A stretch of DNA of 64,000 bases from a virus (Duplodnaviria; Caudoviricetes), in the IMG/VR virus record IMGVR_UViG_2643221950_000002, positions 1-64,000 of that record; one strand, given 5' to 3'. This document shows positions 1 to 64,000 of this stretch, one piece after another (position 1 is the stretch's first letter; each line of letters begins with the position of its first letter). The position numbers and the translations under genes were made by a program. Below the pieces are notes generated by a model, which searched no databases, was not told the origin of the DNA, and saw only the letters and a list, made by a program, of their open reading frames with translations.

Positions 1-24
1 TAAGAGGTAACAAAAAAAAGAAGC

Positions 25-216
25 CTACATATTGGCTTCTTTTATAATTATATTTGCTAATTCTTGATAAAATTGATCTTCTGAAATTAGATCCCCGTAT
101 ACTTGAGGGAAGATAGCTATTGAGTAGGGCTTTCCTGGAAAAGTTAATGTCTTTACTGTGTTCTTTTTCGCATCCTCAAAGATTTCTTTCCAGTTTCCTC
201 TGTTAGTCTTAGACAT
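25..216 (-). CDS. small hypothetical phage protein
   Basis: 63-aa ORF, RBS GGGGGT, terminator-like U-run downstream. Confidence 0.6.
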   Translation of the reverse strand: MSKTNRGNWKEIFEDAKKNTVKTLTFPGKPYSIAIFPQVYGDLISEDQFYQELANIIIKEANM

Positions 217-219
217 TGT

Positions 220-807
220 TCATACCCCCAAAGCATTTGTTGCTTCCAAGGTATGTTGATTCAGTTTATGTGTTACTTTCCTTTTTGAAACTATATTCTC
301 GCACATCTTATTTATGTAATATGTATAGTTCACTTTCTTCTTCATCCATCTTACCTCTGTTCCGATCTCTTCACAGATGCCAATAGGTATGCTGGACTTA
401 TTCACCTTGCTTATGTATTTATGTGCTAATTGCTTTTCAGCGATATTCTTATATGTAAGAAAGTCTTTAATATGTACAAAGAACACTCTGTTCTCAGGTT
501 CTCTAAAGTTAAACAGAAACCCAGGTATCACCCCATCGTATTTCGAAGCAGCTTCTAAATGTTTGATCTGTTGCGCTTTAATCATACTTTCCGAAAACGA
601 TATAGACTTGCTTTTAGTTGATTTTAATTCTAAAGGAAATAATACTCCTTTAGCGTAAAGGAAACAATCGTAATTGTTTTTTGATACTTCAAAGTTACTT
701 TTTATGGACATTGGATTTACATCTTTAATTCGGTAAAAGAATAACCCTTGATCCTTTGCTGATTGTTGAATATTTGCTTCAAAAACCTTTCCTAAATTTG
801 TGCTCAA
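220..807 (-). CDS. RecU-like Holliday junction resolvase (YotM-like)
   Basis: GKVFE...YDC...LELKST PD-(D/E)xK pattern, QIKHL; TTG start at 807 with AAGGA RBS. Confidence 0.75.
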   Translation of the reverse strand: MSTNLGKVFEANIQQSAKDQGLFFYRIKDVNPMSIKSNFEVSKNNYDCFLYAKGVLFPLELKSTKSKSISFSESMIKAQQIKHLEAASKYDGVIPGFLFNFREPENRVFFVHIKDFLTYKNIAEKQLAHKYISKVNKSSIPIGICEEIGTEVRWMKKKVNYTYYINKMCENIVSKRKVTHKLNQHTLEATNALGV

Positions 808-869
808 TAAACCAATCCTTTCTTTAAGTTTAGAAGTAAGGTATTCTATGATTATCAATATCTAGGAGA

Positions 870-1148
870 GTGTTCCCATTGACTGAACTCATCAACCAAC
901 ACAACGAACTAACTGAATATCTAAAATCAAATGGATTCACAGTTAAATTCCATGTAGACATGTCTAATAATCATTTGTTTGAAAAGCATTATGTTGTTTA
1001 TAATGAAGCCGAATCTAAAAACACAGAGCTTATATTCAAAGCAAATGCAAAAACTAATGAAGTTGAATACTCATTTGTTGATAACAACCAATACCCAGAT
1101 TTAGTTGAAGAAGTGAATACTCTTATTAAGAACTTCAAAACTTCTTGA
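870..1148 (+). CDS. opposite-strand hypothetical protein
   Basis: AGGAG RBS, GTG start, hairpin CCCTTGTC..GACAGGGG at about 1156-1174. Confidence 0.7.
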   Translation: MFPLTELINQHNELTEYLKSNGFTVKFHVDMSNNHLFEKHYVVYNEAESKNTELIFKANAKTNEVEYSFVDNNQYPDLVEEVNTLIKNFKTS

Positions 1149-1175
1149 TACTTACCCTTGTCATTAGACAGGGGT

Positions 1176-1571
1176 TTAAAATTCTAAGAATTTTAATTCG
1201 ATTGCTTCTCCATTTATAAGTTTCACAAACTTCTTATCAAACTTATATTGATCTCCTAAAACAGCATTCTCCAAATCAATCAAATCTAACTGACACATCT
1301 CTTTGCCATTGACCCCTTCAATAAGGATATAATCACTTGAATCAAATTCAGTTTTATACCAAATGACAGTTAAATTCGTTTCAATGTTAAGCTTATTTGT
1401 TAAGTACATGTAAGCATCCTGTGATGTACTGTCTGTAACATCCCGGATTTCTTCATCGTCAATGTTATTAATCACAATTAGATTGTTCGATTTCTCATTA
1501 TAAAAGTAAGCAAAATCACCTCCTTGATTTTTCAATTCATAAGCGCCTTTTAAGTTATGTAAGTTAAGCAT
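1176..1571 (-). CDS. hypothetical protein
   Basis: 131-aa ORF in operon with RBS. Confidence 0.65.
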   Translation of the reverse strand: MLNLHNLKGAYELKNQGGDFAYFYNEKSNNLIVINNIDDEEIRDVTDSTSQDAYMYLTNKLNIETNLTVIWYKTEFDSSDYILIEGVNGKEMCQLDLIDLENAVLGDQYKFDKKFVKLINGEAIELKFLEF

Positions 1572-1763
1572 ATGTATTTACGTATCTCCCTTTTTCATTA
1601 TTGGATGAGTTTCTTGCTTCTTGCATTAATTCTTCATTATTATTGCTGAGACTAATACCAAGACGATTTACTTTTGAAAAATCATTGTTGTGTATCGCTT
1701 CTTCAATTAAATCCATTTGTTTTTTCATTTTGCTGTGTAATTTAATCAAACTATTTTCTTCTA

Positions 1764-2324
1764 TTATTTAACTCCCCTTTCGGAAGCACATTGTCTACAT
1801 GCTGGCTTATAATCGTTCCCAACTTTAACTTGAGTATTTGAATCATTAGAAACTTCAAGTGAAACCCATGCGTCATTGCCACAAAAAGCACAAACTGCAT
1901 GATGTTTAGTCACATGATCTGCTTTGGCCATTAAGTACGGTACAATTCCAAATGGCTTACCATACCTGTCCATGTCTAATCCTGCAACAAACACTTTCTT
2001 CCCTTTTTCGATTAGTTTCTCAATGTGAGTAATCATTTGGTCTGGGAAAAATTGAACTTCATCAATGCAAACAACATCAGCTTCATTCAATAAATGAAAA
2101 GGTAAATCAACCTCTAATGTATTTGTTATTTGTACGTTAATTGCCTCAACTTTCTTGCCATCGTGGGTTACAATAAAGTCTTCTGAGTATCTGTTATCTA
2201 TGGATGGTTTAAGAAACACTACTTTCTTTCCAGCTAACATATATCGTTTTCCATGACGTTGCAGCGCTGTTGATTTCTCGGCAAACATACCTCCTACGTC
2301 AATTGTTAATGATCCTACTGTTAT
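1764..2324 (-). CDS. tdk: thymidine kinase (probable ATA start)
   Basis: GGMFAEKST P-loop, IDEVQF, AGLD, CxxC...CRxC zinc site; GGAGGTG RBS 7 nt before in-frame ATA at 2324. Confidence 0.9.
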   Translation of the reverse strand: MTVGSLTIDVGGMFAEKSTALQRHGKRYMLAGKKVVFLKPSIDNRYSEDFIVTHDGKKVEAINVQITNTLEVDLPFHLLNEADVVCIDEVQFFPDQMITHIEKLIEKGKKVFVAGLDMDRYGKPFGIVPYLMAKADHVTKHHAVCAFCGNDAWVSLEVSNDSNTQVKVGNDYKPACRQCASERGVK

Positions 2325-2491
2325 GATTCATCACCTCCTCCAAGAATGAGTTGTCTATATCTCTTATAATCTTCTTCACTATTAAACGAAAATACTGGAG
2401 CCTTACCTTTTTGGAAAGAAATTCTGCCACCTACTTGAGATAGATATGCTTGTTTTAATGCATCCTGTTCAAACGGAATTCTAATGGTCAT
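2321..2491 (-). CDS. small hypothetical protein (MTIRIPFEQD...GGGDES)
   Basis: manual translation; AAAGGAG RBS; its stop overlaps the tdk start. Confidence 0.6.
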   Translation of the reverse strand: MTIRIPFEQDALKQAYLSQVGGRISFQKGKAPVFSFNSEEDYKRYRQLILGGGDES

Positions 2492-3378
2492 ATGTAATTT
2501 CTCCTTTCATTGTATAAAGTGCTGATTTATGTAGTAAATGTGCATACTTATTTCTGGTTAAAAGACCGATTTTATTTAAATTTCTTCAGTTGTATAACTG
2601 TGTCATACATAATAACTAAATATACAAAACCGATTAAAGGCACAAAAATGACTGCCCAGCTAGTTTTATCACGCCCCCATCCATTTTTTCTTGCCCATCT
2701 AACTAAACAAAACTTAACTAGAGTGGTTAATATGTAATAAATTATCGTAAAGTGTATCACTGGAACAATCCTCCCCAAATTACTCCAGCAGATGTTGCTA
2801 CAATAATCATTGAAATAAACTTAGCTATTCCAATCCATACCACCAACTTCATATTGCCTTCAGAATCCCAATCACCTAGCACAACTAGACCAAATGCAAT
2901 TAACAAAACCCAAGCTGTTACAATCATTAAATCACCTCAAAATAAATAGATTCTATCGTCATTTTTAATACAGTTCAAATATTCAATTAACTCCTCAAAA
3001 GGGATAAGCATATCCTTTTTCACATCATCTACAGAGGCTTTTTCAAAATAAGATATTGTACCCATGTCCTGCAATTCTCCTACTTTAAGAGCCTTACCGT
3101 TGATTAAATAATAAGCCACTGTTCCAAGAAACTCGTCATTGCTAAAATGCTCAATTAGTCTGTTAGATTCTGAAGCGTAGTGATGCATAGCTCCATGTAA
3201 GGAATGAAAACTTTCAAAGTCTACATCACTTTCTGTGCAAGCTCCTTCATCAATGACAATTTTTAGAATGTCATTTGTGAATGATTCTCCTTGCTTTAAC
3301 AGAAAGTTGATCTTATTTTGACTCCTAGTTCTCAAATCATTTATCCATTCTTCAGCCCGTCTTAATTGCTCAATTTTC

Positions 3379-3723
3379 CTAAGCTTCTTCCTCAGTCTCT
3401 TTTTCATCATGTGACTCCTTTGTTTTAAATTGGCACAGAAACTTTTTGAGTTTCTTAGATGGATAGTCACACAGAGCATAATCGCCGACTAGTTTCGTGA
3501 AAATATCCTCCTGATGGGTATCAATCATTTTTGTAAGATCATGCTCAGGACTACAAGGACAATCCTCTTTGTTACAATAACGAAAATCATTAACAAATCT
3601 TGTTGTATGTACGATTAACTCAAGGAAAACAATTCTTAGTTTATCTTTGTCCTCTCCTTGATACCCGCACATAAAGTCATTTTGATAAATTTGAATTAAT
3701 GCTTCTAAGATTTTTCTGTCCAT
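3379..3723 (-). CDS. hypothetical protein
   Basis: 114-aa ORF with AAAGGA RBS. Confidence 0.6.
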   Translation of the reverse strand: MDRKILEALIQIYQNDFMCGYQGEDKDKLRIVFLELIVHTTRFVNDFRYCNKEDCPCSPEHDLTKMIDTHQEDIFTKLVGDYALCDYPSKKLKKFLCQFKTKESHDEKETEEEA

Positions 3724-3963
3724 TAGATATCCTTTCTTTATTATATTTGTTATTTATATTTTATTAACATCTTTCTTATGGAGTCATTTCAATTCGATAA
3801 CAGTCATTACCCAACGGTGTAACCTTAACAGTCTGCCCCTTGTCTAAACTTTGCTTTGTAAATGTAATCACTTGATTAAAACCTCTAACTTCTGTGTACA
3901 CAAGCCACATCTCCTTTCAATAAAATCAACGTTTTAAACTAAAGGGGCAATAGCCCCACAGTT

Positions 3964-4461
3964 TTAATTTGAGTCGTAAACAATTTTATATTTCATATCC
4001 GCTGCCCAACTTGTGTCAATGTCTTCTAGGTCTGTGATATAAATGATTTTTTCAACAGCTCCTATTTCATTTAACTCTTGGAATATTGCCTTTCTCATTG
4101 CTTCGTTTTCTACGTGACCCTTTATTGGATAAATTAAGGCAATATCAATCCCCTCGGCATAAACATCTCTACATTTCATTCTAATAGTGTCTAAAACAAA
4201 CACATTTTCATCACAACAAAACCTCTGTCCAATCACAAAGTTCCTGTTTTCCAAACAACTAATGTTTGACCTTTTCAGAATATTTTTATCCATTGTTCTA
4301 AGCAGAACTTTGACATCTTTGAAGTTCTTTTGAATTAGATCGAAAACCATAGGGAATTTTTGGTGATAATGATTCCCTGTAAGAATTGCTTCACTTTCCT
4401 CAGATTCTAAAAACTCAAGAATTTTGTCTTCTGCTTGACCTCTTCCATTCATTAGTATCAA
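3964..4461 (-). CDS. hypothetical protein, possibly degenerate P-loop fold
   Basis: GGAGG RBS; AILTGNHYHQK in a Walker-A-like position; own hairpin GGGGC..GCCCC downstream. Confidence 0.6.
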   Translation of the reverse strand: MILMNGRGQAEDKILEFLESEESEAILTGNHYHQKFPMVFDLIQKNFKDVKVLLRTMDKNILKRSNISCLENRNFVIGQRFCCDENVFVLDTIRMKCRDVYAEGIDIALIYPIKGHVENEAMRKAIFQELNEIGAVEKIIYITDLEDIDTSWAADMKYKIVYDSN

Positions 4462-4973
4462 CCTCCATAATTTGTTACATATTCAGTATAGAGTTGATTG
4501 GTATTAAATTAACAGTTAAATGTTGTTTTGCTCGAATTTAATTCTGATAAACTCTTCATGTAGCCTATTAAACTCTTCTTTGTTTATGTATGCTTTGGCA
4601 TCACCTTTGAAATCGAATAGCTTCAGGAACTCTTTATTGATCCTTACAGCTTTCATGGCCGTTGATGAGCTTACCCACTCTGATTCTTCAGTTAGCTGCA
4701 ACACTTCACTTAATTCAAATAGTCTCTCTAATGCCAATGGATTTTGATTTGTTTTAATATGTAGCAGGTCTCTTTTTTTCTCTAGGATGTCCGATTTAAG
4801 CTTGTATTTGCTTTTCTCTAAGTCATTTAGATGTCGATACATTGGAGTCACCAAACAAATCTACGATTTCTTCTGCTTTCTCTACGTTGCTCTTATTTTG
4901 GGATAAGATCGCTTGAATTGCTTTTTTAAGCCAATATCTCTTGTTCATTTAATCCAATCTCCTTTTCGTTAAT

Positions 4974-5276
4974 TTAATAAGAATACACATCTAGACTTGC
5001 GTTTCCATCGATGATATTAATTGCCTCGTTTATATCTTCTTTATTTGCCCATCTTGGAGCTTGTCCATTTTCCAATGGTACTCCATATCCCTCAATAAAC
5101 TGTGTACCATTTCTTGCCCTGAATTGAGCGATATGCTCTGCATGTTCTGTTAATGTAGTGAAGTCATAGAATGTTTCTCTGAAATTCTGCATCCATTCTT
5201 CATTTAAAACATTCTCATCAAATTCAATTGTGTATTGATCTTGTCTTTCTACATCACATGTTCTTTTAAAAGTCAT
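4974..5276 (-). CDS. hypothetical phage protein
   Basis: AAGGAG RBS, 100 aa. Confidence 0.65.
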   Translation of the reverse strand: MTFKRTCDVERQDQYTIEFDENVLNEEWMQNFRETFYDFTTLTEHAEHIAQFRARNGTQFIEGYGVPLENGQAPRWANKEDINEAINIIDGNASLDVYSY

Positions 5277-5319
5277 TATGTATCTCTCCTTTTTTAATAA
5301 AATTCAGATTTTATGTAGT

Positions 5320-5727
5320 TTAAATTGCTTTTAAATGGTTCTTCTTAGATTCTGATTTCCACTGGATCAGTTTGTTATTTGTTTTATTAATACGTCGTTT
5401 GGCATTTTCAATTGTTTTAATTGCTTCATTATCAATACTCAATAAAGACTTTCCAAGCATATCTCTGATCATACAAAGCTTCTCATATTCGGATTTTACC
5501 TTTCTTCTTTCAATAAGAATTGCTTGTCCTCTTTTAGAAAGACTCCATCCTTCACATGCATTGAAAACTGCTACTTCTAAGTCATGATAAAACTTACTAA
5601 GTTCTTTATCCATTCTACTAACTTCTTTTCTATAGAATTCAATGTCCTTATCGATTTTTTCCTTGATTTCATTTAGTTCAATCGCTTTCGCTTCAATTTC
5701 TCTTATGTAATTGGTTGCCTTGCACAT
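5320..5727 (-). CDS. coiled-coil hypothetical protein
   Basis: 135 aa with RBS, downstream of SPBRE promoter. Confidence 0.65.
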   Translation of the reverse strand: MCKATNYIREIEAKAIELNEIKEKIDKDIEFYRKEVSRMDKELSKFYHDLEVAVFNACEGWSLSKRGQAILIERRKVKSEYEKLCMIRDMLGKSLLSIDNEAIKTIENAKRRINKTNNKLIQWKSESKKNHLKAI

Positions 5728-5780
5728 TTAATCATCCCCCTTTTTAAATAAAAAAAGATAAACCGTTTTGGCTTATCTTT

Positions 5781-5809
5781 ATAATATATGTTATTTACAC
5801 TTTAGTCAA
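5781..5809 (-). promoter_or_regulatory. sigmaA promoter with SPBRE-like element in spacer
   Basis: TTGACT-17-TATTAT; spacer contains AAATAACATA. Confidence 0.75.
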
Positions 5810-5869
5810 TATAAATTATATGTTATTTGTATTTTTAAAATAAGAAAAAGAACGCATCTTAGCGTTCCC

Positions 5870-6682
5870 CTACTTCGTGATACCTTCAATTATAACCTTT
5901 TTCCCTTTTTTATCTGGTGTATCTAAGTTGATGTTAAGTTCAGGTTCATCTGTACGTGTAATTAAAACTGTTTTCGTCCCTACAGCCACTCCTATAAATG
6001 TTGTATCGAAGATTGTTCGTTTGATAAAAGAATCAAATATATTTATTGAATATTCATCATTTGCTGGGTTGGTTGTTACACTGTAATCACCTTTGATTTC
6101 GTGTTTAATTATATCGGAATTAGCTAATTGTGAATCAGTGTAGATCTTTTTCTTACCCGACTTAACATCATTAATGTACTTTTCTTTATTCATCTCACCA
6201 TAACCAAATGCACTTAAATGCTCAGTTCTAGTTATTGTTTTTTGATTAACTGTTAATTTCAAACGTTCAGTTGTTTGACCCAATTGATCTAGTATAATTC
6301 CTAATTTGTATTTACCAACATATTTAAATCCTTCAGCTTTTTCAAATAAATTAATGATTTCTTCATCTGTGAGATTTATTAAATGCTCTATTGTAATATT
6401 ATTCTGTCGCTGGTCTGGAAAGTATCGTATTAATTTATCCCCCTTGATCACAATAATGGTTTGCACGATACTCGATCTTCCAGGGTTTGAACTAGTTCTT
6501 AACCATACTTTATGTTTGGACAGTATATCACTCATTAACACAGTCTTAACTTTTACTTCTCTTGGTTTAGACTTACTTTCTTCAGACTTCTCATCTGTGC
6601 TGCTTACAGAACCACATCCAGTTAAAACAATAACTATCAAAATGATGATTGACATAATAGCCTTTTTACTCTTAATATTCAT
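5870..6682 (-). CDS. lipoprotein
   Basis: basic N-terminus, hydrophobic stretch, LTGC lipobox; own terminator at about 5845-5870. Confidence 0.8.
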   Translation of the reverse strand: MNIKSKKAIMSIIILIVIVLTGCGSVSSTDEKSEESKSKPREVKVKTVLMSDILSKHKVWLRTSSNPGRSSIVQTIIVIKGDKLIRYFPDQRQNNITIEHLINLTDEEIINLFEKAEGFKYVGKYKLGIILDQLGQTTERLKLTVNQKTITRTEHLSAFGYGEMNKEKYINDVKSGKKKIYTDSQLANSDIIKHEIKGDYSVTTNPANDEYSINIFDSFIKRTIFDTTFIGVAVGTKTVLITRTDEPELNINLDTPDKKGKKVIIEGITK

Positions 6683-6789
6683 TTCTAACCTCCATATAAT
6701 TTAACCCTCTAAAGTGAAATGTTACCAAGAGCATTATAGACTTTATTACTATAGTTCTCAATGTTTATTTTTCATATCTTCTCAAAAAG

Positions 6790-7599
6790 CTAAATAGCTA
6801 CATCTCCTTTGATTAAAGGGTGATGAACATAATCAATAACTTTAAAGTCTTCTAGGCTATAATCAAAGATCGATTCAGGCTTACGTTTAATATTAAGTTT
6901 TGGTGCTTGATATGGAGATCTGGTTAGTTGTTCTTTAACTTGATTTAAATGATTGTGATAAATATGAGCTACACCAACTGTATGTTTCATGACACCTGGC
7001 TTTAGTTCACATTGCTGAGCAATCATCGTCAGTAGCGTTGCATATGAAGCAATATTGACTGGTACACCTAGAAACATGTCTCCTGAACGTTGATAGTGAT
7101 ACATATGAAGATACTCACCATCCACGTAAAACTGAACAACAGTACTGTGACAACATGGTAATGCAGTATCTTTCCATTGCATCTCTGGGGCGTTCCATCC
7201 TGTAAATAAAATACGTCTGCTTGTTGGATTGTTTTTAATTTGGTCAATCACATACTTAATCTGATTAAAAATATTGCCTCTGCCGTCCTCCCATCTAGTC
7301 CATTGTTTGCCGTAGATATTTGGCAGCTGACCAGCTTCATTCGCCCATTCTTTCCAAAACTTGATTCCATACTTTTCTTCTAATTCTGTATTGGATGTTG
7401 AGCCACTTAAAAACCATAGCAACTCTCCAAAGACTCCTCTAGTGAACATCTTCTTAGTTGTAACCAAAGGAAACCCTTCAGACATATTAAACTCCATTGT
7501 CTCTCCGAATAGGCTTCTCATTCCTGTTTCTGTTCTATCTCCTGTATCATGACCATATGTATAGATTTTTTGTAATAATTTCAAATATTCTTTTTCCAA
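6790..7599 (-). CDS. thyA: thymidylate synthase
   Basis: DRTETG, FPLVTTKK, ELLWFLSG, ALPCCH, QRSGDMFLGVP.N, HIYHNH; TTG start with AAGGAG RBS. Confidence 0.95.
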   Translation of the reverse strand: MEKEYLKLLQKIYTYGHDTGDRTETGMRSLFGETMEFNMSEGFPLVTTKKMFTRGVFGELLWFLSGSTSNTELEEKYGIKFWKEWANEAGQLPNIYGKQWTRWEDGRGNIFNQIKYVIDQIKNNPTSRRILFTGWNAPEMQWKDTALPCCHSTVVQFYVDGEYLHMYHYQRSGDMFLGVPVNIASYATLLTMIAQQCELKPGVMKHTVGVAHIYHNHLNQVKEQLTRSPYQAPKLNIKRKPESIFDYSLEDFKVIDYVHHPLIKGDVAI

Positions 7600-7655
7600 T
7601 TTATCTCTCCTTAAGTTATAATTATGCTTATGAAATTTGAAGGGATGAAAATAAA

Positions 7656-8330
7656 ATGCAGTATAAAAAGACAAAACAAATTAACTATCCTAGTTGCGTA
7701 TATAAAGACAGCATTAAGTGCGACTGTGTAAACACTGGGATAACTTTTAATAATGAACCTGTAAAAGCAAGATTTAGTCTTGTAGTTGAGTTCAAACAAT
7801 CAAATCATCATTCACACAAAGAAAGAGCCCCAGAAGAATTAATTGTCCTATTAAAAAACCCTAGCCGAGCCACCGAAAAGAACTCGGACAGAACAATAAA
7901 TAAAGTTATCAATGACTTGTACAACACGAAATACATTAACGTTTCAAAAATAACTTTCATAAATGTTTTTCCTTTTTATATAACAGATTCTAGGAAACTT
8001 TCAATTTTCGATAATGAAATGAAAAACAAAGAACTGGATGAAAAGAAGGAATACAAAGATATTTTAGATAAAAATTTAAATAAAATAGAGAATATTATTA
8101 ACAATACAGATGTAAAACCAAAAATAATTTGTGCATATGGAAAGGGTATTGGCAATAAAGATAATCTCAAAAAAATTGAGATTTTACTTCAAGAGTATCC
8201 TTCTGATAAATTAAAAAGTTTCAATACTGATAAAAGTGTCCCTCTGCACCCTCAACGCTTACCAATTGATCCTGATAAACCAATTAAAAAATTTATAATT
8301 AAGTGTAAGAAAGATCAAGCTAAGAAATAA
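7656..8330 (+). CDS. DUF1643-like (UDG-superfamily-related) protein
   Basis: LKNPSRA...D.T, NVFP, CAYG and PLHP motifs as recalled for DUF1643. Confidence 0.6.
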   Translation: MQYKKTKQINYPSCVYKDSIKCDCVNTGITFNNEPVKARFSLVVEFKQSNHHSHKERAPEELIVLLKNPSRATEKNSDRTINKVINDLYNTKYINVSKITFINVFPFYITDSRKLSIFDNEMKNKELDEKKEYKDILDKNLNKIENIINNTDVKPKIICAYGKGIGNKDNLKKIEILLQEYPSDKLKSFNTDKSVPLHPQRLPIDPDKPIKKFIIKCKKDQAKK

Positions 8331-8577
8331 TATTTTCTTGGCTTTTATTTTCTATTAATTCTCCTATCCTATTTTCAATATCTGCACTACCTATTTTCTT
8401 CAGTAAAGTGGTAGCATCTTTAATTCCCTCTAACGCTGTATCTCCAATCAAATCAAACTCTTTAATCATGTTATCTAATGTTTTCATTTTCATCTCAGGC
8501 TCATCTATGAGCTCGTATACTTTAATTTGTTTCTCGATTTTCTCCAGTGATTCATGTATTGTTTTTAAATTAATCAA
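8320..8577 (-). CDS. hypothetical protein
   Basis: GGAGG RBS, TTG start. Confidence 0.6.
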   Translation of the reverse strand: MINLKTIHESLEKIEKQIKVYELIDEPEMKMKTLDNMIKEFDLIGDTALEGIKDATTLLKKIGSADIENRIGELIENKSQENIIS

Positions 8578-8689
8578 GTATTACCACCTCCTCTGTTCTT
8601 TATTGAATAAAATTTAAATAGATTAGTATGCAATTTTCAAATATTGGCTATAATACTATTAACCTATCAAAAGAAAGGATTGATTTATT

Positions 8690-8968
8690 ATGTCAAGAGT
8701 TTTTACTCCTGAGGAATCAATAATGGTACAGGCTACTAGGGATTACCCTAACACAATTGTTGAATATAAGGTTTCAGTAGGATCAGAAAAATGGAAGAAT
8801 GGTGATATCCATAGGGTATATAAAGTTCAGATGTGTGTAGATGGTAGGGCTAGAGGCCGTCAATGTCCTTCTTTCCTTGCAGATACTGATGATTTTGAAC
8901 GTGTATATAAAGCTTTGAACGATCTAAAAAAGAAACATGGAGACTCTAAGATGATTCTGGAAACATAA
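8690..8968 (+). CDS. opposite-strand hypothetical protein
   Basis: TATAAT upstream, AAAGGA RBS, hairpin AAGGTCGCA..TGCGACCTT downstream. Confidence 0.7.
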   Translation: MSRVFTPEESIMVQATRDYPNTIVEYKVSVGSEKWKNGDIHRVYKVQMCVDGRARGRQCPSFLADTDDFERVYKALNDLKKKHGDSKMILET

Positions 8969-9130
8969 TGAATAAAGTTTGTAAATATTGAAAGGTCGCA
9001 TATCCAAGGAAACTGGTTTGCGACCTTATGTCCCTTTTAAATCACTTTAAAAGTCTTCTTTTATCAAATATTTCCTAAAAAATGATATAATAAAGTTGTT
9101 ACAAATATTTAGAAAAGGTGGTAATTATTT

Positions 9131-9562
9131 TTGAACATTACTCAAAATGCAATTATTCAAGGCTCTATTGAAGGTGTAGGATTTACTAATAAAAGTGAGT
9201 TTACCTATACCTATGAAGCTGACAAAGAAATTCTACACGTTTACGACACTCTTAAACACAACAGTACGTCTGCTATCAACTGCATTGAAGAGGTTATCTC
9301 ATTACTTAAAGAAACTCTTGAGCCAAATAAAACTGGTGTAAGTAGAATCTTAGAAGTCATTAAAAATTCCATCTCACCAAGATCTCCGTTCAAAAAAGTC
9401 ATAATTTATACGGAAGTTGATGAGCTTCTTGGATTCCACACTGGCAATAACGGCAGAAACATAGACATTTGCGCATTTAATCCTAAGAACAGTGAATTTA
9501 CTGGATGGGCTGATTCAGAAGTTTATAGGTTGTATTGTGATAAGTTAAAGCAAGAAGCTTAG
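9131..9562 (+). CDS. opposite-strand hypothetical protein
   Basis: extended -10 TGATATAAT, AAGGTGG RBS, hairpin TTATAAGTCCCT..AGGGACTTATAA downstream. Confidence 0.7.
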   Translation: MNITQNAIIQGSIEGVGFTNKSEFTYTYEADKEILHVYDTLKHNSTSAINCIEEVISLLKETLEPNKTGVSRILEVIKNSISPRSPFKKVIIYTEVDELLGFHTGNNGRNIDICAFNPKNSEFTGWADSEVYRLYCDKLKQEA

Positions 9563-9624
9563 TTAAACTCTAATTATAAGTCCCTAATTGTTCAAACATA
9601 ATTCAGCAATCAGGGACTTATAAC

Positions 9625-10053
9625 TTACTTAGTACCCGTTGATCCATGTCCTCCACGATCATCGTTACCAAGATGATCTACTTCAATCAATTCAACCTCT
9701 GGCATTTTCTCAATGATTCTAAATTGACAGATACGCTCTCCCTTTTTAACTTCAGTGTTTCGTAGAGCATAAGCTGGGAAGAACCAGAAATCATTGTCTC
9801 CTTTGAATGATTCATCAATAACTCCCTTGGAGTTTGTTTGAATGATTCCGAAGTGTTTATATGTGCTTGATCTAGGAACAATATGCGCTTCATAACCTTC
9901 TGGTAGCTCCATCGCAACTCCTAATGGAATAAGTTTAAATTCGTCTTCGCTCATTACAATATCCTCAGCTGCACGAAGATCAATCCAATCCCCCTTTTCG
10001 ATTTTGCTGATTCTTGTTTGTGTATCGTCTAGGTATTTGATTTTAATTTTCAT
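9625..10053 (-). CDS. dut: trimeric dUTPase (YosS-like)
   Basis: [28 protein letters not shown] motifs. Confidence 0.95.
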
Positions 10054-10082
10054 TATGTAGCATTCCACCTTAAGTGTATTTG

Positions 10083-10448
10083 TTATTTATATTTTCTTTT
10101 TTCGAACTTTTTACGTTTTTTCCACTCATCTCTGAATTCCTTATATTCTTTACTTACTTTAAACTTTACATAGAGTTCATCCAAGGGCGGATGTTCTGCC
10201 CCTCCAAAATCATTTAAATCAAATTTCCCTTCCTCACATAGTGCAATCTGCTTTTCTTCGCTTCCATCTTTTTGTTCCCACACTAAGAAAGCATCAAGCT
10301 TAGATTGAGAAGCTAAATAAAATAATCTCTCAAATGTAGTTTCTCTGTCTATACCCAAAATGTTCATTATTGTCTCTGTATAAAACATTGTTTCTGCCAG
10401 GTCGCCTATATTCTCATTGATGAAATCATCGATTAGCCACTTATCCAT
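10083..10448 (-). CDS. hypothetical protein
   Basis: 121-aa ORF coupled to upstream gene. Confidence 0.55.
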
Positions 10449-10749
10449 TAGCTATAATTAACTGCTTGGATAATCATCGTGTCGTTCCAAACTCTTACAC
10501 AAAATACTTTTAAATCTCTTTCGGTTTCGGGTATCTCACTTGAAAGATAATCTTTAACTGTCCCATCAAAATAATGAATATCGAATACACCATTTTCAAT
10601 TCTGACTTTAGTGCCTGTTGCAACATTACTTAGAAGATCCCTTACTCTCATATTATATATATTCATTTTTCTCTCCTTTCCTATTGCCATAAAATTACCA
10701 TTTCATACAGATCGAATGCAGCTTTTTTGACCCCAATTAGATTCTTTTA

Positions 10750-11727
10750 TTAATTCAAATTTCCAAAGACAAAATCCTCATCTTTAAGTGATTCGACTGT
10801 TGCTTTCTTATAACTAACACCCTTCATTGAGAAGAAGTCTTGTGACTTTGTCTTTGTATTGAGTCCATTCAATACAATCGGGTTAATCTCTTCTTCTTCA
10901 AAGTAAGGGGCAAACCCAAGGTTCATTAACGCTTTATTGGCATTGTAACGAATGAACTTTTTCACATCGCTTGATAGTCCTACCTGATCGTATACGTCTT
11001 CTGTGTAGTCGCATTCATTTTCATATAGAGCACTCAATAGATTAATAGTCCACTTATGTAATTCATCTTGTACATTATCTGGCTGCTTATTATAGATTTC
11101 CTGAGCGAGCAACCCTACATATACACCATGAATAGCCTCATCTCTTAAAATTAAGTTAATAATTTCCCCTGATTGCATCATCTTACCTTGACCATAAAAG
11201 AACAGAGGATAATAAAAGCCACTATAGAAAAGAAAACTTTCCAACATTACTGATGCAGCCATTCCTTTATAAAGGGAGATGGGATCGCCTTTCTTGATAT
11301 TTCTATATTCAGATACAATCAGGTCTGCCTTCTTCTGAAGATATTTGTTATTTTTAGTCCATTCAAACACTTCGCTGATCGTTTCAGTTGGTGCCAGTGT
11401 CATGAAAATATTTGAGTATGATTTCGCATGCACCGCATTTTCCATCATCGCCATAAAGTTTAACACCGCTTTACGCTGATGGCCGTCCACATGTTCAGCG
11501 ACAATCGGCATTCCTGTATTCCCTTGTTCTGTATCAAGTAAGGTAAGCCCAGCAAGTACCTTCATGTACGTATCTTGCTCTTTTTCACCAAGCATTCTCC
11601 AAGCTAACAAATCCCCTTGTAATGATATCTCCTCAGGTAGCCAGAATTGTTTAGTGTTTTGGTTGTAAAACATTTGAGTGAATTCATCATCATGTCTTGA
11701 CCAATCTGCAGCAGTGTAATTTGTCAA
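10750..11727 (-). CDS. nrdF: class Ib ribonucleotide reductase beta subunit, uninterrupted
   Basis: [40 protein letters not shown]. Confidence 0.96.
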
Positions 11728-11788
11728 TTTATCATTTCCTCTCTTTTTTGCTCAGAATTTATTTCCATGTGCTATAATTATAAAAAAT

Positions 11789-12145
11789 ATGGAAGCCGGT
11801 GTTTATATGTTGCTATCAGGTGCACTCCCTTCAACCACTCCTTGTGGAAACAGCATTATTTATCCAATTGCTATGGATATTTTGAATATCCAGGATAAAA
11901 AATCTATTGTCTTTATGTTGTATTGTGATGAATCCGAAATTGCTTACATAGTAAAGCCTAGATCTAGAAACGGACATAGATCTGGACTAGACTATGTAAA
12001 AAGTGGAGATCCTTTAACTATTTCTCAAGCGTATGAAGACCTTCCTTGGCCAGAACATATGCATAAAGATAAAAATGGCTATATTGTATATAAAGTTGCC
12101 CCATCAGATGAAGAAAGAGATCATTATCTTAAACAACGCAGCTAA
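11789..12145 (+). CDS. opposite-strand hypothetical protein between nrdE and nrdF
   Basis: extended -10 TGCTATAAT at 11770-11778; 118-aa ORF. Confidence 0.6.
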   Translation: MEAGVYMLLSGALPSTTPCGNSIIYPIAMDILNIQDKKSIVFMLYCDESEIAYIVKPRSRNGHRSGLDYVKSGDPLTISQAYEDLPWPEHMHKDKNGYIVYKVAPSDEERDHYLKQRS

Positions 12146-13508
12146 GACAACTATCCTGACCAGTATCTTTTGTGCGTGCATAGTAAAGTGTCTTGATTCC
12201 TTTGTGATGTGCATATAGATCAATTCTATTCAAATCTCGTGTTGTCATAGTGTCTTTGAGGAACAATGTAAACGAGATGCCTTGATCAACATGAGTTTGA
12301 ATAGTTGAAATTAAGTCAATAACCTTGAACATATCCATATCATATGCTTCTTTGTATAGGAACCAATTGTTCGGAGACAGCCCAGGCATAGGATAATAAG
12401 TCTTACTGTTTCCGTAGGTTCTTTCCTCAATTCTTTCCATGATAGGCATTACGCCTGCGGTAGATGACTGTACATATGAAATGCTTCCAGTAGGTGCTAC
12501 AGCTTGTCTATAACTGTGATAGAGTCCATGTTTCTGTACATCGCTTTTTAGCTGTTTCCAATCTTCAATTGAAGGAATATGCTGTTCCTTAAACAGTTTG
12601 GTTACCTTCTCAAGCTTCGGTGAATAATCAATACTTAAATACTTATCAAAAAAGCTTCCTGATTTATATGTAGATCCTTCAAACATGTAATACGTTTCAC
12701 CAGTCTCTTTTGCAATTTCCATTGAACGCTTCAGAGAATAAAAATTGACCATCATAAAATATGTATTAGCAAAATCAATTGCTGCTTCTGATTCATAAGG
12801 GATACCGTTTTGAGCTAGATATCCATGTAAATTCATCTGACCTAAACCAATTGATTTCATTGTTTTATTTGCTTTATTAACTGCTGGAGCATTAACAATA
12901 TTAGTTGCATCAGAAATCCTTGTAAGAGCGTCTACTGCAGTTCTAACTGTCTTCTCGATTGATTGATTATTCATCACATTCAGGATGTTCATTGAACCTA
13001 AGTTGCATGAAATATCCAAACCAATTTCATCTTCTTGATCGTAGTCTGTATACTTTGATACTTTAGAGGACTCAAGCACCTCGCTGCAAAGATTGGAAAA
13101 TTTAACCTGTGATATATGGTTATTTGCATGAACCTTGTTTACGTTATCCTGGAACATGATATATGGATAGCCTGATTCATATCTAAGAATAGCCAGCTTC
13201 TCAAGAAGTTTACGAGCACTTCCTTTAGCTTTTCTTACATTTGGATTATTAATTAATTCATCGTACATTTCATTGATGTCCATCTCATCTAAATGTTGTC
13301 CATATTCCTTATAGACCGTATGAGGATAAAACATATAATAATCTTTGTCTTCTCTTGCAAGCTCAATGAATTTGTCTGGAACAACTACTCCAATGGATAG
13401 CGTTTTAGCTCTTACATCTTCATCTGCTGATATTTTTTTTACATCCAAAAACTCGTTGATATCTGGATGAAATACTGTCAGATAAGCAGCTCCGCTCCCT
13501 TGTCTTTG
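12129..13508 (-). CDS. nrdE: class Ib RNR alpha subunit, exon 2
   Basis: QRQGSGAAYL..., FSNLCSEV, CNLGS, APTGSISY, KTLYY, C-terminal CLSCVV; no intein seen. Confidence 0.95.
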   Translation of the reverse strand, partial: QRQGSGAAYLTVFHPDINEFLDVKKISADEDVRAKTLSIGVVVPDKFIELAREDKDYYMFYPHTVYKEYGQHLDEMDINEMYDELINNPNVRKAKGSARKLLEKLAILRYESGYPYIMFQDNVNKVHANNHISQVKFSNLCSEVLESSKVSKYTDYDQEDEIGLDISCNLGSMNILNVMNNQSIEKTVRTAVDALTRISDATNIVNAPAVNKANKTMKSIGLGQMNLHGYLAQNGIPYESEAAIDFANTYFMMVNFYSLKRSMEIAKETGETYYMFEGSTYKSGSFFDKYLSIDYSPKLEKVTKLFKEQHIPSIEDWKQLKSDVQKHGLYHSYRQAVAPTGSISYVQSSTAGVMPIMERIEERTYGNSKTYYPMPGLSPNNWFLYKEAYDMDMFKVIDLISTIQTHVDQGISFTLFLKDTMTTRDLNRIDLYAHHKGIKTLYYARTKDTGQDSCLSCVV

Positions 13509-14447
13509 CAGACTATTCAGGCATGTTCGCTATTCACACCCCGTCAATTGACTGCTCCGTGTTACCACGAAGATTAGACTATATCTTCATCCTATTAAGG
13601 ATGCCTCCTGTTTCGACTGCCAATCGCTTGCAGCCTACGCCTTTCGGCTAGTCGTTGCACGTTCAAGACGTTTGATCCAAGTGTTTCCACCTGTGTCTAT
13701 AACAAATTTTCGTAATGATTGATTCGCTAGCATATGTATGTAATTTTTTCAGTTTTTTAATAGGAACGCCCTGTTTATATTGTTGCAGTATCTCTTTTGC
13801 TTGTGCATTTGTTATTTTTGCATTAGGACTGTCTTCTCCTTTTCTAAGCAAACCGTGCTTAGATGCATGTTCAGCATTTCCCTTTACAGTTACCCATTCC
13901 AAGTTAGATATATCTGGATTAGCTTTATTACCATCTAAATGGTTTACAACGGGCAAATTACCAGGATTATCAATGAAGTATTCTGCCACTAGCCTATGCA
14001 CTCTTTTTTCTTTGCGAACACCGTCTACAAACATCGTAGCTTTGACGTAACCTTTTGCATCTATTTTTGTCTTAAGAACTGTATTATTTTTTAGTTTAAC
14101 CACTCGACTTTTATTGGTAATTCCATACCCTTCATATTCTTTAAGGGGTATACAAATCTCTCCTTCCTCAGGAATATACGGAGACTGAGTTTTTCTTAAG
14201 CCCATAGCTATTACTCTATGGTTAATTGTCTCTCTAGATACACCCAAACTATTGCCGATTTCTTTTGCAGTCATAGAGTGGTAATGCTTACGAATAAAAT
14301 CTTCATCAACTTCTAATTTGTTATGCGGTTGTCTTGCTTCGCTCATGATTGTCCTCCTTTGACTTTTGTACCCCGATCGTCAAGAAGGAGTTCCCATGAA
14401 TTAAAGAGGTTTTTCAAACGCCATTACTGACGAAAGGGGCCAATTTA
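13509..14447 (-). mobile_element. group I intron in nrdE (939 nt)
   Basis: exon 1 ends in U (GGT), intron ends in G; splicing restores ADQMG/QRQG in frame (702 aa); contains AAGATATAGTCTAA core-like motif. Confidence 0.92.
13663..14346 (-). CDS. intron-encoded HNH homing endonuclease (I-HmuI-like)
   Basis: VHRLVA...VNHLDGNKANPDISNLEWVT..N..H. Confidence 0.92.
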   Translation of the reverse strand: MSEARQPHNKLEVDEDFIRKHYHSMTAKEIGNSLGVSRETINHRVIAMGLRKTQSPYIPEEGEICIPLKEYEGYGITNKSRVVKLKNNTVLKTKIDAKGYVKATMFVDGVRKEKRVHRLVAEYFIDNPGNLPVVNHLDGNKANPDISNLEWVTVKGNAEHASKHGLLRKGEDSPNAKITNAQAKEILQQYKQGVPIKKLKKLHTYASESIITKICYRHRWKHLDQTS

Positions 14448-15176
14448 ACCCATCTGATCTGCATATCTGAATGCATTATCTAAAAGCTTCATAACACCTA
14501 CTACACCTTTAGTAGAGTTATCAATGTCTTTAATCGCTTCACCTTTAGCTCTGATTTTACTTAAATTAAGGGCTACGCCACCTCCTAATTTAGAGAGTTG
14601 CATTGAGATATCTACTGCTTTAGAGATGTCATTCAAGCTATCCCCAACTTCGATTAAGAAGCAGCTAACCATTTCTCCTCTTCGCTTTCGTCCAGCATTC
14701 ATAAATGTTGGAGTTGCTGGCTGGTATTCTTGCTTAATCATGGATTCAACATATCCCATTGCTTTATCAATATTTCCCTTTGCCAAAAATAGGGCAACAA
14801 TTGAGATGCGATCTTCGTAACGCTCAAGGATTTTCTTTTTATTATTTGTTTTCAGTGCATAGTCATTGTAGAACTTAAACGCACTCATAAATGATGGAAA
14901 TCTGAATTTAAAACTATAAGCAAACTTGAATACCTTTTTGATATCCTCTTTGCTGTAGAGACTTAAAAATTCTTCTTCGTAATAATCATGCTCCTTTAAA
15001 TAATCTAATTTCTCCTCAAGATCATGAAAGAAAACCATATTTTGATTAACATAATCAATAAAGTAACTCTTTACAGCTTCCTTGTCCTTCTCAAATTGGA
15101 ACTTTCCATCCTTCTGAATCATGATCTCGTTGTTCAATTGAATCCATTTAGGAATATTGTTTGTGCTGATTGTCAA
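14448..15176 (-). CDS. nrdE: class Ib RNR alpha subunit, exon 1
   Basis: KWIQLNNEI, FPSFMSAFKFY, YQPATPTF, VSCFL. Confidence 0.95.
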
Positions 15177-15534
15177 TAAATTTAACCTCCTGTATAAACT
15201 TAGCTACATCAGAATCTGTACCAGCTAATTCGAACTTGAGCAAGATTGGAACATTGTATTGGTTTGCTATCTTATCTGCAGCTAGTCCAAAATTATTGCC
15301 CCAATTCTTATTACCACTTGAACATATTCCTCTTAGCAATTCTTTGTTGTTATGTATAAATTCCTGAGTAAACTTTGGCACTTCGCCAAAACCGATTGTG
15401 TATGTAATATGTATGAATGGTTCAGTTATCATCGTATCCTCAGTTATTTTCTCGACGTTTAAATAGTTGTTATTTGTAATTTTATCAATGAATCGTTGAA
15501 CGTTTCCTGTCAAAGTATCGTAAGTGATTAACAT
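15148..15534 (-). CDS. nrdI: flavodoxin NrdI
   Basis: TGNVQRF, TYTIGFGEVP, SGNKNWG..FG, KFELAG. Confidence 0.95.
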   Translation of the reverse strand: MLITYDTLTGNVQRFIDKITNNNYLNVEKITEDTMITEPFIHITYTIGFGEVPKFTQEFIHNNKELLRGICSSGNKNWGNNFGLAADKIANQYNVPILLKFELAGTDSDVAKFIQEVKFIDNQHKQYS

Positions 15535-15893
15535 TACAAATGGTTTTTACCCGTAACAAACTTTGCTGTACTAAAATCAGCTTCTGATTCTAGATATTCA
15601 CTCTCATTTGAAATCTCAGAATTAATCCTTGCCATTTCTTCATATCCCTTGGCCATTTGATCATAAAAACTTGTTTTTTCAAGCTTCCCAACCTCAAAGT
15701 AATGCAATAAATGATTTTCAGGAACAAGATTCTTTTCCCCATACTCATTTACAGACAGCACATCACCAGGTTCTACGATGTACGATGTTCCATCAGGATT
15801 ATGAACAGTTGTCGCTGTTTCAACTACTTCAAGGTCTACTAGATGTCTGCTATGTACATACGGTTTTTTTAATTTTCTTACAGCTGCTCCCAT
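15534..15893 (-). CDS. yosL: YosL-like MazE antitoxin mimic
   Basis: C-terminal MAKGYEEMARINSEIS.E...ESEA resembles Bacillus MazE MRRGYMEMAKINL; lies directly upstream of nrdI as in SPbeta. Confidence 0.85.
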   Translation of the reverse strand: MGAAVRKLKKPYVHSRHLVDLEVVETATTVHNPDGTSYIVEPGDVLSVNEYGEKNLVPENHLLHYFEVGKLEKTSFYDQMAKGYEEMARINSEISNESEYLESEADFSTAKFVTGKNHL

Positions 15894-15932
15894 TATATTT
15901 CCCCCAATTTTTATTTATATGAAACTGTGATT

Positions 15933-16199
15933 TTATAGTAAATCTCCATCAGTAAGCAATACCATTTCTTCATCGCTTGTGATATCTTTTAATACCTCTT
16001 TAAGTGGAATTAAATTTTTGTCCTCTCCTGGCGCTCTCCCATATCTCATAGCAGCGTAAATATCTCCAACTTCAATCAGTTCTTTAGATAAATCTCCTTC
16101 ATCATCAGCAGAATCCTTTTTATAAAGTTCCATAGCCTTTTCTTTTGTATTTGCTTTAATTAATGCATAATATGGGTTGCTCACTTCAAAAAATTTCAT
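15933..16199 (-). CDS. hypothetical phage protein
   Basis: GGAGG RBS; stop lies within junction motif. Confidence 0.7.
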   Translation of the reverse strand: MKFFEVSNPYYALIKANTKEKAMELYKKDSADDEGDLSKELIEVGDIYAAMRYGRAPGEDKNLIPLKEVLKDITSDEEMVLLTDGDLL

Positions 16200-16321
16200 C
16201 TATATTCCTCCATTTTTCAATTATATTTAAAATCAAATCAACATCTTGTATTCTATCAAGAATACTGTATACTATATTTAGTTAAATAGAACACACTTTC
16301 CCACGATAGGCGGTGATTTCC

Positions 16322-16465
16322 TTGGCAAAGTCTAGTAGCAGAAGAGTCTCATCTTCAAAACTTGCAACAAAAGCTTCTAAAGTGCTTAATTCTAAATCTT
16401 CAAGTAAGACAGCAAAGAGTTTAGCTGGATCAGTTCTCTCTCAAGCTAAGGCTAAAAGAAAGTAA
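16322..16465 (+). CDS. 47-aa Lys/Ser-rich basic microprotein
   Basis: manual translation MAKSSSRRVSSSKLATKASKVLNSKSSSKTAKSLAGSVLSQAKAKRK; AGGCGGTGA RBS. Confidence 0.7.
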   Translation: MAKSSSRRVSSSKLATKASKVLNSKSSSKTAKSLAGSVLSQAKAKRK

Positions 16466-16515
16466 CTGTATTGAGGTATGTTGGTTAGGAGATGGCTTAA
16501 GTTATCTTCAATCCT

Positions 16516-16740
16516 TCATATCTTCTTATTGATTTTTGTGAACCTGTCTATCTCTTTCCCATTAACAACAACTTTTCCAAAGAACATCTCTTTAGGTCTT
16601 GCCCACAATACAGTGCCGTCCATATCATGGTAAACAACAAGCTCTTCTTCTGTTTCTGTATGAATGACTTCTCCAACGAGTTTATAGGTTCCACCCTTAT
16701 AATGTTTGAAGTTACACATGATATGCTCAAGTATATCTAT
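16516..16740 (-). CDS. DUF1653 family protein
   Basis: FKHYKGG.Y, HTETEE.LVVY, WARP..MF; AAGGAGG RBS points to in-frame ATA at 16740. Confidence 0.8.
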   Translation of the reverse strand: MDILEHIMCNFKHYKGGTYKLVGEVIHTETEEELVVYHDMDGTVLWARPKEMFFGKVVVNGKEIDRFTKINKKI

Positions 16741-16965
16741 TGAATTCTCCTCCTTAAGCTTCCTCTAAATTCAATACAAGAACATTTTTATATGGATCTA
16801 GTTGAATCTCATCGCTTGTTGCTTCCCCATCAACCCTAAAGCTAACAGGTGTATCTCCATAAAAATCAAGTTGATCTTGTAATGCTTTGATTACATCACT
16901 TACTTTTGGTTTACTTAACTTTCCTTTAAACTCATCATATGCCATTTAGAATTTCCCCCTTTTCT

Positions 16966-17328
16966 CTATAGTTTCCTATCAACAATTTCTTTAATGTCCT
17001 TCAATACTGTCCTATATTCATTGTTAAAGCCACTTGCATCAAGATTTACTGAAATTCGATAAGTTCCTGAGTTGTCGAACATGGTAATGAAAGTTTCTGT
17101 GCCATCTTCTTTAGCAGTAAAAGTAACATCGTGTACTTCAATCCGATCTGCGTTGTTCTCTTCTTTTAACTCCTCAAAATATTGCGGTTGCATCATATCA
17201 AACAATTCTTTAACTGTAGTGAATGCTTTTTGTTCTAACACACTATCTTCTTGATAATCAAAACTTTCAAAATAAAGATCATATGTTATATAGCCTTTTA
17301 CATTGTCTCCATGATTTGTATATTCCAC
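16966..17328 (-). CDS. acidic hypothetical protein
   Basis: GGAGG RBS, GTG start. Confidence 0.6.
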   Translation of the reverse strand: MEYTNHGDNVKGYITYDLYFESFDYQEDSVLEQKAFTTVKELFDMMQPQYFEELKEENNADRIEVHDVTFTAKEDGTETFITMFDNSGTYRISVNLDASGFNNEYRTVLKDIKEIVDRKL

Positions 17329-17436
17329 TTTATCCCCTCCAATTTGTTTGAAATCATCCTTTTACTTAAATTTATAATTTGGCGGTGCCCTTCCTCAGTC
17401 TTAGGTGTTCAACATGCATTCTTCTTTGCTGCTGGA

Positions 17437-18225
17437 TTATGTTAACCCATTTAAATCTTCTAAATTATAATTTAATTGAATAGAATCAAGGCGTTTATTA
17501 ATGATTTCTATGTATTTTGGTTCTGTTTCAAAACCTAGCCATTTTCGTTTAGCCAACTCACAAGCAATCGCTGTTGTCCCACTTCCAAGGCAATTATCAA
17601 GAACAACTTCTCCTTCATTTGTGTAAGTTTTAATCAAATACTCAAATAATTCAACTGGCTTTTGTGTTGGATGTATTGTTCTTTCGACAACAGCAAAGTC
17701 AAGCACTGAAAGAGGGTATCTCTTCCCATCACTTACTGTGCTGTGTGAATCTTTTGTTTTACCGTAATTGCCTTTGTTAAGTGCGTTTTTGGAACAATTT
17801 AACCTCTGATATGGTTCACCTTCTCTCATTTGAGGATTGTATGTCGGGAGTTTTTTGTAAAATACTAAAATGTTTTCGTGGTTTTTCATAGGCATCTTTT
17901 TTGCGTTTAAGTGTCCTGTTCCTCTGTTTTTCTCCCATATCCACTCGTATTTTAGAAGTTTTAAATTACTACCTCCTAATACTTTATCGAAAGGTGTTTG
18001 GGCAGTAAGAACAATAGCGCCATTATCCTTAATTATCCGTTCATATTGTTCCCATAATTTATCTAAAGGTATTATGGAATCCCATTTATTTTGAGTTGTT
18101 CCGTATGGCAAATCACAGAGAATCATATCTATTGATTTGTCTGGTAGGAGTTTCATCCCCTCTAAACAATCCAATTGGTACGCTTTGTTAAGTTGTATGC
18201 TTCCTAATAGCTCTTTCCCCATCAA
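17437..18225 (-). CDS. beta-class N4/N6 DNA methyltransferase
   Basis: CDLPYG, HPTQKP, VLDNCLGSGTT. Confidence 0.92.
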   Translation of the reverse strand: MMGKELLGSIQLNKAYQLDCLEGMKLLPDKSIDMILCDLPYGTTQNKWDSIIPLDKLWEQYERIIKDNGAIVLTAQTPFDKVLGGSNLKLLKYEWIWEKNRGTGHLNAKKMPMKNHENILVFYKKLPTYNPQMREGEPYQRLNCSKNALNKGNYGKTKDSHSTVSDGKRYPLSVLDFAVVERTIHPTQKPVELFEYLIKTYTNEGEVVLDNCLGSGTTAIACELAKRKWLGFETEPKYIEIINKRLDSIQLNYNLEDLNGLT

Positions 18226-19277
18226 ATCACCTATTTCAACTTTGATTTTTAGAAATTCTAGTTATAGTTAATCCCTATATGAACATTTGTTGTTTCTATT
18301 TTTTCGACGATGCTTGAACTTGATCCAATATCCACTATTAATGTTTCAATAAAATAAAACTTTTATTTAGTTCCTTGACTGAGTAAATCGATACATTTTA
18401 ATGATCAATTTTCTAAAATAAGCTTAATAATTGTTCCCTGAAAATAATCCGATCTTGTTTCAACTTTTAAAATTTTATAATGCTTTTTCTGACCTTCTGA
18501 ACGGAGCTGAACAAAACAGTCTTTTGTAGCCTTATTCTTAAAAATGAGCTTATAACATTCCTCTTTGTTAAGGGCATCATCATTTCTTTTTATAAATTCT
18601 ATGCCATCAGACACTTCCTCTACTTCAACCTTTTCAGCAATTAGAATGTCTTCTGAAGTATTTGGTAGCCATTTATTGTCATCAATAGAAATGATTTTAA
18701 GTTGTTCTATAACCATTCTTAAATACTCTCCTTTTAATATATGTAATTTATATTTTATTTTGATAAAACTGTAGTTGGCAACAGAAAACCAATCAGGTAT
18801 CCTGCTAAGAATGCAGCTAATGACCATTTAATTAGTGTTAACCAGAATTTCTTATCCAACCGCTTATTCTTTTTCAATAATGTGCTCACCCACCATTCTC
18901 TATAAAACTTGAATTTTATTTAAATACTTCTCCCAGGATAGCAAGTACAAACATTCCAACGCTGCCAATTACACCAAACCATTTTGATGCATCTATGTTT
19001 TTCACAGTTTGCGCTCTCCTTTGTTTTAATCTTTATAAGGCTTAATATGATCGATCCCAAGTACTTTTAATGTCTTCTTTACATTCATCCCCTCGCATTT
19101 CTCTCGAATTTTCTTGCTCAATTTTTCAGCACATTTACTGCAGCAATTGAACTCAATTCTGTCTTCCATGCTTTTTGCATTTTCTTCTGTTAATCTTAAG
19201 CATAAGGGGTATTTCTCAACCCCTTCGTTACAAATCTCGCATATGTAGTCCATTGAATCTCCTTAGCTGTTATATTG

Positions 19278-19306
19278 ATTATATATGTTATTTGTATTTT
19301 AATCAA
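19278..19306 (-). promoter_or_regulatory. sigmaA promoter with SPBRE-like element
   Basis: TTGATT-17-TATAAT, spacer AAAATACAAATAACATA. Confidence 0.8.
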
Positions 19307-19712
19307 CACTTTTTATATGTTATTTATGTTTTTATTATGACCATATGTTCTTCTTTAATCTCTCTAGCAAGATCCATGAATTTAAAATCTTAGGCTCAAT
19401 TAATTTCCACGTTTCATCGTCAATTGAAGCAGCTTCTTCCAGCGTCGTATGTATATAATCTAGGTTACTATGTACCGCTTCCAACTCATCTTCCATCATA
19501 GCTTTATCCCGTTCTCTCAGGCTATCGCCTCCTCCTTAATGCAATGGAATGTGGTACGTCCAACTATCTATAAATTTGTTATCGTATGTACGTTCTTGTA
19601 TTTCACAAGTGAATCCTTTTCTGCGTCTAACAAACACTTCTGCTTTTGCTTTGGTGATAAACTTTTTTGGAACTCTTGTCCCGTTCCATAATACTCGAAA
19701 ATAATTCTCTAT

Positions 19713-20030
19713 CTACTCCACTAACCCTTCTTCTAAAGTTTTTCTTTGTTGGATTAAATCATCAAACCAATCCTTATTTTTTGTATCTAATGCTAGATCA
19801 ATTAGTGAATTTATCTCAGCAGTTTTAATCTTTCTAAATTCTTTATCTTCATATGCAAGCAATGATTCATCAAATTCCTGGGCGTACAAAAGCCCATCCA
19901 CTTCAACTTTATATTTAATAACACTCAATTCTTTCCCTTTTTCAATTGATACATGGTGTGTTGCTTTAATAACTTTACCAACAACACCTCTTGAAGAAAT
20001 CAGAACACTCTGTCCAATTTTAAATTTCAT
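19713..20030 (-). CDS. IDEAL-domain protein
   Basis: C-terminal LIDLALDTKNKDWF..L. Confidence 0.7.
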   Translation of the reverse strand: MKFKIGQSVLISSRGVVGKVIKATHHVSIEKGKELSVIKYKVEVDGLLYAQEFDESLLAYEDKEFRKIKTAEINSLIDLALDTKNKDWFDDLIQQRKTLEEGLVE

Positions 20031-20044
20031 TCCTTTCTTCCTCT

Positions 20045-20416
20045 CTAGTGGATTAAATTATTCTCGTTAACGATTTGCATTTTAGGATGTCCGCCAAGTG
20101 ACTTAACCATATTCTCAAGATGTTCAATTCTGCTGTTCAACTCTAGGCACCGCTGCATGTAGAACTGCTTAGGTTCAGATACAAATCCCTTGCCTTGTTT
20201 ATATCCATCTGCTAGGCCAGTACCAATTACAGCAGGAATCAGGTCGATTAAATCATCTTTACTAAAACTATGTATGTATTCTTCTAAAGTCATATCCTTA
20301 ATTACAGTATGTAGTATTTGAATTACTTGGGCACTTTGCTTAACGTAAATAGCGTAGTTATCTAAATCAATATGTACGACTTTCAATGAATTGATTTGCT
20401 CTAGGATACTTTTCAT
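20045..20416 (-). CDS. hypothetical protein
   Basis: 123-aa coupled ORF. Confidence 0.55.
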   Translation of the reverse strand: MKSILEQINSLKVVHIDLDNYAIYVKQSAQVIQILHTVIKDMTLEEYIHSFSKDDLIDLIPAVIGTGLADGYKQGKGFVSEPKQFYMQRCLELNSRIEHLENMVKSLGGHPKMQIVNENNLIH

Positions 20417-21146
20417 TTTCCCGTTCCAAGTTTCTTCAATTCAGCGATGATTAAATTCATCCCATCTTGATATGCATTTTTCAGATTGTTTAAAGCCTGG
20501 ATTTCAGATGCTAAATATTGAATAAATTTTTCTGGGTGCGCCTCTCTTCCAGAAGCTAGTTTTTTACGATAGTCCTCAACACTTTTCTTGAATTTTGAGA
20601 CAATAATTTCGTTTTCAGTCATATTTCACCTTCCTTTTCTTTTCTAAATGAAATTGATCTTTCATCGAAATTTATTTAGCACTTTCTCAATTTCGGCTTC
20701 TGCTTCGATCATCATTAGGTATGCTTTGTTATGAATTGTTGATTCACATGCCTCACTCAATCTTTTAATGAAGTCTTCCAAAGTTTGCTCCTTTCTAATT
20801 TCTAAATAAATGAGATATTTTACTGTAAGTTTTAATCAACAATCCTAACGTAGACTGAATGACTATCAAATTTTCTTTTTCTTGGCCTTTTTACGTTAAA
20901 TAGTATTTCAGAACCCCGATACTTTTCGTTTTCAGGAATAGTATGTATATCAATCTCTATAACTTCTGTGTTCATATCTGTGTCATTTGCTAAGAAATCT
21001 TGACTTACACCATGAAGTACTAATTCCACGTCTTTGGCAGATTGAAATTCAACCTCTTTATAATTCTCTTTTAGTTGGGCAATCTTTTGATCAATCCAAA
21101 AATTAAGTTCCATTCTTCCACTCCCTGAATATGTCTTATTTTAAAT

Positions 21147-21653
21147 TTATAAGCCTTCCTCACTGACCAAGTAGATAATGTCCTCAACAATTTCATTGCT
21201 GTCGTACTTCTCTGTGTCAAACGAGTATGTATGTAATTTTGATTTTGGAATCACCTCATTATAAAGTTCCACAATTGGTTCAACGTCTTTCGTGTTAACC
21301 TGATCATCTCCTCTGCTGAGAATCCTTTCTTTAATTACTTCAGGTCTTGCATACAGATAGATTAACTTGGCCTTGCTCAATAATTTGTCCTCAATATTGC
21401 TTACTTGCTCATCTGAAAGCTTTGCATGACCAGGAAACATCGTTGCATAAACAAGGTTGGAATATATGTATCTATCTATAATCAAGTTGTCGTGTTCTGT
21501 TAGTTCAAAACAATAATCATATAGGCTGTCCTGACTTCCTTTAGCTAATTCAAACGACGAACCTCGTAGTGTTTTGCAATCTAGCGTTTTTGACAGCTGC
21601 TTTGCTACTGTAGATTTATAGCAGCAGTCACACCCCTCTAAAATAATGATCAT
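21147..21653 (-). CDS. yorR: dNMP kinase (YorR-like)
   Basis: IIILEGCDCCYKST, IIDR, RGD motifs. Confidence 0.8.
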   Translation of the reverse strand: MIIILEGCDCCYKSTVAKQLSKTLDCKTLRGSSFELAKGSQDSLYDYCFELTEHDNLIIDRYIYSNLVYATMFPGHAKLSDEQVSNIEDKLLSKAKLIYLYARPEVIKERILSRGDDQVNTKDVEPIVELYNEVIPKSKLHTYSFDTEKYDSNEIVEDIIYLVSEEGL

Positions 21654-21985
21654 TTATCATCCTCCTTTGCAACTTTGTGAAATCCCATTACTTCATGAGA
21701 TCCGTCCTCATATCGCACTTCAAGTTGTGAGTATCGAGTTGACACTGTAGCCACTACTGCCCTTTCTTTATTATGGTTAACTATTACTGTGTCGTTTACC
21801 TCAAACATGATATCACCTCCTTAATTCAGCTAATTCACTTCTGTCATAAAGTTCAATCATGTTGTACTCATCATCAGCAACTCCATATTGTTCGTTCTTA
21901 TGTACTTCCACTACTGTTCCTACTCCGTATAAAGTAAGAACTCTTTGTCCTAAAGTAAGCTTGTTCAATCAAGTCACTCTCTTCT

Positions 21986-22669
21986 TTATGTGTTATTTTT
22001 AACTTCTTTGACTGTTAGTGTTTGCCTCCCGAACTCTCTTGCCTTTTGAAGATTTTCAATAAAGACATCTAATCTATTTCCTTTTATGTCTCCACCTCTA
22101 TCTTGACAAACTCTTAGTCCGACATCTTCTATGTATAATTTTGTTCCAAATTTCATGTATGGTGGACAAGCAATTGTAATGCCTTGCTTTGTAGTCACAC
22201 CGCTTGCTGTTGTTCCATAGTCAGCGTGTCCTGGATGCTTACCTGTGCTTTCGTAACCGTTTGTGTAAGCTGTAACAACCATTTTGCGCGTTTGACTCTT
22301 TTGTTCCACAGTTTTCTTTGTTTGCTTGACATTTTTATCTCCTTTCTTCTTTTTAACTTTTTTAGCTTTCTCTTGAACTGGTTCAACTTTGATTTTCAGA
22401 TATTTCTTTTGTAATTTCTCAGTTATTTCTTTTTTGCTATCTTGCTTTGGTAATGGTACATGTAACTGGATATGTTTCATTGGAAAACCTTCAGCTAACT
22501 TTGTCTTATTTACCTTTTCACTCGGCTTGTCCTGGATTAAACTCGTTTCCATCTTAATAAACGAGAATGTTAGCAGCCATCCTGTTAAAATTATCAAGAC
22601 CTTTGGGTTAACTTTATAATATATGTTATTTGTATTTTTGTCTACAAATTTTTTGATAATTCTCATCAC
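21986..22669 (-). CDS. yorM: membrane-anchored 3D-domain protein (YorM-like)
   Basis: TM segment; VTAYT, TASG, QDRGG.IKGNRLDVF. Confidence 0.85.
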   Translation of the reverse strand: MMRIIKKFVDKNTNNIYYKVNPKVLIILTGWLLTFSFIKMETSLIQDKPSEKVNKTKLAEGFPMKHIQLHVPLPKQDSKKEITEKLQKKYLKIKVEPVQEKAKKVKKKKGDKNVKQTKKTVEQKSQTRKMVVTAYTNGYESTGKHPGHADYGTTASGVTTKQGITIACPPYMKFGTKLYIEDVGLRVCQDRGGDIKGNRLDVFIENLQKAREFGRQTLTVKEVKNNT

Positions 22670-25600
22670 TCCTCAGGATTTTTTCTTTGGGTTGTAAGGA
22701 TCAGAGAACCGTCCTCATCGATATGATCGATTTTTGAAATTGTATGGTTGTACACACTGTTTTTATATACTTTTGGAATGAAGTTATTCCCTCTTCTAAA
22801 ACCAGTAACCATTAAAAGGGTACCTCTGGTATACCAAGATTTTTCTACAATCTCTTTTTTCCCATTCCCAATAGGTTTTGATATTTGTTTATTATAGTGA
22901 CCGAATGAATTGCTCCATTGCTTAACGTTTACAACTCCATCCTTAGTTAGTAGTGTAATGGTGTGCTTATTCTTATCTCTATCTAATACAGTTCCAGCAA
23001 TTCTACATAACTCGTGCTCATATAATGTTTTGCCTTTCCACTGATATGGCCTTCCCTTAACAGGCTCTTCTGGAAGTTCAAAGAAATTTTTGATGCCATA
23101 CTTTACCTCGTCTACATGCTTCAACTCATGATCACCGTAATAGAAACTCAGCGACTCCATTTCCCATTTGCTATACGAGCCGTCAGCATACTTTATCCAT
23201 TCAGATTCAAGCAGAGCATTATTTAATCGCAATAGTGCCTCTTCTGATGTTATCCAATCTTTTAAGGGTTGTATCTTTCTTTCTTGCTGCTTATCAAAAT
23301 TTTGTAAGGATACTATTGGCAGACCGTTATCAAAATCGACTATACATGATTCATCGTAATGATTGTTTAGAAAATCAGATGCCACATCATTTAAAAGGAG
23401 TAATTTATCCTTGGGTTTATTAATTGTCTTATAAACGTTTTTCATTATGTATTCTCTGAATTTATAGTAGCGTGTCTCTGTATGATACTCTTTTGGAATA
23501 AGATTATGATTTAACAGCATTCTTGTATTTGCCATTGTTAGCTTTGTCTTAGGTTCTGATATCAGCGTAATAAATTCTTTCATCAGTTGTTTTCTTTCAC
23601 CGAAAGAATCAAATGCGCCACCTTTTATGAGTTGTATAATCTGTCCTTTTTTTAGTTCTCCTTCAATGAACATTCTCTTTACAAAGTCATCAAAGCTTCT
23701 ATATGGCCTTGCTGCAACAATTTTATGAACAACATCATCTCCAATGCCATTCATACCTTTCAAGCCGAAAAGAATGCTTCCTGAATCTTTGTCCGCTTTA
23801 AAACTAAACTTAGCTTTATTAATATCAGGCAGATCAACTTTAACTCCTCTTTGCCTCATATTGCCGATAGCACTTGCAATCTTCCCATAGTTGGTTGAAG
23901 CTTTCTTATCATCTTCCTCAGAATCAATGCCACCACTGTTTACTGTGAGACAAGCAGTGTTCCAATATAATGGGTCATATTTGTAATTTAGGTTTTGTTC
24001 TTGTAGAGCAATCACTGAATATGCCAAAGTGTGAAGCAGTGAGAAAGAATATCCGAATTGCCTCTTAAACTGAACATTCCAGACATAATCAAGCATTACT
24101 CTTCTAGTGCCTAGCTTTTCGCCTTTTTCAAAAAATAAAGATTGAACTTTCTTTAAAACATCGTCTTTCTTTTTTGCAATTGCTTTTCGCAGATGATTGC
24201 TTTCTTCAATTGAGAACCCTGATATTTCTTTATCCATTGACATTTGCATAACTACTTCTTGGGTATCAGCAACTCCATATATGCTTTTGAGATGCCTTGA
24301 GAGAACTTGGATTTCATTTTCATTAAGACCGTATTGCTTCATTTCATTTATCCAAATCTCAATGTTTAATTTATGTTTTGTATAAACGTCTACAGGTTGT
24401 TCTTCACCATCTGACATTAGTCTCATTAGAGAGTTAGTGACTGAAGCCTCCAGCAAACTCTTTGGAGCAACCTTGATTGCAGCTTGTTGACCCACTTCTG
24501 TAGAAAACTGAAACAAATCAATAATTTCACCTCTGCCCACCATTTCCCATAGTTTTGGATCTTCATACTCGATCACATCAGGATGAAGATAATTATTATA
24601 TGTTTTTTTCAAATTTTCTAAGGATTTAATTTCCCCACTTTCAATCAAATGATCTAAAGTAACCCTCATTTTATCTAAAGCTTCAATGGTTAATAAATCA
24701 AACTTTGTTGATCCCATTGATTCGCTGTCGCCCATATCAAATTGGGTTATATAAACTCCTTTAGGAGTTCTCATCATAGCATTGGACTTAGTATAGTCTT
24801 CATTAAAGATAAGTACTCCTGCAGCATGTGAAGAACGCTTATTTGTAAGACCTTCAATTTTAAGACAAGTATCTTTTAAATTTGGATACGACTCAACTTC
24901 CCTAATAAATTCTTTAATTGGCTTTCTATCTAATTCCTCATTTCCAAAGAAACAATCGTTAAGCGTCCAGTTTGCTCCTCTTTCAAATGGTATCATTCCA
25001 CTTAGATATTGTGAGATGTCATTATCGATTCCCAACCCACGACATGCAGTTTGTAAAGCAGATTTAGATTTTTCTGTACCAAAGGTACAAATCTGAAGTA
25101 CTCTCTTTTCACCAAACTTATCACGTAGAGCTTTCAAAATTTTAGGTCGCTTGGAACCCTCAGTATCTATATCAATATCAGGTAAATCTGGTCTTGATTT
25201 ATGTATATGTCTCCAATGTGGCAAGTTGTATTGCATTGGGTTAATTTGAGTGATATCAAGTAGGTAGTTAACTAAAAATCCTGCTGCTGATCCCCTTGCA
25301 ACACCAACCAGACTATCTCCACCACATTCATCATCCCAAATGGTGTTAATGATTTCTCTAACTGTTACATAGTAAGATGACATTGCTTGATTAAGCTTTT
25401 GGCTGATTTCCCATAGTTCCCCTAATTCAACATTAATTCTTTTAAGAATTTCATGAAACTGTTCTCTAGTTAAGTCTGGTCTTTTTAACTTTTCATTGAA
25501 CCCATCTTCAATTAGCTTTATCAGATACCTGTCTTGCTCATCGTTTGAATTAGCCATTTTACCAATGTATTCATACTTTTCATATCCTGGTTTAAATATG

Positions 25601-26580
25601 TGTGATAGCTCAAAAACAGGTAGTTCAATTTTTGGAATATATGGTTCATGTTCAATTGTGTAGTCATCAACCATGCTTCCAATAAGCATTGTATTTTCGA
25701 TTGCTTCACTTACAACATTTTTTTCTATATAGCTCATTCTTTCATATATTTCACCTATATTTTGAACAAAGCAAGCCTCATAAAAGGAATCAACTTCTCT
25801 TTCTCCGTCTTTTGCGTTGAGAAATGCCTGATGAATTGCTCTGTCTTCTGGTCTAAGGTAATGAGCATCAGTTGTCACAATCATTTTTAATCCATAACCG
25901 TTAGCAATATCAATCAATTTCTTATTGCAATAAACCTGCTCATCGGAATAAGCTGGCTGCAGTTCCACAAAGAAATTCTCTTTACCAAATACATCTATAC
26001 ACCATGTCATAAAGTCGTGAATTTTTAGTTTCAATCGCTTAATCTCTTCTATCTCATTGTTAACTTCAACTTCTCTAATTTTTAGCAATTGAATGTTAAC
26101 TTCAGAACCCAAGCAAGCTGTGGTAGCTATCAGATTACCTGGATTCTGCCTAACAATTTTCTCTACATCTTTTTTTAACGTTGGCACCCTTTCCATTGTT
26201 CCAGTGTAAAAAGAGTTCTCCCAGGCCATCGAGGACAAAATTCTTAGTTGCTCATGACCAAATTGATTTTTGGCCAACATTAAAAAGTGAGGAAATTTAG
26301 TGACTCCAGACTTATAGTTATCTCTAACCTCTTCCAGTGAATCCACCAGATAAGCTTCATTCCCCAGAATTAGCTTGAAGTCTTCTGGCATTTCACCAGA
26401 ATCCTTCATTTTTTTCACAGTTTGGATTGCTTCTAAGTGCGCCGACAATACTTCATGATCTGTAATTGCTAAACCTTTGTAACCCTGATCTAATGCTGTT
26501 TTTAGCAACTGTTTAACCTGGTTAGTAGAGTCTAATAATCTGATATTACTTTTGTCAGTATGACAATGACAGCCAATCAT
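22666..26580 (-). CDS. dnaE: DnaE-type DNA polymerase III alpha (YorL-like)
   Basis: PHP domain HCHT, AITDHE; GVARGSAAG, PDIDID, HAAG; 1304 aa. Confidence 0.95.
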   Translation of the reverse strand: MIGCHCHTDKSNIRLLDSTNQVKQLLKTALDQGYKGLAITDHEVLSAHLEAIQTVKKMKDSGEMPEDFKLILGNEAYLVDSLEEVRDNYKSGVTKFPHFLMLAKNQFGHEQLRILSSMAWENSFYTGTMERVPTLKKDVEKIVRQNPGNLIATTACLGSEVNIQLLKIREVEVNNEIEEIKRLKLKIHDFMTWCIDVFGKENFFVELQPAYSDEQVYCNKKLIDIANGYGLKMIVTTDAHYLRPEDRAIHQAFLNAKDGEREVDSFYEACFVQNIGEIYERMSYIEKNVVSEAIENTMLIGSMVDDYTIEHEPYIPKIELPVFELSHIFKPGYEKYEYIGKMANSNDEQDRYLIKLIEDGFNEKLKRPDLTREQFHEILKRINVELGELWEISQKLNQAMSSYYVTVREIINTIWDDECGGDSLVGVARGSAAGFLVNYLLDITQINPMQYNLPHWRHIHKSRPDLPDIDIDTEGSKRPKILKALRDKFGEKRVLQICTFGTEKSKSALQTACRGLGIDNDISQYLSGMIPFERGANWTLNDCFFGNEELDRKPIKEFIREVESYPNLKDTCLKIEGLTNKRSSHAAGVLIFNEDYTKSNAMMRTPKGVYITQFDMGDSESMGSTKFDLLTIEALDKMRVTLDHLIESGEIKSLENLKKTYNNYLHPDVIEYEDPKLWEMVGRGEIIDLFQFSTEVGQQAAIKVAPKSLLEASVTNSLMRLMSDGEEQPVDVYTKHKLNIEIWINEMKQYGLNENEIQVLSRHLKSIYGVADTQEVVMQMSMDKEISGFSIEESNHLRKAIAKKKDDVLKKVQSLFFEKGEKLGTRRVMLDYVWNVQFKRQFGYSFSLLHTLAYSVIALQEQNLNYKYDPLYWNTACLTVNSGGIDSEEDDKKASTNYGKIASAIGNMRQRGVKVDLPDINKAKFSFKADKDSGSILFGLKGMNGIGDDVVHKIVAARPYRSFDDFVKRMFIEGELKKGQIIQLIKGGAFDSFGERKQLMKEFITLISEPKTKLTMANTRMLLNHNLIPKEYHTETRYYKFREYIMKNVYKTINKPKDKLLLLNDVASDFLNNHYDESCIVDFDNGLPIVSLQNFDKQQERKIQPLKDWITSEEALLRLNNALLESEWIKYADGSYSKWEMESLSFYYGDHELKHVDEVKYGIKNFFELPEEPVKGRPYQWKGKTLYEHELCRIAGTVLDRDKNKHTITLLTKDGVVNVKQWSNSFGHYNKQISKPIGNGKKEIVEKSWYTRGTLLMVTGFRRGNNFIPKVYKNSVYNHTISKIDHIDEDGSLILTTQRKNPEE

Positions 26581-26590
26581 TTAACCCCTC

Positions 26591-28315
26591 CTAGAACACG
26601 AGTTCTTTTTCTTTGGTCTTAACCACCTCCAGTTCAACAATTTCAAACTGAGCTGTTTTTCTTCCCATATATTCATTTGCCTTTGCTTTTCCAATAATGT
26701 TTAAAACAAGTAATTTACCCTTGTTTGGTGTTAGGTTTTCATAAAACTCTGTATCACTTTTAAAACGTATGTATTCAATGTCATCACACTTGAACTTAAT
26801 AGTATTTTTATTCTTTTTCCCTATGTGTTCGATACCTTCTGCTGCAATTTCAATGTTTGTAATAGAAATCAAAGGTTCTTCAACTTTGTATCCCCATAAA
26901 AATTTATGATTATCGATTGTAAATATAAAATCTTTGGTTAACTCATTTGATGGGATTTCAAAATCCACTTCAAAGCAATCGTTGTGTGCAATTTCCTTTA
27001 ATCTTTCATTCAGTTCATCATTAACAACTGCTAATCTATCTCTTTTAATTTTAAAGCCAGCAGCATTAGGATGACCTTCTACAAATTCAAATTGGCCTGT
27101 AGACAAAAGCAATTCTTTAAAATCCTTGATCTCACCTTTGTCATATCCTCTAATAGAACCTGTAAGCATCCCTTCTTCTTCATCTTTCCTAGCCAATAAA
27201 ACAGGTCTTTTATAGGAATCTGCCAATTTATTTGCCACAAGTCCTGTTAAGTCTTTATCCAAGATACCTTCCACATACACAATGAGCACTTTGTTATCTA
27301 ACAAACCCTTGCTTTCAATTCTAATTTCAATCTCTTCTGTAGCTTTATCAACCAATCTTTTTTGTTTCCCTTTCAGATTGGTAAGCATCCTTACTGTATC
27401 ATCCTGAATAGAAACCAATTCTTCAGTATCTGAGCCTCTTTTTTTGTATGGCACTTTCTCTTTTGATCCAAGTAAAGCTTTAAACATTTGTTCTTTTTCT
27501 TCTCTGCTGCCAACTCTTATCGCCGCATTTATCAAAGGATTGATGTAAAATTGTGTGCATTGAATTGTCTTATTACCACCCGTAGAATACTCTTGCTTTT
27601 TAAACAACTTTCTAAGCAATGGATTTTTTAGCTCATTCAATCCTAAATTCATGTAATATCTCGTTTCTAATTCACGTGAATCCGCTGAATCAGCAATATT
27701 ACCGATAGAAACTAAATCGACAAACTGTTTGGCTATATCTTTATTGAGTTTTGCATCCAATGCCTGGCATACCTTATAGACGATCCCTGCTCCTGTAAGA
27801 GACTTGTTTTTATATCCAGGAGACAACTGGTTATTAACAATAAGAGCGTCTTCAGATTCAATGTCACAGTCATGGTGATCAATCACTATAGTGTCAAACC
27901 CTCTATACCTAAGTACTTTATGTTCATCATATTGATTAGATCCTGCATCAGGAATGATTACTAAATCCGTATTTGATGGAACATCATCTGGATTGATTCC
28001 ATGTTGCTTACCTTCTTGCAATCTATAGGTAATTTTCGCTCTAGGGTACGCTTTCTTAATGTACCCAATTAAAATGGCTGATGAAGTGTAGCCATCCGCA
28101 TCACAATCCACTTGAATAAATATGTTATTTTTGTTTTCTAAATGTTGAATAATTAATTCAGCAACTTTATCAATATTGTTTAATAAGGAATAATTCAATT
28201 CACTGCTTTTTCCCACATCAATAAAACCACTTGGATTAGTAATCCCTCTATTAACTAGGATTGTTTTAATCGGATTCTTGAGGTAGTCATTACTACCAAT
28301 AAGTTTGTACTCCAT
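26591..28315 (-). CDS. yorK: RecJ-like DHH exonuclease (YorK-like)
   Basis: DCDADG, PDAG, IDHH, GSIR, GHPNAAG. Confidence 0.92.
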   Translation of the reverse strand: MEYKLIGSNDYLKNPIKTILVNRGITNPSGFIDVGKSSELNYSLLNNIDKVAELIIQHLENKNNIFIQVDCDADGYTSSAILIGYIKKAYPRAKITYRLQEGKQHGINPDDVPSNTDLVIIPDAGSNQYDEHKVLRYRGFDTIVIDHHDCDIESEDALIVNNQLSPGYKNKSLTGAGIVYKVCQALDAKLNKDIAKQFVDLVSIGNIADSADSRELETRYYMNLGLNELKNPLLRKLFKKQEYSTGGNKTIQCTQFYINPLINAAIRVGSREEKEQMFKALLGSKEKVPYKKRGSDTEELVSIQDDTVRMLTNLKGKQKRLVDKATEEIEIRIESKGLLDNKVLIVYVEGILDKDLTGLVANKLADSYKRPVLLARKDEEEGMLTGSIRGYDKGEIKDFKELLLSTGQFEFVEGHPNAAGFKIKRDRLAVVNDELNERLKEIAHNDCFEVDFEIPSNELTKDFIFTIDNHKFLWGYKVEEPLISITNIEIAAEGIEHIGKKNKNTIKFKCDDIEYIRFKSDTEFYENLTPNKGKLLVLNIIGKAKANEYMGRKTAQFEIVELEVVKTKEKELVF

Positions 28316-29443
28316 TTATTCCTCCCTCGTTGTGATCTCTATTTTATTTTTCATCAACTCCTCCAATATTTGTTTCCCTTTATCTGCTGGGCTGTCTCTG
28401 TAATCCAAAAGATCATTGTAATCCCAAAGTGCAAATACTCTCATGTATGGGGTGAATTTACTTGCCAGCTTCACAATTTTCTTCTCATACTCCATTAATT
28501 TTTCAGCATATATATCATCAGCCTCATCTTCTTTTTGCGGCCTGAATTTATCTAATCCAATAATTACTTCTTCAACTCCCAGTGATAGCAATATATCTCG
28601 ATGATAAACTGAGATATTACTAGAACACACCGCACAAGTGAAGTTATCGTCACCATAAAAATCGTTGCATTTTAAAACCGATTTTTCTGATTCAAATAGA
28701 ACCGCTTTTTTCAGTCGCTTAACTGCTGATTTTGTTATATGCAACCCATACAAATTCAACATTGTTGGATGATTGTACAGAGTGTTTTCTATTTTCAAAG
28801 GCATGTATTTAAATCCTTGTTCTATTTCTTCTTTAATCATCGATCTCTTTCTAATCCCCACCAAATTACCATGTAAGTCTCTATGAGGAATTGAAATACC
28901 TTCTGTATGAGATCTGAAATAGTACCCTATCTCAAATGTTTCCATCGTAGAGTGGCTTATGCCTTCTCTAAGCCACTCTGTATGATGGTAAGGAATAAAT
29001 ACATTGAGTACTTTTTCGTTAAATATAGGGAGGTCTGTGTTCTGTTTTGGTGTTCTTTTGAATCGGTCAAATATTGCCCAATCTTCTTCTAAGGTTTGTT
29101 TTTTTGAAGCGCTTGAGCCTCCAAAGCCAAACCTTTTCCCAGTTATACTTACTATGTATTCAATTGCCTGACTAAAAGTAAAACTAACGCCCTTTTGTTT
29201 TTTCGCTCTAATAACAAGCTCAAATACATCAAAGCTGTCACCGCATTCTGTATAACATTTGAACTGTTTGCTTTCATTGTAATAATACAACTTGAAGCTC
29301 CCACCTGATGCGTTGTGACACACAGTTCTATATACTGGATGACCATTCTGCCATAGATTCTTTTCGCTTCCCAGTTCCCGCATTATCTTATGTATTTCGT
29401 CTATCGTTAAGCTATCTTTTATTTTATCTTTATCAAAACGCAA
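28316..29443 (-). CDS. yorJ: DNA primase (YorJ-like)
   Basis: CH...C..C zinc finger, IPHRD..G.LVG, TOPRIM-like FESEKS. Confidence 0.85.
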   Translation of the reverse strand: MRFDKDKIKDSLTIDEIHKIMRELGSEKNLWQNGHPVYRTVCHNASGGSFKLYYYNESKQFKCYTECGDSFDVFELVIRAKKQKGVSFTFSQAIEYIVSITGKRFGFGGSSASKKQTLEEDWAIFDRFKRTPKQNTDLPIFNEKVLNVFIPYHHTEWLREGISHSTMETFEIGYYFRSHTEGISIPHRDLHGNLVGIRKRSMIKEEIEQGFKYMPLKIENTLYNHPTMLNLYGLHITKSAVKRLKKAVLFESEKSVLKCNDFYGDDNFTCAVCSSNISVYHRDILLSLGVEEVIIGLDKFRPQKEDEADDIYAEKLMEYEKKIVKLASKFTPYMRVFALWDYNDLLDYRDSPADKGKQILEELMKNKIEITTREE

Positions 29444-29457
29444 GGGTTAATACACCC

Positions 29458-30987
29458 CTATCCTGCCTGAATAACAAGTTTATCTACATTAACAATTTCA
29501 TTGTCAACATTAGTAACAAAGCAATCTTTAATTCGCATAGTTCCCATGTTTATGTATGTAAAGACTTTTACGTTCACATGTCTATTTCCACGATTCTTAT
29601 ACACATGAACTACGAAGTTAGGTTCTCTTCCTCCGAAACTACCACTGGCAGTCATAATTTTTTCAACTGCTTTCTTTTCTTTGTTGCTAAGTGGCAATAT
29701 AATCATCCCAGCATCAATTTTGTTTGCTACTGCTTTACTTCCACTTAAATATTGGCCATCAATTACTTCACCTTTCTTCCATGCTTCTTTCCACTCTCCA
29801 TTGAGTTGTGTCGCAGATGAAAGGAAAATTCCGTACTTATTGGCTAATGTTTTTAGTTTATCCGATATTACGAGCAATACCTGATCTTCCCTAAGTTTTA
29901 TCCCACTCCCTTTTGCCATTTCAGCAAAAATTGAAACTGATGTATGTATGTAATCATAGAAATAATACTGAACCCTATTTTTAACTACATTCCTTTCAAT
30001 TGTTCTCTCAATCTCTTGAATATTAAAGTCTGGCAAATAATCAAACCAAATTGGGGAATCACTTAGAATTTCAGCTGCTTTAATTACCCTTGCTTCTTCA
30101 TCTTCGTTCATATTGTTTAATTGAATCTTTTCTTCGTTTACATCACTAATGAATGCCAACGCAATGGTTTGCAATTCTTCTTGTAACATTTCTGTTGAAG
30201 TTACGTTCGAATGTTTGCCCCATTTATTTTCGATCCATTCCCTCTTTTTTGTGTCATAAAGCATTGTTGCACTTAAAACACATGCATCAGCAACCATGTT
30301 TCGAGTCTTTCCAACTCCAGTTGTACCTGAACGAAGATAGAATTTTTTCAATCTAGATCCCCTAAAAAGAGAAGTAAGCATTTCACTATTCATCGGGGCA
30401 CCAATTTCAGGAGATTTTTTTATTCTTTCTAATAATTTGTTGACACCTTCTCCACCCTGGATGCTACTACTTTCTGACGATTCTTTAAATTTCTCTTTGA
30501 TTTCAACAATATTATTTTCATAAATTTTCAAAATCTCTTCAACTGAGGTTGAATCAAAGTTCGACTGCATTTCTTCTTGTTCTTTAGGATCAATCAATGT
30601 TTCGTCATAGATTCCACTGATATCAAATCCGATACCTTGCATTTCTCTAAGCAAACTGAACTTTTTCAACTTTTCATAATAGTAGTCAAAATTCTCTAAT
30701 GAGGGGAATTCCTGAACTTTCTCAATGTATTCATCCCCATTAGCATCTTCAAATAACTCATATTGATTTGGATATTCTTGAAGATAGCCTACAATCTCTA
30801 TTAAGTTAAGATCTTCGACTCCTTGTCGCTGCAGATTTCGCATGACTGAAAAAATTATCCTGTGAAATTTCTCAGGAAAATCTTCAGGCACAAGTTTGTA
30901 TTTACTGCTTTCAGCAACAATTGAAGGATCTTTTAAAATACATCCCAAAACTTGCATTATTGTTTGTTTATCTTGTAACAATAGCAT
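29458..30987 (-). CDS. yorI: DnaB-like replicative helicase (YorI-like)
   Basis: GTTGVGKT, STEM, YDYI, ATQLN, KNR. Confidence 0.9.
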   Translation of the reverse strand: MLLLQDKQTIMQVLGCILKDPSIVAESSKYKLVPEDFPEKFHRIIFSVMRNLQRQGVEDLNLIEIVGYLQEYPNQYELFEDANGDEYIEKVQEFPSLENFDYYYEKLKKFSLLREMQGIGFDISGIYDETLIDPKEQEEMQSNFDSTSVEEILKIYENNIVEIKEKFKESSESSSIQGGEGVNKLLERIKKSPEIGAPMNSEMLTSLFRGSRLKKFYLRSGTTGVGKTRNMVADACVLSATMLYDTKKREWIENKWGKHSNVTSTEMLQEELQTIALAFISDVNEEKIQLNNMNEDEEARVIKAAEILSDSPIWFDYLPDFNIQEIERTIERNVVKNRVQYYFYDYIHTSVSIFAEMAKGSGIKLREDQVLLVISDKLKTLANKYGIFLSSATQLNGEWKEAWKKGEVIDGQYLSGSKAVANKIDAGMIILPLSNKEKKAVEKIMTASGSFGGREPNFVVHVYKNRGNRHVNVKVFTYINMGTMRIKDCFVTNVDNEIVNVDKLVIQAG

Positions 30988-30995
30988 CCTCCTTT

Positions 30996-31463
30996 CTAGA
31001 GTTGAGCAATATCAATTAAATCTCTTGGAGCTTCATCTTTAACTTCCTTTATAGTGAAATACAATTCTGTTCTTTCTTCACATTTAGATGCGGCATCTAC
31101 AATTCTTTTTTCTTCTATGTAATTTCTTTTTGCATCCTCATAGATATAAGGCACAATACCAATACCACCGTCTTCTTGAGGATTGTTACCTAGAATCTCA
31201 TAGAAGTATTTAAGTGCCAATTCGATGCCTTTAAGCTTGTATCTATATTCTTCTTGGAAGTCCTTGATTTGTTTTCGTATCATGCCTGTAGGAACATCAA
31301 GGTTATACAATTTGCAAATATACTCGTACAAATCTTTTCTGTCCTCAGTTTCTCTTTGCCATGTATTAAAACAGGCTGTATGATAATACCTCTTTTTATA
31401 AGGTAAAGCTTCATCCTTGTCTAAAGACTGCTCACAATAGGGACATTTTACTTGTCTACCCAT
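30996..31463 (-). CDS. yorH: YorH-like zinc-finger protein
   Basis: KCPYC...YYH..C, GIGIVPY; synteny. Confidence 0.75.
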   Translation of the reverse strand: MGRQVKCPYCEQSLDKDEALPYKKRYYHTACFNTWQRETEDRKDLYEYICKLYNLDVPTGMIRKQIKDFQEEYRYKLKGIELALKYFYEILGNNPQEDGGIGIVPYIYEDAKRNYIEEKRIVDAASKCEERTELYFTIKEVKDEAPRDLIDIAQL

Positions 31464-31510
31464 TAAATCCCCCTTTTTTTAAAATCAAGAGAGGGAGATA
31501 CCCCTCTCTA

Positions 31511-32482
31511 TTAATCTAATAAATCATTTAGATCATCAAGGATTACCGACATGACATCTAACTGCTTTGGTGTGCACTCAGTTACTTTCTTGTCTTTGCC
31601 CAAATGTTTTTCAACTACTTCATTCAATTTTTCGAGTTTCCCTTCAGCATTAAGCTGTTTACCAGTCTCTTTAATGCTACTCATTAAATCATCGAAATTT
31701 TGACTCCCTGATGAGTTAACCTCTTTTTGTTGATCATATGTAACAGCTGTGATCCCCTCAGCTGCTTCTTGTCTCTCAACCGCTTCAACGATGGCTTGGT
31801 TAAGATTCTCAGCAGTGAACTCCTCTAAATATGTATCAATATAATCAAATCGAGATCGAGCAAAAAATTCATCTGTTTCGGCCAACCACGCACTTGATTT
31901 GATAACATTCTTATTCTCGTCTACTCCATTGGATTCTAAGTAAACAACAATGTCACTATTATCAATTACTGGAGCTAATGCACGTTTATCACCTTTAGGA
32001 TAGATTTTGCCTGATTTATCTGCTTCTGCATGTGCGATGAAAACAACAGTAAAACCATTGCTGATTAATTTATTAATCTCATCCCAAACTTCATTTTCAT
32101 ACTCTTTCCACAATCCAAAGCCATCGTTTCCATCTTTAATTCTTTCAACATTGTATTGATTACAAACATATCTGGTCGCATACTTTGCAAATGCATCAAC
32201 CTCGTCTACAACAATTGTTTGATACATTTCCTTTGCTTTTTCAACGTTTTTGGAAAGCTGCTTGTTTACCTTTTTAAAGTCTCCCCAACTATTGATTGGC
32301 ATAAAATTTACACCAGCAATTGCATTTAATCCTTTTTCAAAAGGTAAGTACAATGGTTTAGTCATTCTTGATGATTGCTTGCTTTTACCTAAGTTGTTAG
32401 AACCATAAATAGTGACAACCTTACCTTCAATTCCTTTTGCAATTACTGAAACTTCTGGCTTAAAAATATCTAATCCTGACAA
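31511..32482 (-). CDS. yorG: Sak4-like AAA ATPase (YorG-like)
   Basis: YGSNNLGKS, FEKG, IVVDEVD, GFG. Confidence 0.8.
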   Translation of the reverse strand: MSGLDIFKPEVSVIAKGIEGKVVTIYGSNNLGKSKQSSRMTKPLYLPFEKGLNAIAGVNFMPINSWGDFKKVNKQLSKNVEKAKEMYQTIVVDEVDAFAKYATRYVCNQYNVERIKDGNDGFGLWKEYENEVWDEINKLISNGFTVVFIAHAEADKSGKIYPKGDKRALAPVIDNSDIVVYLESNGVDENKNVIKSSAWLAETDEFFARSRFDYIDTYLEEFTAENLNQAIVEAVERQEAAEGITAVTYDQQKEVNSSGSQNFDDLMSSIKETGKQLNAEGKLEKLNEVVEKHLGKDKKVTECTPKQLDVMSVILDDLNDLLD

Positions 32483-32531
32483 ATAACCCGCTCCTTATAT
32501 GTAATTTATATTTTATTCGTTGTTTTGTTCT

Positions 32532-33449
32532 TTAAAATGGAAGATCGTCGTCTGCAATGGTTACAGGTTTGTTATTTGAAGTTGCTGGCTTTCCTCCGCC
32601 AAATCCACCTTTTTTCTTGTTACTTTTGCTATTTCCATTGTTATTGGCTTCTTGTTTCTTCTGATCTAGTTCGATTTCTCTTTCATTTAGTGCTTTTTCA
32701 ATGATTTCAGGGTTATACGCATCTTTGTTTTCTTCCTCATAAGGGTCTTGACCAGCAGTAACCAAAAACTCTCTTTTCGTTTTTGTTTTCACTTCCACTT
32801 TAGGCTTGCCAAAAGCACTTTCTTTCTCTTTCTCAGTTCTTTCTTTATAATTTACAATTTCTCCATAAACATTTACTGTAGAATTTTTCTCATAGTTGTC
32901 AGCTACAAATTCAGAACCTTCTTCAGTCACAACAAACGAAAAAGGAATAACCTTGCCACCATATAGTGGGATATGTCCATTTAATACTGCTCTACCTGTT
33001 TCTTCACCATTTGCTCTTTCTTGTGCAACATTCTCTACAAACATCTCAACATCAAAAGTAGCTTGTGGTTCAAATTCGTCAATCGACTGTCTTCTAGCAA
33101 AGTTTAAAGATAATTCAGGGTAAGATTTCAATTCATCATTCGCAAAATATTCATTTAAACCAAGTTTGCCTTCTGCTCTAATCTTGTCTGCTTCCTCTCT
33201 AGATGAGTTTGCGATTGATTTGTATTCATCAATCATGGTCTTAAAGGCTTTTGCCTTTTTGCTCTCGTTTCCATCTTTAGTTGTGTATGAAGACATTCCT
33301 TTTAATGTATGTACAGAGAATTCATCTGTCTCAATATCAAGTTCAATATTAATCCCCTTTTTATTACCCCATTCATTTGATCTAACCTCAGCCAATGTTC
33401 CTTCTACTACTACCTTGTTCAATGCTTCTCTTAATTCAGTGTTCGCCAT
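32532..33449 (-). CDS. yorF: single-stranded DNA-binding protein (YorF-like)
   Basis: acidic C-terminal DDDLPF; OB-like VVVEG; synteny. Confidence 0.8.
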   Translation of the reverse strand: MANTELREALNKVVVEGTLAEVRSNEWGNKKGINIELDIETDEFSVHTLKGMSSYTTKDGNESKKAKAFKTMIDEYKSIANSSREEADKIRAEGKLGLNEYFANDELKSYPELSLNFARRQSIDEFEPQATFDVEMFVENVAQERANGEETGRAVLNGHIPLYGGKVIPFSFVVTEEGSEFVADNYEKNSTVNVYGEIVNYKERTEKEKESAFGKPKVEVKTKTKREFLVTAGQDPYEEENKDAYNPEIIEKALNEREIELDQKKQEANNNGNSKSNKKKGGFGGGKPATSNNKPVTIADDDLPF

Positions 33450-33477
33450 ATGTATTATCCATTCTCCTTTATATATG

Positions 33478-33789
33478 TTATTTATTATTTAATTGCTTTT
33501 CAATTGCTTGGAATACGCTATCTTCTAAACGTTTTTCAATTCTTAGTTTGTGAGGTAGATTAATAACATCTACAATCTTTCCCCATCTCACTTTAATCAT
33601 TAAATTACCGTAAAGGTAAACCTTACCCAGTAAACCTTGTTTGATAACTCTATCAGGTTCTCTTTCTTGCAAGCAAATAATGTGTCGGTTGAGTTTTTGT
33701 TGAATTTTCTTATCTGTTAATTTGTAATTACCTTTTACAGTATGCCTATAGGTATCAGCAGCTGTTTTACTCACTTTCAATAGCTTCAT
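33478..33789 (-). CDS. hypothetical protein, first gene of replication operon
   Basis: GGAGGTG RBS. Confidence 0.65.
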   Translation of the reverse strand: MKLLKVSKTAADTYRHTVKGNYKLTDKKIQQKLNRHIICLQEREPDRVIKQGLLGKVYLYGNLMIKVRWGKIVDVINLPHKLRIEKRLEDSVFQAIEKQLNNK

Positions 33790-33818
33790 ATGTTCACCTC
33801 CTCTTTAACTGTAATTCT

Positions 33819-33847
33819 ATAATATATGTTATTTGTATTTTAGTCAA
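33819..33847 (-). promoter_or_regulatory. sigmaA promoter of replication operon with SPBRE-like element
   Basis: TTGACT-17-TATTAT, spacer AAAATACAAATAACATA. Confidence 0.8.
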
Positions 33848-33926
33848 CACATTTTGTATGTTATTTTTAATTTAAAATGACAGTTTTATCTGAAACAAAA
33901 AAAGAACGGCTTTAAGCCGCTCTCCG

Positions 33927-34166
33927 CTAATTTTGTTTAGACGTTTTTGAAATGAGATAATTAATCAATGTTATTACCAAGTAGAACAATGTTCCATAAA
34001 ATACACCATTAAACAAGCTCACACCAATAAATTTGCTTATTAGCACCACATAATATGATGCTGGTGTTCCAGGGAACACGGCCATGTTAAAAAGACAAAT
34101 CATGAGTGTTAATAAAAAGCATATTGAAAACACAACACGAAACAATTTTGATTTTAACATTGTCAT
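33927..34166 (-). CDS. small 2-TM membrane protein (possible immunity protein)
   Basis: two hydrophobic segments; follows a secreted-protein gene; terminator at about 33900-33925. Confidence 0.7.
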   Translation of the reverse strand: MTMLKSKLFRVVFSICFLLTLMICLFNMAVFPGTPASYYVVLISKFIGVSLFNGVFYGTLFYLVITLINYLISKTSKQN

Positions 34167-34177
34167 TTTATCTTCTC

Positions 34178-34981
34178 CTATAGTCTATTTCCGTAGAATG
34201 AAACTTTCCCTTTATTATTACAATGGATTTCATTACTAATATGCCATTCTTCCATTATAAGGTCAAATCCTCCAAATGAAAAGCCTGTTGTAAAGTTCCC
34301 TTGAGCGTAGGCTACAGCTTTACCACTAACTTTCTTTGTTCCTTTTTTCCAGTTTTCAGCTTTCCATGTAGCTGTTTGACCTCTTTTATAATATGCATCT
34401 GTTTGGGTTGCTCTCGGTTCTTTGCCCCCATAGACAAAATATGCAGAGTTATAAACCCTAAACAACTGCAGTCCGAACATATTTTTAGCTCTGTAAATAA
34501 ACTCATATTCTTTTGAAGTTGCACTTGTTGAAATTTCTCCACTCTCTGCTTTCTTCTCACCAGCATAAGTAATGAAGTATGTTGGAGAATCAGTAAAAAC
34601 AACTTTGATTCCGTTGCCAATTTCGTGTGCTTCAAATTCATCTGAAGTCACATTCTTTTCTATGTACTTGCCAATATCAAAACTGTCTCCAGATTCAATC
34701 CCTGGCAACAAGTTTCTTTTCTTCTCATAATAGCTGCCTAAAAGTTCATCATTCAATTTATTATCTGAATAATACTCTTCAGCAATGTCACTTGCTTCCT
34801 CTTCATTCTTCGGTGCAGCGTCTTTTAAATACTTCAAAAAGCTTTCTTGGGACTTTTTGATCTCTTTAATAGCATTTTCATATTTACTTTCGTCTGAAAC
34901 TGCTGCTGATACTTTCCCCGTTATCATGATTGAAATCACCATAACTAAACTTACGAATGTGAAAATTGATTTTTTTAACAA
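34178..34981 (-). CDS. secreted protein
   Basis: Sec signal peptide ending VSA-A; own promoter TTGATT-16-TATCAT (35012-35039). Confidence 0.8.
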   Translation of the reverse strand: MLKKSIFTFVSLVMVISIMITGKVSAAVSDESKYENAIKEIKKSQESFLKYLKDAAPKNEEEASDIAEEYYSDNKLNDELLGSYYEKKRNLLPGIESGDSFDIGKYIEKNVTSDEFEAHEIGNGIKVVFTDSPTYFITYAGEKKAESGEISTSATSKEYEFIYRAKNMFGLQLFRVYNSAYFVYGGKEPRATQTDAYYKRGQTATWKAENWKKGTKKVSGKAVAYAQGNFTTGFSFGGFDLIMEEWHISNEIHCNNKGKVSFYGNRL

Positions 34982-35091
34982 GTAATCACTCCCTTTTTTA
35001 ACTCAACTGCAATGATAGCACTTACATTTGTTAAATCAAGGGTAAAATGGAAAAATCACAAAATCTGAGACCTTGTGACTAAACTTTCCCT

Positions 35092-35652
35092 TTATGTAGT
35101 TCTTATGCTATGTAATTCCGATACCTCAGATTCAATAATACTTGTTAGAACTTTTATAGAATCATTAAACTTTCCTGAATTATTCCTTACTACATAGTCG
35201 TAGTGCTCTTTATTTTTCATCTCATGATGGTATGTACTCAATCTTTGTTCAACTTTATCTAATGTATCTCCCCTTTGAATCATTTGATTATATGCCTGGT
35301 CGTAAGGAGTGTACAAAAACAACGTGACACAATTAGAATAGACCTTTTTGATCTGCTGCATTCCATGGTAGTCAACAATAACAAAAGCACTCCCAATACC
35401 CAGTTTATTTTCAAATTCTTCTTGATCAATTCCATAATAATGTCCACTGTATTCAACTTGTTCGATTAGCTTGCCCTGTTCCTTTAACTCCTTGAATTTC
35501 TCAAAGCTAATAAATTTATAGTCCACACCATCAATTTCACCTTGTCTCGGTTTCCTGGTGGTAAATGATACGACCTCATTCTTCATGACTTGACGCATTA
35601 AACTGGTTTTACCACTGCCGCTATGACCTGATAACACAATGAGTTTATTCAT
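35092..35652 (-). CDS. gmk: guanylate kinase-like protein
   Basis: GHSGSGKT, SFTTRKPRQGEIDGVDY.F, YSGHYYG. Confidence 0.9.
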   Translation of the reverse strand: MNKLIVLSGHSGSGKTSLMRQVMKNEVVSFTTRKPRQGEIDGVDYKFISFEKFKELKEQGKLIEQVEYSGHYYGIDQEEFENKLGIGSAFVIVDYHGMQQIKKVYSNCVTLFLYTPYDQAYNQMIQRGDTLDKVEQRLSTYHHEMKNKEHYDYVVRNNSGKFNDSIKVLTSIIESEVSELHSIRTT

Positions 35653-36037
35653 TACTTGCTGTAACCTCACTCCAATACCACATGCCCAACGTTCTCAGTT
35701 CAAAGTCTGCAGGATATTTCTTCATCTCCAGATGAACTTTATAACGCTTTCCTGAATTTTTATGTTTGACGCTTAATTCTTCCTTATTGAAGAATCTAAC
35801 AATGGCCTGGTTGAATTCAATTGGCCGCTCAACCACATACCCATGCTTAAAAGCAGCAATAAAACTTTCAGGTTTTTCTTTATAGAAATTGTAAATCACT
35901 TCTGCAAACTCAGGGTTCTTATCTTTCATTACATCAAATTGAACTAATCCCAAATAAAGATGTTTATCTGAATAGCCAAGATTTTTCTTGAAGTATTCAA
36001 CTGCCTCGTGAATCTCTGGACTTAAAACAACTGTCAT
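35645..36037 (-). CDS. hypothetical protein
   Basis: 130-aa ORF in operon. Confidence 0.6.
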   Translation of the reverse strand: MTVVLSPEIHEAVEYFKKNLGYSDKHLYLGLVQFDVMKDKNPEFAEVIYNFYKEKPESFIAAFKHGYVVERPIEFNQAIVRFFNKEELSVKHKNSGKRYKVHLEMKKYPADFELRTLGMWYWSEVTASNE

Positions 36038-36047
36038 TTTTCCACCC

Positions 36048-36761
36048 CTATACTTTATATTTTTCTAAAATTTGACCTTTTTTATCGATCACAATACCAT
36101 TTAACTGCCCGTTAAAAACGGCTCCACCATCAATGCCTATGTAAGACTTGCATATACTTACCCAGACTTCATCACTATCATGAATATGTCTAACTGGGGT
36201 ATGGCCAAAAATGATTGTCTTTCCTGTTTCATTTGGATGGTTCCAATGACCTCTAGTCCACAGGAAATCTTTCTCAACTGATTTTCTCCAATCGTTTAAA
36301 TGAGGATTAATCCCTGCATGTACAAAAAGCGTATCTCCAAATTCATAAAATAGAGGCAACTGTTTAAGGAATTGAATTTCCTTGTTAGACACTTGCAGCA
36401 TATTATTAGCTCTCTCTTCATAACTGTGAAAATACAATGGAAAACTATACTGTGTGAAGCTTTCGCATGTTCTATTCCCACCATTATTAAAATACCAATC
36501 TCCTGTTTCATAATCCTTTTCAGATAAGAAAATCGAAAGCATGTCTTCGTGATTTCCTTTTAACACAACAACCTGCTCATTGTATGTGTTCTTTAAATCC
36601 ATAGCCAGTTGGACGACCTCTAGAGAGTGTTCACCTCTATCAATTAGGTCACCAAGGATAACCAAGTTTTCTTCATTCGGTTTCCAATACTGGAGCAGCT
36701 CCTTAAACTTTGCCAATTCACCGTGTATATCGCTTAAAACGAATGTTTTATAGTATTTCAA
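36048..36761 (-). CDS. PPP-family metallophosphoesterase
   Basis: SDIHG, GDLIDRG, GNHE, HAG, FGHTP, IDGG. Confidence 0.92.
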   Translation of the reverse strand: MKYYKTFVLSDIHGELAKFKELLQYWKPNEENLVILGDLIDRGEHSLEVVQLAMDLKNTYNEQVVVLKGNHEDMLSIFLSEKDYETGDWYFNNGGNRTCESFTQYSFPLYFHSYEERANNMLQVSNKEIQFLKQLPLFYEFGDTLFVHAGINPHLNDWRKSVEKDFLWTRGHWNHPNETGKTIIFGHTPVRHIHDSDEVWVSICKSYIGIDGGAVFNGQLNGIVIDKKGQILEKYKV

Positions 36762-36881
36762 TGATCATCATTTCCTTTTAATTTTAGTCGCTTCACAAAA
36801 GACTTGTATGGATAAAAATGAAAGTTATATAGATTTATAAACCCATAACATGCTATACTTTTGACTTCTAGGAGGGATTTT

Positions 36882-37472
36882 ATGAAAAAGAAGTCATTAA
36901 TGATATTTATTACCTTGTTATTTTCTCTTGTTGCGTGCTCATCTGAAGGTGTTGAAAGTGACTCTCCAGATTATATTAAAGAATCATTTGATTACTTTAA
37001 ATCAATCAAATCTGTGCTTGAATCAATAAATGACGGTGAAGAGGTTGACAAAGCAATTAAATCAAATTTTGAAAGCCAGTCAGAATTTAATGACTGGATC
37101 GATGCTAATTATGACCCTGAAGATGAATCGAGTGAAGAAGCACTACTTATTAGCCACTATCAATTAATTAAGCAACTACTAGGAAACCTATCAATTTTTA
37201 ATGCTGCTGAGTCAATGGGCGTTGAGGATGTAAATACTTCATCTACAATTAACTCTATCGAGGCCTCTCTTTCTAATCTAGAATCAATTTATGAAAACTA
37301 TGGATATGAACCTTTAAGAGTAGCTAAACGCTATTCTTTTTTTGAGCGCCCCTTTCCTATTTCCAACCTAGTTCAGTTGCTCCGTCATCGTAAAATCTCG
37401 AAGAATTTCTTCGAATCATCTCCAAAAACTCCTCTAATTCTTCCGTTGTACGTTCCTTTTTGCTACTTTTAA
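36882..37472 (+). CDS. acidic lipoprotein (C-terminus possibly extended by an indel)
   Basis: LVAC lipobox; TGCTATACT extended -10; AGGAGG RBS. Confidence 0.75.
   Translation: MKKKSLMIFITLLFSLVACSSEGVESDSPDYIKESFDYFKSIKSVLESINDGEEVDKAIKSNFESQSEFNDWIDANYDPEDESSEEALLISHYQLIKQLLGNLSIFNAAESMGVEDVNTSSTINSIEASLSNLESIYENYGYEPLRVAKRYSFFERPFPISNLVQLLRHRKISKNFFESSPKTPLILPLYVPFCYF
37316..37343 (+). terminator. intrinsic terminator inside the lipoprotein ORF
   Basis: AAGAGTAGC-TAAAC-GCTATTCTT followed by T-run. Confidence 0.6.
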
Positions 37473-37777
37473 ACGGCTTCCCTTCCCACATAAACGACTG
37501 AATTGCTTTGGACGTTTCTTTATGACCTTCAATTGTATCTCTAAGAACACTACTCATTCGCATTCACCACCCTTACGTTTCTCAGTCTTAAACTTAATTT
37601 TAGTCAATACAATTCCTCCTCAATATATTTGCTTTCTTTTTAGTTTGATATCTTTTTCCATTCCACGATGTTCAATATTGCTTAGAAGTTGTTTCAATTT
37701 CTCATTTTCGATTCTCAACATTCTGTTATCTACTTGTAATTTGTTAATCAATGCTTCAGCGTTCAACACGTTTCCTC

Positions 37778-38569
37778 CTAATAAAGCTCAGGTGAGTTAG
37801 ACTTTACCTTTTTATAGCCGAGCCCTTTTAAATGTTCTTCCCAAACTTTAAATATCTTGTCTATTTCAGGCTTTAACTCTCTCTGTTTTTCCCATGTCTC
37901 ATGATTCCTTTTGATTTCTTTGTGATAAGATTTAATTCCATCTTCATGGTTTTTAATTAATTTTTGTAGCATGCCTATGTATTCATTCTTTTTAAATGGA
38001 TGAACCAGTAACGTGGAACATTGAATTGCTATGTACTTAAAGGGGTTCTTAATGAATCGGTTGTTATCTTTTAAAAGTCCAATTAAGGGACTTTTTAAAA
38101 CTTCTGTGTATCGTTTAATATCAACTTCAAACTCTCGAATTCTATTTTCAAGGTCTTGTTCCATTCTCTTGTAGTGCTTTTCTGAAGACCAGTCAACAGT
38201 TCGTCCGTATATTTTTGATTCCCAATTTACTCTAAGAACACTGCCTTTATCACTGATAATTGCAAAGGGGTTTAAATTTGCAGTAGATATTTTGACACTG
38301 CATCCATCGTATATGTTTCCCACATACTCATTAAGAAGCTGCAAAACTCGCTGTCTAATATCTATTGAAAACTTACTCTTTGCTTCCTTGTCTAAAGCAT
38401 TAAATAAATTCTTTTGGACAATGGTTAGACTTGCTAAGTATGTATTTAGGTTGCTTAAAACATTGTCTTTTTCCTTGAGAATGGTTGAATATGCATTACA
38501 CAAGTAATCTAAATCAGCTTGTTTATTTAATGTGGCCTGCTTTAATTCGCTTAACATTAGATTCCTCAC
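37778..38569 (-). CDS. hypothetical protein
   Basis: 263-aa ORF directly after a junction motif. Confidence 0.65.
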   Translation of the reverse strand: MRNLMLSELKQATLNKQADLDYLCNAYSTILKEKDNVLSNLNTYLASLTIVQKNLFNALDKEAKSKFSIDIRQRVLQLLNEYVGNIYDGCSVKISTANLNPFAIISDKGSVLRVNWESKIYGRTVDWSSEKHYKRMEQDLENRIREFEVDIKRYTEVLKSPLIGLLKDNNRFIKNPFKYIAIQCSTLLVHPFKKNEYIGMLQKLIKNHEDGIKSYHKEIKRNHETWEKQRELKPEIDKIFKVWEEHLKGLGYKKVKSNSPELY

Positions 38570-38614
38570 TTTCGTTAAAAGGTTGTTTTTATCTGAATCT
38601 ATGTATTGTATTTG

Positions 38615-39010
38615 TCATTTACTCGTCTGTAGCTCAATATCTGGAATAATGTTTTCTGGCCTGAACAGAATTTTGTAATGAAAGGGGTCTTCTTTGTTAG
38701 CCTCAAGTTGTTCTGCAAAGAAACTAACGTTGTCACTTAAACCAAGATAATGCTTTTTGTATTCATCCTTACCAATCTTGCATGTTACTGTCATTCTTAG
38801 ATCACTGTCATCGTTTCCAAGAGCACAAAGCCCTTCTACAGTGAGTAAGTATTTGTCTGTGATCCCATTAAAGAAAACGATCCTTCTCTGTACCTCAAAT
38901 GAGTCAGACGATTTAGAAATATTTTGTGATACTGTATCAGCCTCACTACATCCAGCCATAATCACAATAATCCCAACAAATAATGCTAACAATTTCTTTT
39001 TCATCTTCAT
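38615..39010 (-). CDS. conserved phage lipoprotein
   Basis: MAGC lipobox; RRIVFFNGITDKYL, YKKHYLGLSDNV. Confidence 0.8.
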   Translation of the reverse strand: MKMKKKLLALFVGIIVIMAGCSEADTVSQNISKSSDSFEVQRRIVFFNGITDKYLLTVEGLCALGNDDSDLRMTVTCKIGKDEYKKHYLGLSDNVSFFAEQLEANKEDPFHYKILFRPENIIPDIELQTSK

Positions 39011-39308
39011 TCCCCTTCCACTTTCAATCTAATCCCTGCCGTTAATGCATCCTGGTAAACAAGGCTTGCACATAATGCATGATGTTTTACAGCATCTGCA
39101 CTGCTACTCCATCCATCATAATTCCCTGCCATTGCTTCATATTTTTGTGAGATATGATAGTCATATCGTTTTTGAAAAGTATGCATTTTATCTTCAGAAT
39201 CATGAAAGGCTTTTACCATCTCTTTTACAGAATCCTTTATGGATTTTGGAACATCCCATTTCCTTTTACTCAATTCATCGAGACATTTTCGCTGTTTATC
39301 ACTGAGAC

Positions 39309-39841
39309 TCACTGCGCTTCCTCCTTTTTAATCTCCACACTCTCCCAATCAAATTCTTGTAGTATCTTCCACAATTTAGCGACTTTCGTAGCTCTCCATG
39401 CTGTCATTGCGTAAGTGTGCGCTTCACTAGTGTAATGATGACTGTTCGCCTTAATATGTTTTTTGGCTTCTTCTTTTGTGATAAAGAATGTGCTGTCTTT
39501 TTTTATGTGCATTTTTTCTCTGGAAAGAGTTCTGCTCCTTCATCCTCATATTTTTGTATCCATTCTAAAATTTCATCGTAGTCATTATTGCATTCATCCA
39601 GTTCCTTTAATTGTTCAGAACTGAATTCACCGTCCTCTTTTGCACTTTCGATGTAATCTTCAACAGGATAAGATTCTGCTGCATTAGGTAAGTAAACAGA
39701 ATATCGCTCAGCGTTTCCTTCATTTGCTTCAACCCACTCATAGTCACCTACAACCCAAAAACGTGGTGCAGCCTGACAATCAACATCCTGTGTGTTCAAT
39801 TCTTGCTGAAGTTCTTTTAAAAATTGAATAGCTTCTTTCAT
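39309..39841 (-). pseudogene. phage gene split by a frameshift at an A-run
   Basis: ORFs 39503..39841 and 39309..39512 join if one A is added in GAGAAAAAATGCAC. Confidence 0.6.
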
Positions 39842-39954
39842 TCCATTCCTCCTAAGCCACTTGTCTTCTATTTATTTGTAACCATTCCGTAATTTTCTTT
39901 TAATAAAATAACCTAACATAATCTGATAAAATTACTAAGGATGGTGGTGATGTT

Positions 39955-40077
39955 TTGAAATATTATATTGAGGATCTCATAGATTCTATTGCAGGCTACT
40001 CTAAAACTCTGCTTATCAAGATTTTCTTTTATATTGGACTTCCTATGGCATTAATTTATTCTATTTTCTTCAGATGA
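39955..40077 (+). CDS. 40-aa single-TM microprotein
   Basis: MKYYIEDLIDSIAGYSKTLLIKIFFYIGLPMALIYSIFFR; GGTGGTGA RBS; hairpin GAGCAGG..CCTGCTC. Confidence 0.6.
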   Translation: MKYYIEDLIDSIAGYSKTLLIKIFFYIGLPMALIYSIFFR

Positions 40078-40125
40078 GCAGGGTCATTTAATCCTGCTCT
40101 ATTAAATTTGTTTAAAAAATTACTT

Positions 40126-40797
40126 TTATTGAGTTTTATTTAAAAAATCACAATAGCTTTGACACTCATCAACAGTTTTGAAAAACGTATTATAACTATT
40201 CAATTGATCAAACTTCATCTCTAAGCTATAAATATTTTCAGCTCGAATGTTATCGTCATAAGAGAAATACTCATCATGATCACTCCTGTTCTTTCTGTAA
40301 AAGGCATTTACATATCGATGGCCACCTGAGTTCACAAGTGAAAAAGAATAGCGTATGTATTCTTCTGGGATATAAACTCTTTTTTTAATAGAACAAGAGC
40401 AATTTTCAAATGCTTTATTGCCAAGAGGCGTAATATATTCTATCTGCCTATTTTCATTACACTGAGAACACTTATCTTGCGCTACTCCTGACGGGTGAGC
40501 TTTGTACATAATAACTTCAGAACCATTCATTAGTTCTGAGAGTCTTTTGTTTTTCAACTCCATTTCCATGTTGTGGCGTTCCCTGTCTAACCTTCTTGAT
40601 TTTTCTTTATATTCTTTTTCAATAGTATCTAAATTCTCTCTTACTACTTGGAGTTCTTTGTTTTCCTTTTTCAGTTGCTCCATTTCACTCAAATATTCTT
40701 GTTTTACTGATTTCAATAAACTTTCCTTAAATTCATTGATTTGTTTTTCAAACTCATTTGGCTCATTATAAAATTCTTCCTCATAAAAATAGTCCAT
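40126..40797 (-). CDS. coiled-coil and Cys-containing phage protein
   Basis: GAGGAGG RBS; bounded exactly by two junction motifs. Confidence 0.75.
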   Translation of the reverse strand: MDYFYEEEFYNEPNEFEKQINEFKESLLKSVKQEYLSEMEQLKKENKELQVVRENLDTIEKEYKEKSRRLDRERHNMEMELKNKRLSELMNGSEVIMYKAHPSGVAQDKCSQCNENRQIEYITPLGNKAFENCSCSIKKRVYIPEEYIRYSFSLVNSGGHRYVNAFYRKNRSDHDEYFSYDDNIRAENIYSLEMKFDQLNSYNTFFKTVDECQSYCDFLNKTQ

Positions 40798-41201
40798 TTC
40801 AATCCTCCTCGATTTATATGAAATCTCTGTTTTACTCTAATTGATATATGTTATTTTTTAATTAATCCACCATGATCTTCTTTGATATGTACCATCCACT
40901 GTTCGTATAGCTCATCGTACCAGGCGTTGCTAACCGCAGTATAAACACCGATACCTTCTTCATGCAGCATTTTAAAGATTTGCCCACTCTTCAAATTTTC
41001 AAATGACTGTTTAATCCACGTTCCCTCAACATACACATGCACCTGTTCAGTTCCGACTACAGACATTGCATCACTTCCTTTTTAATTTTTCGTATTATTC
41101 ACAATCGCTAATGCACATACAAATCCCAGTAAGTACCACTGCCCTTTCGCTTTATATAACTCCTTCTCTTAGTTAATATGATATATGTAGGAGGTGATAT
41201 T

Positions 41202-42014
41202 TTGTTCGTATCGCCAATGTTATTGCATTCGATCAAAGAACCATTCAATGATGATAGTTATATTACAGAGCTTAAATTTGATGGAATAAGACTCATTCTT
41301 TCTAAATTTAATGATCAGATAAAGCTATTCACCCGACATAACAACGAAGTAACAAGCAAATTCCCAGAGCTCTTGGATTTAGATATCCCAAATGGTACAG
41401 TTCTCGATGGTGAAGTTATTGTTGCTGCTCGAGATGGCGCTGCTGATTTTGAGGCTATGATGGAACGCTTTATGTCCAAAAAATCAGATCATAGTATTGT
41501 TTACTGTGTCTTTGATGTTATTTTTAAAGATGGCGATTCTATAGCAGCTAAACCGCTCAGTGAGCGTAAGAACCTTCTGTATTCACTTAATCTGATTCAC
41601 CCAAACGTTTATGTAATCGAAGGCATTAAAGGTAATGCATCCGAATGTTTTAATCTGACTAAAGAAAAGAACTTAGAGGGAATTGTACTCAAAAGAGCTG
41701 ACTCTCCTTATGAAATAAATAAACGGTCTCGTAATTGGCTTAAAGTCATTAATTATGAATACACTGAAGTTCTCATTACGGGCTATACAAAAGAAGATAT
41801 GAAATTTCTTCTTTCCTATCCAGATGGATCATCAGCTGGATTTATGGAATTCATGCCACGTGAAGAACGAAGTAAATTCCACTCTATGAAACAAGTAAAG
41901 TCCGAATCTGACGAATATGTAATTATTGATCCTATTTCATGTAAGGTAAAGCACAAATTTAAAACCAAGAACGGAAAGCTCCGTATACCATCCTTCGAAT
42001 CATGGGGAGTTTAA
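41202..42014 (+). CDS. ligB: ATP-dependent DNA ligase (SPbeta LigB-like)
   Basis: ELKFDGIR, LDGEV, FDVI, EGIVLK, WLKV. Confidence 0.93.
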   Translation: MFVSPMLLHSIKEPFNDDSYITELKFDGIRLILSKFNDQIKLFTRHNNEVTSKFPELLDLDIPNGTVLDGEVIVAARDGAADFEAMMERFMSKKSDHSIVYCVFDVIFKDGDSIAAKPLSERKNLLYSLNLIHPNVYVIEGIKGNASECFNLTKEKNLEGIVLKRADSPYEINKRSRNWLKVINYEYTEVLITGYTKEDMKFLLSYPDGSSAGFMEFMPREERSKFHSMKQVKSESDEYVIIDPISCKVKHKFKTKNGKLRIPSFESWGV

Positions 42015-42048
42015 TCTCTCCGTTACATAACTCCTTAAAAACTATCTT

Positions 42049-42450
42049 TTATTTGAAATATTGCACAACTCCATCACCCTCAAAATTAAATGGCTCTGGC
42101 GGCGGAGTTGATCCTAATAAGGCATATGATTTTTGTCGCATTTGTTTAAATGCTATTGATAAATTTTTCGATTTCATTAATTTTTCAAGTAACTGTTCCC
42201 CTATTTGCTCTAATATTTTCATAGACTCATTTTTAGTCATGCCCATTTTAGGTATCGGTAAGTCCATAACTAATGCTCCTGTTGTTACCTCTGAAACCTT
42301 CAAGGTATCATCTATTGGTGTCACACAAAAACTATATCCTCCGACCATCACTTCGTGACCAACTGCTTGTTTCCAATGATTTTTGAAATTTAAGCTGAAA
42401 CGCTTCAAATTAGCATCAACTATAATTTTTTCACATTCCAATCTTCTCAT
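42049..42450 (-). CDS. hypothetical protein
   Basis: AAGGAGG RBS; stop in junction motif. Confidence 0.65.
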   Translation of the reverse strand: MRRLECEKIIVDANLKRFSLNFKNHWKQAVGHEVMVGGYSFCVTPIDDTLKVSEVTTGALVMDLPIPKMGMTKNESMKILEQIGEQLLEKLMKSKNLSIAFKQMRQKSYALLGSTPPPEPFNFEGDGVVQYFK

Positions 42451-43545
42451 CCTCCTTAAATTGATATCTTCTTTTACCTAATGCCAAAACTCCGCATCGC
42501 TTGTCTCTCTCCTGATGATCTGTATCCCCATTCTTTCTCTTGCAGCTTATCTTCTTCTTTTCGCATTATTTTAATGCAAGCTTGACACGCTTTTTTCCCG
42601 CCACCGTATTTAAACCCTACATGTCCGCCGTGTACAGAATGAAAAGCTTGAGTTTCCCCACAAAAAGAACACTGTTTCGGCTTATCAATAAAATCCCCTT
42701 GTTCATTCTTTATTTTTTTGCTTCTAAACGCCATATTTATGATACACCCCTCTCTACCACTAGCTTTATTTAAATGAAACCCATTCTTCATCTTCTTCAT
42801 AAGTTTCATCTACATTCAATAGTATTGAATCATTTGCCCAGTCGACATGAATAATAACGGCATCACGATTTTTATATGTAATTACTGCTCCAATTAGTTC
42901 AGTTTTTAACTCATTAATTTGCTCTTGCAATCTCTGTATTTTTTCTTGTGTGTCTTTTAGCCGAGATATGATATTAGAATCCATTTTCGCTCCTCTTTCT
43001 GCTTAAAATCACGATTTCATCTAAATTGATAACCAGAGTGTCTATCATTCATCATGATTTTAATCAATTTGTTATTTCTCATTTCCTCTTTCTCTTTAAG
43101 AATGGCCTCTTCATTAGCTGCTAGCTTCATTTTCAACTTAACGTTTTCTTTAATCAATTTCTTCATATTGCTCATATGTATTATCTCCCTCAAGATGTAT
43201 GTTATTTATATTCAAATAATATCCCTTCATCAGTCTTTGGTATCTGTGAGCATTCATTTGAATTTGGTTTATAACCAACATAAATGAATTCTTTATCTTC
43301 GTTTAGGATTTCGTATGCATTGTTCTTTTTAAACACTGGGTTGTTCGAATCGTCTGCAAAAGCTATGTCTTTCTTAAAGATTACTGAGTCCATGCCTTTC
43401 ACCATCCTTCTTAATTTGCCTATGGGCGATATATGAGTTCCAGGTGCAGTTCTCAAAGATGTTTATGTCTGCTTTGAGATGCATCTTATACCAGATAAGA
43501 TTAAACTTCGCTGTTTTGCATACGTGATATATGTAATTTATCATT

Positions 43546-44190
43546 CTAACTGTTAGCACGCTCATTTCCTTTAATGATCTTCTTGATATCTTCGATCTTG
43601 CATACTACATCAATTACATCAAATTTGTAGGCTTCTTCATCTGTAAAACGAAATTGTTCAGCAGCTTTTTCTAGGTAACTCAACGCTTTAAAATTCCTAA
43701 GAATGTAATTTGTTTCTGAGTCTTTTCTTTTAAGGAGTGTATCCAGAATGATTTCATTCAGTCCTTCAACTTGGAACTCTCTAATATTTAAGACATCTAG
43801 GTATGTTGAGTTTGAACACCATTTCTCCCACACTTCATAAAGATCGAGAGGATAATTTAAAATAAAACTTTTAGGTTTATTTTGCAATTGCTTGTCTTCG
43901 AATTTCTCAGATATAATTTCTCTAATTTCTTTTTGATGCAGCTCTGTTTCTTCTATTCCTGTCAATTCTACAGCTTTGAACAGCAAGTGAGCCAATAATA
44001 ACTCAAATTTGTTTGGTGGAATACTTGATTCTACAGCAACTATGTCTTCCTTCGGATTAATATCATACTGATGATAAATGGAATATGTGTAAACATGATT
44101 TGAAAAAAGCGTTTCTGCTTTAGAAAATACTGATTTAATATAGTTTTTGTTCATATTATTAATCTCCTTTTTGTTTTTTAGTCTTCCCAC
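43546..44190 (-). CDS. hypothetical protein
   Basis: about 200-aa ORF; true start probably the internal ATG (MNKNY) after AAGGAG. Confidence 0.6.
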   Translation of the reverse strand: MGRLKNKKEINNMNKNYIKSVFSKAETLFSNHVYTYSIYHQYDINPKEDIVAVESSIPPNKFELLLAHLLFKAVELTGIEETELHQKEIREIISEKFEDKQLQNKPKSFILNYPLDLYEVWEKWCSNSTYLDVLNIREFQVEGLNEIILDTLLKRKDSETNYILRNFKALSYLEKAAEQFRFTDEEAYKFDVIDVVCKIEDIKKIIKGNERANS

Positions 44191-44427
44191 TCAGAATCAT
44201 CAAACGGTTCTAAATCAGCCGTACTTTCCCATCCTTTAATAAAAATAGTTTCATTATCTTTATGTTTTAAAAGATAATCTGCCAACTCCTCTGGAGTTCT
44301 AATTGATGTTTTTTCATCGATAATGTCTAAAATAATATCTCTGGCCATTAAGTTTGTTACAACTGTTTTCATGCTTCCCCTCCCAATTCCTTCGAAATAA
44401 TCCTTTTATTAAAAACCTGTGCTTTTT

Positions 44428-44625
44428 TTAAATCATATGTTGATTTACAGTAACCCTATCAATCAACCAAAATTCTAATAGCTCTTCTTTCGTCTTGTTT
44501 GATCTTACATAAGCAATGTGGGGCAGTGCTCGGCTTGCTCCAAAAACTTCTACATCAATTTCTCTGAGTTCGGATAAAACTTGTTCACTCAAATTCTCAG
44601 TTAATCCTAGAATATATTCTTTAAT
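44428..44625 (-). CDS. 65-aa hypothetical protein with ATT start
   Basis: GAGGAGG RBS then ATT AAA GAA TAT..., open to TAA at 44428. Confidence 0.55.
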   Translation of the reverse strand: MKEYILGLTENLSEQVLSELREIDVEVFGASRALPHIAYVRSNKTKEELLEFWLIDRVTVNQHMI

Positions 44626-44638
44626 AATTTTCTCCTCC

Positions 44639-45313
44639 TCAACTCGGTGTATAGTAAATGTCTAATTGAAAATCATATTGCGGATACAGTCTCCAAATTT
44701 CATGGCCTAAATATCTATTCTGAGCATAGTATAAGCAGTTTGATGTACCGCTCCTGCTCCCATCATAAATCGCTACAATACTCTTACTGTGATCCACCAT
44801 GTACTCATTTCTTCTACTTAGTTTTGCGACTGAATATTCTCCAATAGGAACTGAACCATCTTTGTAATTTTCAGTTTCATCAACCTTGATTACTTCATCT
44901 GCTTTATCAAGCATCTTTCTATACCAGGCCTGTTGCTCTGTTGACCATTTCTTATCCTGATTTTCAAAAGGCACCGCAACAATATTTTTGATATGAGGGT
45001 ACTTTTCTTTCAAAATATGTACACACCAGAATGCAGCAGTGTCAGCACCTAAAGCTCCACCAGTTATAAATCGTTCGCTTTCATTCTCTACAATCAATAT
45101 TTCAATCACTTCGAGAAGCTTTTCTTTTAGCTTCAACATTGTTGGGTTTTTCATGTCATACCCACCCAATTTTTGTGGACGATGACCTGTGAAGCACACT
45201 GTTTTATGTCTTATTTTTTCACTTTCTTCAAAGATGCGTAGTTCTTCTTCTCTTTTTTCCCTTTGCTTCTTTATCCACTCTGGATCAGAAAACTTTTTAA
45301 AATCAATAGCCAA
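44639..45313 (-). CDS. YspA/SLOG (DUF1273) family protein
   Basis: FTGHRP, GGALGAD, AVPF..Q..KW, RNEYMVD, SGT. Confidence 0.88.
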   Translation of the reverse strand: MAIDFKKFSDPEWIKKQREKREEELRIFEESEKIRHKTVCFTGHRPQKLGGYDMKNPTMLKLKEKLLEVIEILIVENESERFITGGALGADTAAFWCVHILKEKYPHIKNIVAVPFENQDKKWSTEQQAWYRKMLDKADEVIKVDETENYKDGSVPIGEYSVAKLSRRNEYMVDHSKSIVAIYDGSRSGTSNCLYYAQNRYLGHEIWRLYPQYDFQLDIYYTPS

Positions 45314-45348
45314 TTGACCAACCCCTTTCTTTTAAAACAGTCTTTTTA

Positions 45349-45942
45349 TCACAAATCATTTAAGCTTTCCTTCAATTTATTTACCCACTCATTCCTCTTG
45401 TTCACTTTATCAATTTCTTCTTGATGCATTTTTTTGTACCGATCGATATTTTCATTCGACATATTAATTCGCATTTCTAAATACTCTTTTGGATCCTCCT
45501 TAACTACTGTTCTTGAAAATCCTTCGCAATCAGCTTTTATACTTTGTTTTAATTGGTCTATTGCGAATTCTTTAAGATTGAAATGTTCTGAAGTAGGAGG
45601 ATTCCACTTTTCTACTCCATTTAATGTGTCATTGTATCGTTTTAGCCGATGCTTCCGCTCTTCGATCTCCTTATTATGTTGAACCAACTTATTTTGGTAT
45701 TGATTCTCCACTTCTATAGATGCTTCCTCCAGTGACATATTCAGATATCTATCCAATCGTTTTAATTCGGAGTTAAGTGCTCTTTCATAAAAATTACTAG
45801 GCTTAAATTCAGGTATTTCAGCGGATAATGGTTCTTCTCTCATCGATACTGTTGCTCCAAACGCTCTTGCACATGTAATTAAATAATCTTTTGGAGACAC
45901 AGATTCTCCATTGTAAATTTCACTTGTATATCCTGTCGGCAT
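45349..45942 (-). CDS. conserved phage hypothetical protein
   Basis: MPTGYT...CARAFGA, 197 aa. Confidence 0.7.
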   Translation of the reverse strand: MPTGYTSEIYNGESVSPKDYLITCARAFGATVSMREEPLSAEIPEFKPSNFYERALNSELKRLDRYLNMSLEEASIEVENQYQNKLVQHNKEIEERKHRLKRYNDTLNGVEKWNPPTSEHFNLKEFAIDQLKQSIKADCEGFSRTVVKEDPKEYLEMRINMSNENIDRYKKMHQEEIDKVNKRNEWVNKLKESLNDL

Positions 45943-45990
45943 AATTTAATACTTCCCTTCTTTAATAAAAGAGTTTGCTAGGGAATCCCC

Positions 45991-46401
45991 CTAGCACCGC
46001 ACTGCATAATAATCTATTGTGCATGTTAAAGAGTCTTCATTAAATTGATTGATTCTTAGAACATCATCTTCTACGTTTTTGTACTTTTCGACTATACTTT
46101 CAATTCTTAATTTGAGAAGAGGTGGCGATTCCATTCTTAGATGATTTTCACCTTTAACATATTCTTTACTAACATTCTTTAAGTACGCTGCGCTTATTTT
46201 TCCATTCTTGCTGTAATGTTTTAGATAATACAAACATATAAAAGCATAGAATTTCTCAACATCAGCAGGGAATTCATTCAAATCAATTTTAATGACACGC
46301 TTTTCATCTAAAAGCACCTCGTATCTAATCAATTCTGAATGTTGCCCTTTTCCAAAATCATTTTTCAGATATACTGCATTATATTCATTCTTATTTGTCA
46401 T
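45991..46401 (-). CDS. hypothetical protein with own promoter
   Basis: AGGAGG RBS; TTGACA upstream. Confidence 0.65.
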   Translation of the reverse strand: MTNKNEYNAVYLKNDFGKGQHSELIRYEVLLDEKRVIKIDLNEFPADVEKFYAFICLYYLKHYSKNGKISAAYLKNVSKEYVKGENHLRMESPPLLKLRIESIVEKYKNVEDDVLRINQFNEDSLTCTIDYYAVRC

Positions 46402-46971
46402 TGTATTGACCTCCTATAATTTTATAGGCTGAATATAAGCTGTTATTCATTCTGTTGTCAATATGTAATTTTTATTTTAATCTAATTCCCTCATATCATC
46501 TCTCTGTTTGATATATCGTCTGAATTCTTCCCATTCTATCTCTATTTCTTTTATGCTGTTGCTTATGTAATTTTCTGCGATTTCGGAATCAATACCTTCT
46601 TCCACTGACAACTGATACATAAATTCAATTTTTGCTATTTTATCTGAAAAAGATTTCATATAATTTTTTGCTTGGTTTAAACGATACTGACTTAATCCAT
46701 GCTTCGCCTTGTCTCCAATAATCATGCGTTTATCTCCTTTGTATTGACTTCATCAAGATATTCAAACTTTTGCCATTGCTCAAGTAAATGTATGGCAATG
46801 CTTCGAACAGTATCTATCATCTCTTTCTTTTCCAAATTGTTAATATGTACATTCCAATCATTAGAAATCTTCAGAAGCTGTTGCCCTGCATTCTTGGTGT
46901 TATATTCAAGTGCCTGTATTAACTCTTTTTTATGCAAATAATCACTCCCTTTAAAATGCATCTTTTATTTA

Positions 46972-47421
46972 CTATTCAAGCTCATCCATTGCTTTGTTGG
47001 CCAACTCATCTGCCTTTTCATTCCCTGCATCTCCACTATGTCCTTTTACTTTTAAGAATGTGACTGACGCTTGATTATTAACAAGTTCGTTTAATTCCAT
47101 CCAAAGTTCCTTGTTTTCGACTGGTTTCTTGTTTGATTTACGCCAATTGTTTTTAATCCAATTCTTCACCCAACTATTCATGCCGTTAACCACGTATGCA
47201 GAGTCAGCATAAACTTCAATATGTATGTTATTTGTTTTTATGTACTTTAAAGCTTCAATTACTCCTGTCAGTTCCATCACATTGTTAGTTGTGTTTAGCT
47301 TGCCGCCTTTCAATTCAATCTCTTTCCCTTTATATGATAAGACTGCTCCCCAGCCACCAACATTTGTTTCATTTTGATTTCCTCTACAACCGCCATCAGT
47401 GTATACTATTACTTTATCCAT
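46972..47421 (-). CDS. rnhA: ribonuclease HI
   Basis: YTDGGC.GN, TTNN.MEL, DSAYV, KVKGHSG..GNE.ADELA. Confidence 0.95.
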   Translation of the reverse strand: MDKVIVYTDGGCRGNQNETNVGGWGAVLSYKGKEIELKGGKLNTTNNVMELTGVIEALKYIKTNNIHIEVYADSAYVVNGMNSWVKNWIKNNWRKSNKKPVENKELWMELNELVNNQASVTFLKVKGHSGDAGNEKADELANKAMDELE

Positions 47422-47438
47422 AGCTCTCTCCTCCTTAA

Positions 47439-48647
47439 TTAAACAACAAGTATAAGTTTTTCAGCTGCTCTAGTGATAGCTGTATAAAGCCATCTATGGT
47501 GTGTTTCATGATTTAATACTTCATTTATTACTACAACATTGTCCCATTGAGATCCTTGGGATTTATGACAAGTGATTGCGTACCCAAAGTCAAAACGATT
47601 GTAATCTGACTCTTCCCAGGGAAGCATTTTAAATGTAGGATTGGTTAATGATTCATTTGGAATATAAAGCTCTTTAAAACATTCCTCAGTGAAATCTGGC
47701 CTAAAATCAATAGTCGTTGATTCATGCTTTAGTTCTTTTTGAGTCTCATTTTCTTCATACACCTTATCAACATAACCAGTCATTCCATTCACTAATGCGT
47801 AGTCACTCACAGCTTTTTCCCAATCATTTTTCAAGCAAATCATTTTATCCCCCACCATAGGGTATTTAGATACAAAGCCTAGCAGCTCTCTAATTTCATC
47901 ATTGATATATGACCTTGTTTTGTTATATCCACAAATGATTTGATCAGCAGTTTTATATAGTCTGTTTTTATGTGCTTCCCATGTTACTTTATCAATGACA
48001 ACAACTTCTTTGTTCTCTCCATATGTTCCAGGTGCAATAGCTTGTTTTGTTCTAGCCAGCATAGACAATTTAATAATCGGATTTTCAGCTGCTTGTCTAT
48101 GAATCTCTGTAAGAGTGAAGTCTGGATTGTTGAACATGATCATAAAATCATCAATTCCGTTTTGAGAAACTGGTGGCAATTGTCCTGTATCACCAATAAA
48201 CAAAATTTTGATGCCAAACGATTTTAGGTCTTTCATTATCTTTCCATCCACCATTGAAGCTTCATCAATCACTATCAGTTTTAAATGAGATAACTCATCT
48301 TTAGATTTTTTCTCAGAATGTAAGTCACCATTTCTATCTGTTCTCACGTTATAAATAAGTTTATGTATTGTACTCGCTGCATACTTTCCATTTGCTTTTC
48401 TTGTTACTACCAAGGACGCTTTACCTGTATAACAAGCAAATGCCACTTCACTATCTTTCAATCGCATTGTTTTAATTATGTACTCAACCAATGTTGTTTT
48501 TCCTGTTCCAGCATACCCTGCCAGGAAAAATGATTTCTTTTTTGAATTCTTAAACCTGTCTTCAATAATCCTTACAGCTTCTTGTTGCATCTCTGATAAC
48601 TCAAATTTCTTAGTCGATATACTCTCCTCCTTCATAATGTTCAACAA
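47439..48647 (-). CDS. SF1B RecD/Dda-like helicase
   Basis: GYAGTGKT, STIHK, IDEASM, GDTGQLPPV, HRQ, YAITCHKSQGS, YTAITRA. Confidence 0.93.
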   Translation of the reverse strand: MLNIMKEESISTKKFELSEMQQEAVRIIEDRFKNSKKKSFFLAGYAGTGKTTLVEYIIKTMRLKDSEVAFACYTGKASLVVTRKANGKYAASTIHKLIYNVRTDRNGDLHSEKKSKDELSHLKLIVIDEASMVDGKIMKDLKSFGIKILFIGDTGQLPPVSQNGIDDFMIMFNNPDFTLTEIHRQAAENPIIKLSMLARTKQAIAPGTYGENKEVVVIDKVTWEAHKNRLYKTADQIICGYNKTRSYINDEIRELLGFVSKYPMVGDKMICLKNDWEKAVSDYALVNGMTGYVDKVYEENETQKELKHESTTIDFRPDFTEECFKELYIPNESLTNPTFKMLPWEESDYNRFDFGYAITCHKSQGSQWDNVVVINEVLNHETHHRWLYTAITRAAEKLILVV

Positions 48648-49533
48648 TTACTTTCCCCTTATTTACAAAGAAATGATCACCGTTATCTAAATGAATCCAG
48701 AATGCTTTCTCTGGCTCTTCACGATAGTCATAGATAAAATATACCTTAGCGCCCAAGAAGTCCTCCACACTATCTCCAATGGAATATGAGACACCATCAT
48801 CAATAAATCTAATTGACTTAATCAATGTATCCCTACTTTTAGCTTCACCCTTTTTAATGTGAAACATTTCAGATATCATTTCTTTTAAATGTGTGTAATT
48901 TGTATCTTTAATTTCGAATAAATGATCATTTACGATATAGCATTCACCTCCTAGAGTCTAAATAAAACTTACATTTTATCTTCTTTAGTTGCTGCTTCAT
49001 ATATGTAGAGCAATTCATATCCGTACTCAATTATTGAGTGAATATCTCCAATAGCTTCAGTCTTACCTTTTTCCAAGTTTCTTTTGAAATTAGAAATCGA
49101 ACACTCAATCTTTTCTAACTTTGATTCTAATATTTCCAATCAGAACTCCTTTCGTAATTATATATGTTATTTGTATTTTAATAGTACGATACTCTTCCTT
49201 TCACTGTCAATAGATAATTGTTATTTTTGTTTCAACATAAAAATAAGAGCATTATTTGCTCTTATGACAGCTTATAAATTATTTCATTAATTTTATCCCT
49301 CAGCTGTATTAAGTCTGAGGGATTCATTGTTATTGCAATATTATTGTTTTTCCCTGAAAATATCAGCTCGAAGGTAAACTCCATTTCACTTAGTTTGTCC
49401 ACATTGATTGTTAGATTAATATCCTGGTAGTCTTTTCTTTTGATAATGACATTTGCCATATTTAGCTATCTTCTTTCCAATCCAAAAGCAAGTTGCTCGC
49501 AATCTTAGATGTAGGATTTATGTTATTTTAGGT

Positions 49534-49758
49534 TTAATCTATTTCTTCAACATCATCTAATAATGTGATATCCAAACATCCAGTTTCTAATTTTATTTCC
49601 CTGTCACCAATTTTTAATATGATATCTTGTGTTAACTCGAACGGTGAGATTACCAATTCCGCTTTTTTATACGCAGCCTCAGTATTTTCAACATCTTCAA
49701 TTTCTAAGAATGTATCAGCGCTTATAACGAAGCAGGTTCTAAACTTAGCCATACTCAT
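49534..49758 (-). CDS. small early protein (YopT position)
   Basis: AGGGAG RBS; divergent from yopS-like gene. Confidence 0.6.
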   Translation of the reverse strand: MSMAKFRTCFVISADTFLEIEDVENTEAAYKKAELVISPFELTQDIILKIGDREIKLETGCLDITLLDDVEEID

Positions 49759-49793
49759 TTCTCCCTATCTGATTAGTCTCCTGCAACATAAAA

Positions 49794-49807
49794 GGAACAT
49801 GTGTTCT
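49794..49807. promoter_or_regulatory. putative LexA (Cheo) box
   Basis: GGAACATGTGTTCT matches GAAC-N4-GTTC. Confidence 0.65.
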
Positions 49808-49938
49808 GTTTCTTGTTTTAATTATACATCTTAGCTCTAATATTAGCTACAATATTTTTTTCTTTTTTTATTTCACATTGATTGGTATGATATGTAATAG
49901 AGCTTGTACATTTTAACAACAAAATTGGAGGTTGTCCG

Positions 49939-50157
49939 ATGTTAAATGTAGAGATCGGGCAATGTCATATTCCTAAACTGCTAAAGGAAAAAAACTGGAC
50001 ACAGGCTGATTTGGCAAGAGCCACTGGCCTGACACCGCAAACCATCTTCCAAATAATCAATCAACCTGTAGACATCCGTATTAAAACAGCAGCTAAGATC
50101 GCTATGGCATTAGGCTGCAGGATTGACGATTTGTTCGAGTTTAGGATAAGACATTGA
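49939..50157 (+). CDS. yopS: XRE HTH regulator (YopS-like)
   Basis: WTQADLARATGLTPQTI, ALGCRIDDLF; synteny. Confidence 0.8.
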   Translation: MLNVEIGQCHIPKLLKEKNWTQADLARATGLTPQTIFQIINQPVDIRIKTAAKIAMALGCRIDDLFEFRIRH

Positions 50158-50311
50158 TTAACTGAGACAATGGTCTCAGTGCACCTCCATTATCAGCGAA
50201 TTCACTGATAAGACTATACTACTATAAGCATAACAGGTTGTATACACAATATTTTGTCTTTTTTTGTCGAATAGGGAAATTATTTAGAATTTTTCATAAA
50301 AAGAAGACAAA

Positions 50312-51301
50312 TCATATAGATTTGCCTTCTTCTTTAAGTTCATCTGCGTAATATTTTCTTATGGTTTCCTCATTCATGAATTCTCGTCGGTCTGAGATAA
50401 TTTTTTGATTTAAATCATTTGCCTGAACTTTTCTATCTTCATATATTTCATTAAGAGCTTTTCTGTCCAACTCTCCCCCTTTTAATATTACCTTATAACC
50501 CTCATATAGAAGGCCTGACTTAACTATACCTATAGGTCTTAAAAATGAAAAACCAAAAATTTCTTTAAGGTTTCTAAAAGTAGAACTAACTACAGTTCTC
50601 GAAGCTTGTCCTTGCCCAATTGCATTAGTCTGTTTTGTTTTTATTACATATTCATTATCAACTAAACTTAATGATGGCTTTCTTAGCCCTGGTTTCCCAT
50701 TCAATGGTCTATATTCTGTTTCAAGGTTTGCTTCAAGACAGTCTTGCAAAGTTGCTTTGTCTACTTGTATTGTTCTTTCTCCAAATTTCGAATCATGCAC
50801 AGTAAGCATATTGTTATTATTTAATGCTTTTTCTATGTCACTTCTTTTAAGACTAGTCATTTCACTTGCCTCGTAACCTAATATGCCCTCAAAAAGCAAT
50901 CTAAATAATGCCCTATCTTGAGCATTTATTAACTCTGCACACATTTTTTCTAATTCATTTTTAGTTATATATAATTTTAAAGATGAATCTATACATAACA
51001 ATAGATCATTGGTTTTTATCAACCTAGCTAAATTATTACTACCCTTAGTAACACCATTTGCAATTGACCAATCTATATAGGTTATCATGGTGTATAAGAA
51101 TGTTTCCAAAGATGCAAGAGAAGTTGAGTACATTGCTCTCAGCACATTCAAAATTTCATCTGTTGTAAAATCAAATAAATCTTTATCCCTTATTTCTTCT
51201 TCTTTTTTTGAATGATTAAATAAAAGAGAGGCTTGCTTTTGTAGACTGTCACTACTCAATGTATCTAAATAAGTTTTCTTAAACTCCTCGTTATACCACA
51301 A
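50312..51301 (-). CDS. yopR: master repressor, recombinase-fold (YopR/SroF/MrpR-like)
   Basis: MWYNEE.K, NAQD...RLLFEG, IVKSG; last gene of the operon after aimP. Confidence 0.82.
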   Translation of the reverse strand: MWYNEEFKKTYLDTLSSDSLQKQASLLFNHSKKEEEIRDKDLFDFTTDEILNVLRAMYSTSLASLETFLYTMITYIDWSIANGVTKGSNNLARLIKTNDLLLCIDSSLKLYITKNELEKMCAELINAQDRALFRLLFEGILGYEASEMTSLKRSDIEKALNNNNMLTVHDSKFGERTIQVDKATLQDCLEANLETEYRPLNGKPGLRKPSLSLVDNEYVIKTKQTNAIGQGQASRTVVSSTFRNLKEIFGFSFLRPIGIVKSGLLYEGYKVILKGGELDRKALNEIYEDRKVQANDLNQKIISDRREFMNEETIRKYYADELKEEGKSI

Positions 51302-51303
51302 AG

Positions 51304-52692
51304 CTATACACCTTCTACTTCATTCAATTTGTATTGGAAATATTTAATAACATGGTTTTTACTATGAGTTACTTCATTCTTTTTATTTAAGATTTTGTGT
51401 TCTTTTAACTCTGGATTATTTCTAACAAAGCTAAGTTTCATTTTTTTAATTATTTGTTGCGCCATTTTTGCGCTAATACCTGATGTGTACATAAAATATG
51501 CAATTTCCATGAACCCAACCAAAATATTTTTATTTATTACGATAGTTTTTTTGGCTTGCTCAAATTTGTCTCCTAGAAATTCTTCATAGTACAGCTCAGT
51601 TAATTCATCAAAGAATTCAACCAAAAAGACACCAATTTTCCTTACAGCTATTTGATCTTTCAGCAACCTAGGGAATTTTGTTGCCTCCATTGCACTTGCT
51701 ACATCATTTAAGGAATATAGATAATCTGATTGAGTTGCAATCACATCATGATCTAAACTTATTCTTTGACCAATTACACTGTTGTCTCGAATATGAGTAA
51801 CAACTTTGTTCACTGGATTTTCTTCGTTCATTTCTTTTAGTTTCGATAGTCTAACTGGTGTCATAGTGTTATGCTGACCAAATAACTGCCTTGCAACTTT
51901 TTGAGTTACGTTGTAAAAGTCCACTTTCATGAATTTATCATCAAAGCTGCCAGACCTTACCGCTTTAGAAATACCAACAATACGGTGATAACCATCAATT
52001 ACATCAACAAGTGTATCTTTCATCACCGTTAAGCTTCTCTCATTTGTATCATAAGATATCTCAATACCCTCAGATGATGAACCAAATCTTGCATTAAATA
52101 TTAATGTTGAGCTTATTAATGTACCATCAATTGCTTTTTGAGAAATCTGTTCTACCGCTTCTTGATTAAGCTCAGGAATAGGTATTTCTCCACCCAAGAA
52201 CTCAAAATTTTTAGTCTCGCTAGTTCTTTGAGTTCTTGGGTTGTATTGAAGCAAATGGTTTTCATACATTTTTGCTATTTCGCTTCTTTTAAGTAAGAAT
52301 GTGTAGTTGTTGTCATCTACTTTAGTAACATCCTTAAATGTTATAGGAAAAATCAACTCATTGTCATTATTCTGTGAGAAACCTTCCCAAGTTGTTTCAA
52401 TTTCTTGAATTATTCTTTCGGGGAAATAATTTGCTGGATTAATCTTTTCATCTTTAGTCACTTCATACATACCTGAAGCTAGAAGGTATTTTTCTTCTTT
52501 TCGAAGTGCTTCCTGTCTCCCAAATCTTATTATTAGATTCATTGTTTCCCCAGGTGAAACACCTTTATGAGAAAGAATGTTTTGAAGTCTTTCCCTAAAA
52601 TTTTTATCATGTTTATTTTTTTGCAATAACACTTCTATAGTTTCGTTTAGAAGCGCATCTTTTTCATCATCAAAAATCACTAAGTTATTCAT
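51304..52692 (-). CDS. yopQ: ParB/DndB-like protein (YopQ/SroE-like)
   Basis: YNPRTQR, VIDGYHR; synteny. Confidence 0.8.
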   Translation of the reverse strand: MNNLVIFDDEKDALLNETIEVLLQKNKHDKNFRERLQNILSHKGVSPGETMNLIIRFGRQEALRKEEKYLLASGMYEVTKDEKINPANYFPERIIQEIETTWEGFSQNNDNELIFPITFKDVTKVDDNNYTFLLKRSEIAKMYENHLLQYNPRTQRTSETKNFEFLGGEIPIPELNQEAVEQISQKAIDGTLISSTLIFNARFGSSSEGIEISYDTNERSLTVMKDTLVDVIDGYHRIVGISKAVRSGSFDDKFMKVDFYNVTQKVARQLFGQHNTMTPVRLSKLKEMNEENPVNKVVTHIRDNSVIGQRISLDHDVIATQSDYLYSLNDVASAMEATKFPRLLKDQIAVRKIGVFLVEFFDELTELYYEEFLGDKFEQAKKTIVINKNILVGFMEIAYFMYTSGISAKMAQQIIKKMKLSFVRNNPELKEHKILNKKNEVTHSKNHVIKYFQYKLNEVEGV

Positions 52693-52778
52693 ACAAATAC
52701 ACACCTCTTCTAAAACAAAAATAACAAACATATTATATTAAATCAATTTTTAGTCAAAAAATTAATCTAAATGTAAAC

Positions 52779-53861
52779 TTACCTCACAAATTCTAGGAAT
52801 TTTTGCACAGTTCCCCTATCTGCTTTACGAAAAAAATTGACAAAATCCTCTTTTGTTGCACTTTCAATCAATGAAAAATCTACTTCTCTATCCATCAATA
52901 TACCTGCGGAATTTTCTATATTGTCATTTTTAGTTAAATATCTCATTGGGGTCTTAGGATCTTTGTGATTTCCCTGAGCCATAGCAACCCTTATATCATT
53001 GCCAGACTCTTCATACGCTATATCAATCCCTACGCCTTTTAAAGAGTGAGGTTTAAGGTTTCTTGAGGCTGATATACCTAATCTATCCAGAGCTCTATTG
53101 AAGGATTCTCGAAAGGATCTTGATGTTAAACCGCTAAACACTAAATCATTATCCTTACTGTTTTGTTTTTTTAATTGTCTCAGCTCATTTAAAAAATTTT
53201 CATGAAGGCCTGTAGAAACTACATAAGCCCCTTTATTCAAGGATTCTACTTTATAAAATTCGCCGTCAACCTTTTTAATGTCCATCCATCTAACAGTAAG
53301 TGCATACTCAATTCTAAAAGAAGTACGAATTAAAAATTTGGTGAGCAGCTTTTTTTTCAATCCATTCTCACGCTCTAGCAACATGTTATCCGCAATTCTT
53401 TCTGCTTCAGTTTGAGTTGTTTTACCGTAACTCTTAGATATTTCTTTTAGTTTCTTTGTTGATCCAAATTGACTTAAATCAATTAAAGAAGAATAAGTAC
53501 TCACCGTCTTAAGAAACTTGTATAAGCCTTTAACTGATATCACTTTACGGTTGATTGTTGAATTGGCTAAACCTTCTTCTTTCAGATGTTTCCTAAAGTT
53601 TATTAAGTCAATTGAGGTGATTTCAATATCTTCGGGAGTTAGAAACTCTATTCCAATATTGGGTTTAAGAAAGCCAAAGAATTGTTTAATATCACCATAA
53701 TAATTAACTGCTGTATTTGTCTCAAACAATTTATGTCTCCGCTTTGTTTTAGAAAAAACATCAATATTTCCAACTGATCCCTCATCATCAATCTTTTTTA
53801 GATAAGTCATGATATCGTTATATACAGTGTATTCCTTAAGTGGAACTGGTTTAGTCTTCAT
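52779..53861 (-). CDS. yopP: tyrosine recombinase-like protein (YopP/SroD-like)
   Basis: STINR, TSFRI, NKG, PHSLK, GNH...MRY. Confidence 0.85.
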   Translation of the reverse strand: MKTKPVPLKEYTVYNDIMTYLKKIDDEGSVGNIDVFSKTKRRHKLFETNTAVNYYGDIKQFFGFLKPNIGIEFLTPEDIEITSIDLINFRKHLKEEGLANSTINRKVISVKGLYKFLKTVSTYSSLIDLSQFGSTKKLKEISKSYGKTTQTEAERIADNMLLERENGLKKKLLTKFLIRTSFRIEYALTVRWMDIKKVDGEFYKVESLNKGAYVVSTGLHENFLNELRQLKKQNSKDNDLVFSGLTSRSFRESFNRALDRLGISASRNLKPHSLKGVGIDIAYEESGNDIRVAMAQGNHKDPKTPMRYLTKNDNIENSAGILMDREVDFSLIESATKEDFVNFFRKADRGTVQKFLEFVR

Positions 53862-53874
53862 TTTTCTCCCTCCT

Positions 53875-54063
53875 TCACATTAATTCTTCAATTGTTGAAT
53901 TAAGAACAATCGCTATTTTTGCCATTTCAATTAACCTAGCCTCTTCAGGATTAGATATAATTTGTTCTAGTCTTTTCACTGAAATACCTGATTCAGCAGC
54001 TACACTATCTATAGTTTTGTTCGATTGTTCTATAATATTTAGTAAGTTATTAGGCACTGGCAC
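53875..54063 (-). CDS. yopO: XRE HTH protein (YopO/SroC-like)
   Basis: VAAESGISVKRL HTH; synteny. Confidence 0.75.
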   Translation of the reverse strand: MPVPNNLLNIIEQSNKTIDSVAAESGISVKRLEQIISNPEEARLIEMAKIAIVLNSTIEELM

Positions 54064-54115
54064 ATCTCCTTCAAATGCTTATGTATCTTAGATGCCCTGG
54101 CCATTGGTGTTAATT

Positions 54116-54424
54116 TTATGTAGTGATAAAATATTCAAATTCATACTCAACGGATTTGCGAAGTTCTTTTATGAATTCCATTCTCTTACGGTAGGCTGCG
54201 AGAAGATCTCCAGTGTAAGTGTTTGTCAATACGGTTTGATTAAAAGAAAACTCATCTATTTGTTTTAAATACTCAAATACAGCTTGTTTAACCTTATATA
54301 GATCAACTGGTGAATTAATTGATAAACTTAGGCTGCGTAAATATACAAGTTCTTCTTTTAAGCTGTTAATTATTTCGTATTGATACTCAATGTCCGCACA
54401 GCTTTTTTCTGGTGATGCAATCAC
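54116..54424 (-). CDS. YopN/SroB-position protein
   Basis: AGGAGG RBS; synteny only. Confidence 0.6.
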   Translation of the reverse strand: MIASPEKSCADIEYQYEIINSLKEELVYLRSLSLSINSPVDLYKVKQAVFEYLKQIDEFSFNQTVLTNTYTGDLLAAYRKRMEFIKELRKSVEYEFEYFITT

Positions 54425-54436
54425 TGGCCTTACCTC

Positions 54437-54622
54437 CTAACTATTCAATAATTTCAAATATCCTGAAATCATCGATCTTCTAATTTGTTCTTTTTTGATT
54501 TCTTTATCTATGTTATTTTTGTTTTCTTGGTGATTAAACCATTCTCCACCGAATTTATCTATCTTACGAGCATAAACAGTTTTATTGAAATTTATAACAT
54601 TGTCTTTTCTAGCAGCTAACAT
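54437..54622 (-). CDS. YopM/SroA-like small protein
   Basis: NVINF...ARK...GG.WF; first gene after aimP; promoter TTTACA-17-TAAACT. Confidence 0.65.
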   Translation of the reverse strand: MLAARKDNVINFNKTVYARKIDKFGGEWFNHQENKNNIDKEIKKEQIRRSMISGYLKLLNS

Positions 54623-54844
54623 AATTCTCCTCCTAAATTACATATTTCCGTATGTCTTATTTATAGTTTAATGGATAAAAACTTATATGTAAAGCTTTTT
54701 TCACGACAAATAGCACATTTTCAATGTGCTTTTGTAAGATCATTATTCAATTTCGGAAAAATTGGCATATTGTCGTAAAAATACAAAATGACGCAAACCC
54801 CTAAAGGGTTATACGTCATATTATGTACAACAATTATTCATTAG

Positions 54845-54873
54845 ATTATATATTGTCATTCTTAAAATTTCAA
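54845..54873 (-). promoter_or_regulatory. sigmaA promoter at the aimX position
   Basis: TTGAAA-17-TATAAT immediately after the aimP terminator. Confidence 0.7.
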
Positions 54874-54898
54874 GAAAAAGGGGATATTTCTATCCCTT
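54874..54898 (-). terminator. aimP terminator
   Basis: GGGATA-GAAA-TATCCC then CTTTTT. Confidence 0.8.
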
Positions 54899-54913
54899 GA
54901 CTACAAACGATTA

Positions 54914-55039
54914 CTAAGCTCCTCTAGAAGCAGATGATGTTGACACTTTTTCAGCATCCATAGCAATTGATTGCTGTGTACCAGAGAATACGCCTGCTAC
55001 TGCTGCAACTAAAACTAAAGCCATAACTAATTTCTTCAT
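54914..55039 (-). CDS. aimP: arbitrium pro-peptide AimP; mature peptide SASRGA
   Basis: MKKLVMALVLVAAVAGVFSGTQQSIAMDAEKVSTSSASRGA*: signal peptide plus C-terminal RGA hexapeptide; AAAGGGGG RBS; directly after aimR. Confidence 0.95.
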   Translation of the reverse strand: MKKLVMALVLVAAVAGVFSGTQQSIAMDAEKVSTSSASRGA

Positions 55040-55067
55040 ATATCTCACCCCCTTTCAAGCTTAAAAC

Positions 55068-56225
55068 TCAAATAGCTAAAAGTTCTAAAATTTCATTTTC
55101 TACGCCCATATTCTTTAATTTAATTAAAGGCAGTTTAACAAAATATTTATCATCTGATTTCTTGAAATGTTTAACTGATTTCAAGAAGCACCCTTTGTCT
55201 TTATAGAATATACCTTTAACATAGTAAAGGAACCCTAAATCATTATCATGCATAGTAGTTGAGTCTAATTTATTAAACACATCCATCATTTTATCTGCCT
55301 GATCATTAAGCATAAAGTGATGTGCAAGTTCTATAAAATCAGAATCATTTTTCGGTTCCTGTTCGAGGTATTTATTTTCTTTTACTCCCCAAATGTTTTC
55401 TAAGAATGCCAAAGCTGATGTAAGTTTATATTTATGGAAGCTATTTTTTGCGAATTTCAAACCGTTGATATAATATGTTTTTGCTTTCTTATAATCATCA
55501 AACACATAAGAATTACCGCAGGTAAGATGAGCAAACACTTGAAATCGATTCACCTTAACATCTTCAGTTATAATTTGATCACAGTAGTCTCTGAGAGGCT
55601 TTAAATTGTTGTCATTTAAAAACACGTTGGCCATAAGCAGCAAATACCTTGAACTAAAAGAGTCTTTAACATAACCCTTTTTTAAATTAGAAAGATCAAT
55701 ATATGCTGATGTACTCTTCATTAGACCAAACTCACCTGAGTTTAGGTATTCATACAATGTCATCATCCTTGCAAACACAAACATTTCTTCACTCTTGATT
55801 TTTATAGTACCAGTTTCTTTGATAGCAGAAGTTAAATCAATTTCACCTTTTGTGAGCATTCTATGTATGCGATATACATTCCCCCACTCTTTGCTTAATG
55901 CGTTGCTGGCGTTGCATAATTTATCAACAAGTTCATCTGTTTCTTCCCCAAGTTGATTAGCATCTAAATATTCTACAGCTTGTCTAGCAGCTGACTTGTT
56001 AGGGTCGAGTGTTGTGATATAGGTGCTAATTATTTCAATTTCTCTTTCTTGATCAACTTCTCTAACTAAATTTATAAGATTGCTCAAGTCATCCATCTCT
56101 TTGTTAGAGCTATTTAAAAATTTGTAAAGGCCAGTTCTATCCGAATAGCCCGCTATCTTAGCTAGTTTCATAGCCAAAGAAGAATCATCTTCACATTTAT
56201 TTTTTATGTATGTTTTAAGATTCAT
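55068..56225 (-). CDS. aimR: arbitrium receptor AimR (HTH plus TPR)
   Basis: N-terminal LAKIAGYSDRTGLYKFL, ARQAVEY, KEWG.VY, C-terminal SVKHFKKSDDKY. Confidence 0.95.
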   Translation of the reverse strand: MNLKTYIKNKCEDDSSLAMKLAKIAGYSDRTGLYKFLNSSNKEMDDLSNLINLVREVDQEREIEIISTYITTLDPNKSAARQAVEYLDANQLGEETDELVDKLCNASNALSKEWGNVYRIHRMLTKGEIDLTSAIKETGTIKIKSEEMFVFARMMTLYEYLNSGEFGLMKSTSAYIDLSNLKKGYVKDSFSSRYLLLMANVFLNDNNLKPLRDYCDQIITEDVKVNRFQVFAHLTCGNSYVFDDYKKAKTYYINGLKFAKNSFHKYKLTSALAFLENIWGVKENKYLEQEPKNDSDFIELAHHFMLNDQADKMMDVFNKLDSTTMHDNDLGFLYYVKGIFYKDKGCFLKSVKHFKKSDDKYFVKLPLIKLKNMGVENEILELLAI

Positions 56226-56246
56226 ATGACCCCACTCCCTACAATA

Positions 56247-56275
56247 AATTTACTATAATTTCAATTCATTGTCAA
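56247..56275 (-). promoter_or_regulatory. aimR promoter
   Basis: TTGACA-17-TAAATT; SPBRE-like TTTGTTATTTG just upstream at about 56283. Confidence 0.7.
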
Positions 56276-56376
56276 CTAAATATTTGTTATTTGTTGTTTA
56301 TTATAAGGAGTTTAATTTTGTTTGATCATATACTATAATAAACACTTGAATACTGTATCTAAGGAGAAATTAAATC

Positions 56377-56541
56377 ATGTTGAAAGAAATTGATCTTGAT
56401 AAGATTTACGACATACGAGAATATCCTGATAAACATAGTGGCCGCTGCGATAATTGCGACACAGCACAATTCAAGTCTACAATTTCCAAAGGAGAATTTA
56501 TTCGTCAATGTGCCAAATGTGGAATGAAAAAGAGGGTTTAA
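56377..56541 (+). CDS. 54-aa zinc-ribbon microprotein divergent from aimR
   Basis: AAGGAG RBS; CDNC and CAKC pairs. Confidence 0.7.
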   Translation: MLKEIDLDKIYDIREYPDKHSGRCDNCDTAQFKSTISKGEFIRQCAKCGMKKRV

Positions 56542-56699
56542 TCCCTCCTCCACTCTTATCCTCCTGGACGAATATCAGCCATTAACTCACCTCCCCCTAT
56601 TAGCCTCCTACTTTAATTGCTTCAATAATCATTTTCAACCACCTTCTAAATGAAATACTTCTTTTATTACAAATCCAACTTATCAAATTAGATTAAGCA

Positions 56700-57329
56700 T
56701 TACTCTTTTACATTCTCTCCTGACCGCTCATCAAGACTATCATAATATGCATCTTTAACCATTGCTTCAACATCTGGCTCATCAAATAAGTCATCATTAT
56801 GCAACTCAAACCTTGCTTCACCGACCATATCTGCCAAGTTAGGAATATGTTTTGAAAAATATTCAATTGATAGCTCATAACAATTTATTAATTGGATGTA
56901 TACTTTTACTGCTTCTTCCATACTCAAATTAATTTCATAATGCATAATTTCATTTCTCTTTTTGTTTAGATATGTCATTGCCTCTTTTAATTTTGGGGGC
57001 ACTTCTATATCGCAAAGAAGTTCAAGTCTCCTAATCGCTTCAGAAAAACCAACAGTTTGTATATTGGGGGAGACTTCAAAAATGCTATTTTTCTTTTGTT
57101 TAATCATTTCTTCTTTTGCTTTCATATATGAAGTAAGGTCTTTGAAGACTAGATATTCGTTCTTACTTTTTAATAAATATTTAAAAAGCAATTCAGCAGC
57201 ATGATTTATGGATAGTATTGCATCTTTAATTCTATGATCGTGTCCCTCAGTCAATTCCATCATTACCTGAATTGAACTATGCGTTGCGTTAAGGGAATCT
57301 ACAGCATTATCTAATAATGTAAATTTCAT
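56700..57329 (-). CDS. HEPN-like protein
   Basis: helical; AILSINHAAELLFK; RNEIMH (RxxxxH). Confidence 0.7.
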   Translation of the reverse strand: MKFTLLDNAVDSLNATHSSIQVMMELTEGHDHRIKDAILSINHAAELLFKYLLKSKNEYLVFKDLTSYMKAKEEMIKQKKNSIFEVSPNIQTVGFSEAIRRLELLCDIEVPPKLKEAMTYLNKKRNEIMHYEINLSMEEAVKVYIQLINCYELSIEYFSKHIPNLADMVGEARFELHNDDLFDEPDVEAMVKDAYYDSLDERSGENVKE

Positions 57330-57359
57330 TTGATCTCGCCTTTCATTAGAAGAATGATT

Positions 57360-57602
57360 TCATTCGAAAAACTTTTGTCTCTCTTTTAATCTTCTATTCT
57401 CTTCCTCTAATTCTGCAATGTACTCTTCATACTGTTGATTTTGCGCTTGTCTTCCACCAGTTATTTTATTGAAGATAGCATACATGTATACAAACATTAC
57501 TGGCACGCCCATAATTGGGCCGAATAGGATGAATACCAGCCAAACTGCAAATCCCCCGCCAAAAATAATCGTATTTAAATTCATCACTACACCCCTTTTC
57601 AA
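57360..57602 (-). CDS. small membrane protein with coiled-coil tail
   Basis: hydrophobic N-half, charged C-terminus. Confidence 0.6.
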   Translation of the reverse strand: MKRGVVMNLNTIIFGGGFAVWLVFILFGPIMGVPVMFVYMYAIFNKITGGRQAQNQQYEEYIAELEEENRRLKERQKFFE

Positions 57603-58605
57603 TAGGATTATTTTATCATACGGTTAATCAATACTCACCATTTTTTCATTTTATTTCCCTTTGCATATGATCTGAATTTCACATTAAGTACTAAATTATG
57701 ATGTCTTTTATTAACTGCTATTTCAATGAGGGAAGGAATCCCACTCTTAGCTCATGTTAAAAACATCATTTTATTTGGCCTGTAATCAATCATAATGCAC
57801 GTTACAGGATGCAACACGCTTTTAGAATACAGTACCTTCTTTTATGTACAGTCTCAATAATTTAATTTGTTGTTTAAGTATTCCTCTACGCTGCCATCAA
57901 AACCTATATACCCTACTTCAAGTTCATCTAAAATTTGTTCCTGATCAGCCCAACATTTAAACATATTGTGCATGTTTGGTTTTGAAAGTTCTTTCTTAAT
58001 TAATTCTCGCATATCATCCACCCCTTACGTATATGTAATTTATCCAGAATAAATAAATGCACAAAGCAGCATAATGGCCAATAGACTAAATACAGCAATA
58101 CTGATCAAATCATCCCGCCGTTTTAGTAACCTCTCTTGGATCGTTTTCATTCTTTTCCACTTACAACATCAGTTTCAATTTCATCATATTGATTAAACAA
58201 GAACATATACTCAAGATCAAATGCATCTAAAAATTCTTGTTTTGCGATATGGCCTGTTATAACTGCGCCTTCTAGGGATTGTTTATCAACTTTTGCAAAT
58301 ACACTCCTTGCCGCTCTTTCAGCTACGTCCTCTAAACTTTTTCTAATCTCTTCTTTCACTTCAAACATTTTTTTGTAATCCATAATTAACGCCCCTTTTA
58401 GTATATGTTATTTATTTGTTTAAAACTCATGTTTTATTTAATTTGTAATATACACTTCTCTTGTGTACTACGTACAAAGAAACCTAATTTAATTTTAATC
58501 TATTAACAATACACTTAACTTCTAAACTTCGAATACTTTAACGTATATGTAATTTTTGTGATTATTTAAAAGGAAGTCGTCATAAGACGACTCAGCCTTA
58601 TAGGT

Positions 58606-59271
58606 TTAAAAATACTTAGATTCTTCTACATCAACCCATTCTTTTAAAGCTGGGAGTATCTCTAATATTTGTTCTTTAATTGGTGATAATTCTAAAGAGA
58701 TTTGGCCACTTACTTCTGTCAGCATCTCATTTAATTCATTTAGCTGATCTCTGATGTGTTTAAAGGTTTGCAATTCAGGAACAGAAAAATAATTTGTTAT
58801 TCTTGAATTAACAAATGTGAATATGCTATCTAATACTAATTTATTTACAGATTCTAAATTAGAGGAGTAGATAAATGATTCAAACTTCTTTAAAGGTTTC
58901 GGTATTTCAACAAAATCAAGTTCTTCATTTGTAAAACTTAAGAAGATTTCGCTATCTGTTTGAACAAAAAGTCTATTATCATTATCCATTCTTCTAGAAA
59001 AAAATATCGGTTCACCGTGTCCCATTGCTTCAAGAACATTCCCAGGAGCGTTCTTGTCCCTTCTTATGAAACCAATCATAAATCTTTTAAAATTAGGATT
59101 ATCATTCCACTTTTCTTTGAAATAAGCTTCGAAATTCTCTATAGGAAAACTTTGCTCTTTACCCAAAACACTTCCAATCTTCATAATAAATCTTTTCATT
59201 TTCTCATTCCTTTTCATTTTTATACTAAGACTATAAACAAATGTTGATAATATTTCCATTAATTTGCTCAT
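58606..59271 (-). CDS. hypothetical protein
   Basis: 221 aa; hairpin GTCGTC..GACGAC downstream; lies between two junction motifs. Confidence 0.65.
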   Translation of the reverse strand: MSKLMEILSTFVYSLSIKMKRNEKMKRFIMKIGSVLGKEQSFPIENFEAYFKEKWNDNPNFKRFMIGFIRRDKNAPGNVLEAMGHGEPIFFSRRMDNDNRLFVQTDSEIFLSFTNEELDFVEIPKPLKKFESFIYSSNLESVNKLVLDSIFTFVNSRITNYFSVPELQTFKHIRDQLNELNEMLTEVSGQISLELSPIKEQILEILPALKEWVDVEESKYF

Positions 59272-60377
59272 TTCTTATAAAGGATTAAATAAAAGAAACA
59301 TTTTATTTAACTTTCAATTTTCAATAATTCAATTGCTCGATCGTATGCAACAACTTGATTTAAATAGATATCAATACTATTATCCATCAGCCCGTCAGCC
59401 GAAAATAAATACTTGTCATCTTTCTTTAGCTTAAATTCAAGATTGTCCAATGTTCTTTTAATAATAATAATCTGTTCTTGCAATCTATTTTTAGCAATCT
59501 CTCTTTCTGCTTCAAGCATAACTAAGTTTTTATTTTCTTTTGTCATATTTTCCATTCTCCTTTCTGTAGAAAATCAACATTTTATATTAATTTTTGCGTG
59601 AGGATTGGGTAATTTATTAATATCAATCCATCGACCATTTCTTCCTTTCGGATCACTTATATGCGTTAGGTATACTTCTTTATCAGATGATTTAAGGACT
59701 ACATATGTAAAACTGTTAATCATCACACAGTGCCCTTTTTCGTATTTAAAATTATTTAAACACATTGGTTAAAGTGTTAGACTTAAATCTAATATTCTCT
59801 TTTTACGATCATTAAGCTTCTTTATTTCCTCATCTATTCTTTTAAACTTCGATTTCATAACCCTTTCAAAATCTCTTTTCTTGTCGTCTCCATCTAGAAG
59901 AATTATTTCACGATCACCCTTAGATGTATTGAAATTGTAAAGACCTCCAACATGTTGATTTTTCATCCATTTTTCATAATCAGATCGATCAACCTCTTCT
60001 TTCTCAATTCTTCCATCTTTATAAAGACTTATTTTTAACATCACTTCTCCTCTTTCCTGCATAAAATTAGAATTTTATTCGACTATTCCATATGCTTTGT
60101 ATATTTCTTCTTTCATACTATGCCCTTGCCGCTCTTCTTCTTCACCAATCTCTTTAAATGTCATTGTGAACTCATCAATAAGTCTAAAATTGATTTCACC
60201 GACTCCTTCCTCGTCAATTACATCATACATTTCATTTATTGAGTATTTTACCGTTCCTTTTAAACCATCAACATCTGCATCTAAAATTCTTTTAATTACT
60301 TGCTCCATAATTTTTACATCCCCTTTTTTAAAACGCTAGAATTTTTATCAACCGTTTCCGTTGTATCTTATAACTAT

Positions 60378-60406
60378 ATTATATATGTTATTTGTACTTT
60401 AATCAA
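60378..60406 (-). promoter_or_regulatory. sigmaA promoter with SPBRE-like element
   Basis: TTGATT-17-TATAAT, spacer AAAGTACAAATAACATA. Confidence 0.8.
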
Positions 60407-60430
60407 TAAAAAATGTGTGTTATTTGTACT

Positions 60431-62038
60431 TTAATTTCCTAGCATTAAAACTTTTGATGTATCTAACATATAATAACCTTTGTTTTTCATTGTCTTGTTA
60501 TATTCTCTCTCACCTTCGAATTCATTGATAACCGCTCTTTCCTCTTCGTTCATTTCAGTAAACTCTGTATTACCGTATGATGGTGGCAACCACCCTTTTT
60601 TCTGACTTCCGAAAATATTGAACTTTTTTAAAATCTCATCATTTTTAAATTCAATATGACATGTCCCTTTTTTGTAAAACGTTAAATAAAAATACTTCAA
60701 ATCAATTTTTTTCGTTTCTCCATAGTGTTTAGACATTTTTAGAACTTCATCAATATTAACATCTTCAGTAAGGCCATTGTCTAGGTAGTTAAACACTTTT
60801 TCGATATCTTTGAGTTTATCCATAACAGTATAGTAAGTTGGATCATAATTACCATCCCAAGTACCATAACCATTTAGTGGAATTACAACTTTTTTGTTTA
60901 TTTTATAAGATTTGTTTGTTTTCCATCCGTTATATAAGTGAACATTTTTTGATGTTTTATCATAATAGTGTTTATGGCTGAACTCTTCAAACAAATTTAG
61001 AATGGTTTCTTCGACTCCTTGAATCATTTCTTTACTCATTTGTATTCTTAATGTGTATATGTTGAATAAAGAGAAATCATAATCCTTTAACTCTTCGACA
61101 TGCTGCAAATATTTTTGCTTTAGATTGCTTGTAAAAAGACTCATGAATTCAGCATTATTAAACAGTGTATTCCAATACTTTTGCCTTACACTTTTAATAA
61201 ATTCGTTTTCCATATCTTCTGTATAGTTATTTGCAGAAGAATCCAATTCTAATTTTAGTATCGGTTTAGAAGTTTCTTTAAAGCTATTTAAGATTAACGG
61301 TTTCATGCTATTGTATTCATTTATAAGTTTCAAGCCTGCTTTAAGCTCATAGTTAAATTGCTCAACAATTCCCCTTATGTAATCAGAATCAATTAATTGA
61401 GTTGATTTATAATCATTTTTAAGTATGTGGCTTTCATCCTTTTTCAATTCATTTAAAAGAACACTGTTATATTCACCGTTATCAATTTTTATATAAACTA
61501 AAGCTGTCTCTACACTTGTCTTTCTTTCAGAACTAACAAAGGCATCTTTTATAAATTCGACATCTGCATCAAGCTCGGTCAACTTTCTAACGAGATATTT
61601 CCTGTCATTAGAATAAGGGTTATTTAATGTTTCAGCGTTTAGTAAACAGACTATCTGACCCGTTCTATGTTGTGATTCAATTAAATTAATGGCCTTTAAT
61701 AAATGCTTTTCCCCATTGCTGAACGGCGGATTCATAAATATAAGATCATATTTCTTGTATGTATTAAAAGTTAGAAAATCATCTGAAATAACTCTGAAAT
61801 CTTTACCTTTTAACAAGTGGCGCAAGTTCTCATCATGCTCAATAGCATCGATGTCATACTTTGATTCTCTTCTATATATCTTGGTGTAATCAAATTGCTT
61901 ATGAATTGCTTCCACCAAATTGCCTGAACCCGCTGAAGGCTCTAAAACTGATTTAATATACTTCCAATCTACCTTTCTATTCATTTTGTTGATTAAACTT
62001 GCTGGAGTTGGGTAAAAATCTAGATTCTCTTTAAACAT
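60431..62038 (-). CDS. DUF4942-containing N6-adenine methyltransferase
   Basis: DFYPTP, LEPSAGSG, MNPPF, YKKGTCHI. Confidence 0.85.
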   Translation of the reverse strand: MFKENLDFYPTPASLINKMNRKVDWKYIKSVLEPSAGSGNLVEAIHKQFDYTKIYRRESKYDIDAIEHDENLRHLLKGKDFRVISDDFLTFNTYKKYDLIFMNPPFSNGEKHLLKAINLIESQHRTGQIVCLLNAETLNNPYSNDRKYLVRKLTELDADVEFIKDAFVSSERKTSVETALVYIKIDNGEYNSVLLNELKKDESHILKNDYKSTQLIDSDYIRGIVEQFNYELKAGLKLINEYNSMKPLILNSFKETSKPILKLELDSSANNYTEDMENEFIKSVRQKYWNTLFNNAEFMSLFTSNLKQKYLQHVEELKDYDFSLFNIYTLRIQMSKEMIQGVEETILNLFEEFSHKHYYDKTSKNVHLYNGWKTNKSYKINKKVVIPLNGYGTWDGNYDPTYYTVMDKLKDIEKVFNYLDNGLTEDVNIDEVLKMSKHYGETKKIDLKYFYLTFYKKGTCHIEFKNDEILKKFNIFGSQKKGWLPPSYGNTEFTEMNEEERAVINEFEGEREYNKTMKNKGYYMLDTSKVLMLGN

Positions 62039-62073
62039 ATTTTCTCCTTTTTTAAAGGCACCTTTACAGAACC

Positions 62074-62544
62074 TTATTTAATTTGATTTAAATGGGATAC
62101 CCCTTCTTCAATACTCATTCTTAAAACAATTCTCACCATCTCCTCCTGAAAACCCGTTTCATCTTTTTTAGATGAGAGATTAATAAGATTTTTCATGTCA
62201 TTTAAATTGAGGTTAGGCAAAATATCTTTGGTGAAGTGTTCTTTTGCTTTTTCGATATTTTCTTTTTCATTTTTTGCTTCTCTGATTGAGTTTAGACTTA
62301 CAACATTTGTTTTTTGCACTTCTTCTTGAACATCTTCGATTTCTTGTTTCGTTAATTCTGATTCGATTGGTTGGGGTGTAGGATCAGTAATAAAGGCTTC
62401 GACTAGTTCAGCTTCACCATTTTTGATTAGTTCCAATGCTTCTGATTTTTTTATTGGAAAACTTCTCATTTGAGCCCAGCTGTATCTGTAGTATCTGTTA
62501 CCTTTTTGTTTAATTAACATCATCTTTACCCTCTCCAGTCTCAC
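62074..62544 (-). CDS. hypothetical protein
   Basis: GGAGAGG RBS, about 150 aa. Confidence 0.6.
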   Translation of the reverse strand: MRLERVKMMLIKQKGNRYYRYSWAQMRSFPIKKSEALELIKNGEAELVEAFITDPTPQPIESELTKQEIEDVQEEVQKTNVVSLNSIREAKNEKENIEKAKEHFTKDILPNLNLNDMKNLINLSSKKDETGFQEEMVRIVLRMSIEEGVSHLNQIK

Positions 62545-63347
62545 TTTTTATTTTTGCAACCCCTGGCCATTATTGACCAGGACGCTCACAGCCTAATGCC
62601 TGTTTATACTCACTGTGACGAGTTTAGCGTATCAACATGCTGGATATATCCTTTAGCAATCCATGAGCTGTGAGGAGACCACTCAGCGTCACCCTCTCTC
62701 ATATAAGCTGTATGTACAGGTGTTCCAGCTTTTCTATCAGGATGCTTTTCTTCTGTTAATTTAGTCCATACCCAGTTGTTCGGCTTTACTTTTTTCATAT
62801 CCAATCTCTCCCTTTAAAATATTCATTTTATTGAATTCTATAACTTCTTAATAGATGTAATATAAATCACCATTGTTGTCACTAATTGCGAATCGCTTCA
62901 ATTGAGTATAACTACTTTTTGGAGTGCCTTTTTTTGTATATTTTGATTTAAAAAATTCAGGATGTTTCCCTATTTCTTGTTGTGCTTCTTTTAGTGTTGA
63001 AAATTCTCCGATTTTCACAAAGTTGTAAGTAGCGAAATATCTCATTAGTTCTTTACCTCCTCATATGATCCAATTTCATATTTTTTGTTTCCAAAACTCA
63101 CAAAAACTTGTCCATTTTCTAATTTCATTAATTTGCGAAGTGTGGTCATTCTTATACCGTTATTAATAGCAGCGAAATATAAACGTCTTCCTCCAGTTTC
63201 TTTTAATTTGAGTTTATCGTATTTATATCCTTCACAAACTCCACTATGATTCAAAAATGAGGTATGAATTGTTACATTTATCGCCATTATAATTCTCTCC
63301 ATTCTTTATTTGTTATTTGACTGAATTTTGTTCTTTTCTATATCCTT

Positions 63348-63376
63348 ATTATATATGTTATTTGTATTTTAATCAA
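63348..63376 (-). promoter_or_regulatory. sigmaA promoter with SPBRE-like element
   Basis: TTGATT-17-TATAAT, spacer AAAATACAAATAACATA. Confidence 0.8.
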
Positions 63377-63611
63377 TGATTTTTGTGTGTTATTTTTAAT
63401 TTTATTGAGTATTTTATTACGTCCTATGAGGGGTTTGGGGTGGTGTAGGACGAAAGGGCAATTCAACTTGTTGAAGTGACCAAAGTCAGCACCCCAAGGT
63501 CTTATTTTCAGTCTATATATTATATATAATTTTAACTTCTTTTCTTTTACGAGAGATTGCTCAAAACCGTTGTGGCTGTTGAGTTTTTAAAATGATTTAT
63601 TGCTTTTGTTT

Positions 63612-64000
63612 TCATAGGTCATTTTCTAACCACTCGATTAATAGACGTCTCATTCTAAATGATGGGATGTATATATTGATTGATTTGTTATTCCTTATTG
63701 CTGATCTCCATATCCATTGAATCATCTCTGATAAAGCGTAGATGTCTTGATCTATATTTATGTTATTCTGCTTAAAGAAATCATTAATAGCTGGATTAAC
63801 AAATCTGTTGATTGAATAAACTAATGATTTCTTATGACTGTATTCATTAGTAGCTTTAATATTACACGCTAAAAATCCCTTAGTGTATCCTTTGCCGCTC
63901 AACTTCCCTTTATGAGATTTAAAGGTTGTCCATAGATTCTCGTTTGATTTAGACTTAATGATATTTTGGTAATAGTTTAAGATATTGTTTTTTAAACGCT
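63612..64000 (-). CDS. YonV-like protein, C-terminal part (truncated by window)
   Basis: ATNEY, ALSEMIQWIWRSAIR, IYIPS.RMR. Confidence 0.7.
   Translation of the reverse strand, partial: RLKNNILNYYQNIIKSKSNENLWTTFKSHKGKLSGKGYTKGFLACNIKATNEYSHKKSLVYSINRFVNPAINDFFKQNNINIDQDIYALSEMIQWIWRSAIRNNKSINIYIPSFRMRRLLIEWLENDL

Follow-up and report, generated by a model that had tools for sequence, protein, structure and literature searches.

In the phage DNA analysed here, a single stretch of 64 kb that we call the window, copies of a short palindrome, TRAAA-N6-TTTYA, stand at gene junctions, and their 6-bp centres appear, from sequence comparison, to behave as site-specific addresses: each centre is retained while the genes on either side of it are replaced. 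The palindrome copies probably serve as position-specific joints for gene swapping between phages. A first-pass annotation of this DNA had interpreted the copies as an integron-like system that inserts, excises or shuffles small gene cassettes, and that interpretation is partly supported by the evidence below. A search of the literature found no published description of the junction palindrome.

A palindrome with a fixed spacing

The window contains 29 exact matches to TRAAA-N6-TTTYA, compared with a mean of 3.20 and a maximum of 8 in 100 dinucleotide-preserving shuffles of the window, none of which (0/100) reached 29. The excess is specific to the 6-bp spacer: among spacers of k=0 to 15, 29 matches occur at k=6 and 0-7 at every other length, and the same scan of SPbeta gives 36 at k=6 versus 0-10 elsewhere. 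All 25 exact copies annotated previously were recovered at their positions with their spacers, together with four further matches at 27197, 36735, 43858 and 51914. The match at 36735 is real, since its centre is conserved in two near relatives. The other three are well inside ORFs and probably arose by chance, about three such matches being expected in the window. Copies with one mismatch are as a class at chance level (46 at k=6 versus 41-73 at k=4, 5, 7 and 8); the four singled out by the annotation (20807, 44393, 57347 and 59569) exist, and relatives have exact sites with these centres in the same orientation. The matches in the window are listed below, with no strand assigned; G, L and X handles denote other genomes and contigs.

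2559..2574, junction palindrome, exact; centre TCGGTC (gene strand, minus), which SPbeta and G003 have in the same orientation; supplies the upstream gene's stop codon
3921..3936, junction palindrome, exact, intergenic; centre CGTTGA, not found in six whole relatives
5298..5313, junction palindrome, exact; centre TCTGAA, in none of six relatives; 6 nt past a stop codon and 21 nt ahead of a start codon
9048..9063, junction palindrome, exact; centre GAAGAC, same centre and collinear in G001-G005
10690..10705, junction palindrome, exact; centre TGGTAA, absent as a centre from six relatives
15920..15935, junction palindrome, exact; centre TCACAG, also in G001-G005; overlaps the upstream stop codon
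17349..17364, junction palindrome, exact; centre GGATGA, also in SPbeta, G003 and G005
18350..18365, junction palindrome, exact; centre GTTTTA, collinear in SPbeta, G001, G002, G004 and G005
18903..18918, junction palindrome, exact; centre TTCAAG, retained in near relative L010, which has an additional gene of ~470 nt inserted precisely at the 5' edge of the site
20649..20664, junction palindrome, exact; centre GATCAA, also in SPbeta, G001, G002, G005 and L010, the upstream gene being different in relatives that share it
20807..20822, one-mismatch copy; centre TATCTC, exact site in G003, same orientation
27197..27212, exact match deep in the ORF of a RecJ-like gene, probably chance; centre without counterpart in relatives
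33873..33888, junction palindrome, exact; centre CTGTCA; flanked by a T run resembling a terminator and by an SPBRE-like box; in L233, L243 and L246 the centre lies 9.2-9.9 kb downstream of yoqJ
36735..36750, junction palindrome, exact; centre CATTCG, order kept in near relatives L220 and L221; homology to L221 stops 1 nt from the site edge
38576..38591, junction palindrome, exact; centre ACAACC, kept in L220 and L221; breakpoints 1-6 nt from the edge
40113..40128, junction palindrome, exact; centre GTAATT, in SPbeta and 13/28 sequences
40819..40834, junction palindrome, exact; centre CAGAGA, in G001-G004 and 11/28 sequences
42036..42051, junction palindrome between convergent genes, exact; centre GATAGT, in SPbeta, G002, G004 and G005
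43004..43019, junction palindrome, exact; centre TCGTGA, in G001, G003, G004 and G005; breakpoint 7 nt from the edge in X6, L220 and L221
43858..43873, exact match deep in a 214-aa ORF, probably chance; same centre as 18350, but out of order
44393..44408, one-mismatch copy; centre GGATTA, exact site in 18/28 sequences, just downstream of yoqJ; breakpoints 2-8 nt from its edges
45333..45348, junction palindrome, exact; centre AGACTG, just upstream of a yoqJ-like gene
46952..46967, junction palindrome, exact; centre GATGCA, in 18/28 sequences, whose flanks form 7 classes on the left and 13 on the right
48963..48978, junction palindrome, exact; centre TGTAAG, in 16/28 sequences; run X6 has about 371 extra letters (by record positions) 6 nt from the site
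51914..51929, exact match deep in the ORF of a YopQ-like gene, probably chance; centre without counterpart in relatives
56651..56666, junction palindrome, exact; centre GAAGTA
57347..57362, one-mismatch copy; centre TCATTC, exact site in G001-G003; homology to run X6 stops beside it, at 57345
57758..57773, junction palindrome, exact; centre TGATGT; survives in run X2 as a 23-nt island between two joints
58421..58436, junction palindrome, exact, intergenic; centre CATGAG
59290..59305, junction palindrome, exact; centre TGTTTC, 1 nt past a stop codon
59569..59584, one-mismatch copy; centre TGTTGA, matched by an exact site in G001, G002, G004 and G005; there, as in the window, TTCTAA is the site immediately before it
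60062..60077, junction palindrome, exact; centre TTCTAA, found in all six relatives, near the other end of their map
62815..62830, junction palindrome, exact, intergenic; centre TGAATA

Although ORFs of at least 60 aa mask 86% of the window, 19/29 matches lie fully and 5/29 partly outside them. As had also been noticed, sites overlap stop codons: at 7 of 21 junctions the stop codon of the upstream gene supplies the opening three bases of the site (in gene orientation). In 14 of the 17 cases where a downstream gene could be recognised, the end of the site falls 10-26 nt ahead of the start codon, immediately before the RBS. One-gene units are arranged as site-RBS-gene-stop-site. The replication block and the sro genes have no junction copy, as reported before; the only matches there, 27197 and 51914, are within ORFs.

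Sites are spread across the 120-kb genome, with 39 distinct centres among its 40 sites. Among 64 sites with unique centres, the outer positions -6 (T in 40/64), +4 (A in 41), +5 (purine in 56) and +6 (A in 51) carry 0.3-0.75 bit each and the remaining outer positions almost none; the proposed extension of the arms to an 11-6-11 layout is only weakly supported. In addition, five proviruses contain 31-36 copies of the motif versus 4-8 of the pattern read backwards, and four of five more distant phages that carry a YomM-like recombinase (described below) are enriched as well (42/10, 38/5, 28/4 and 10/3), the fifth weakly (20/10). Five other B. subtilis phages have the motif just 0-1 times each.

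The phage to which the window belongs is an SPbeta-like Bacillus phage, whose small genes are separated by the palindromes. Sites are found at the borders of modules, some of them with a terminator on one side and a promoter that has an SPBRE-like box on the other (33873 in the window; 76171 and 99498 in SPbeta). Identity of the palindrome with the known SPBRE/MrpR operator was rejected: SPBRE is a separate repeat in this DNA.

Conservation of the six-base centres

The phage of the window has 11-13 identical centres in common with each of six distant relatives, all in the same orientation, whereas centres shared in the opposite orientation number 0 in each of the six. Only 1-9% of the DNA is alignable with these relatives by megablast, and identity in the flanks of shared centres is at the random level. 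The shared centres are collinear in the six relatives except for one coding match and a two-address block (60062 and 59569), which has a map position different from that in the relatives. When each centre was paired with its best match in SPbeta, 13 had 0 mismatches and 8 had 1, compared with 0 and 10, respectively, in the opposite-orientation control.

The R/Y positions of the arms vary among relatives, whereas the centres do not. At the site ahead of the yoqJ-like gene (45333), none of the 16 bp varies across 13 distinct sequences; mean per-site diversity is 0.00 in the site versus 0.58 in the 20 nt upstream and 0.42 downstream. Across the 11-21 sequences that have a given address, its flanks fall into 5-12 classes on the left and 6-13 on the right. 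In a wider sample, one sub-lineage has single-base variants of centres (TCGTCA, CAGAAA and AGATTG), so the conservation is strong but not absolute.

Breakpoints and replaced segments

Whole site-to-site segments are replaced or missing in relatives, their edges falling at sites, which supports the shuffling component of the original proposal. In comparisons of the window with L220 or L221, breakpoints fall at 8/10 site-bearing junctions versus 7/32 site-less ones (Fisher p 0.0016). Against near relatives, 15/34 HSP ends are no more than 14 nt away from the edge of a site, and such positions make up 2.0%; a base-exact edge at a site follows in part from the conservation of the site itself. The other 19/34 are at junctions without a site, which means that sites are not needed for gene turnover. 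In six relatives, 136/193 early-arm junctions with a breakpoint have no site, and L010 has one inserted gene with a site on one side only and another insertion without any site.

Individual slots give examples of replacement and loss. A contig of run X6 has a replacement at 45348|46952 that is exact at both site edges. Empty slots that retain both flanking sites are found where contigs join 40128 directly to 40817 (run X5), 42054 to 42997 (run X6) and 56667 to 57752 (run X2); the 223-aa gene between 40113 and 40819, missing in X5, is replaced in L220. Counting slots between consecutive addresses shared by at least two of eight genomes, 22/52 hold unrelated contents, and the slot TGTAAG-GATGCA has six unrelated contents in seven genomes. 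In laboratory hybrids of phi3Ts and SPbeta, crossovers lie within long blocks common to both phages, the pattern that ordinary homologous recombination would give; 15/16 recombination sites are reported to be at homology (10.1101/2020.05.06.055103).

Possible mechanisms and candidate enzymes

Our preferred but tentative explanation, which we hold with somewhat less than even confidence, is that the sites are heterospecific core sites of a Cre/Xer-like phage tyrosine recombinase, with cassette exchange between matching addresses only. Strand exchange by Cre/Xer-type enzymes requires identical spacers, so a site would recombine only with a site of the same address. The palindromes would act at the DNA level as a fixed scaffold, with about 30-40 sites in every phage genome; each site combines common arms (TRAAA and TTTYA with weak outer positions, roughly 11-6-11) with a private 6-bp centre. 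A simple Cre/Xer-type enzyme encoded by the phage, of the YomM or YopP/SroD family, may act on them; protein binding, catalysis and the choice of enzyme are the parts of the scheme that we infer. A site would recombine with its same-address counterpart in a relative that is co-infecting or resident, and never with a neighbouring site, and two crossovers would swap the segment between two addresses, leaving gene order unscrambled and genes uncut. The core-site geometry invoked by the first-pass annotation fits this scheme, and the phage has two candidate recombinase genes, although the well-conserved bases number only 10, few for a Cre/Xer arm pair. The genes considered here are:

52779..53861, minus strand, YopP/SroD-like tyrosine recombinase gene; Pfam Phage_integrase E 9.7e-11 and an N-terminal SAM-like domain
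89640-90695 of the 120-kb record, outside the window, YomM-like candidate recombinase; adjoins the tape-measure gene
41178-42014, LigB-like ligase gene, 83% identical to that of SPbeta

An unlikely but by no means negligible alternative is that the sites are landmarks of a dimeric DNA-binding protein (an HTH repressor, insulator or nucleoid-type protein) with a regulatory or architectural role, in the manner of stoperators or the 434 operator, and that gene turnover does no more than respect them. HTH dimers typically have sites of this form, a 5-6-5 palindrome whose half-sites are 11 bp apart, and both the location at module borders, in some cases between a terminator and an SPBRE-like-box promoter, and the avoidance of sites by about half of the breakpoints would suit such landmarks. 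However, a spacer that is not contacted should drift, whereas the centres are kept where phage DNA no longer aligns and are more stable than the R/Y positions of the arms. Matches to sigma-70-like promoters are not enriched (72 versus 88 expected) and the reported MrpR ChAP-seq peaks of SPbeta fall on ten SPBRE-bearing promoters and not on the junction palindromes (PMC10516654). A signal in RNA, such as a hairpin, processing site or translational operator in polycistronic early mRNA, is extremely improbable. It would account for the sites just ahead of an RBS, but the stem would have just five A-U pairs, by eye the sense RNA of 4/6 mixed-arm sites would have an A-C mismatch, some sites are found where two genes converge (42036) or ahead of promoters (33873 and the two SPbeta sites above), and a site persists when its downstream gene changes.

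The remaining explanations also involve exchange of DNA at the sites. The first-pass model, in which recombination between neighbouring sites excises circles or inserts cassettes and unmatched spacers are tolerated, is already disfavoured and we consider it highly unlikely, despite the one-gene units and the tyrosine recombinase genes. Neighbouring centres differ and empty slots keep both flanking sites rather than a single hybrid one, so the integron analogy is unsupported; moreover, the sites are 16 bp long, are not attC-like, are dispersed over 120 kb and, unlike integrons, have no attI/Pc-type platform. Tn916 integrase tolerates unmatched spacers, whereas centres conserved site by site suggest the opposite, a need for matching. 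It is more conceivable, yet still rather improbable, that the sites are short-homology linkers, whose 16-22 identical bases are the only sequence common to a junction and are used by RecA or by an annealase (Sak4-like, with a RecJ-like nuclease), the arms serving another purpose. Genes for Sak4-like and RecJ-like proteins are present in the replication block, identity of the whole site would be required, matching the conserved centres, and exchange of this type has a precedent in the PeSLs of T4-type phages (PMC2839356). Against such linkers, 16 bp is very short for homologous exchange, the strict palindrome, fixed 6-bp spacing and common arms are left unexplained, and common arms predict ectopic exchange among sites of different address, whereas site order is conserved. 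We give very little credence to cutting of the degenerate centre by a phage nuclease, with address-specific overhangs rejoined in order by a phage ligase. Interrupted-palindrome restriction sites likewise pair palindromic arms with a spacer of unspecified sequence, the scheme would require conserved centres, and the LigB-like gene, 83% identical to its SPbeta counterpart, is present in the window; no candidate nuclease was identified, nothing beyond geometry speaks for it, and cuts at 30-40 places in the genome would be hazardous for the phage.

Of the two candidate recombinases, the YopP/SroD-like protein has, by eye, the residues R, K, H-x-x-K, H and Y. In the YomM-like protein, R198, K229, H299, H327 and Y337 are invariant among 25 homologues of 61-97% identity and K302 is present in at least 90%; in the distant YomM members from phages Kirov and P1048, residue 302 is R. 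Against the recombinase explanation, both candidates within the SPbeta-like group have Lys at the usual place of the second catalytic Arg. The YomM and YopP families co-occur, and the co-occurrence of motif and recombinase is confounded by common descent. A structural model of the YomM-like protein (pLDDT 78) matches XerA, Cre, Tn1549 Int, XerH and the lambda Int core over 290-340 columns.

Occurrence and placement of the palindrome

The motif TRAAA-N6-TTTYA occurs 29 times as an exact match in the window, against 3.2 occurrences expected and a maximum of 8 in 100 shuffles. When spacers of 0-15 bases were scanned, enrichment was found only at six bases (29 matches versus 0-7 at the other lengths), and all 25 copies listed in the first-pass annotation proved correct. 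With an open reading frame (ORF) mask that covers 86% of the sequence, 19 of the 29 matches lie wholly and five partly outside ORFs. The matches at 27197, 43858 and 51914 are deep inside ORFs, and their number agrees with chance expectation; the match at 36735 counts as a genuine member, since its centre recurs in order in two near relatives. The whole record (120,137 bases, with the window as its first 64 kb) contains 40 matches, 29 of them inside the window, and sites occur over the whole 120-kb genome and on both gene strands. Their six-base centres comprise 39 distinct sequences among 40, and neighbouring sites differ.

In gene orientation, the distance from the upstream stop codon to the site is -3 to 44 nt. 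The first three bases of the site are themselves the upstream stop codon in 7 of 21 cases. A downstream gene could be called in 17 cases, and in 14 of these 10-26 nt separate the end of the site from the start codon. Four one-mismatch copies had also been proposed as members; their centres are indeed those of exact sites in relatives and only these four were retained, whereas the overall number of one-mismatch copies does not exceed chance (46 at the six-base spacing versus 41-73 at other spacings). Arms of about 11 bp, another early suggestion, hold in that the outer positions -6, +4, +5 and +6 are informative, but weakly so (0.3-0.75 bit each). The layout has the geometry of a tyrosine-recombinase core site, in which two inverted arms flank a spacer of 6-8 bp: here the arms are invariant, only the six-base spacer is enriched, and weak outer positions extend the arms to about 11 bp.

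The phage in the window is a distant relative of SPbeta. Only its replication block (yorG-yorL) found a match in the phage collection by megablast, at about 71% identity. An SPbeta homologue was found by BLASTP for 58 of 177 ORFs, in an order that is collinear but inverted, and the minus strand holds 89 of the 105 ORFs kept in the window. For two proteins of the phage, the closest database homologues carry the names Bacillus pumilus, altitudinis and safensis.

The motif is characteristic of a phage lineage. SPbeta has 36 matches at the six-base spacing versus 0-10 at other spacings, and five IMG/VR proviruses have 31-36 matches versus 4-8 for the pattern read backwards. Five more distant phages, selected because they encode a homologue of the SPbeta recombinase YomM, were also counted.

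Motif matches in five distant phages encoding a YomM homologue (matches versus comparison count)
Geobacillus E3: 42 versus 10
Mammaliicoccus phi127: 38 versus 5
Bacillus phage Kirov: 28 versus 4
Lactococcus P1048: 10 versus 3
Staphylococcus SPbeta-like 2: 20 versus 10

The phages SPO1, SPP1, phiNIT1, SP10 and phi105 have 0-1 matches each, and none of them is among the 40 recombinase-homologue matches listed. As a separate observation, 3 of the 20 centres in Staphylococcus phage SPbeta-like 2 are identical to the window's CAGAGA, TCACAG and TCTGAA, in mixed orientations, where about 0.4 would be expected.

Another dispersed intergenic repeat of these phages, SPBRE, is described as the operator of the recombinase-fold repressor MrpR/SroF, 24-26 bp long, non-palindromic and bound by a monomer, with 10 peaks reported in SPbeta, in the sections of two papers that deal with it (PMC10516654; 10.1101/2025.11.27.690993). 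Sequence upstream of each of the ten ChAP-seq targets was taken from the SPbeta record, and the box common to these stretches differs in sequence from the palindrome, which is therefore not the MrpR operator. In the window, six SPBRE-like boxes (0.15 expected; consensus about AAATACAAATAACATATATA) sit at coordinates other than those of the palindromes.

SPBRE-like boxes in the window
19280-19299, minus strand
22618-22637, minus strand
33821-33840, minus strand
49159-49178, minus strand
60380-60399, minus strand
63350-63369, minus strand

The window also encodes an MrpR/SroF-like gene (50312-51301), and the six boxes are probably the operators of this repressor. The two repeats are alike in being dispersed between genes of the same phages, and SPBRE is read by a protein of the tyrosine-recombinase fold. 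Unlike the palindromes, SPBRE is longer, of another sequence, non-palindromic and monomer-bound, and its look-alikes in the window lie elsewhere; they are separate repeat families. A promoter role of the motif can likewise be dismissed, as no conserved -35 or -10 hexamers were found around the sites and sigma-70-type promoter-like matches are not enriched (72 versus 88.4 expected). No published description of the motif was found in a search that included two SPbeta papers but not the 1999 SPbeta genome paper. The annotation of the SPbeta record has only two 'palindrome' features, both unrelated to the motif.

Centres as addresses

For comparison with SPbeta and the five IMG/VR proviruses, all genomes were oriented by the DNA polymerase gene, and the opposite orientation served as internal control. 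Against each of these six relatives, 11-13 six-base centres are identical when read in the same orientation, compared with none in the control, and only 1-9% of the DNA of the window's phage aligns with theirs by megablast. The common centres are collinear with two exceptions, namely the block formed by sites 60062 and 59569, and the coding match at 43858. The block (window 59569-60077) carries two addresses, as we call the private centres of single sites, TTCTAA then TGTTGA. Here it lies upstream of the arbitrium locus, but the six relatives have it in the yot region, towards the opposite end of the map; the block seems to have moved along with its addresses.

The 12 site pairs common with SPbeta were chosen by spacer identity, and therefore only the result for their flanks is unbiased: the flanks match as expected at random (mostly 3-6 of 12 per column), and the 16 bp agree throughout. 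The best-match distances of the centres to SPbeta are 13 at zero and 8 at one mismatch, versus 0 and 10 in the control; near-miss centres are therefore not in excess. At one address, the semi-degenerate R/Y arm positions vary among relatives and the centre is constant. Centres conserved individually and in collinear order among phages whose remaining DNA largely fails to align are what would be expected if the spacers of partner sites had to be identical, and they are indirect evidence for such a requirement.

A sample of 44 loci around a yoqJ-like gene gives the same series of addresses in about 26 of them: TGTAAG, GATGCA, (GTAAAA), (TTGAAG) and AGACTG, then yoqJ, followed by GGATTA, TCGTGA, GATAGT, ..., CAGAGA, ACGATA, GTAATT and ACAACC. 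The distances between addresses differ several-fold among these loci. One sub-lineage has several single-base variants of the centres together (TCGTCA for TCGTGA, CAGAAA for CAGAGA, AGATTG for AGACTG), and therefore centres evolve, but slowly. This sub-lineage consists of loci L224, L227, L229, L232, L233, L235, L236, L243 and L246, and its variant centres may be an address dialect that would block exchange between it and the other lineage.

The site ahead of yoqJ has all 16 bp invariant in 13 distinct sequences; diversity is 0.58 in the 20 nt before it and 0.42 between it and the start codon. Single addresses stand in 5-12 different 40-nt contexts on the left and 6-13 on the right, in 11-21 sequences. 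Two consecutive addresses define what we term a slot; 52 slots recur in at least two of eight genomes, and in 22 of these the contents are unrelated. For example, the window slot 48963-46952 has six different contents among seven genomes. At least 119 stretches of the collection carry one full 16-base address; these are mostly unrelated contigs and were not used as evidence. A four-gamete test on single addresses found one full configuration among 18 addresses, a sampling too thin to use.

Homology breakpoints and sites

Between 34000 and 56000, the window has 42 gene junctions, 10 of which carry a site. Homology with two near relatives (L220 and L221) breaks at 8 of the 10 junctions with a site versus 7 of the 32 without (Fisher p 0.0016). 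Among the ends of aligned segments (HSPs), 15 of 34 fall within 14 nt of a site edge, a zone that makes up 2.0% of positions; the other 19 lie at other gene borders (for example 47439/48622 and 43539/44178) or farther off. When co-directional early-arm junctions were pooled over the six relatives, which are not independent of one another, a breakpoint was present in 57 of 81 junctions with a site versus 136 of 368 without, and, with the same non-independence, in 52 of 70 versus 82 of 162 when only gaps of at least 30 nt were considered.

Public contigs aligned over window 38000-57900 provide individual cases. In sequencing run X6, a stretch of 1603 nt bounded precisely by the inner edges of two sites (45348 and 46952) is replaced with 1278 different letters. 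Three joints are empty slots, with two neighbouring sites kept side by side and the intervening genes missing: run X5 at 40128/40817, X6 at 42054/42997 and X2 at 56667/57752; the shorter sides of the X6 and X2 joints are only 20-23 letters long, below the 30 regarded as reliable. Further contig ends fall at or near sites (38594, 40130, 48957 and 57774) and one-mismatch sites (44385, 44410 and 57345), and other joints lie away from sites (39007, 39180/39320, 39325/39869, 39849, 43673, 44646 and 57853). L010, a 9-kb near relative, has two small genes that are extra relative to the window (L010:6471-7030 and 7138-7610); one insertion abuts the 5' edge of site 18903 to the base and has a site on that side only, and the other lies at a palindrome-free junction. 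The ends, joints and insertions away from sites weigh against the sites as the place of exchange.

Since any conserved island gives a base-exact edge, the evidence lies in the excess at the level of junctions and not in exactness, and junction-level tests were used in place of megablast end counts. A map of k-mer block boundaries was too fragmented at 93-95% identity, with 174 of 3074 boundaries within 25 nt of a site; conservation of the sites themselves accounts for part of its sharp peak at their edges. Laboratory hybrids of phi3Ts and SPbeta have their crossovers within common blocks of 1.4-18 kb and give no verdict either way on the use of sites. Dragos et al. report one non-homologous phi3Ts x SPbeta recombination site 'following yosA' (10.1101/2020.05.06.055103). 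The 3' end of yosA lies about 90 nt from an SPbeta palindrome at 116415 (L003:16415-16430), and the reported recombination site may bear on the use of this palindrome.

Readings of the sites and candidate recombinases

Tyrosine recombinases such as Cre, FLP and lambda Int require matching spacers in the two partner sites and are indifferent to the spacer sequence itself. To our knowledge, no established mechanism other than strand exchange by these enzymes makes the sequence of an otherwise free central spacer important to the interplay of two DNA sites. Common arms with private, ordered centres would permit exchange between genomes at matching spacers, and the differing centres within one genome would bar recombination among its own sites. 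With slightly less than even confidence, we read the sites as addressed tyrosine-recombinase core sites for exchange between genomes, which covers the palindromic form with its fixed spacing, the conservation and order of the centres, the empty slots with both sites kept and the breakpoint excess. The tests on the window and its relatives favour addressed joints over a fixed binding site, with the enzyme a matter of candidates. It is possible, if rather doubtful, that SPbeta-like phages and some distant large siphoviruses share a natural genome-wide scaffold of 30-40 heterospecific core sites served by one Cre/Xer-like recombinase of the YomM family. The 6-bp spacers would be positional addresses, at which an accessory cassette could be exchanged with a relative while gene order is kept.

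SPbeta is a model temperate phage whose accessory genes include anti-defence and toxin-antitoxin functions. If crossovers are matched by address, this would explain the clean exchange of single genes at fixed gene order and supply the long-standing modular theory of phage evolution with a concrete device at the molecular level. A role for two conserved tyrosine recombinases would follow as well, along with a natural set of mutually exclusive recombination sites.

Other readings account for parts of these data. Landmarks for a DNA-binding protein, regulatory or architectural, would explain the placement of the sites and the many breakpoints away from them, but they leave the conserved centres unexplained, that is, the site-by-site conservation of a supposedly free spacer; we regard them as unlikely. 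Still less probable is exchange over short homology by a phage annealase, which accounts for the need of identity and leaves the palindrome and its spacing unexplained. An RNA signal is very improbable: A-C pairing in the sense RNA is predicted by eye for four of six mixed-arm sites, site 42036 lies between convergent genes, and sites 33873 and SPbeta 76171 and 99498 lie between a terminator and a promoter. An RNA hairpin was thus rejected because mixed arms mismatch in sense RNA and some sites are outside transcribed leaders. A cut-and-rejoin scheme appears similarly remote.

The first-pass annotation had favoured an integron-like cassette system, a version that we now consider highly improbable. 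Integron attI/attC arrays consist of small, mostly promoterless genes separated by recombination-type palindromes, and small genes are divided by such palindromes here as well. The present array differs in the size and structure of its sites, its platform and its excision logic. Each site is a palindrome of 16 bp with perfect arms and a stem of 5 bp, whereas attC sites are long, imperfect and recombined in folded single-stranded form. The sites are spread genome-wide, with the recombinase genes in the sro operon and the tail module, in place of one array headed by an IntI gene beside attI and a Pc promoter. Judged from sequence, excision of cassettes between neighbouring sites is not expected either, with 39 of 40 centres distinct and both sites kept in empty slots.

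Several other systems resemble the array in part. Heterospecific lox/FRT cassette exchange is a laboratory method with one recombinase and two or three engineered sites. It has in common with the proposed system the shared arms, the spacers that must match and the ordered swap without excision; the proposed system differs as a natural array of 30-40 sites whose enzyme is only a candidate. Cluster A mycobacteriophages have stoperators, likewise dozens of short intergenic sites throughout a phage genome. Unlike the palindromes, stoperators are nearly identical to one another, asymmetric and aligned with the direction of transcription, and they have no private spacer. The pdif sites of Acinetobacter plasmids are described as 11-6-11 Xer-type sites that flank adaptive gene modules in many copies and in different replicons, resemble the host dif and are thought to be acted on by host XerC/XerD (PMC6449649). 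In both, multiple sites of Xer-type layout lie in accessory regions and flank recurrent modules, but the palindromes have phage-lineage arms (0-1 matches in other B. subtilis phages), private ordered centres and a phage replicon. Promoter-early stem-loops (PeSL) of T4-type phages are reported to be units of promoter and terminator that recombine with each other by homology and can form mini-circles (PMC2839356; see also PMC4122927). These too are short conserved motifs between small non-essential genes of variable regions, at which indels and replacements between close relatives end. The palindromes, in contrast, lack a promoter or terminator signature and have only 10 common bases, and their private centres should prevent exchange among different sites.

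Two proteins are candidate recombinases for the sites, and no assigned function was found for either of these conserved tyrosine recombinases. The YopP/SroD-like protein encoded in the window matches Pfam Phage_integrase (PF00589) and has an H-x-x-K motif by eye. The YomM-like protein is encoded outside the window.

Gene of the YomM-like protein
Record 89640-90695 (L014:5640-6695), outside the window, identified by homology to SPbeta YomM

It is 86% identical to SPbeta YomM (84% by BLASTP) and thus more conserved than the DNA polymerase at 74%. At an E value of 1e-5 or better, the protein has 671 homologues; its conservation is unusual, as the best 120 of the 671 have 61-99% identity and come from several Bacillales genera. 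In 25 of these homologues R198, E201, K229, H299, H327 and Y337 are invariant, and K302 occurs in at least 90%. K302 of the YomM-like protein replaces the second Arg of the R-K-H-R-H/W-Y set, and the distant members from Kirov and P1048 have the canonical Arg at 302. The AlphaFold model (pLDDT 78, pTM 0.52) matches XerA, Cre, Tn1549 integrase, XerH and the lambda Int core over 290-340 columns, and the protein is thus predicted to be a simple two-domain recombinase without an arm-binding domain.

Of the five distant phages (L210-L214), four have the YomM-like gene immediately before the tape-measure gene; in Geobacillus E3, the 300-nt flank has hypothetical proteins only. For partly virulent phages, an integrative role of such a fixed tail-module recombinase is not obvious. 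The large siphoviruses that encode YopP-like proteins are mostly those that encode YomM, and co-occurrence therefore cannot pick between the two. The YopQ/SroE-like protein (window 51304-52731), a second repressor according to a 2025 preprint, matches the Pfam DndB family, which is associated with DNA sulfur modification (E 1.4e-07).
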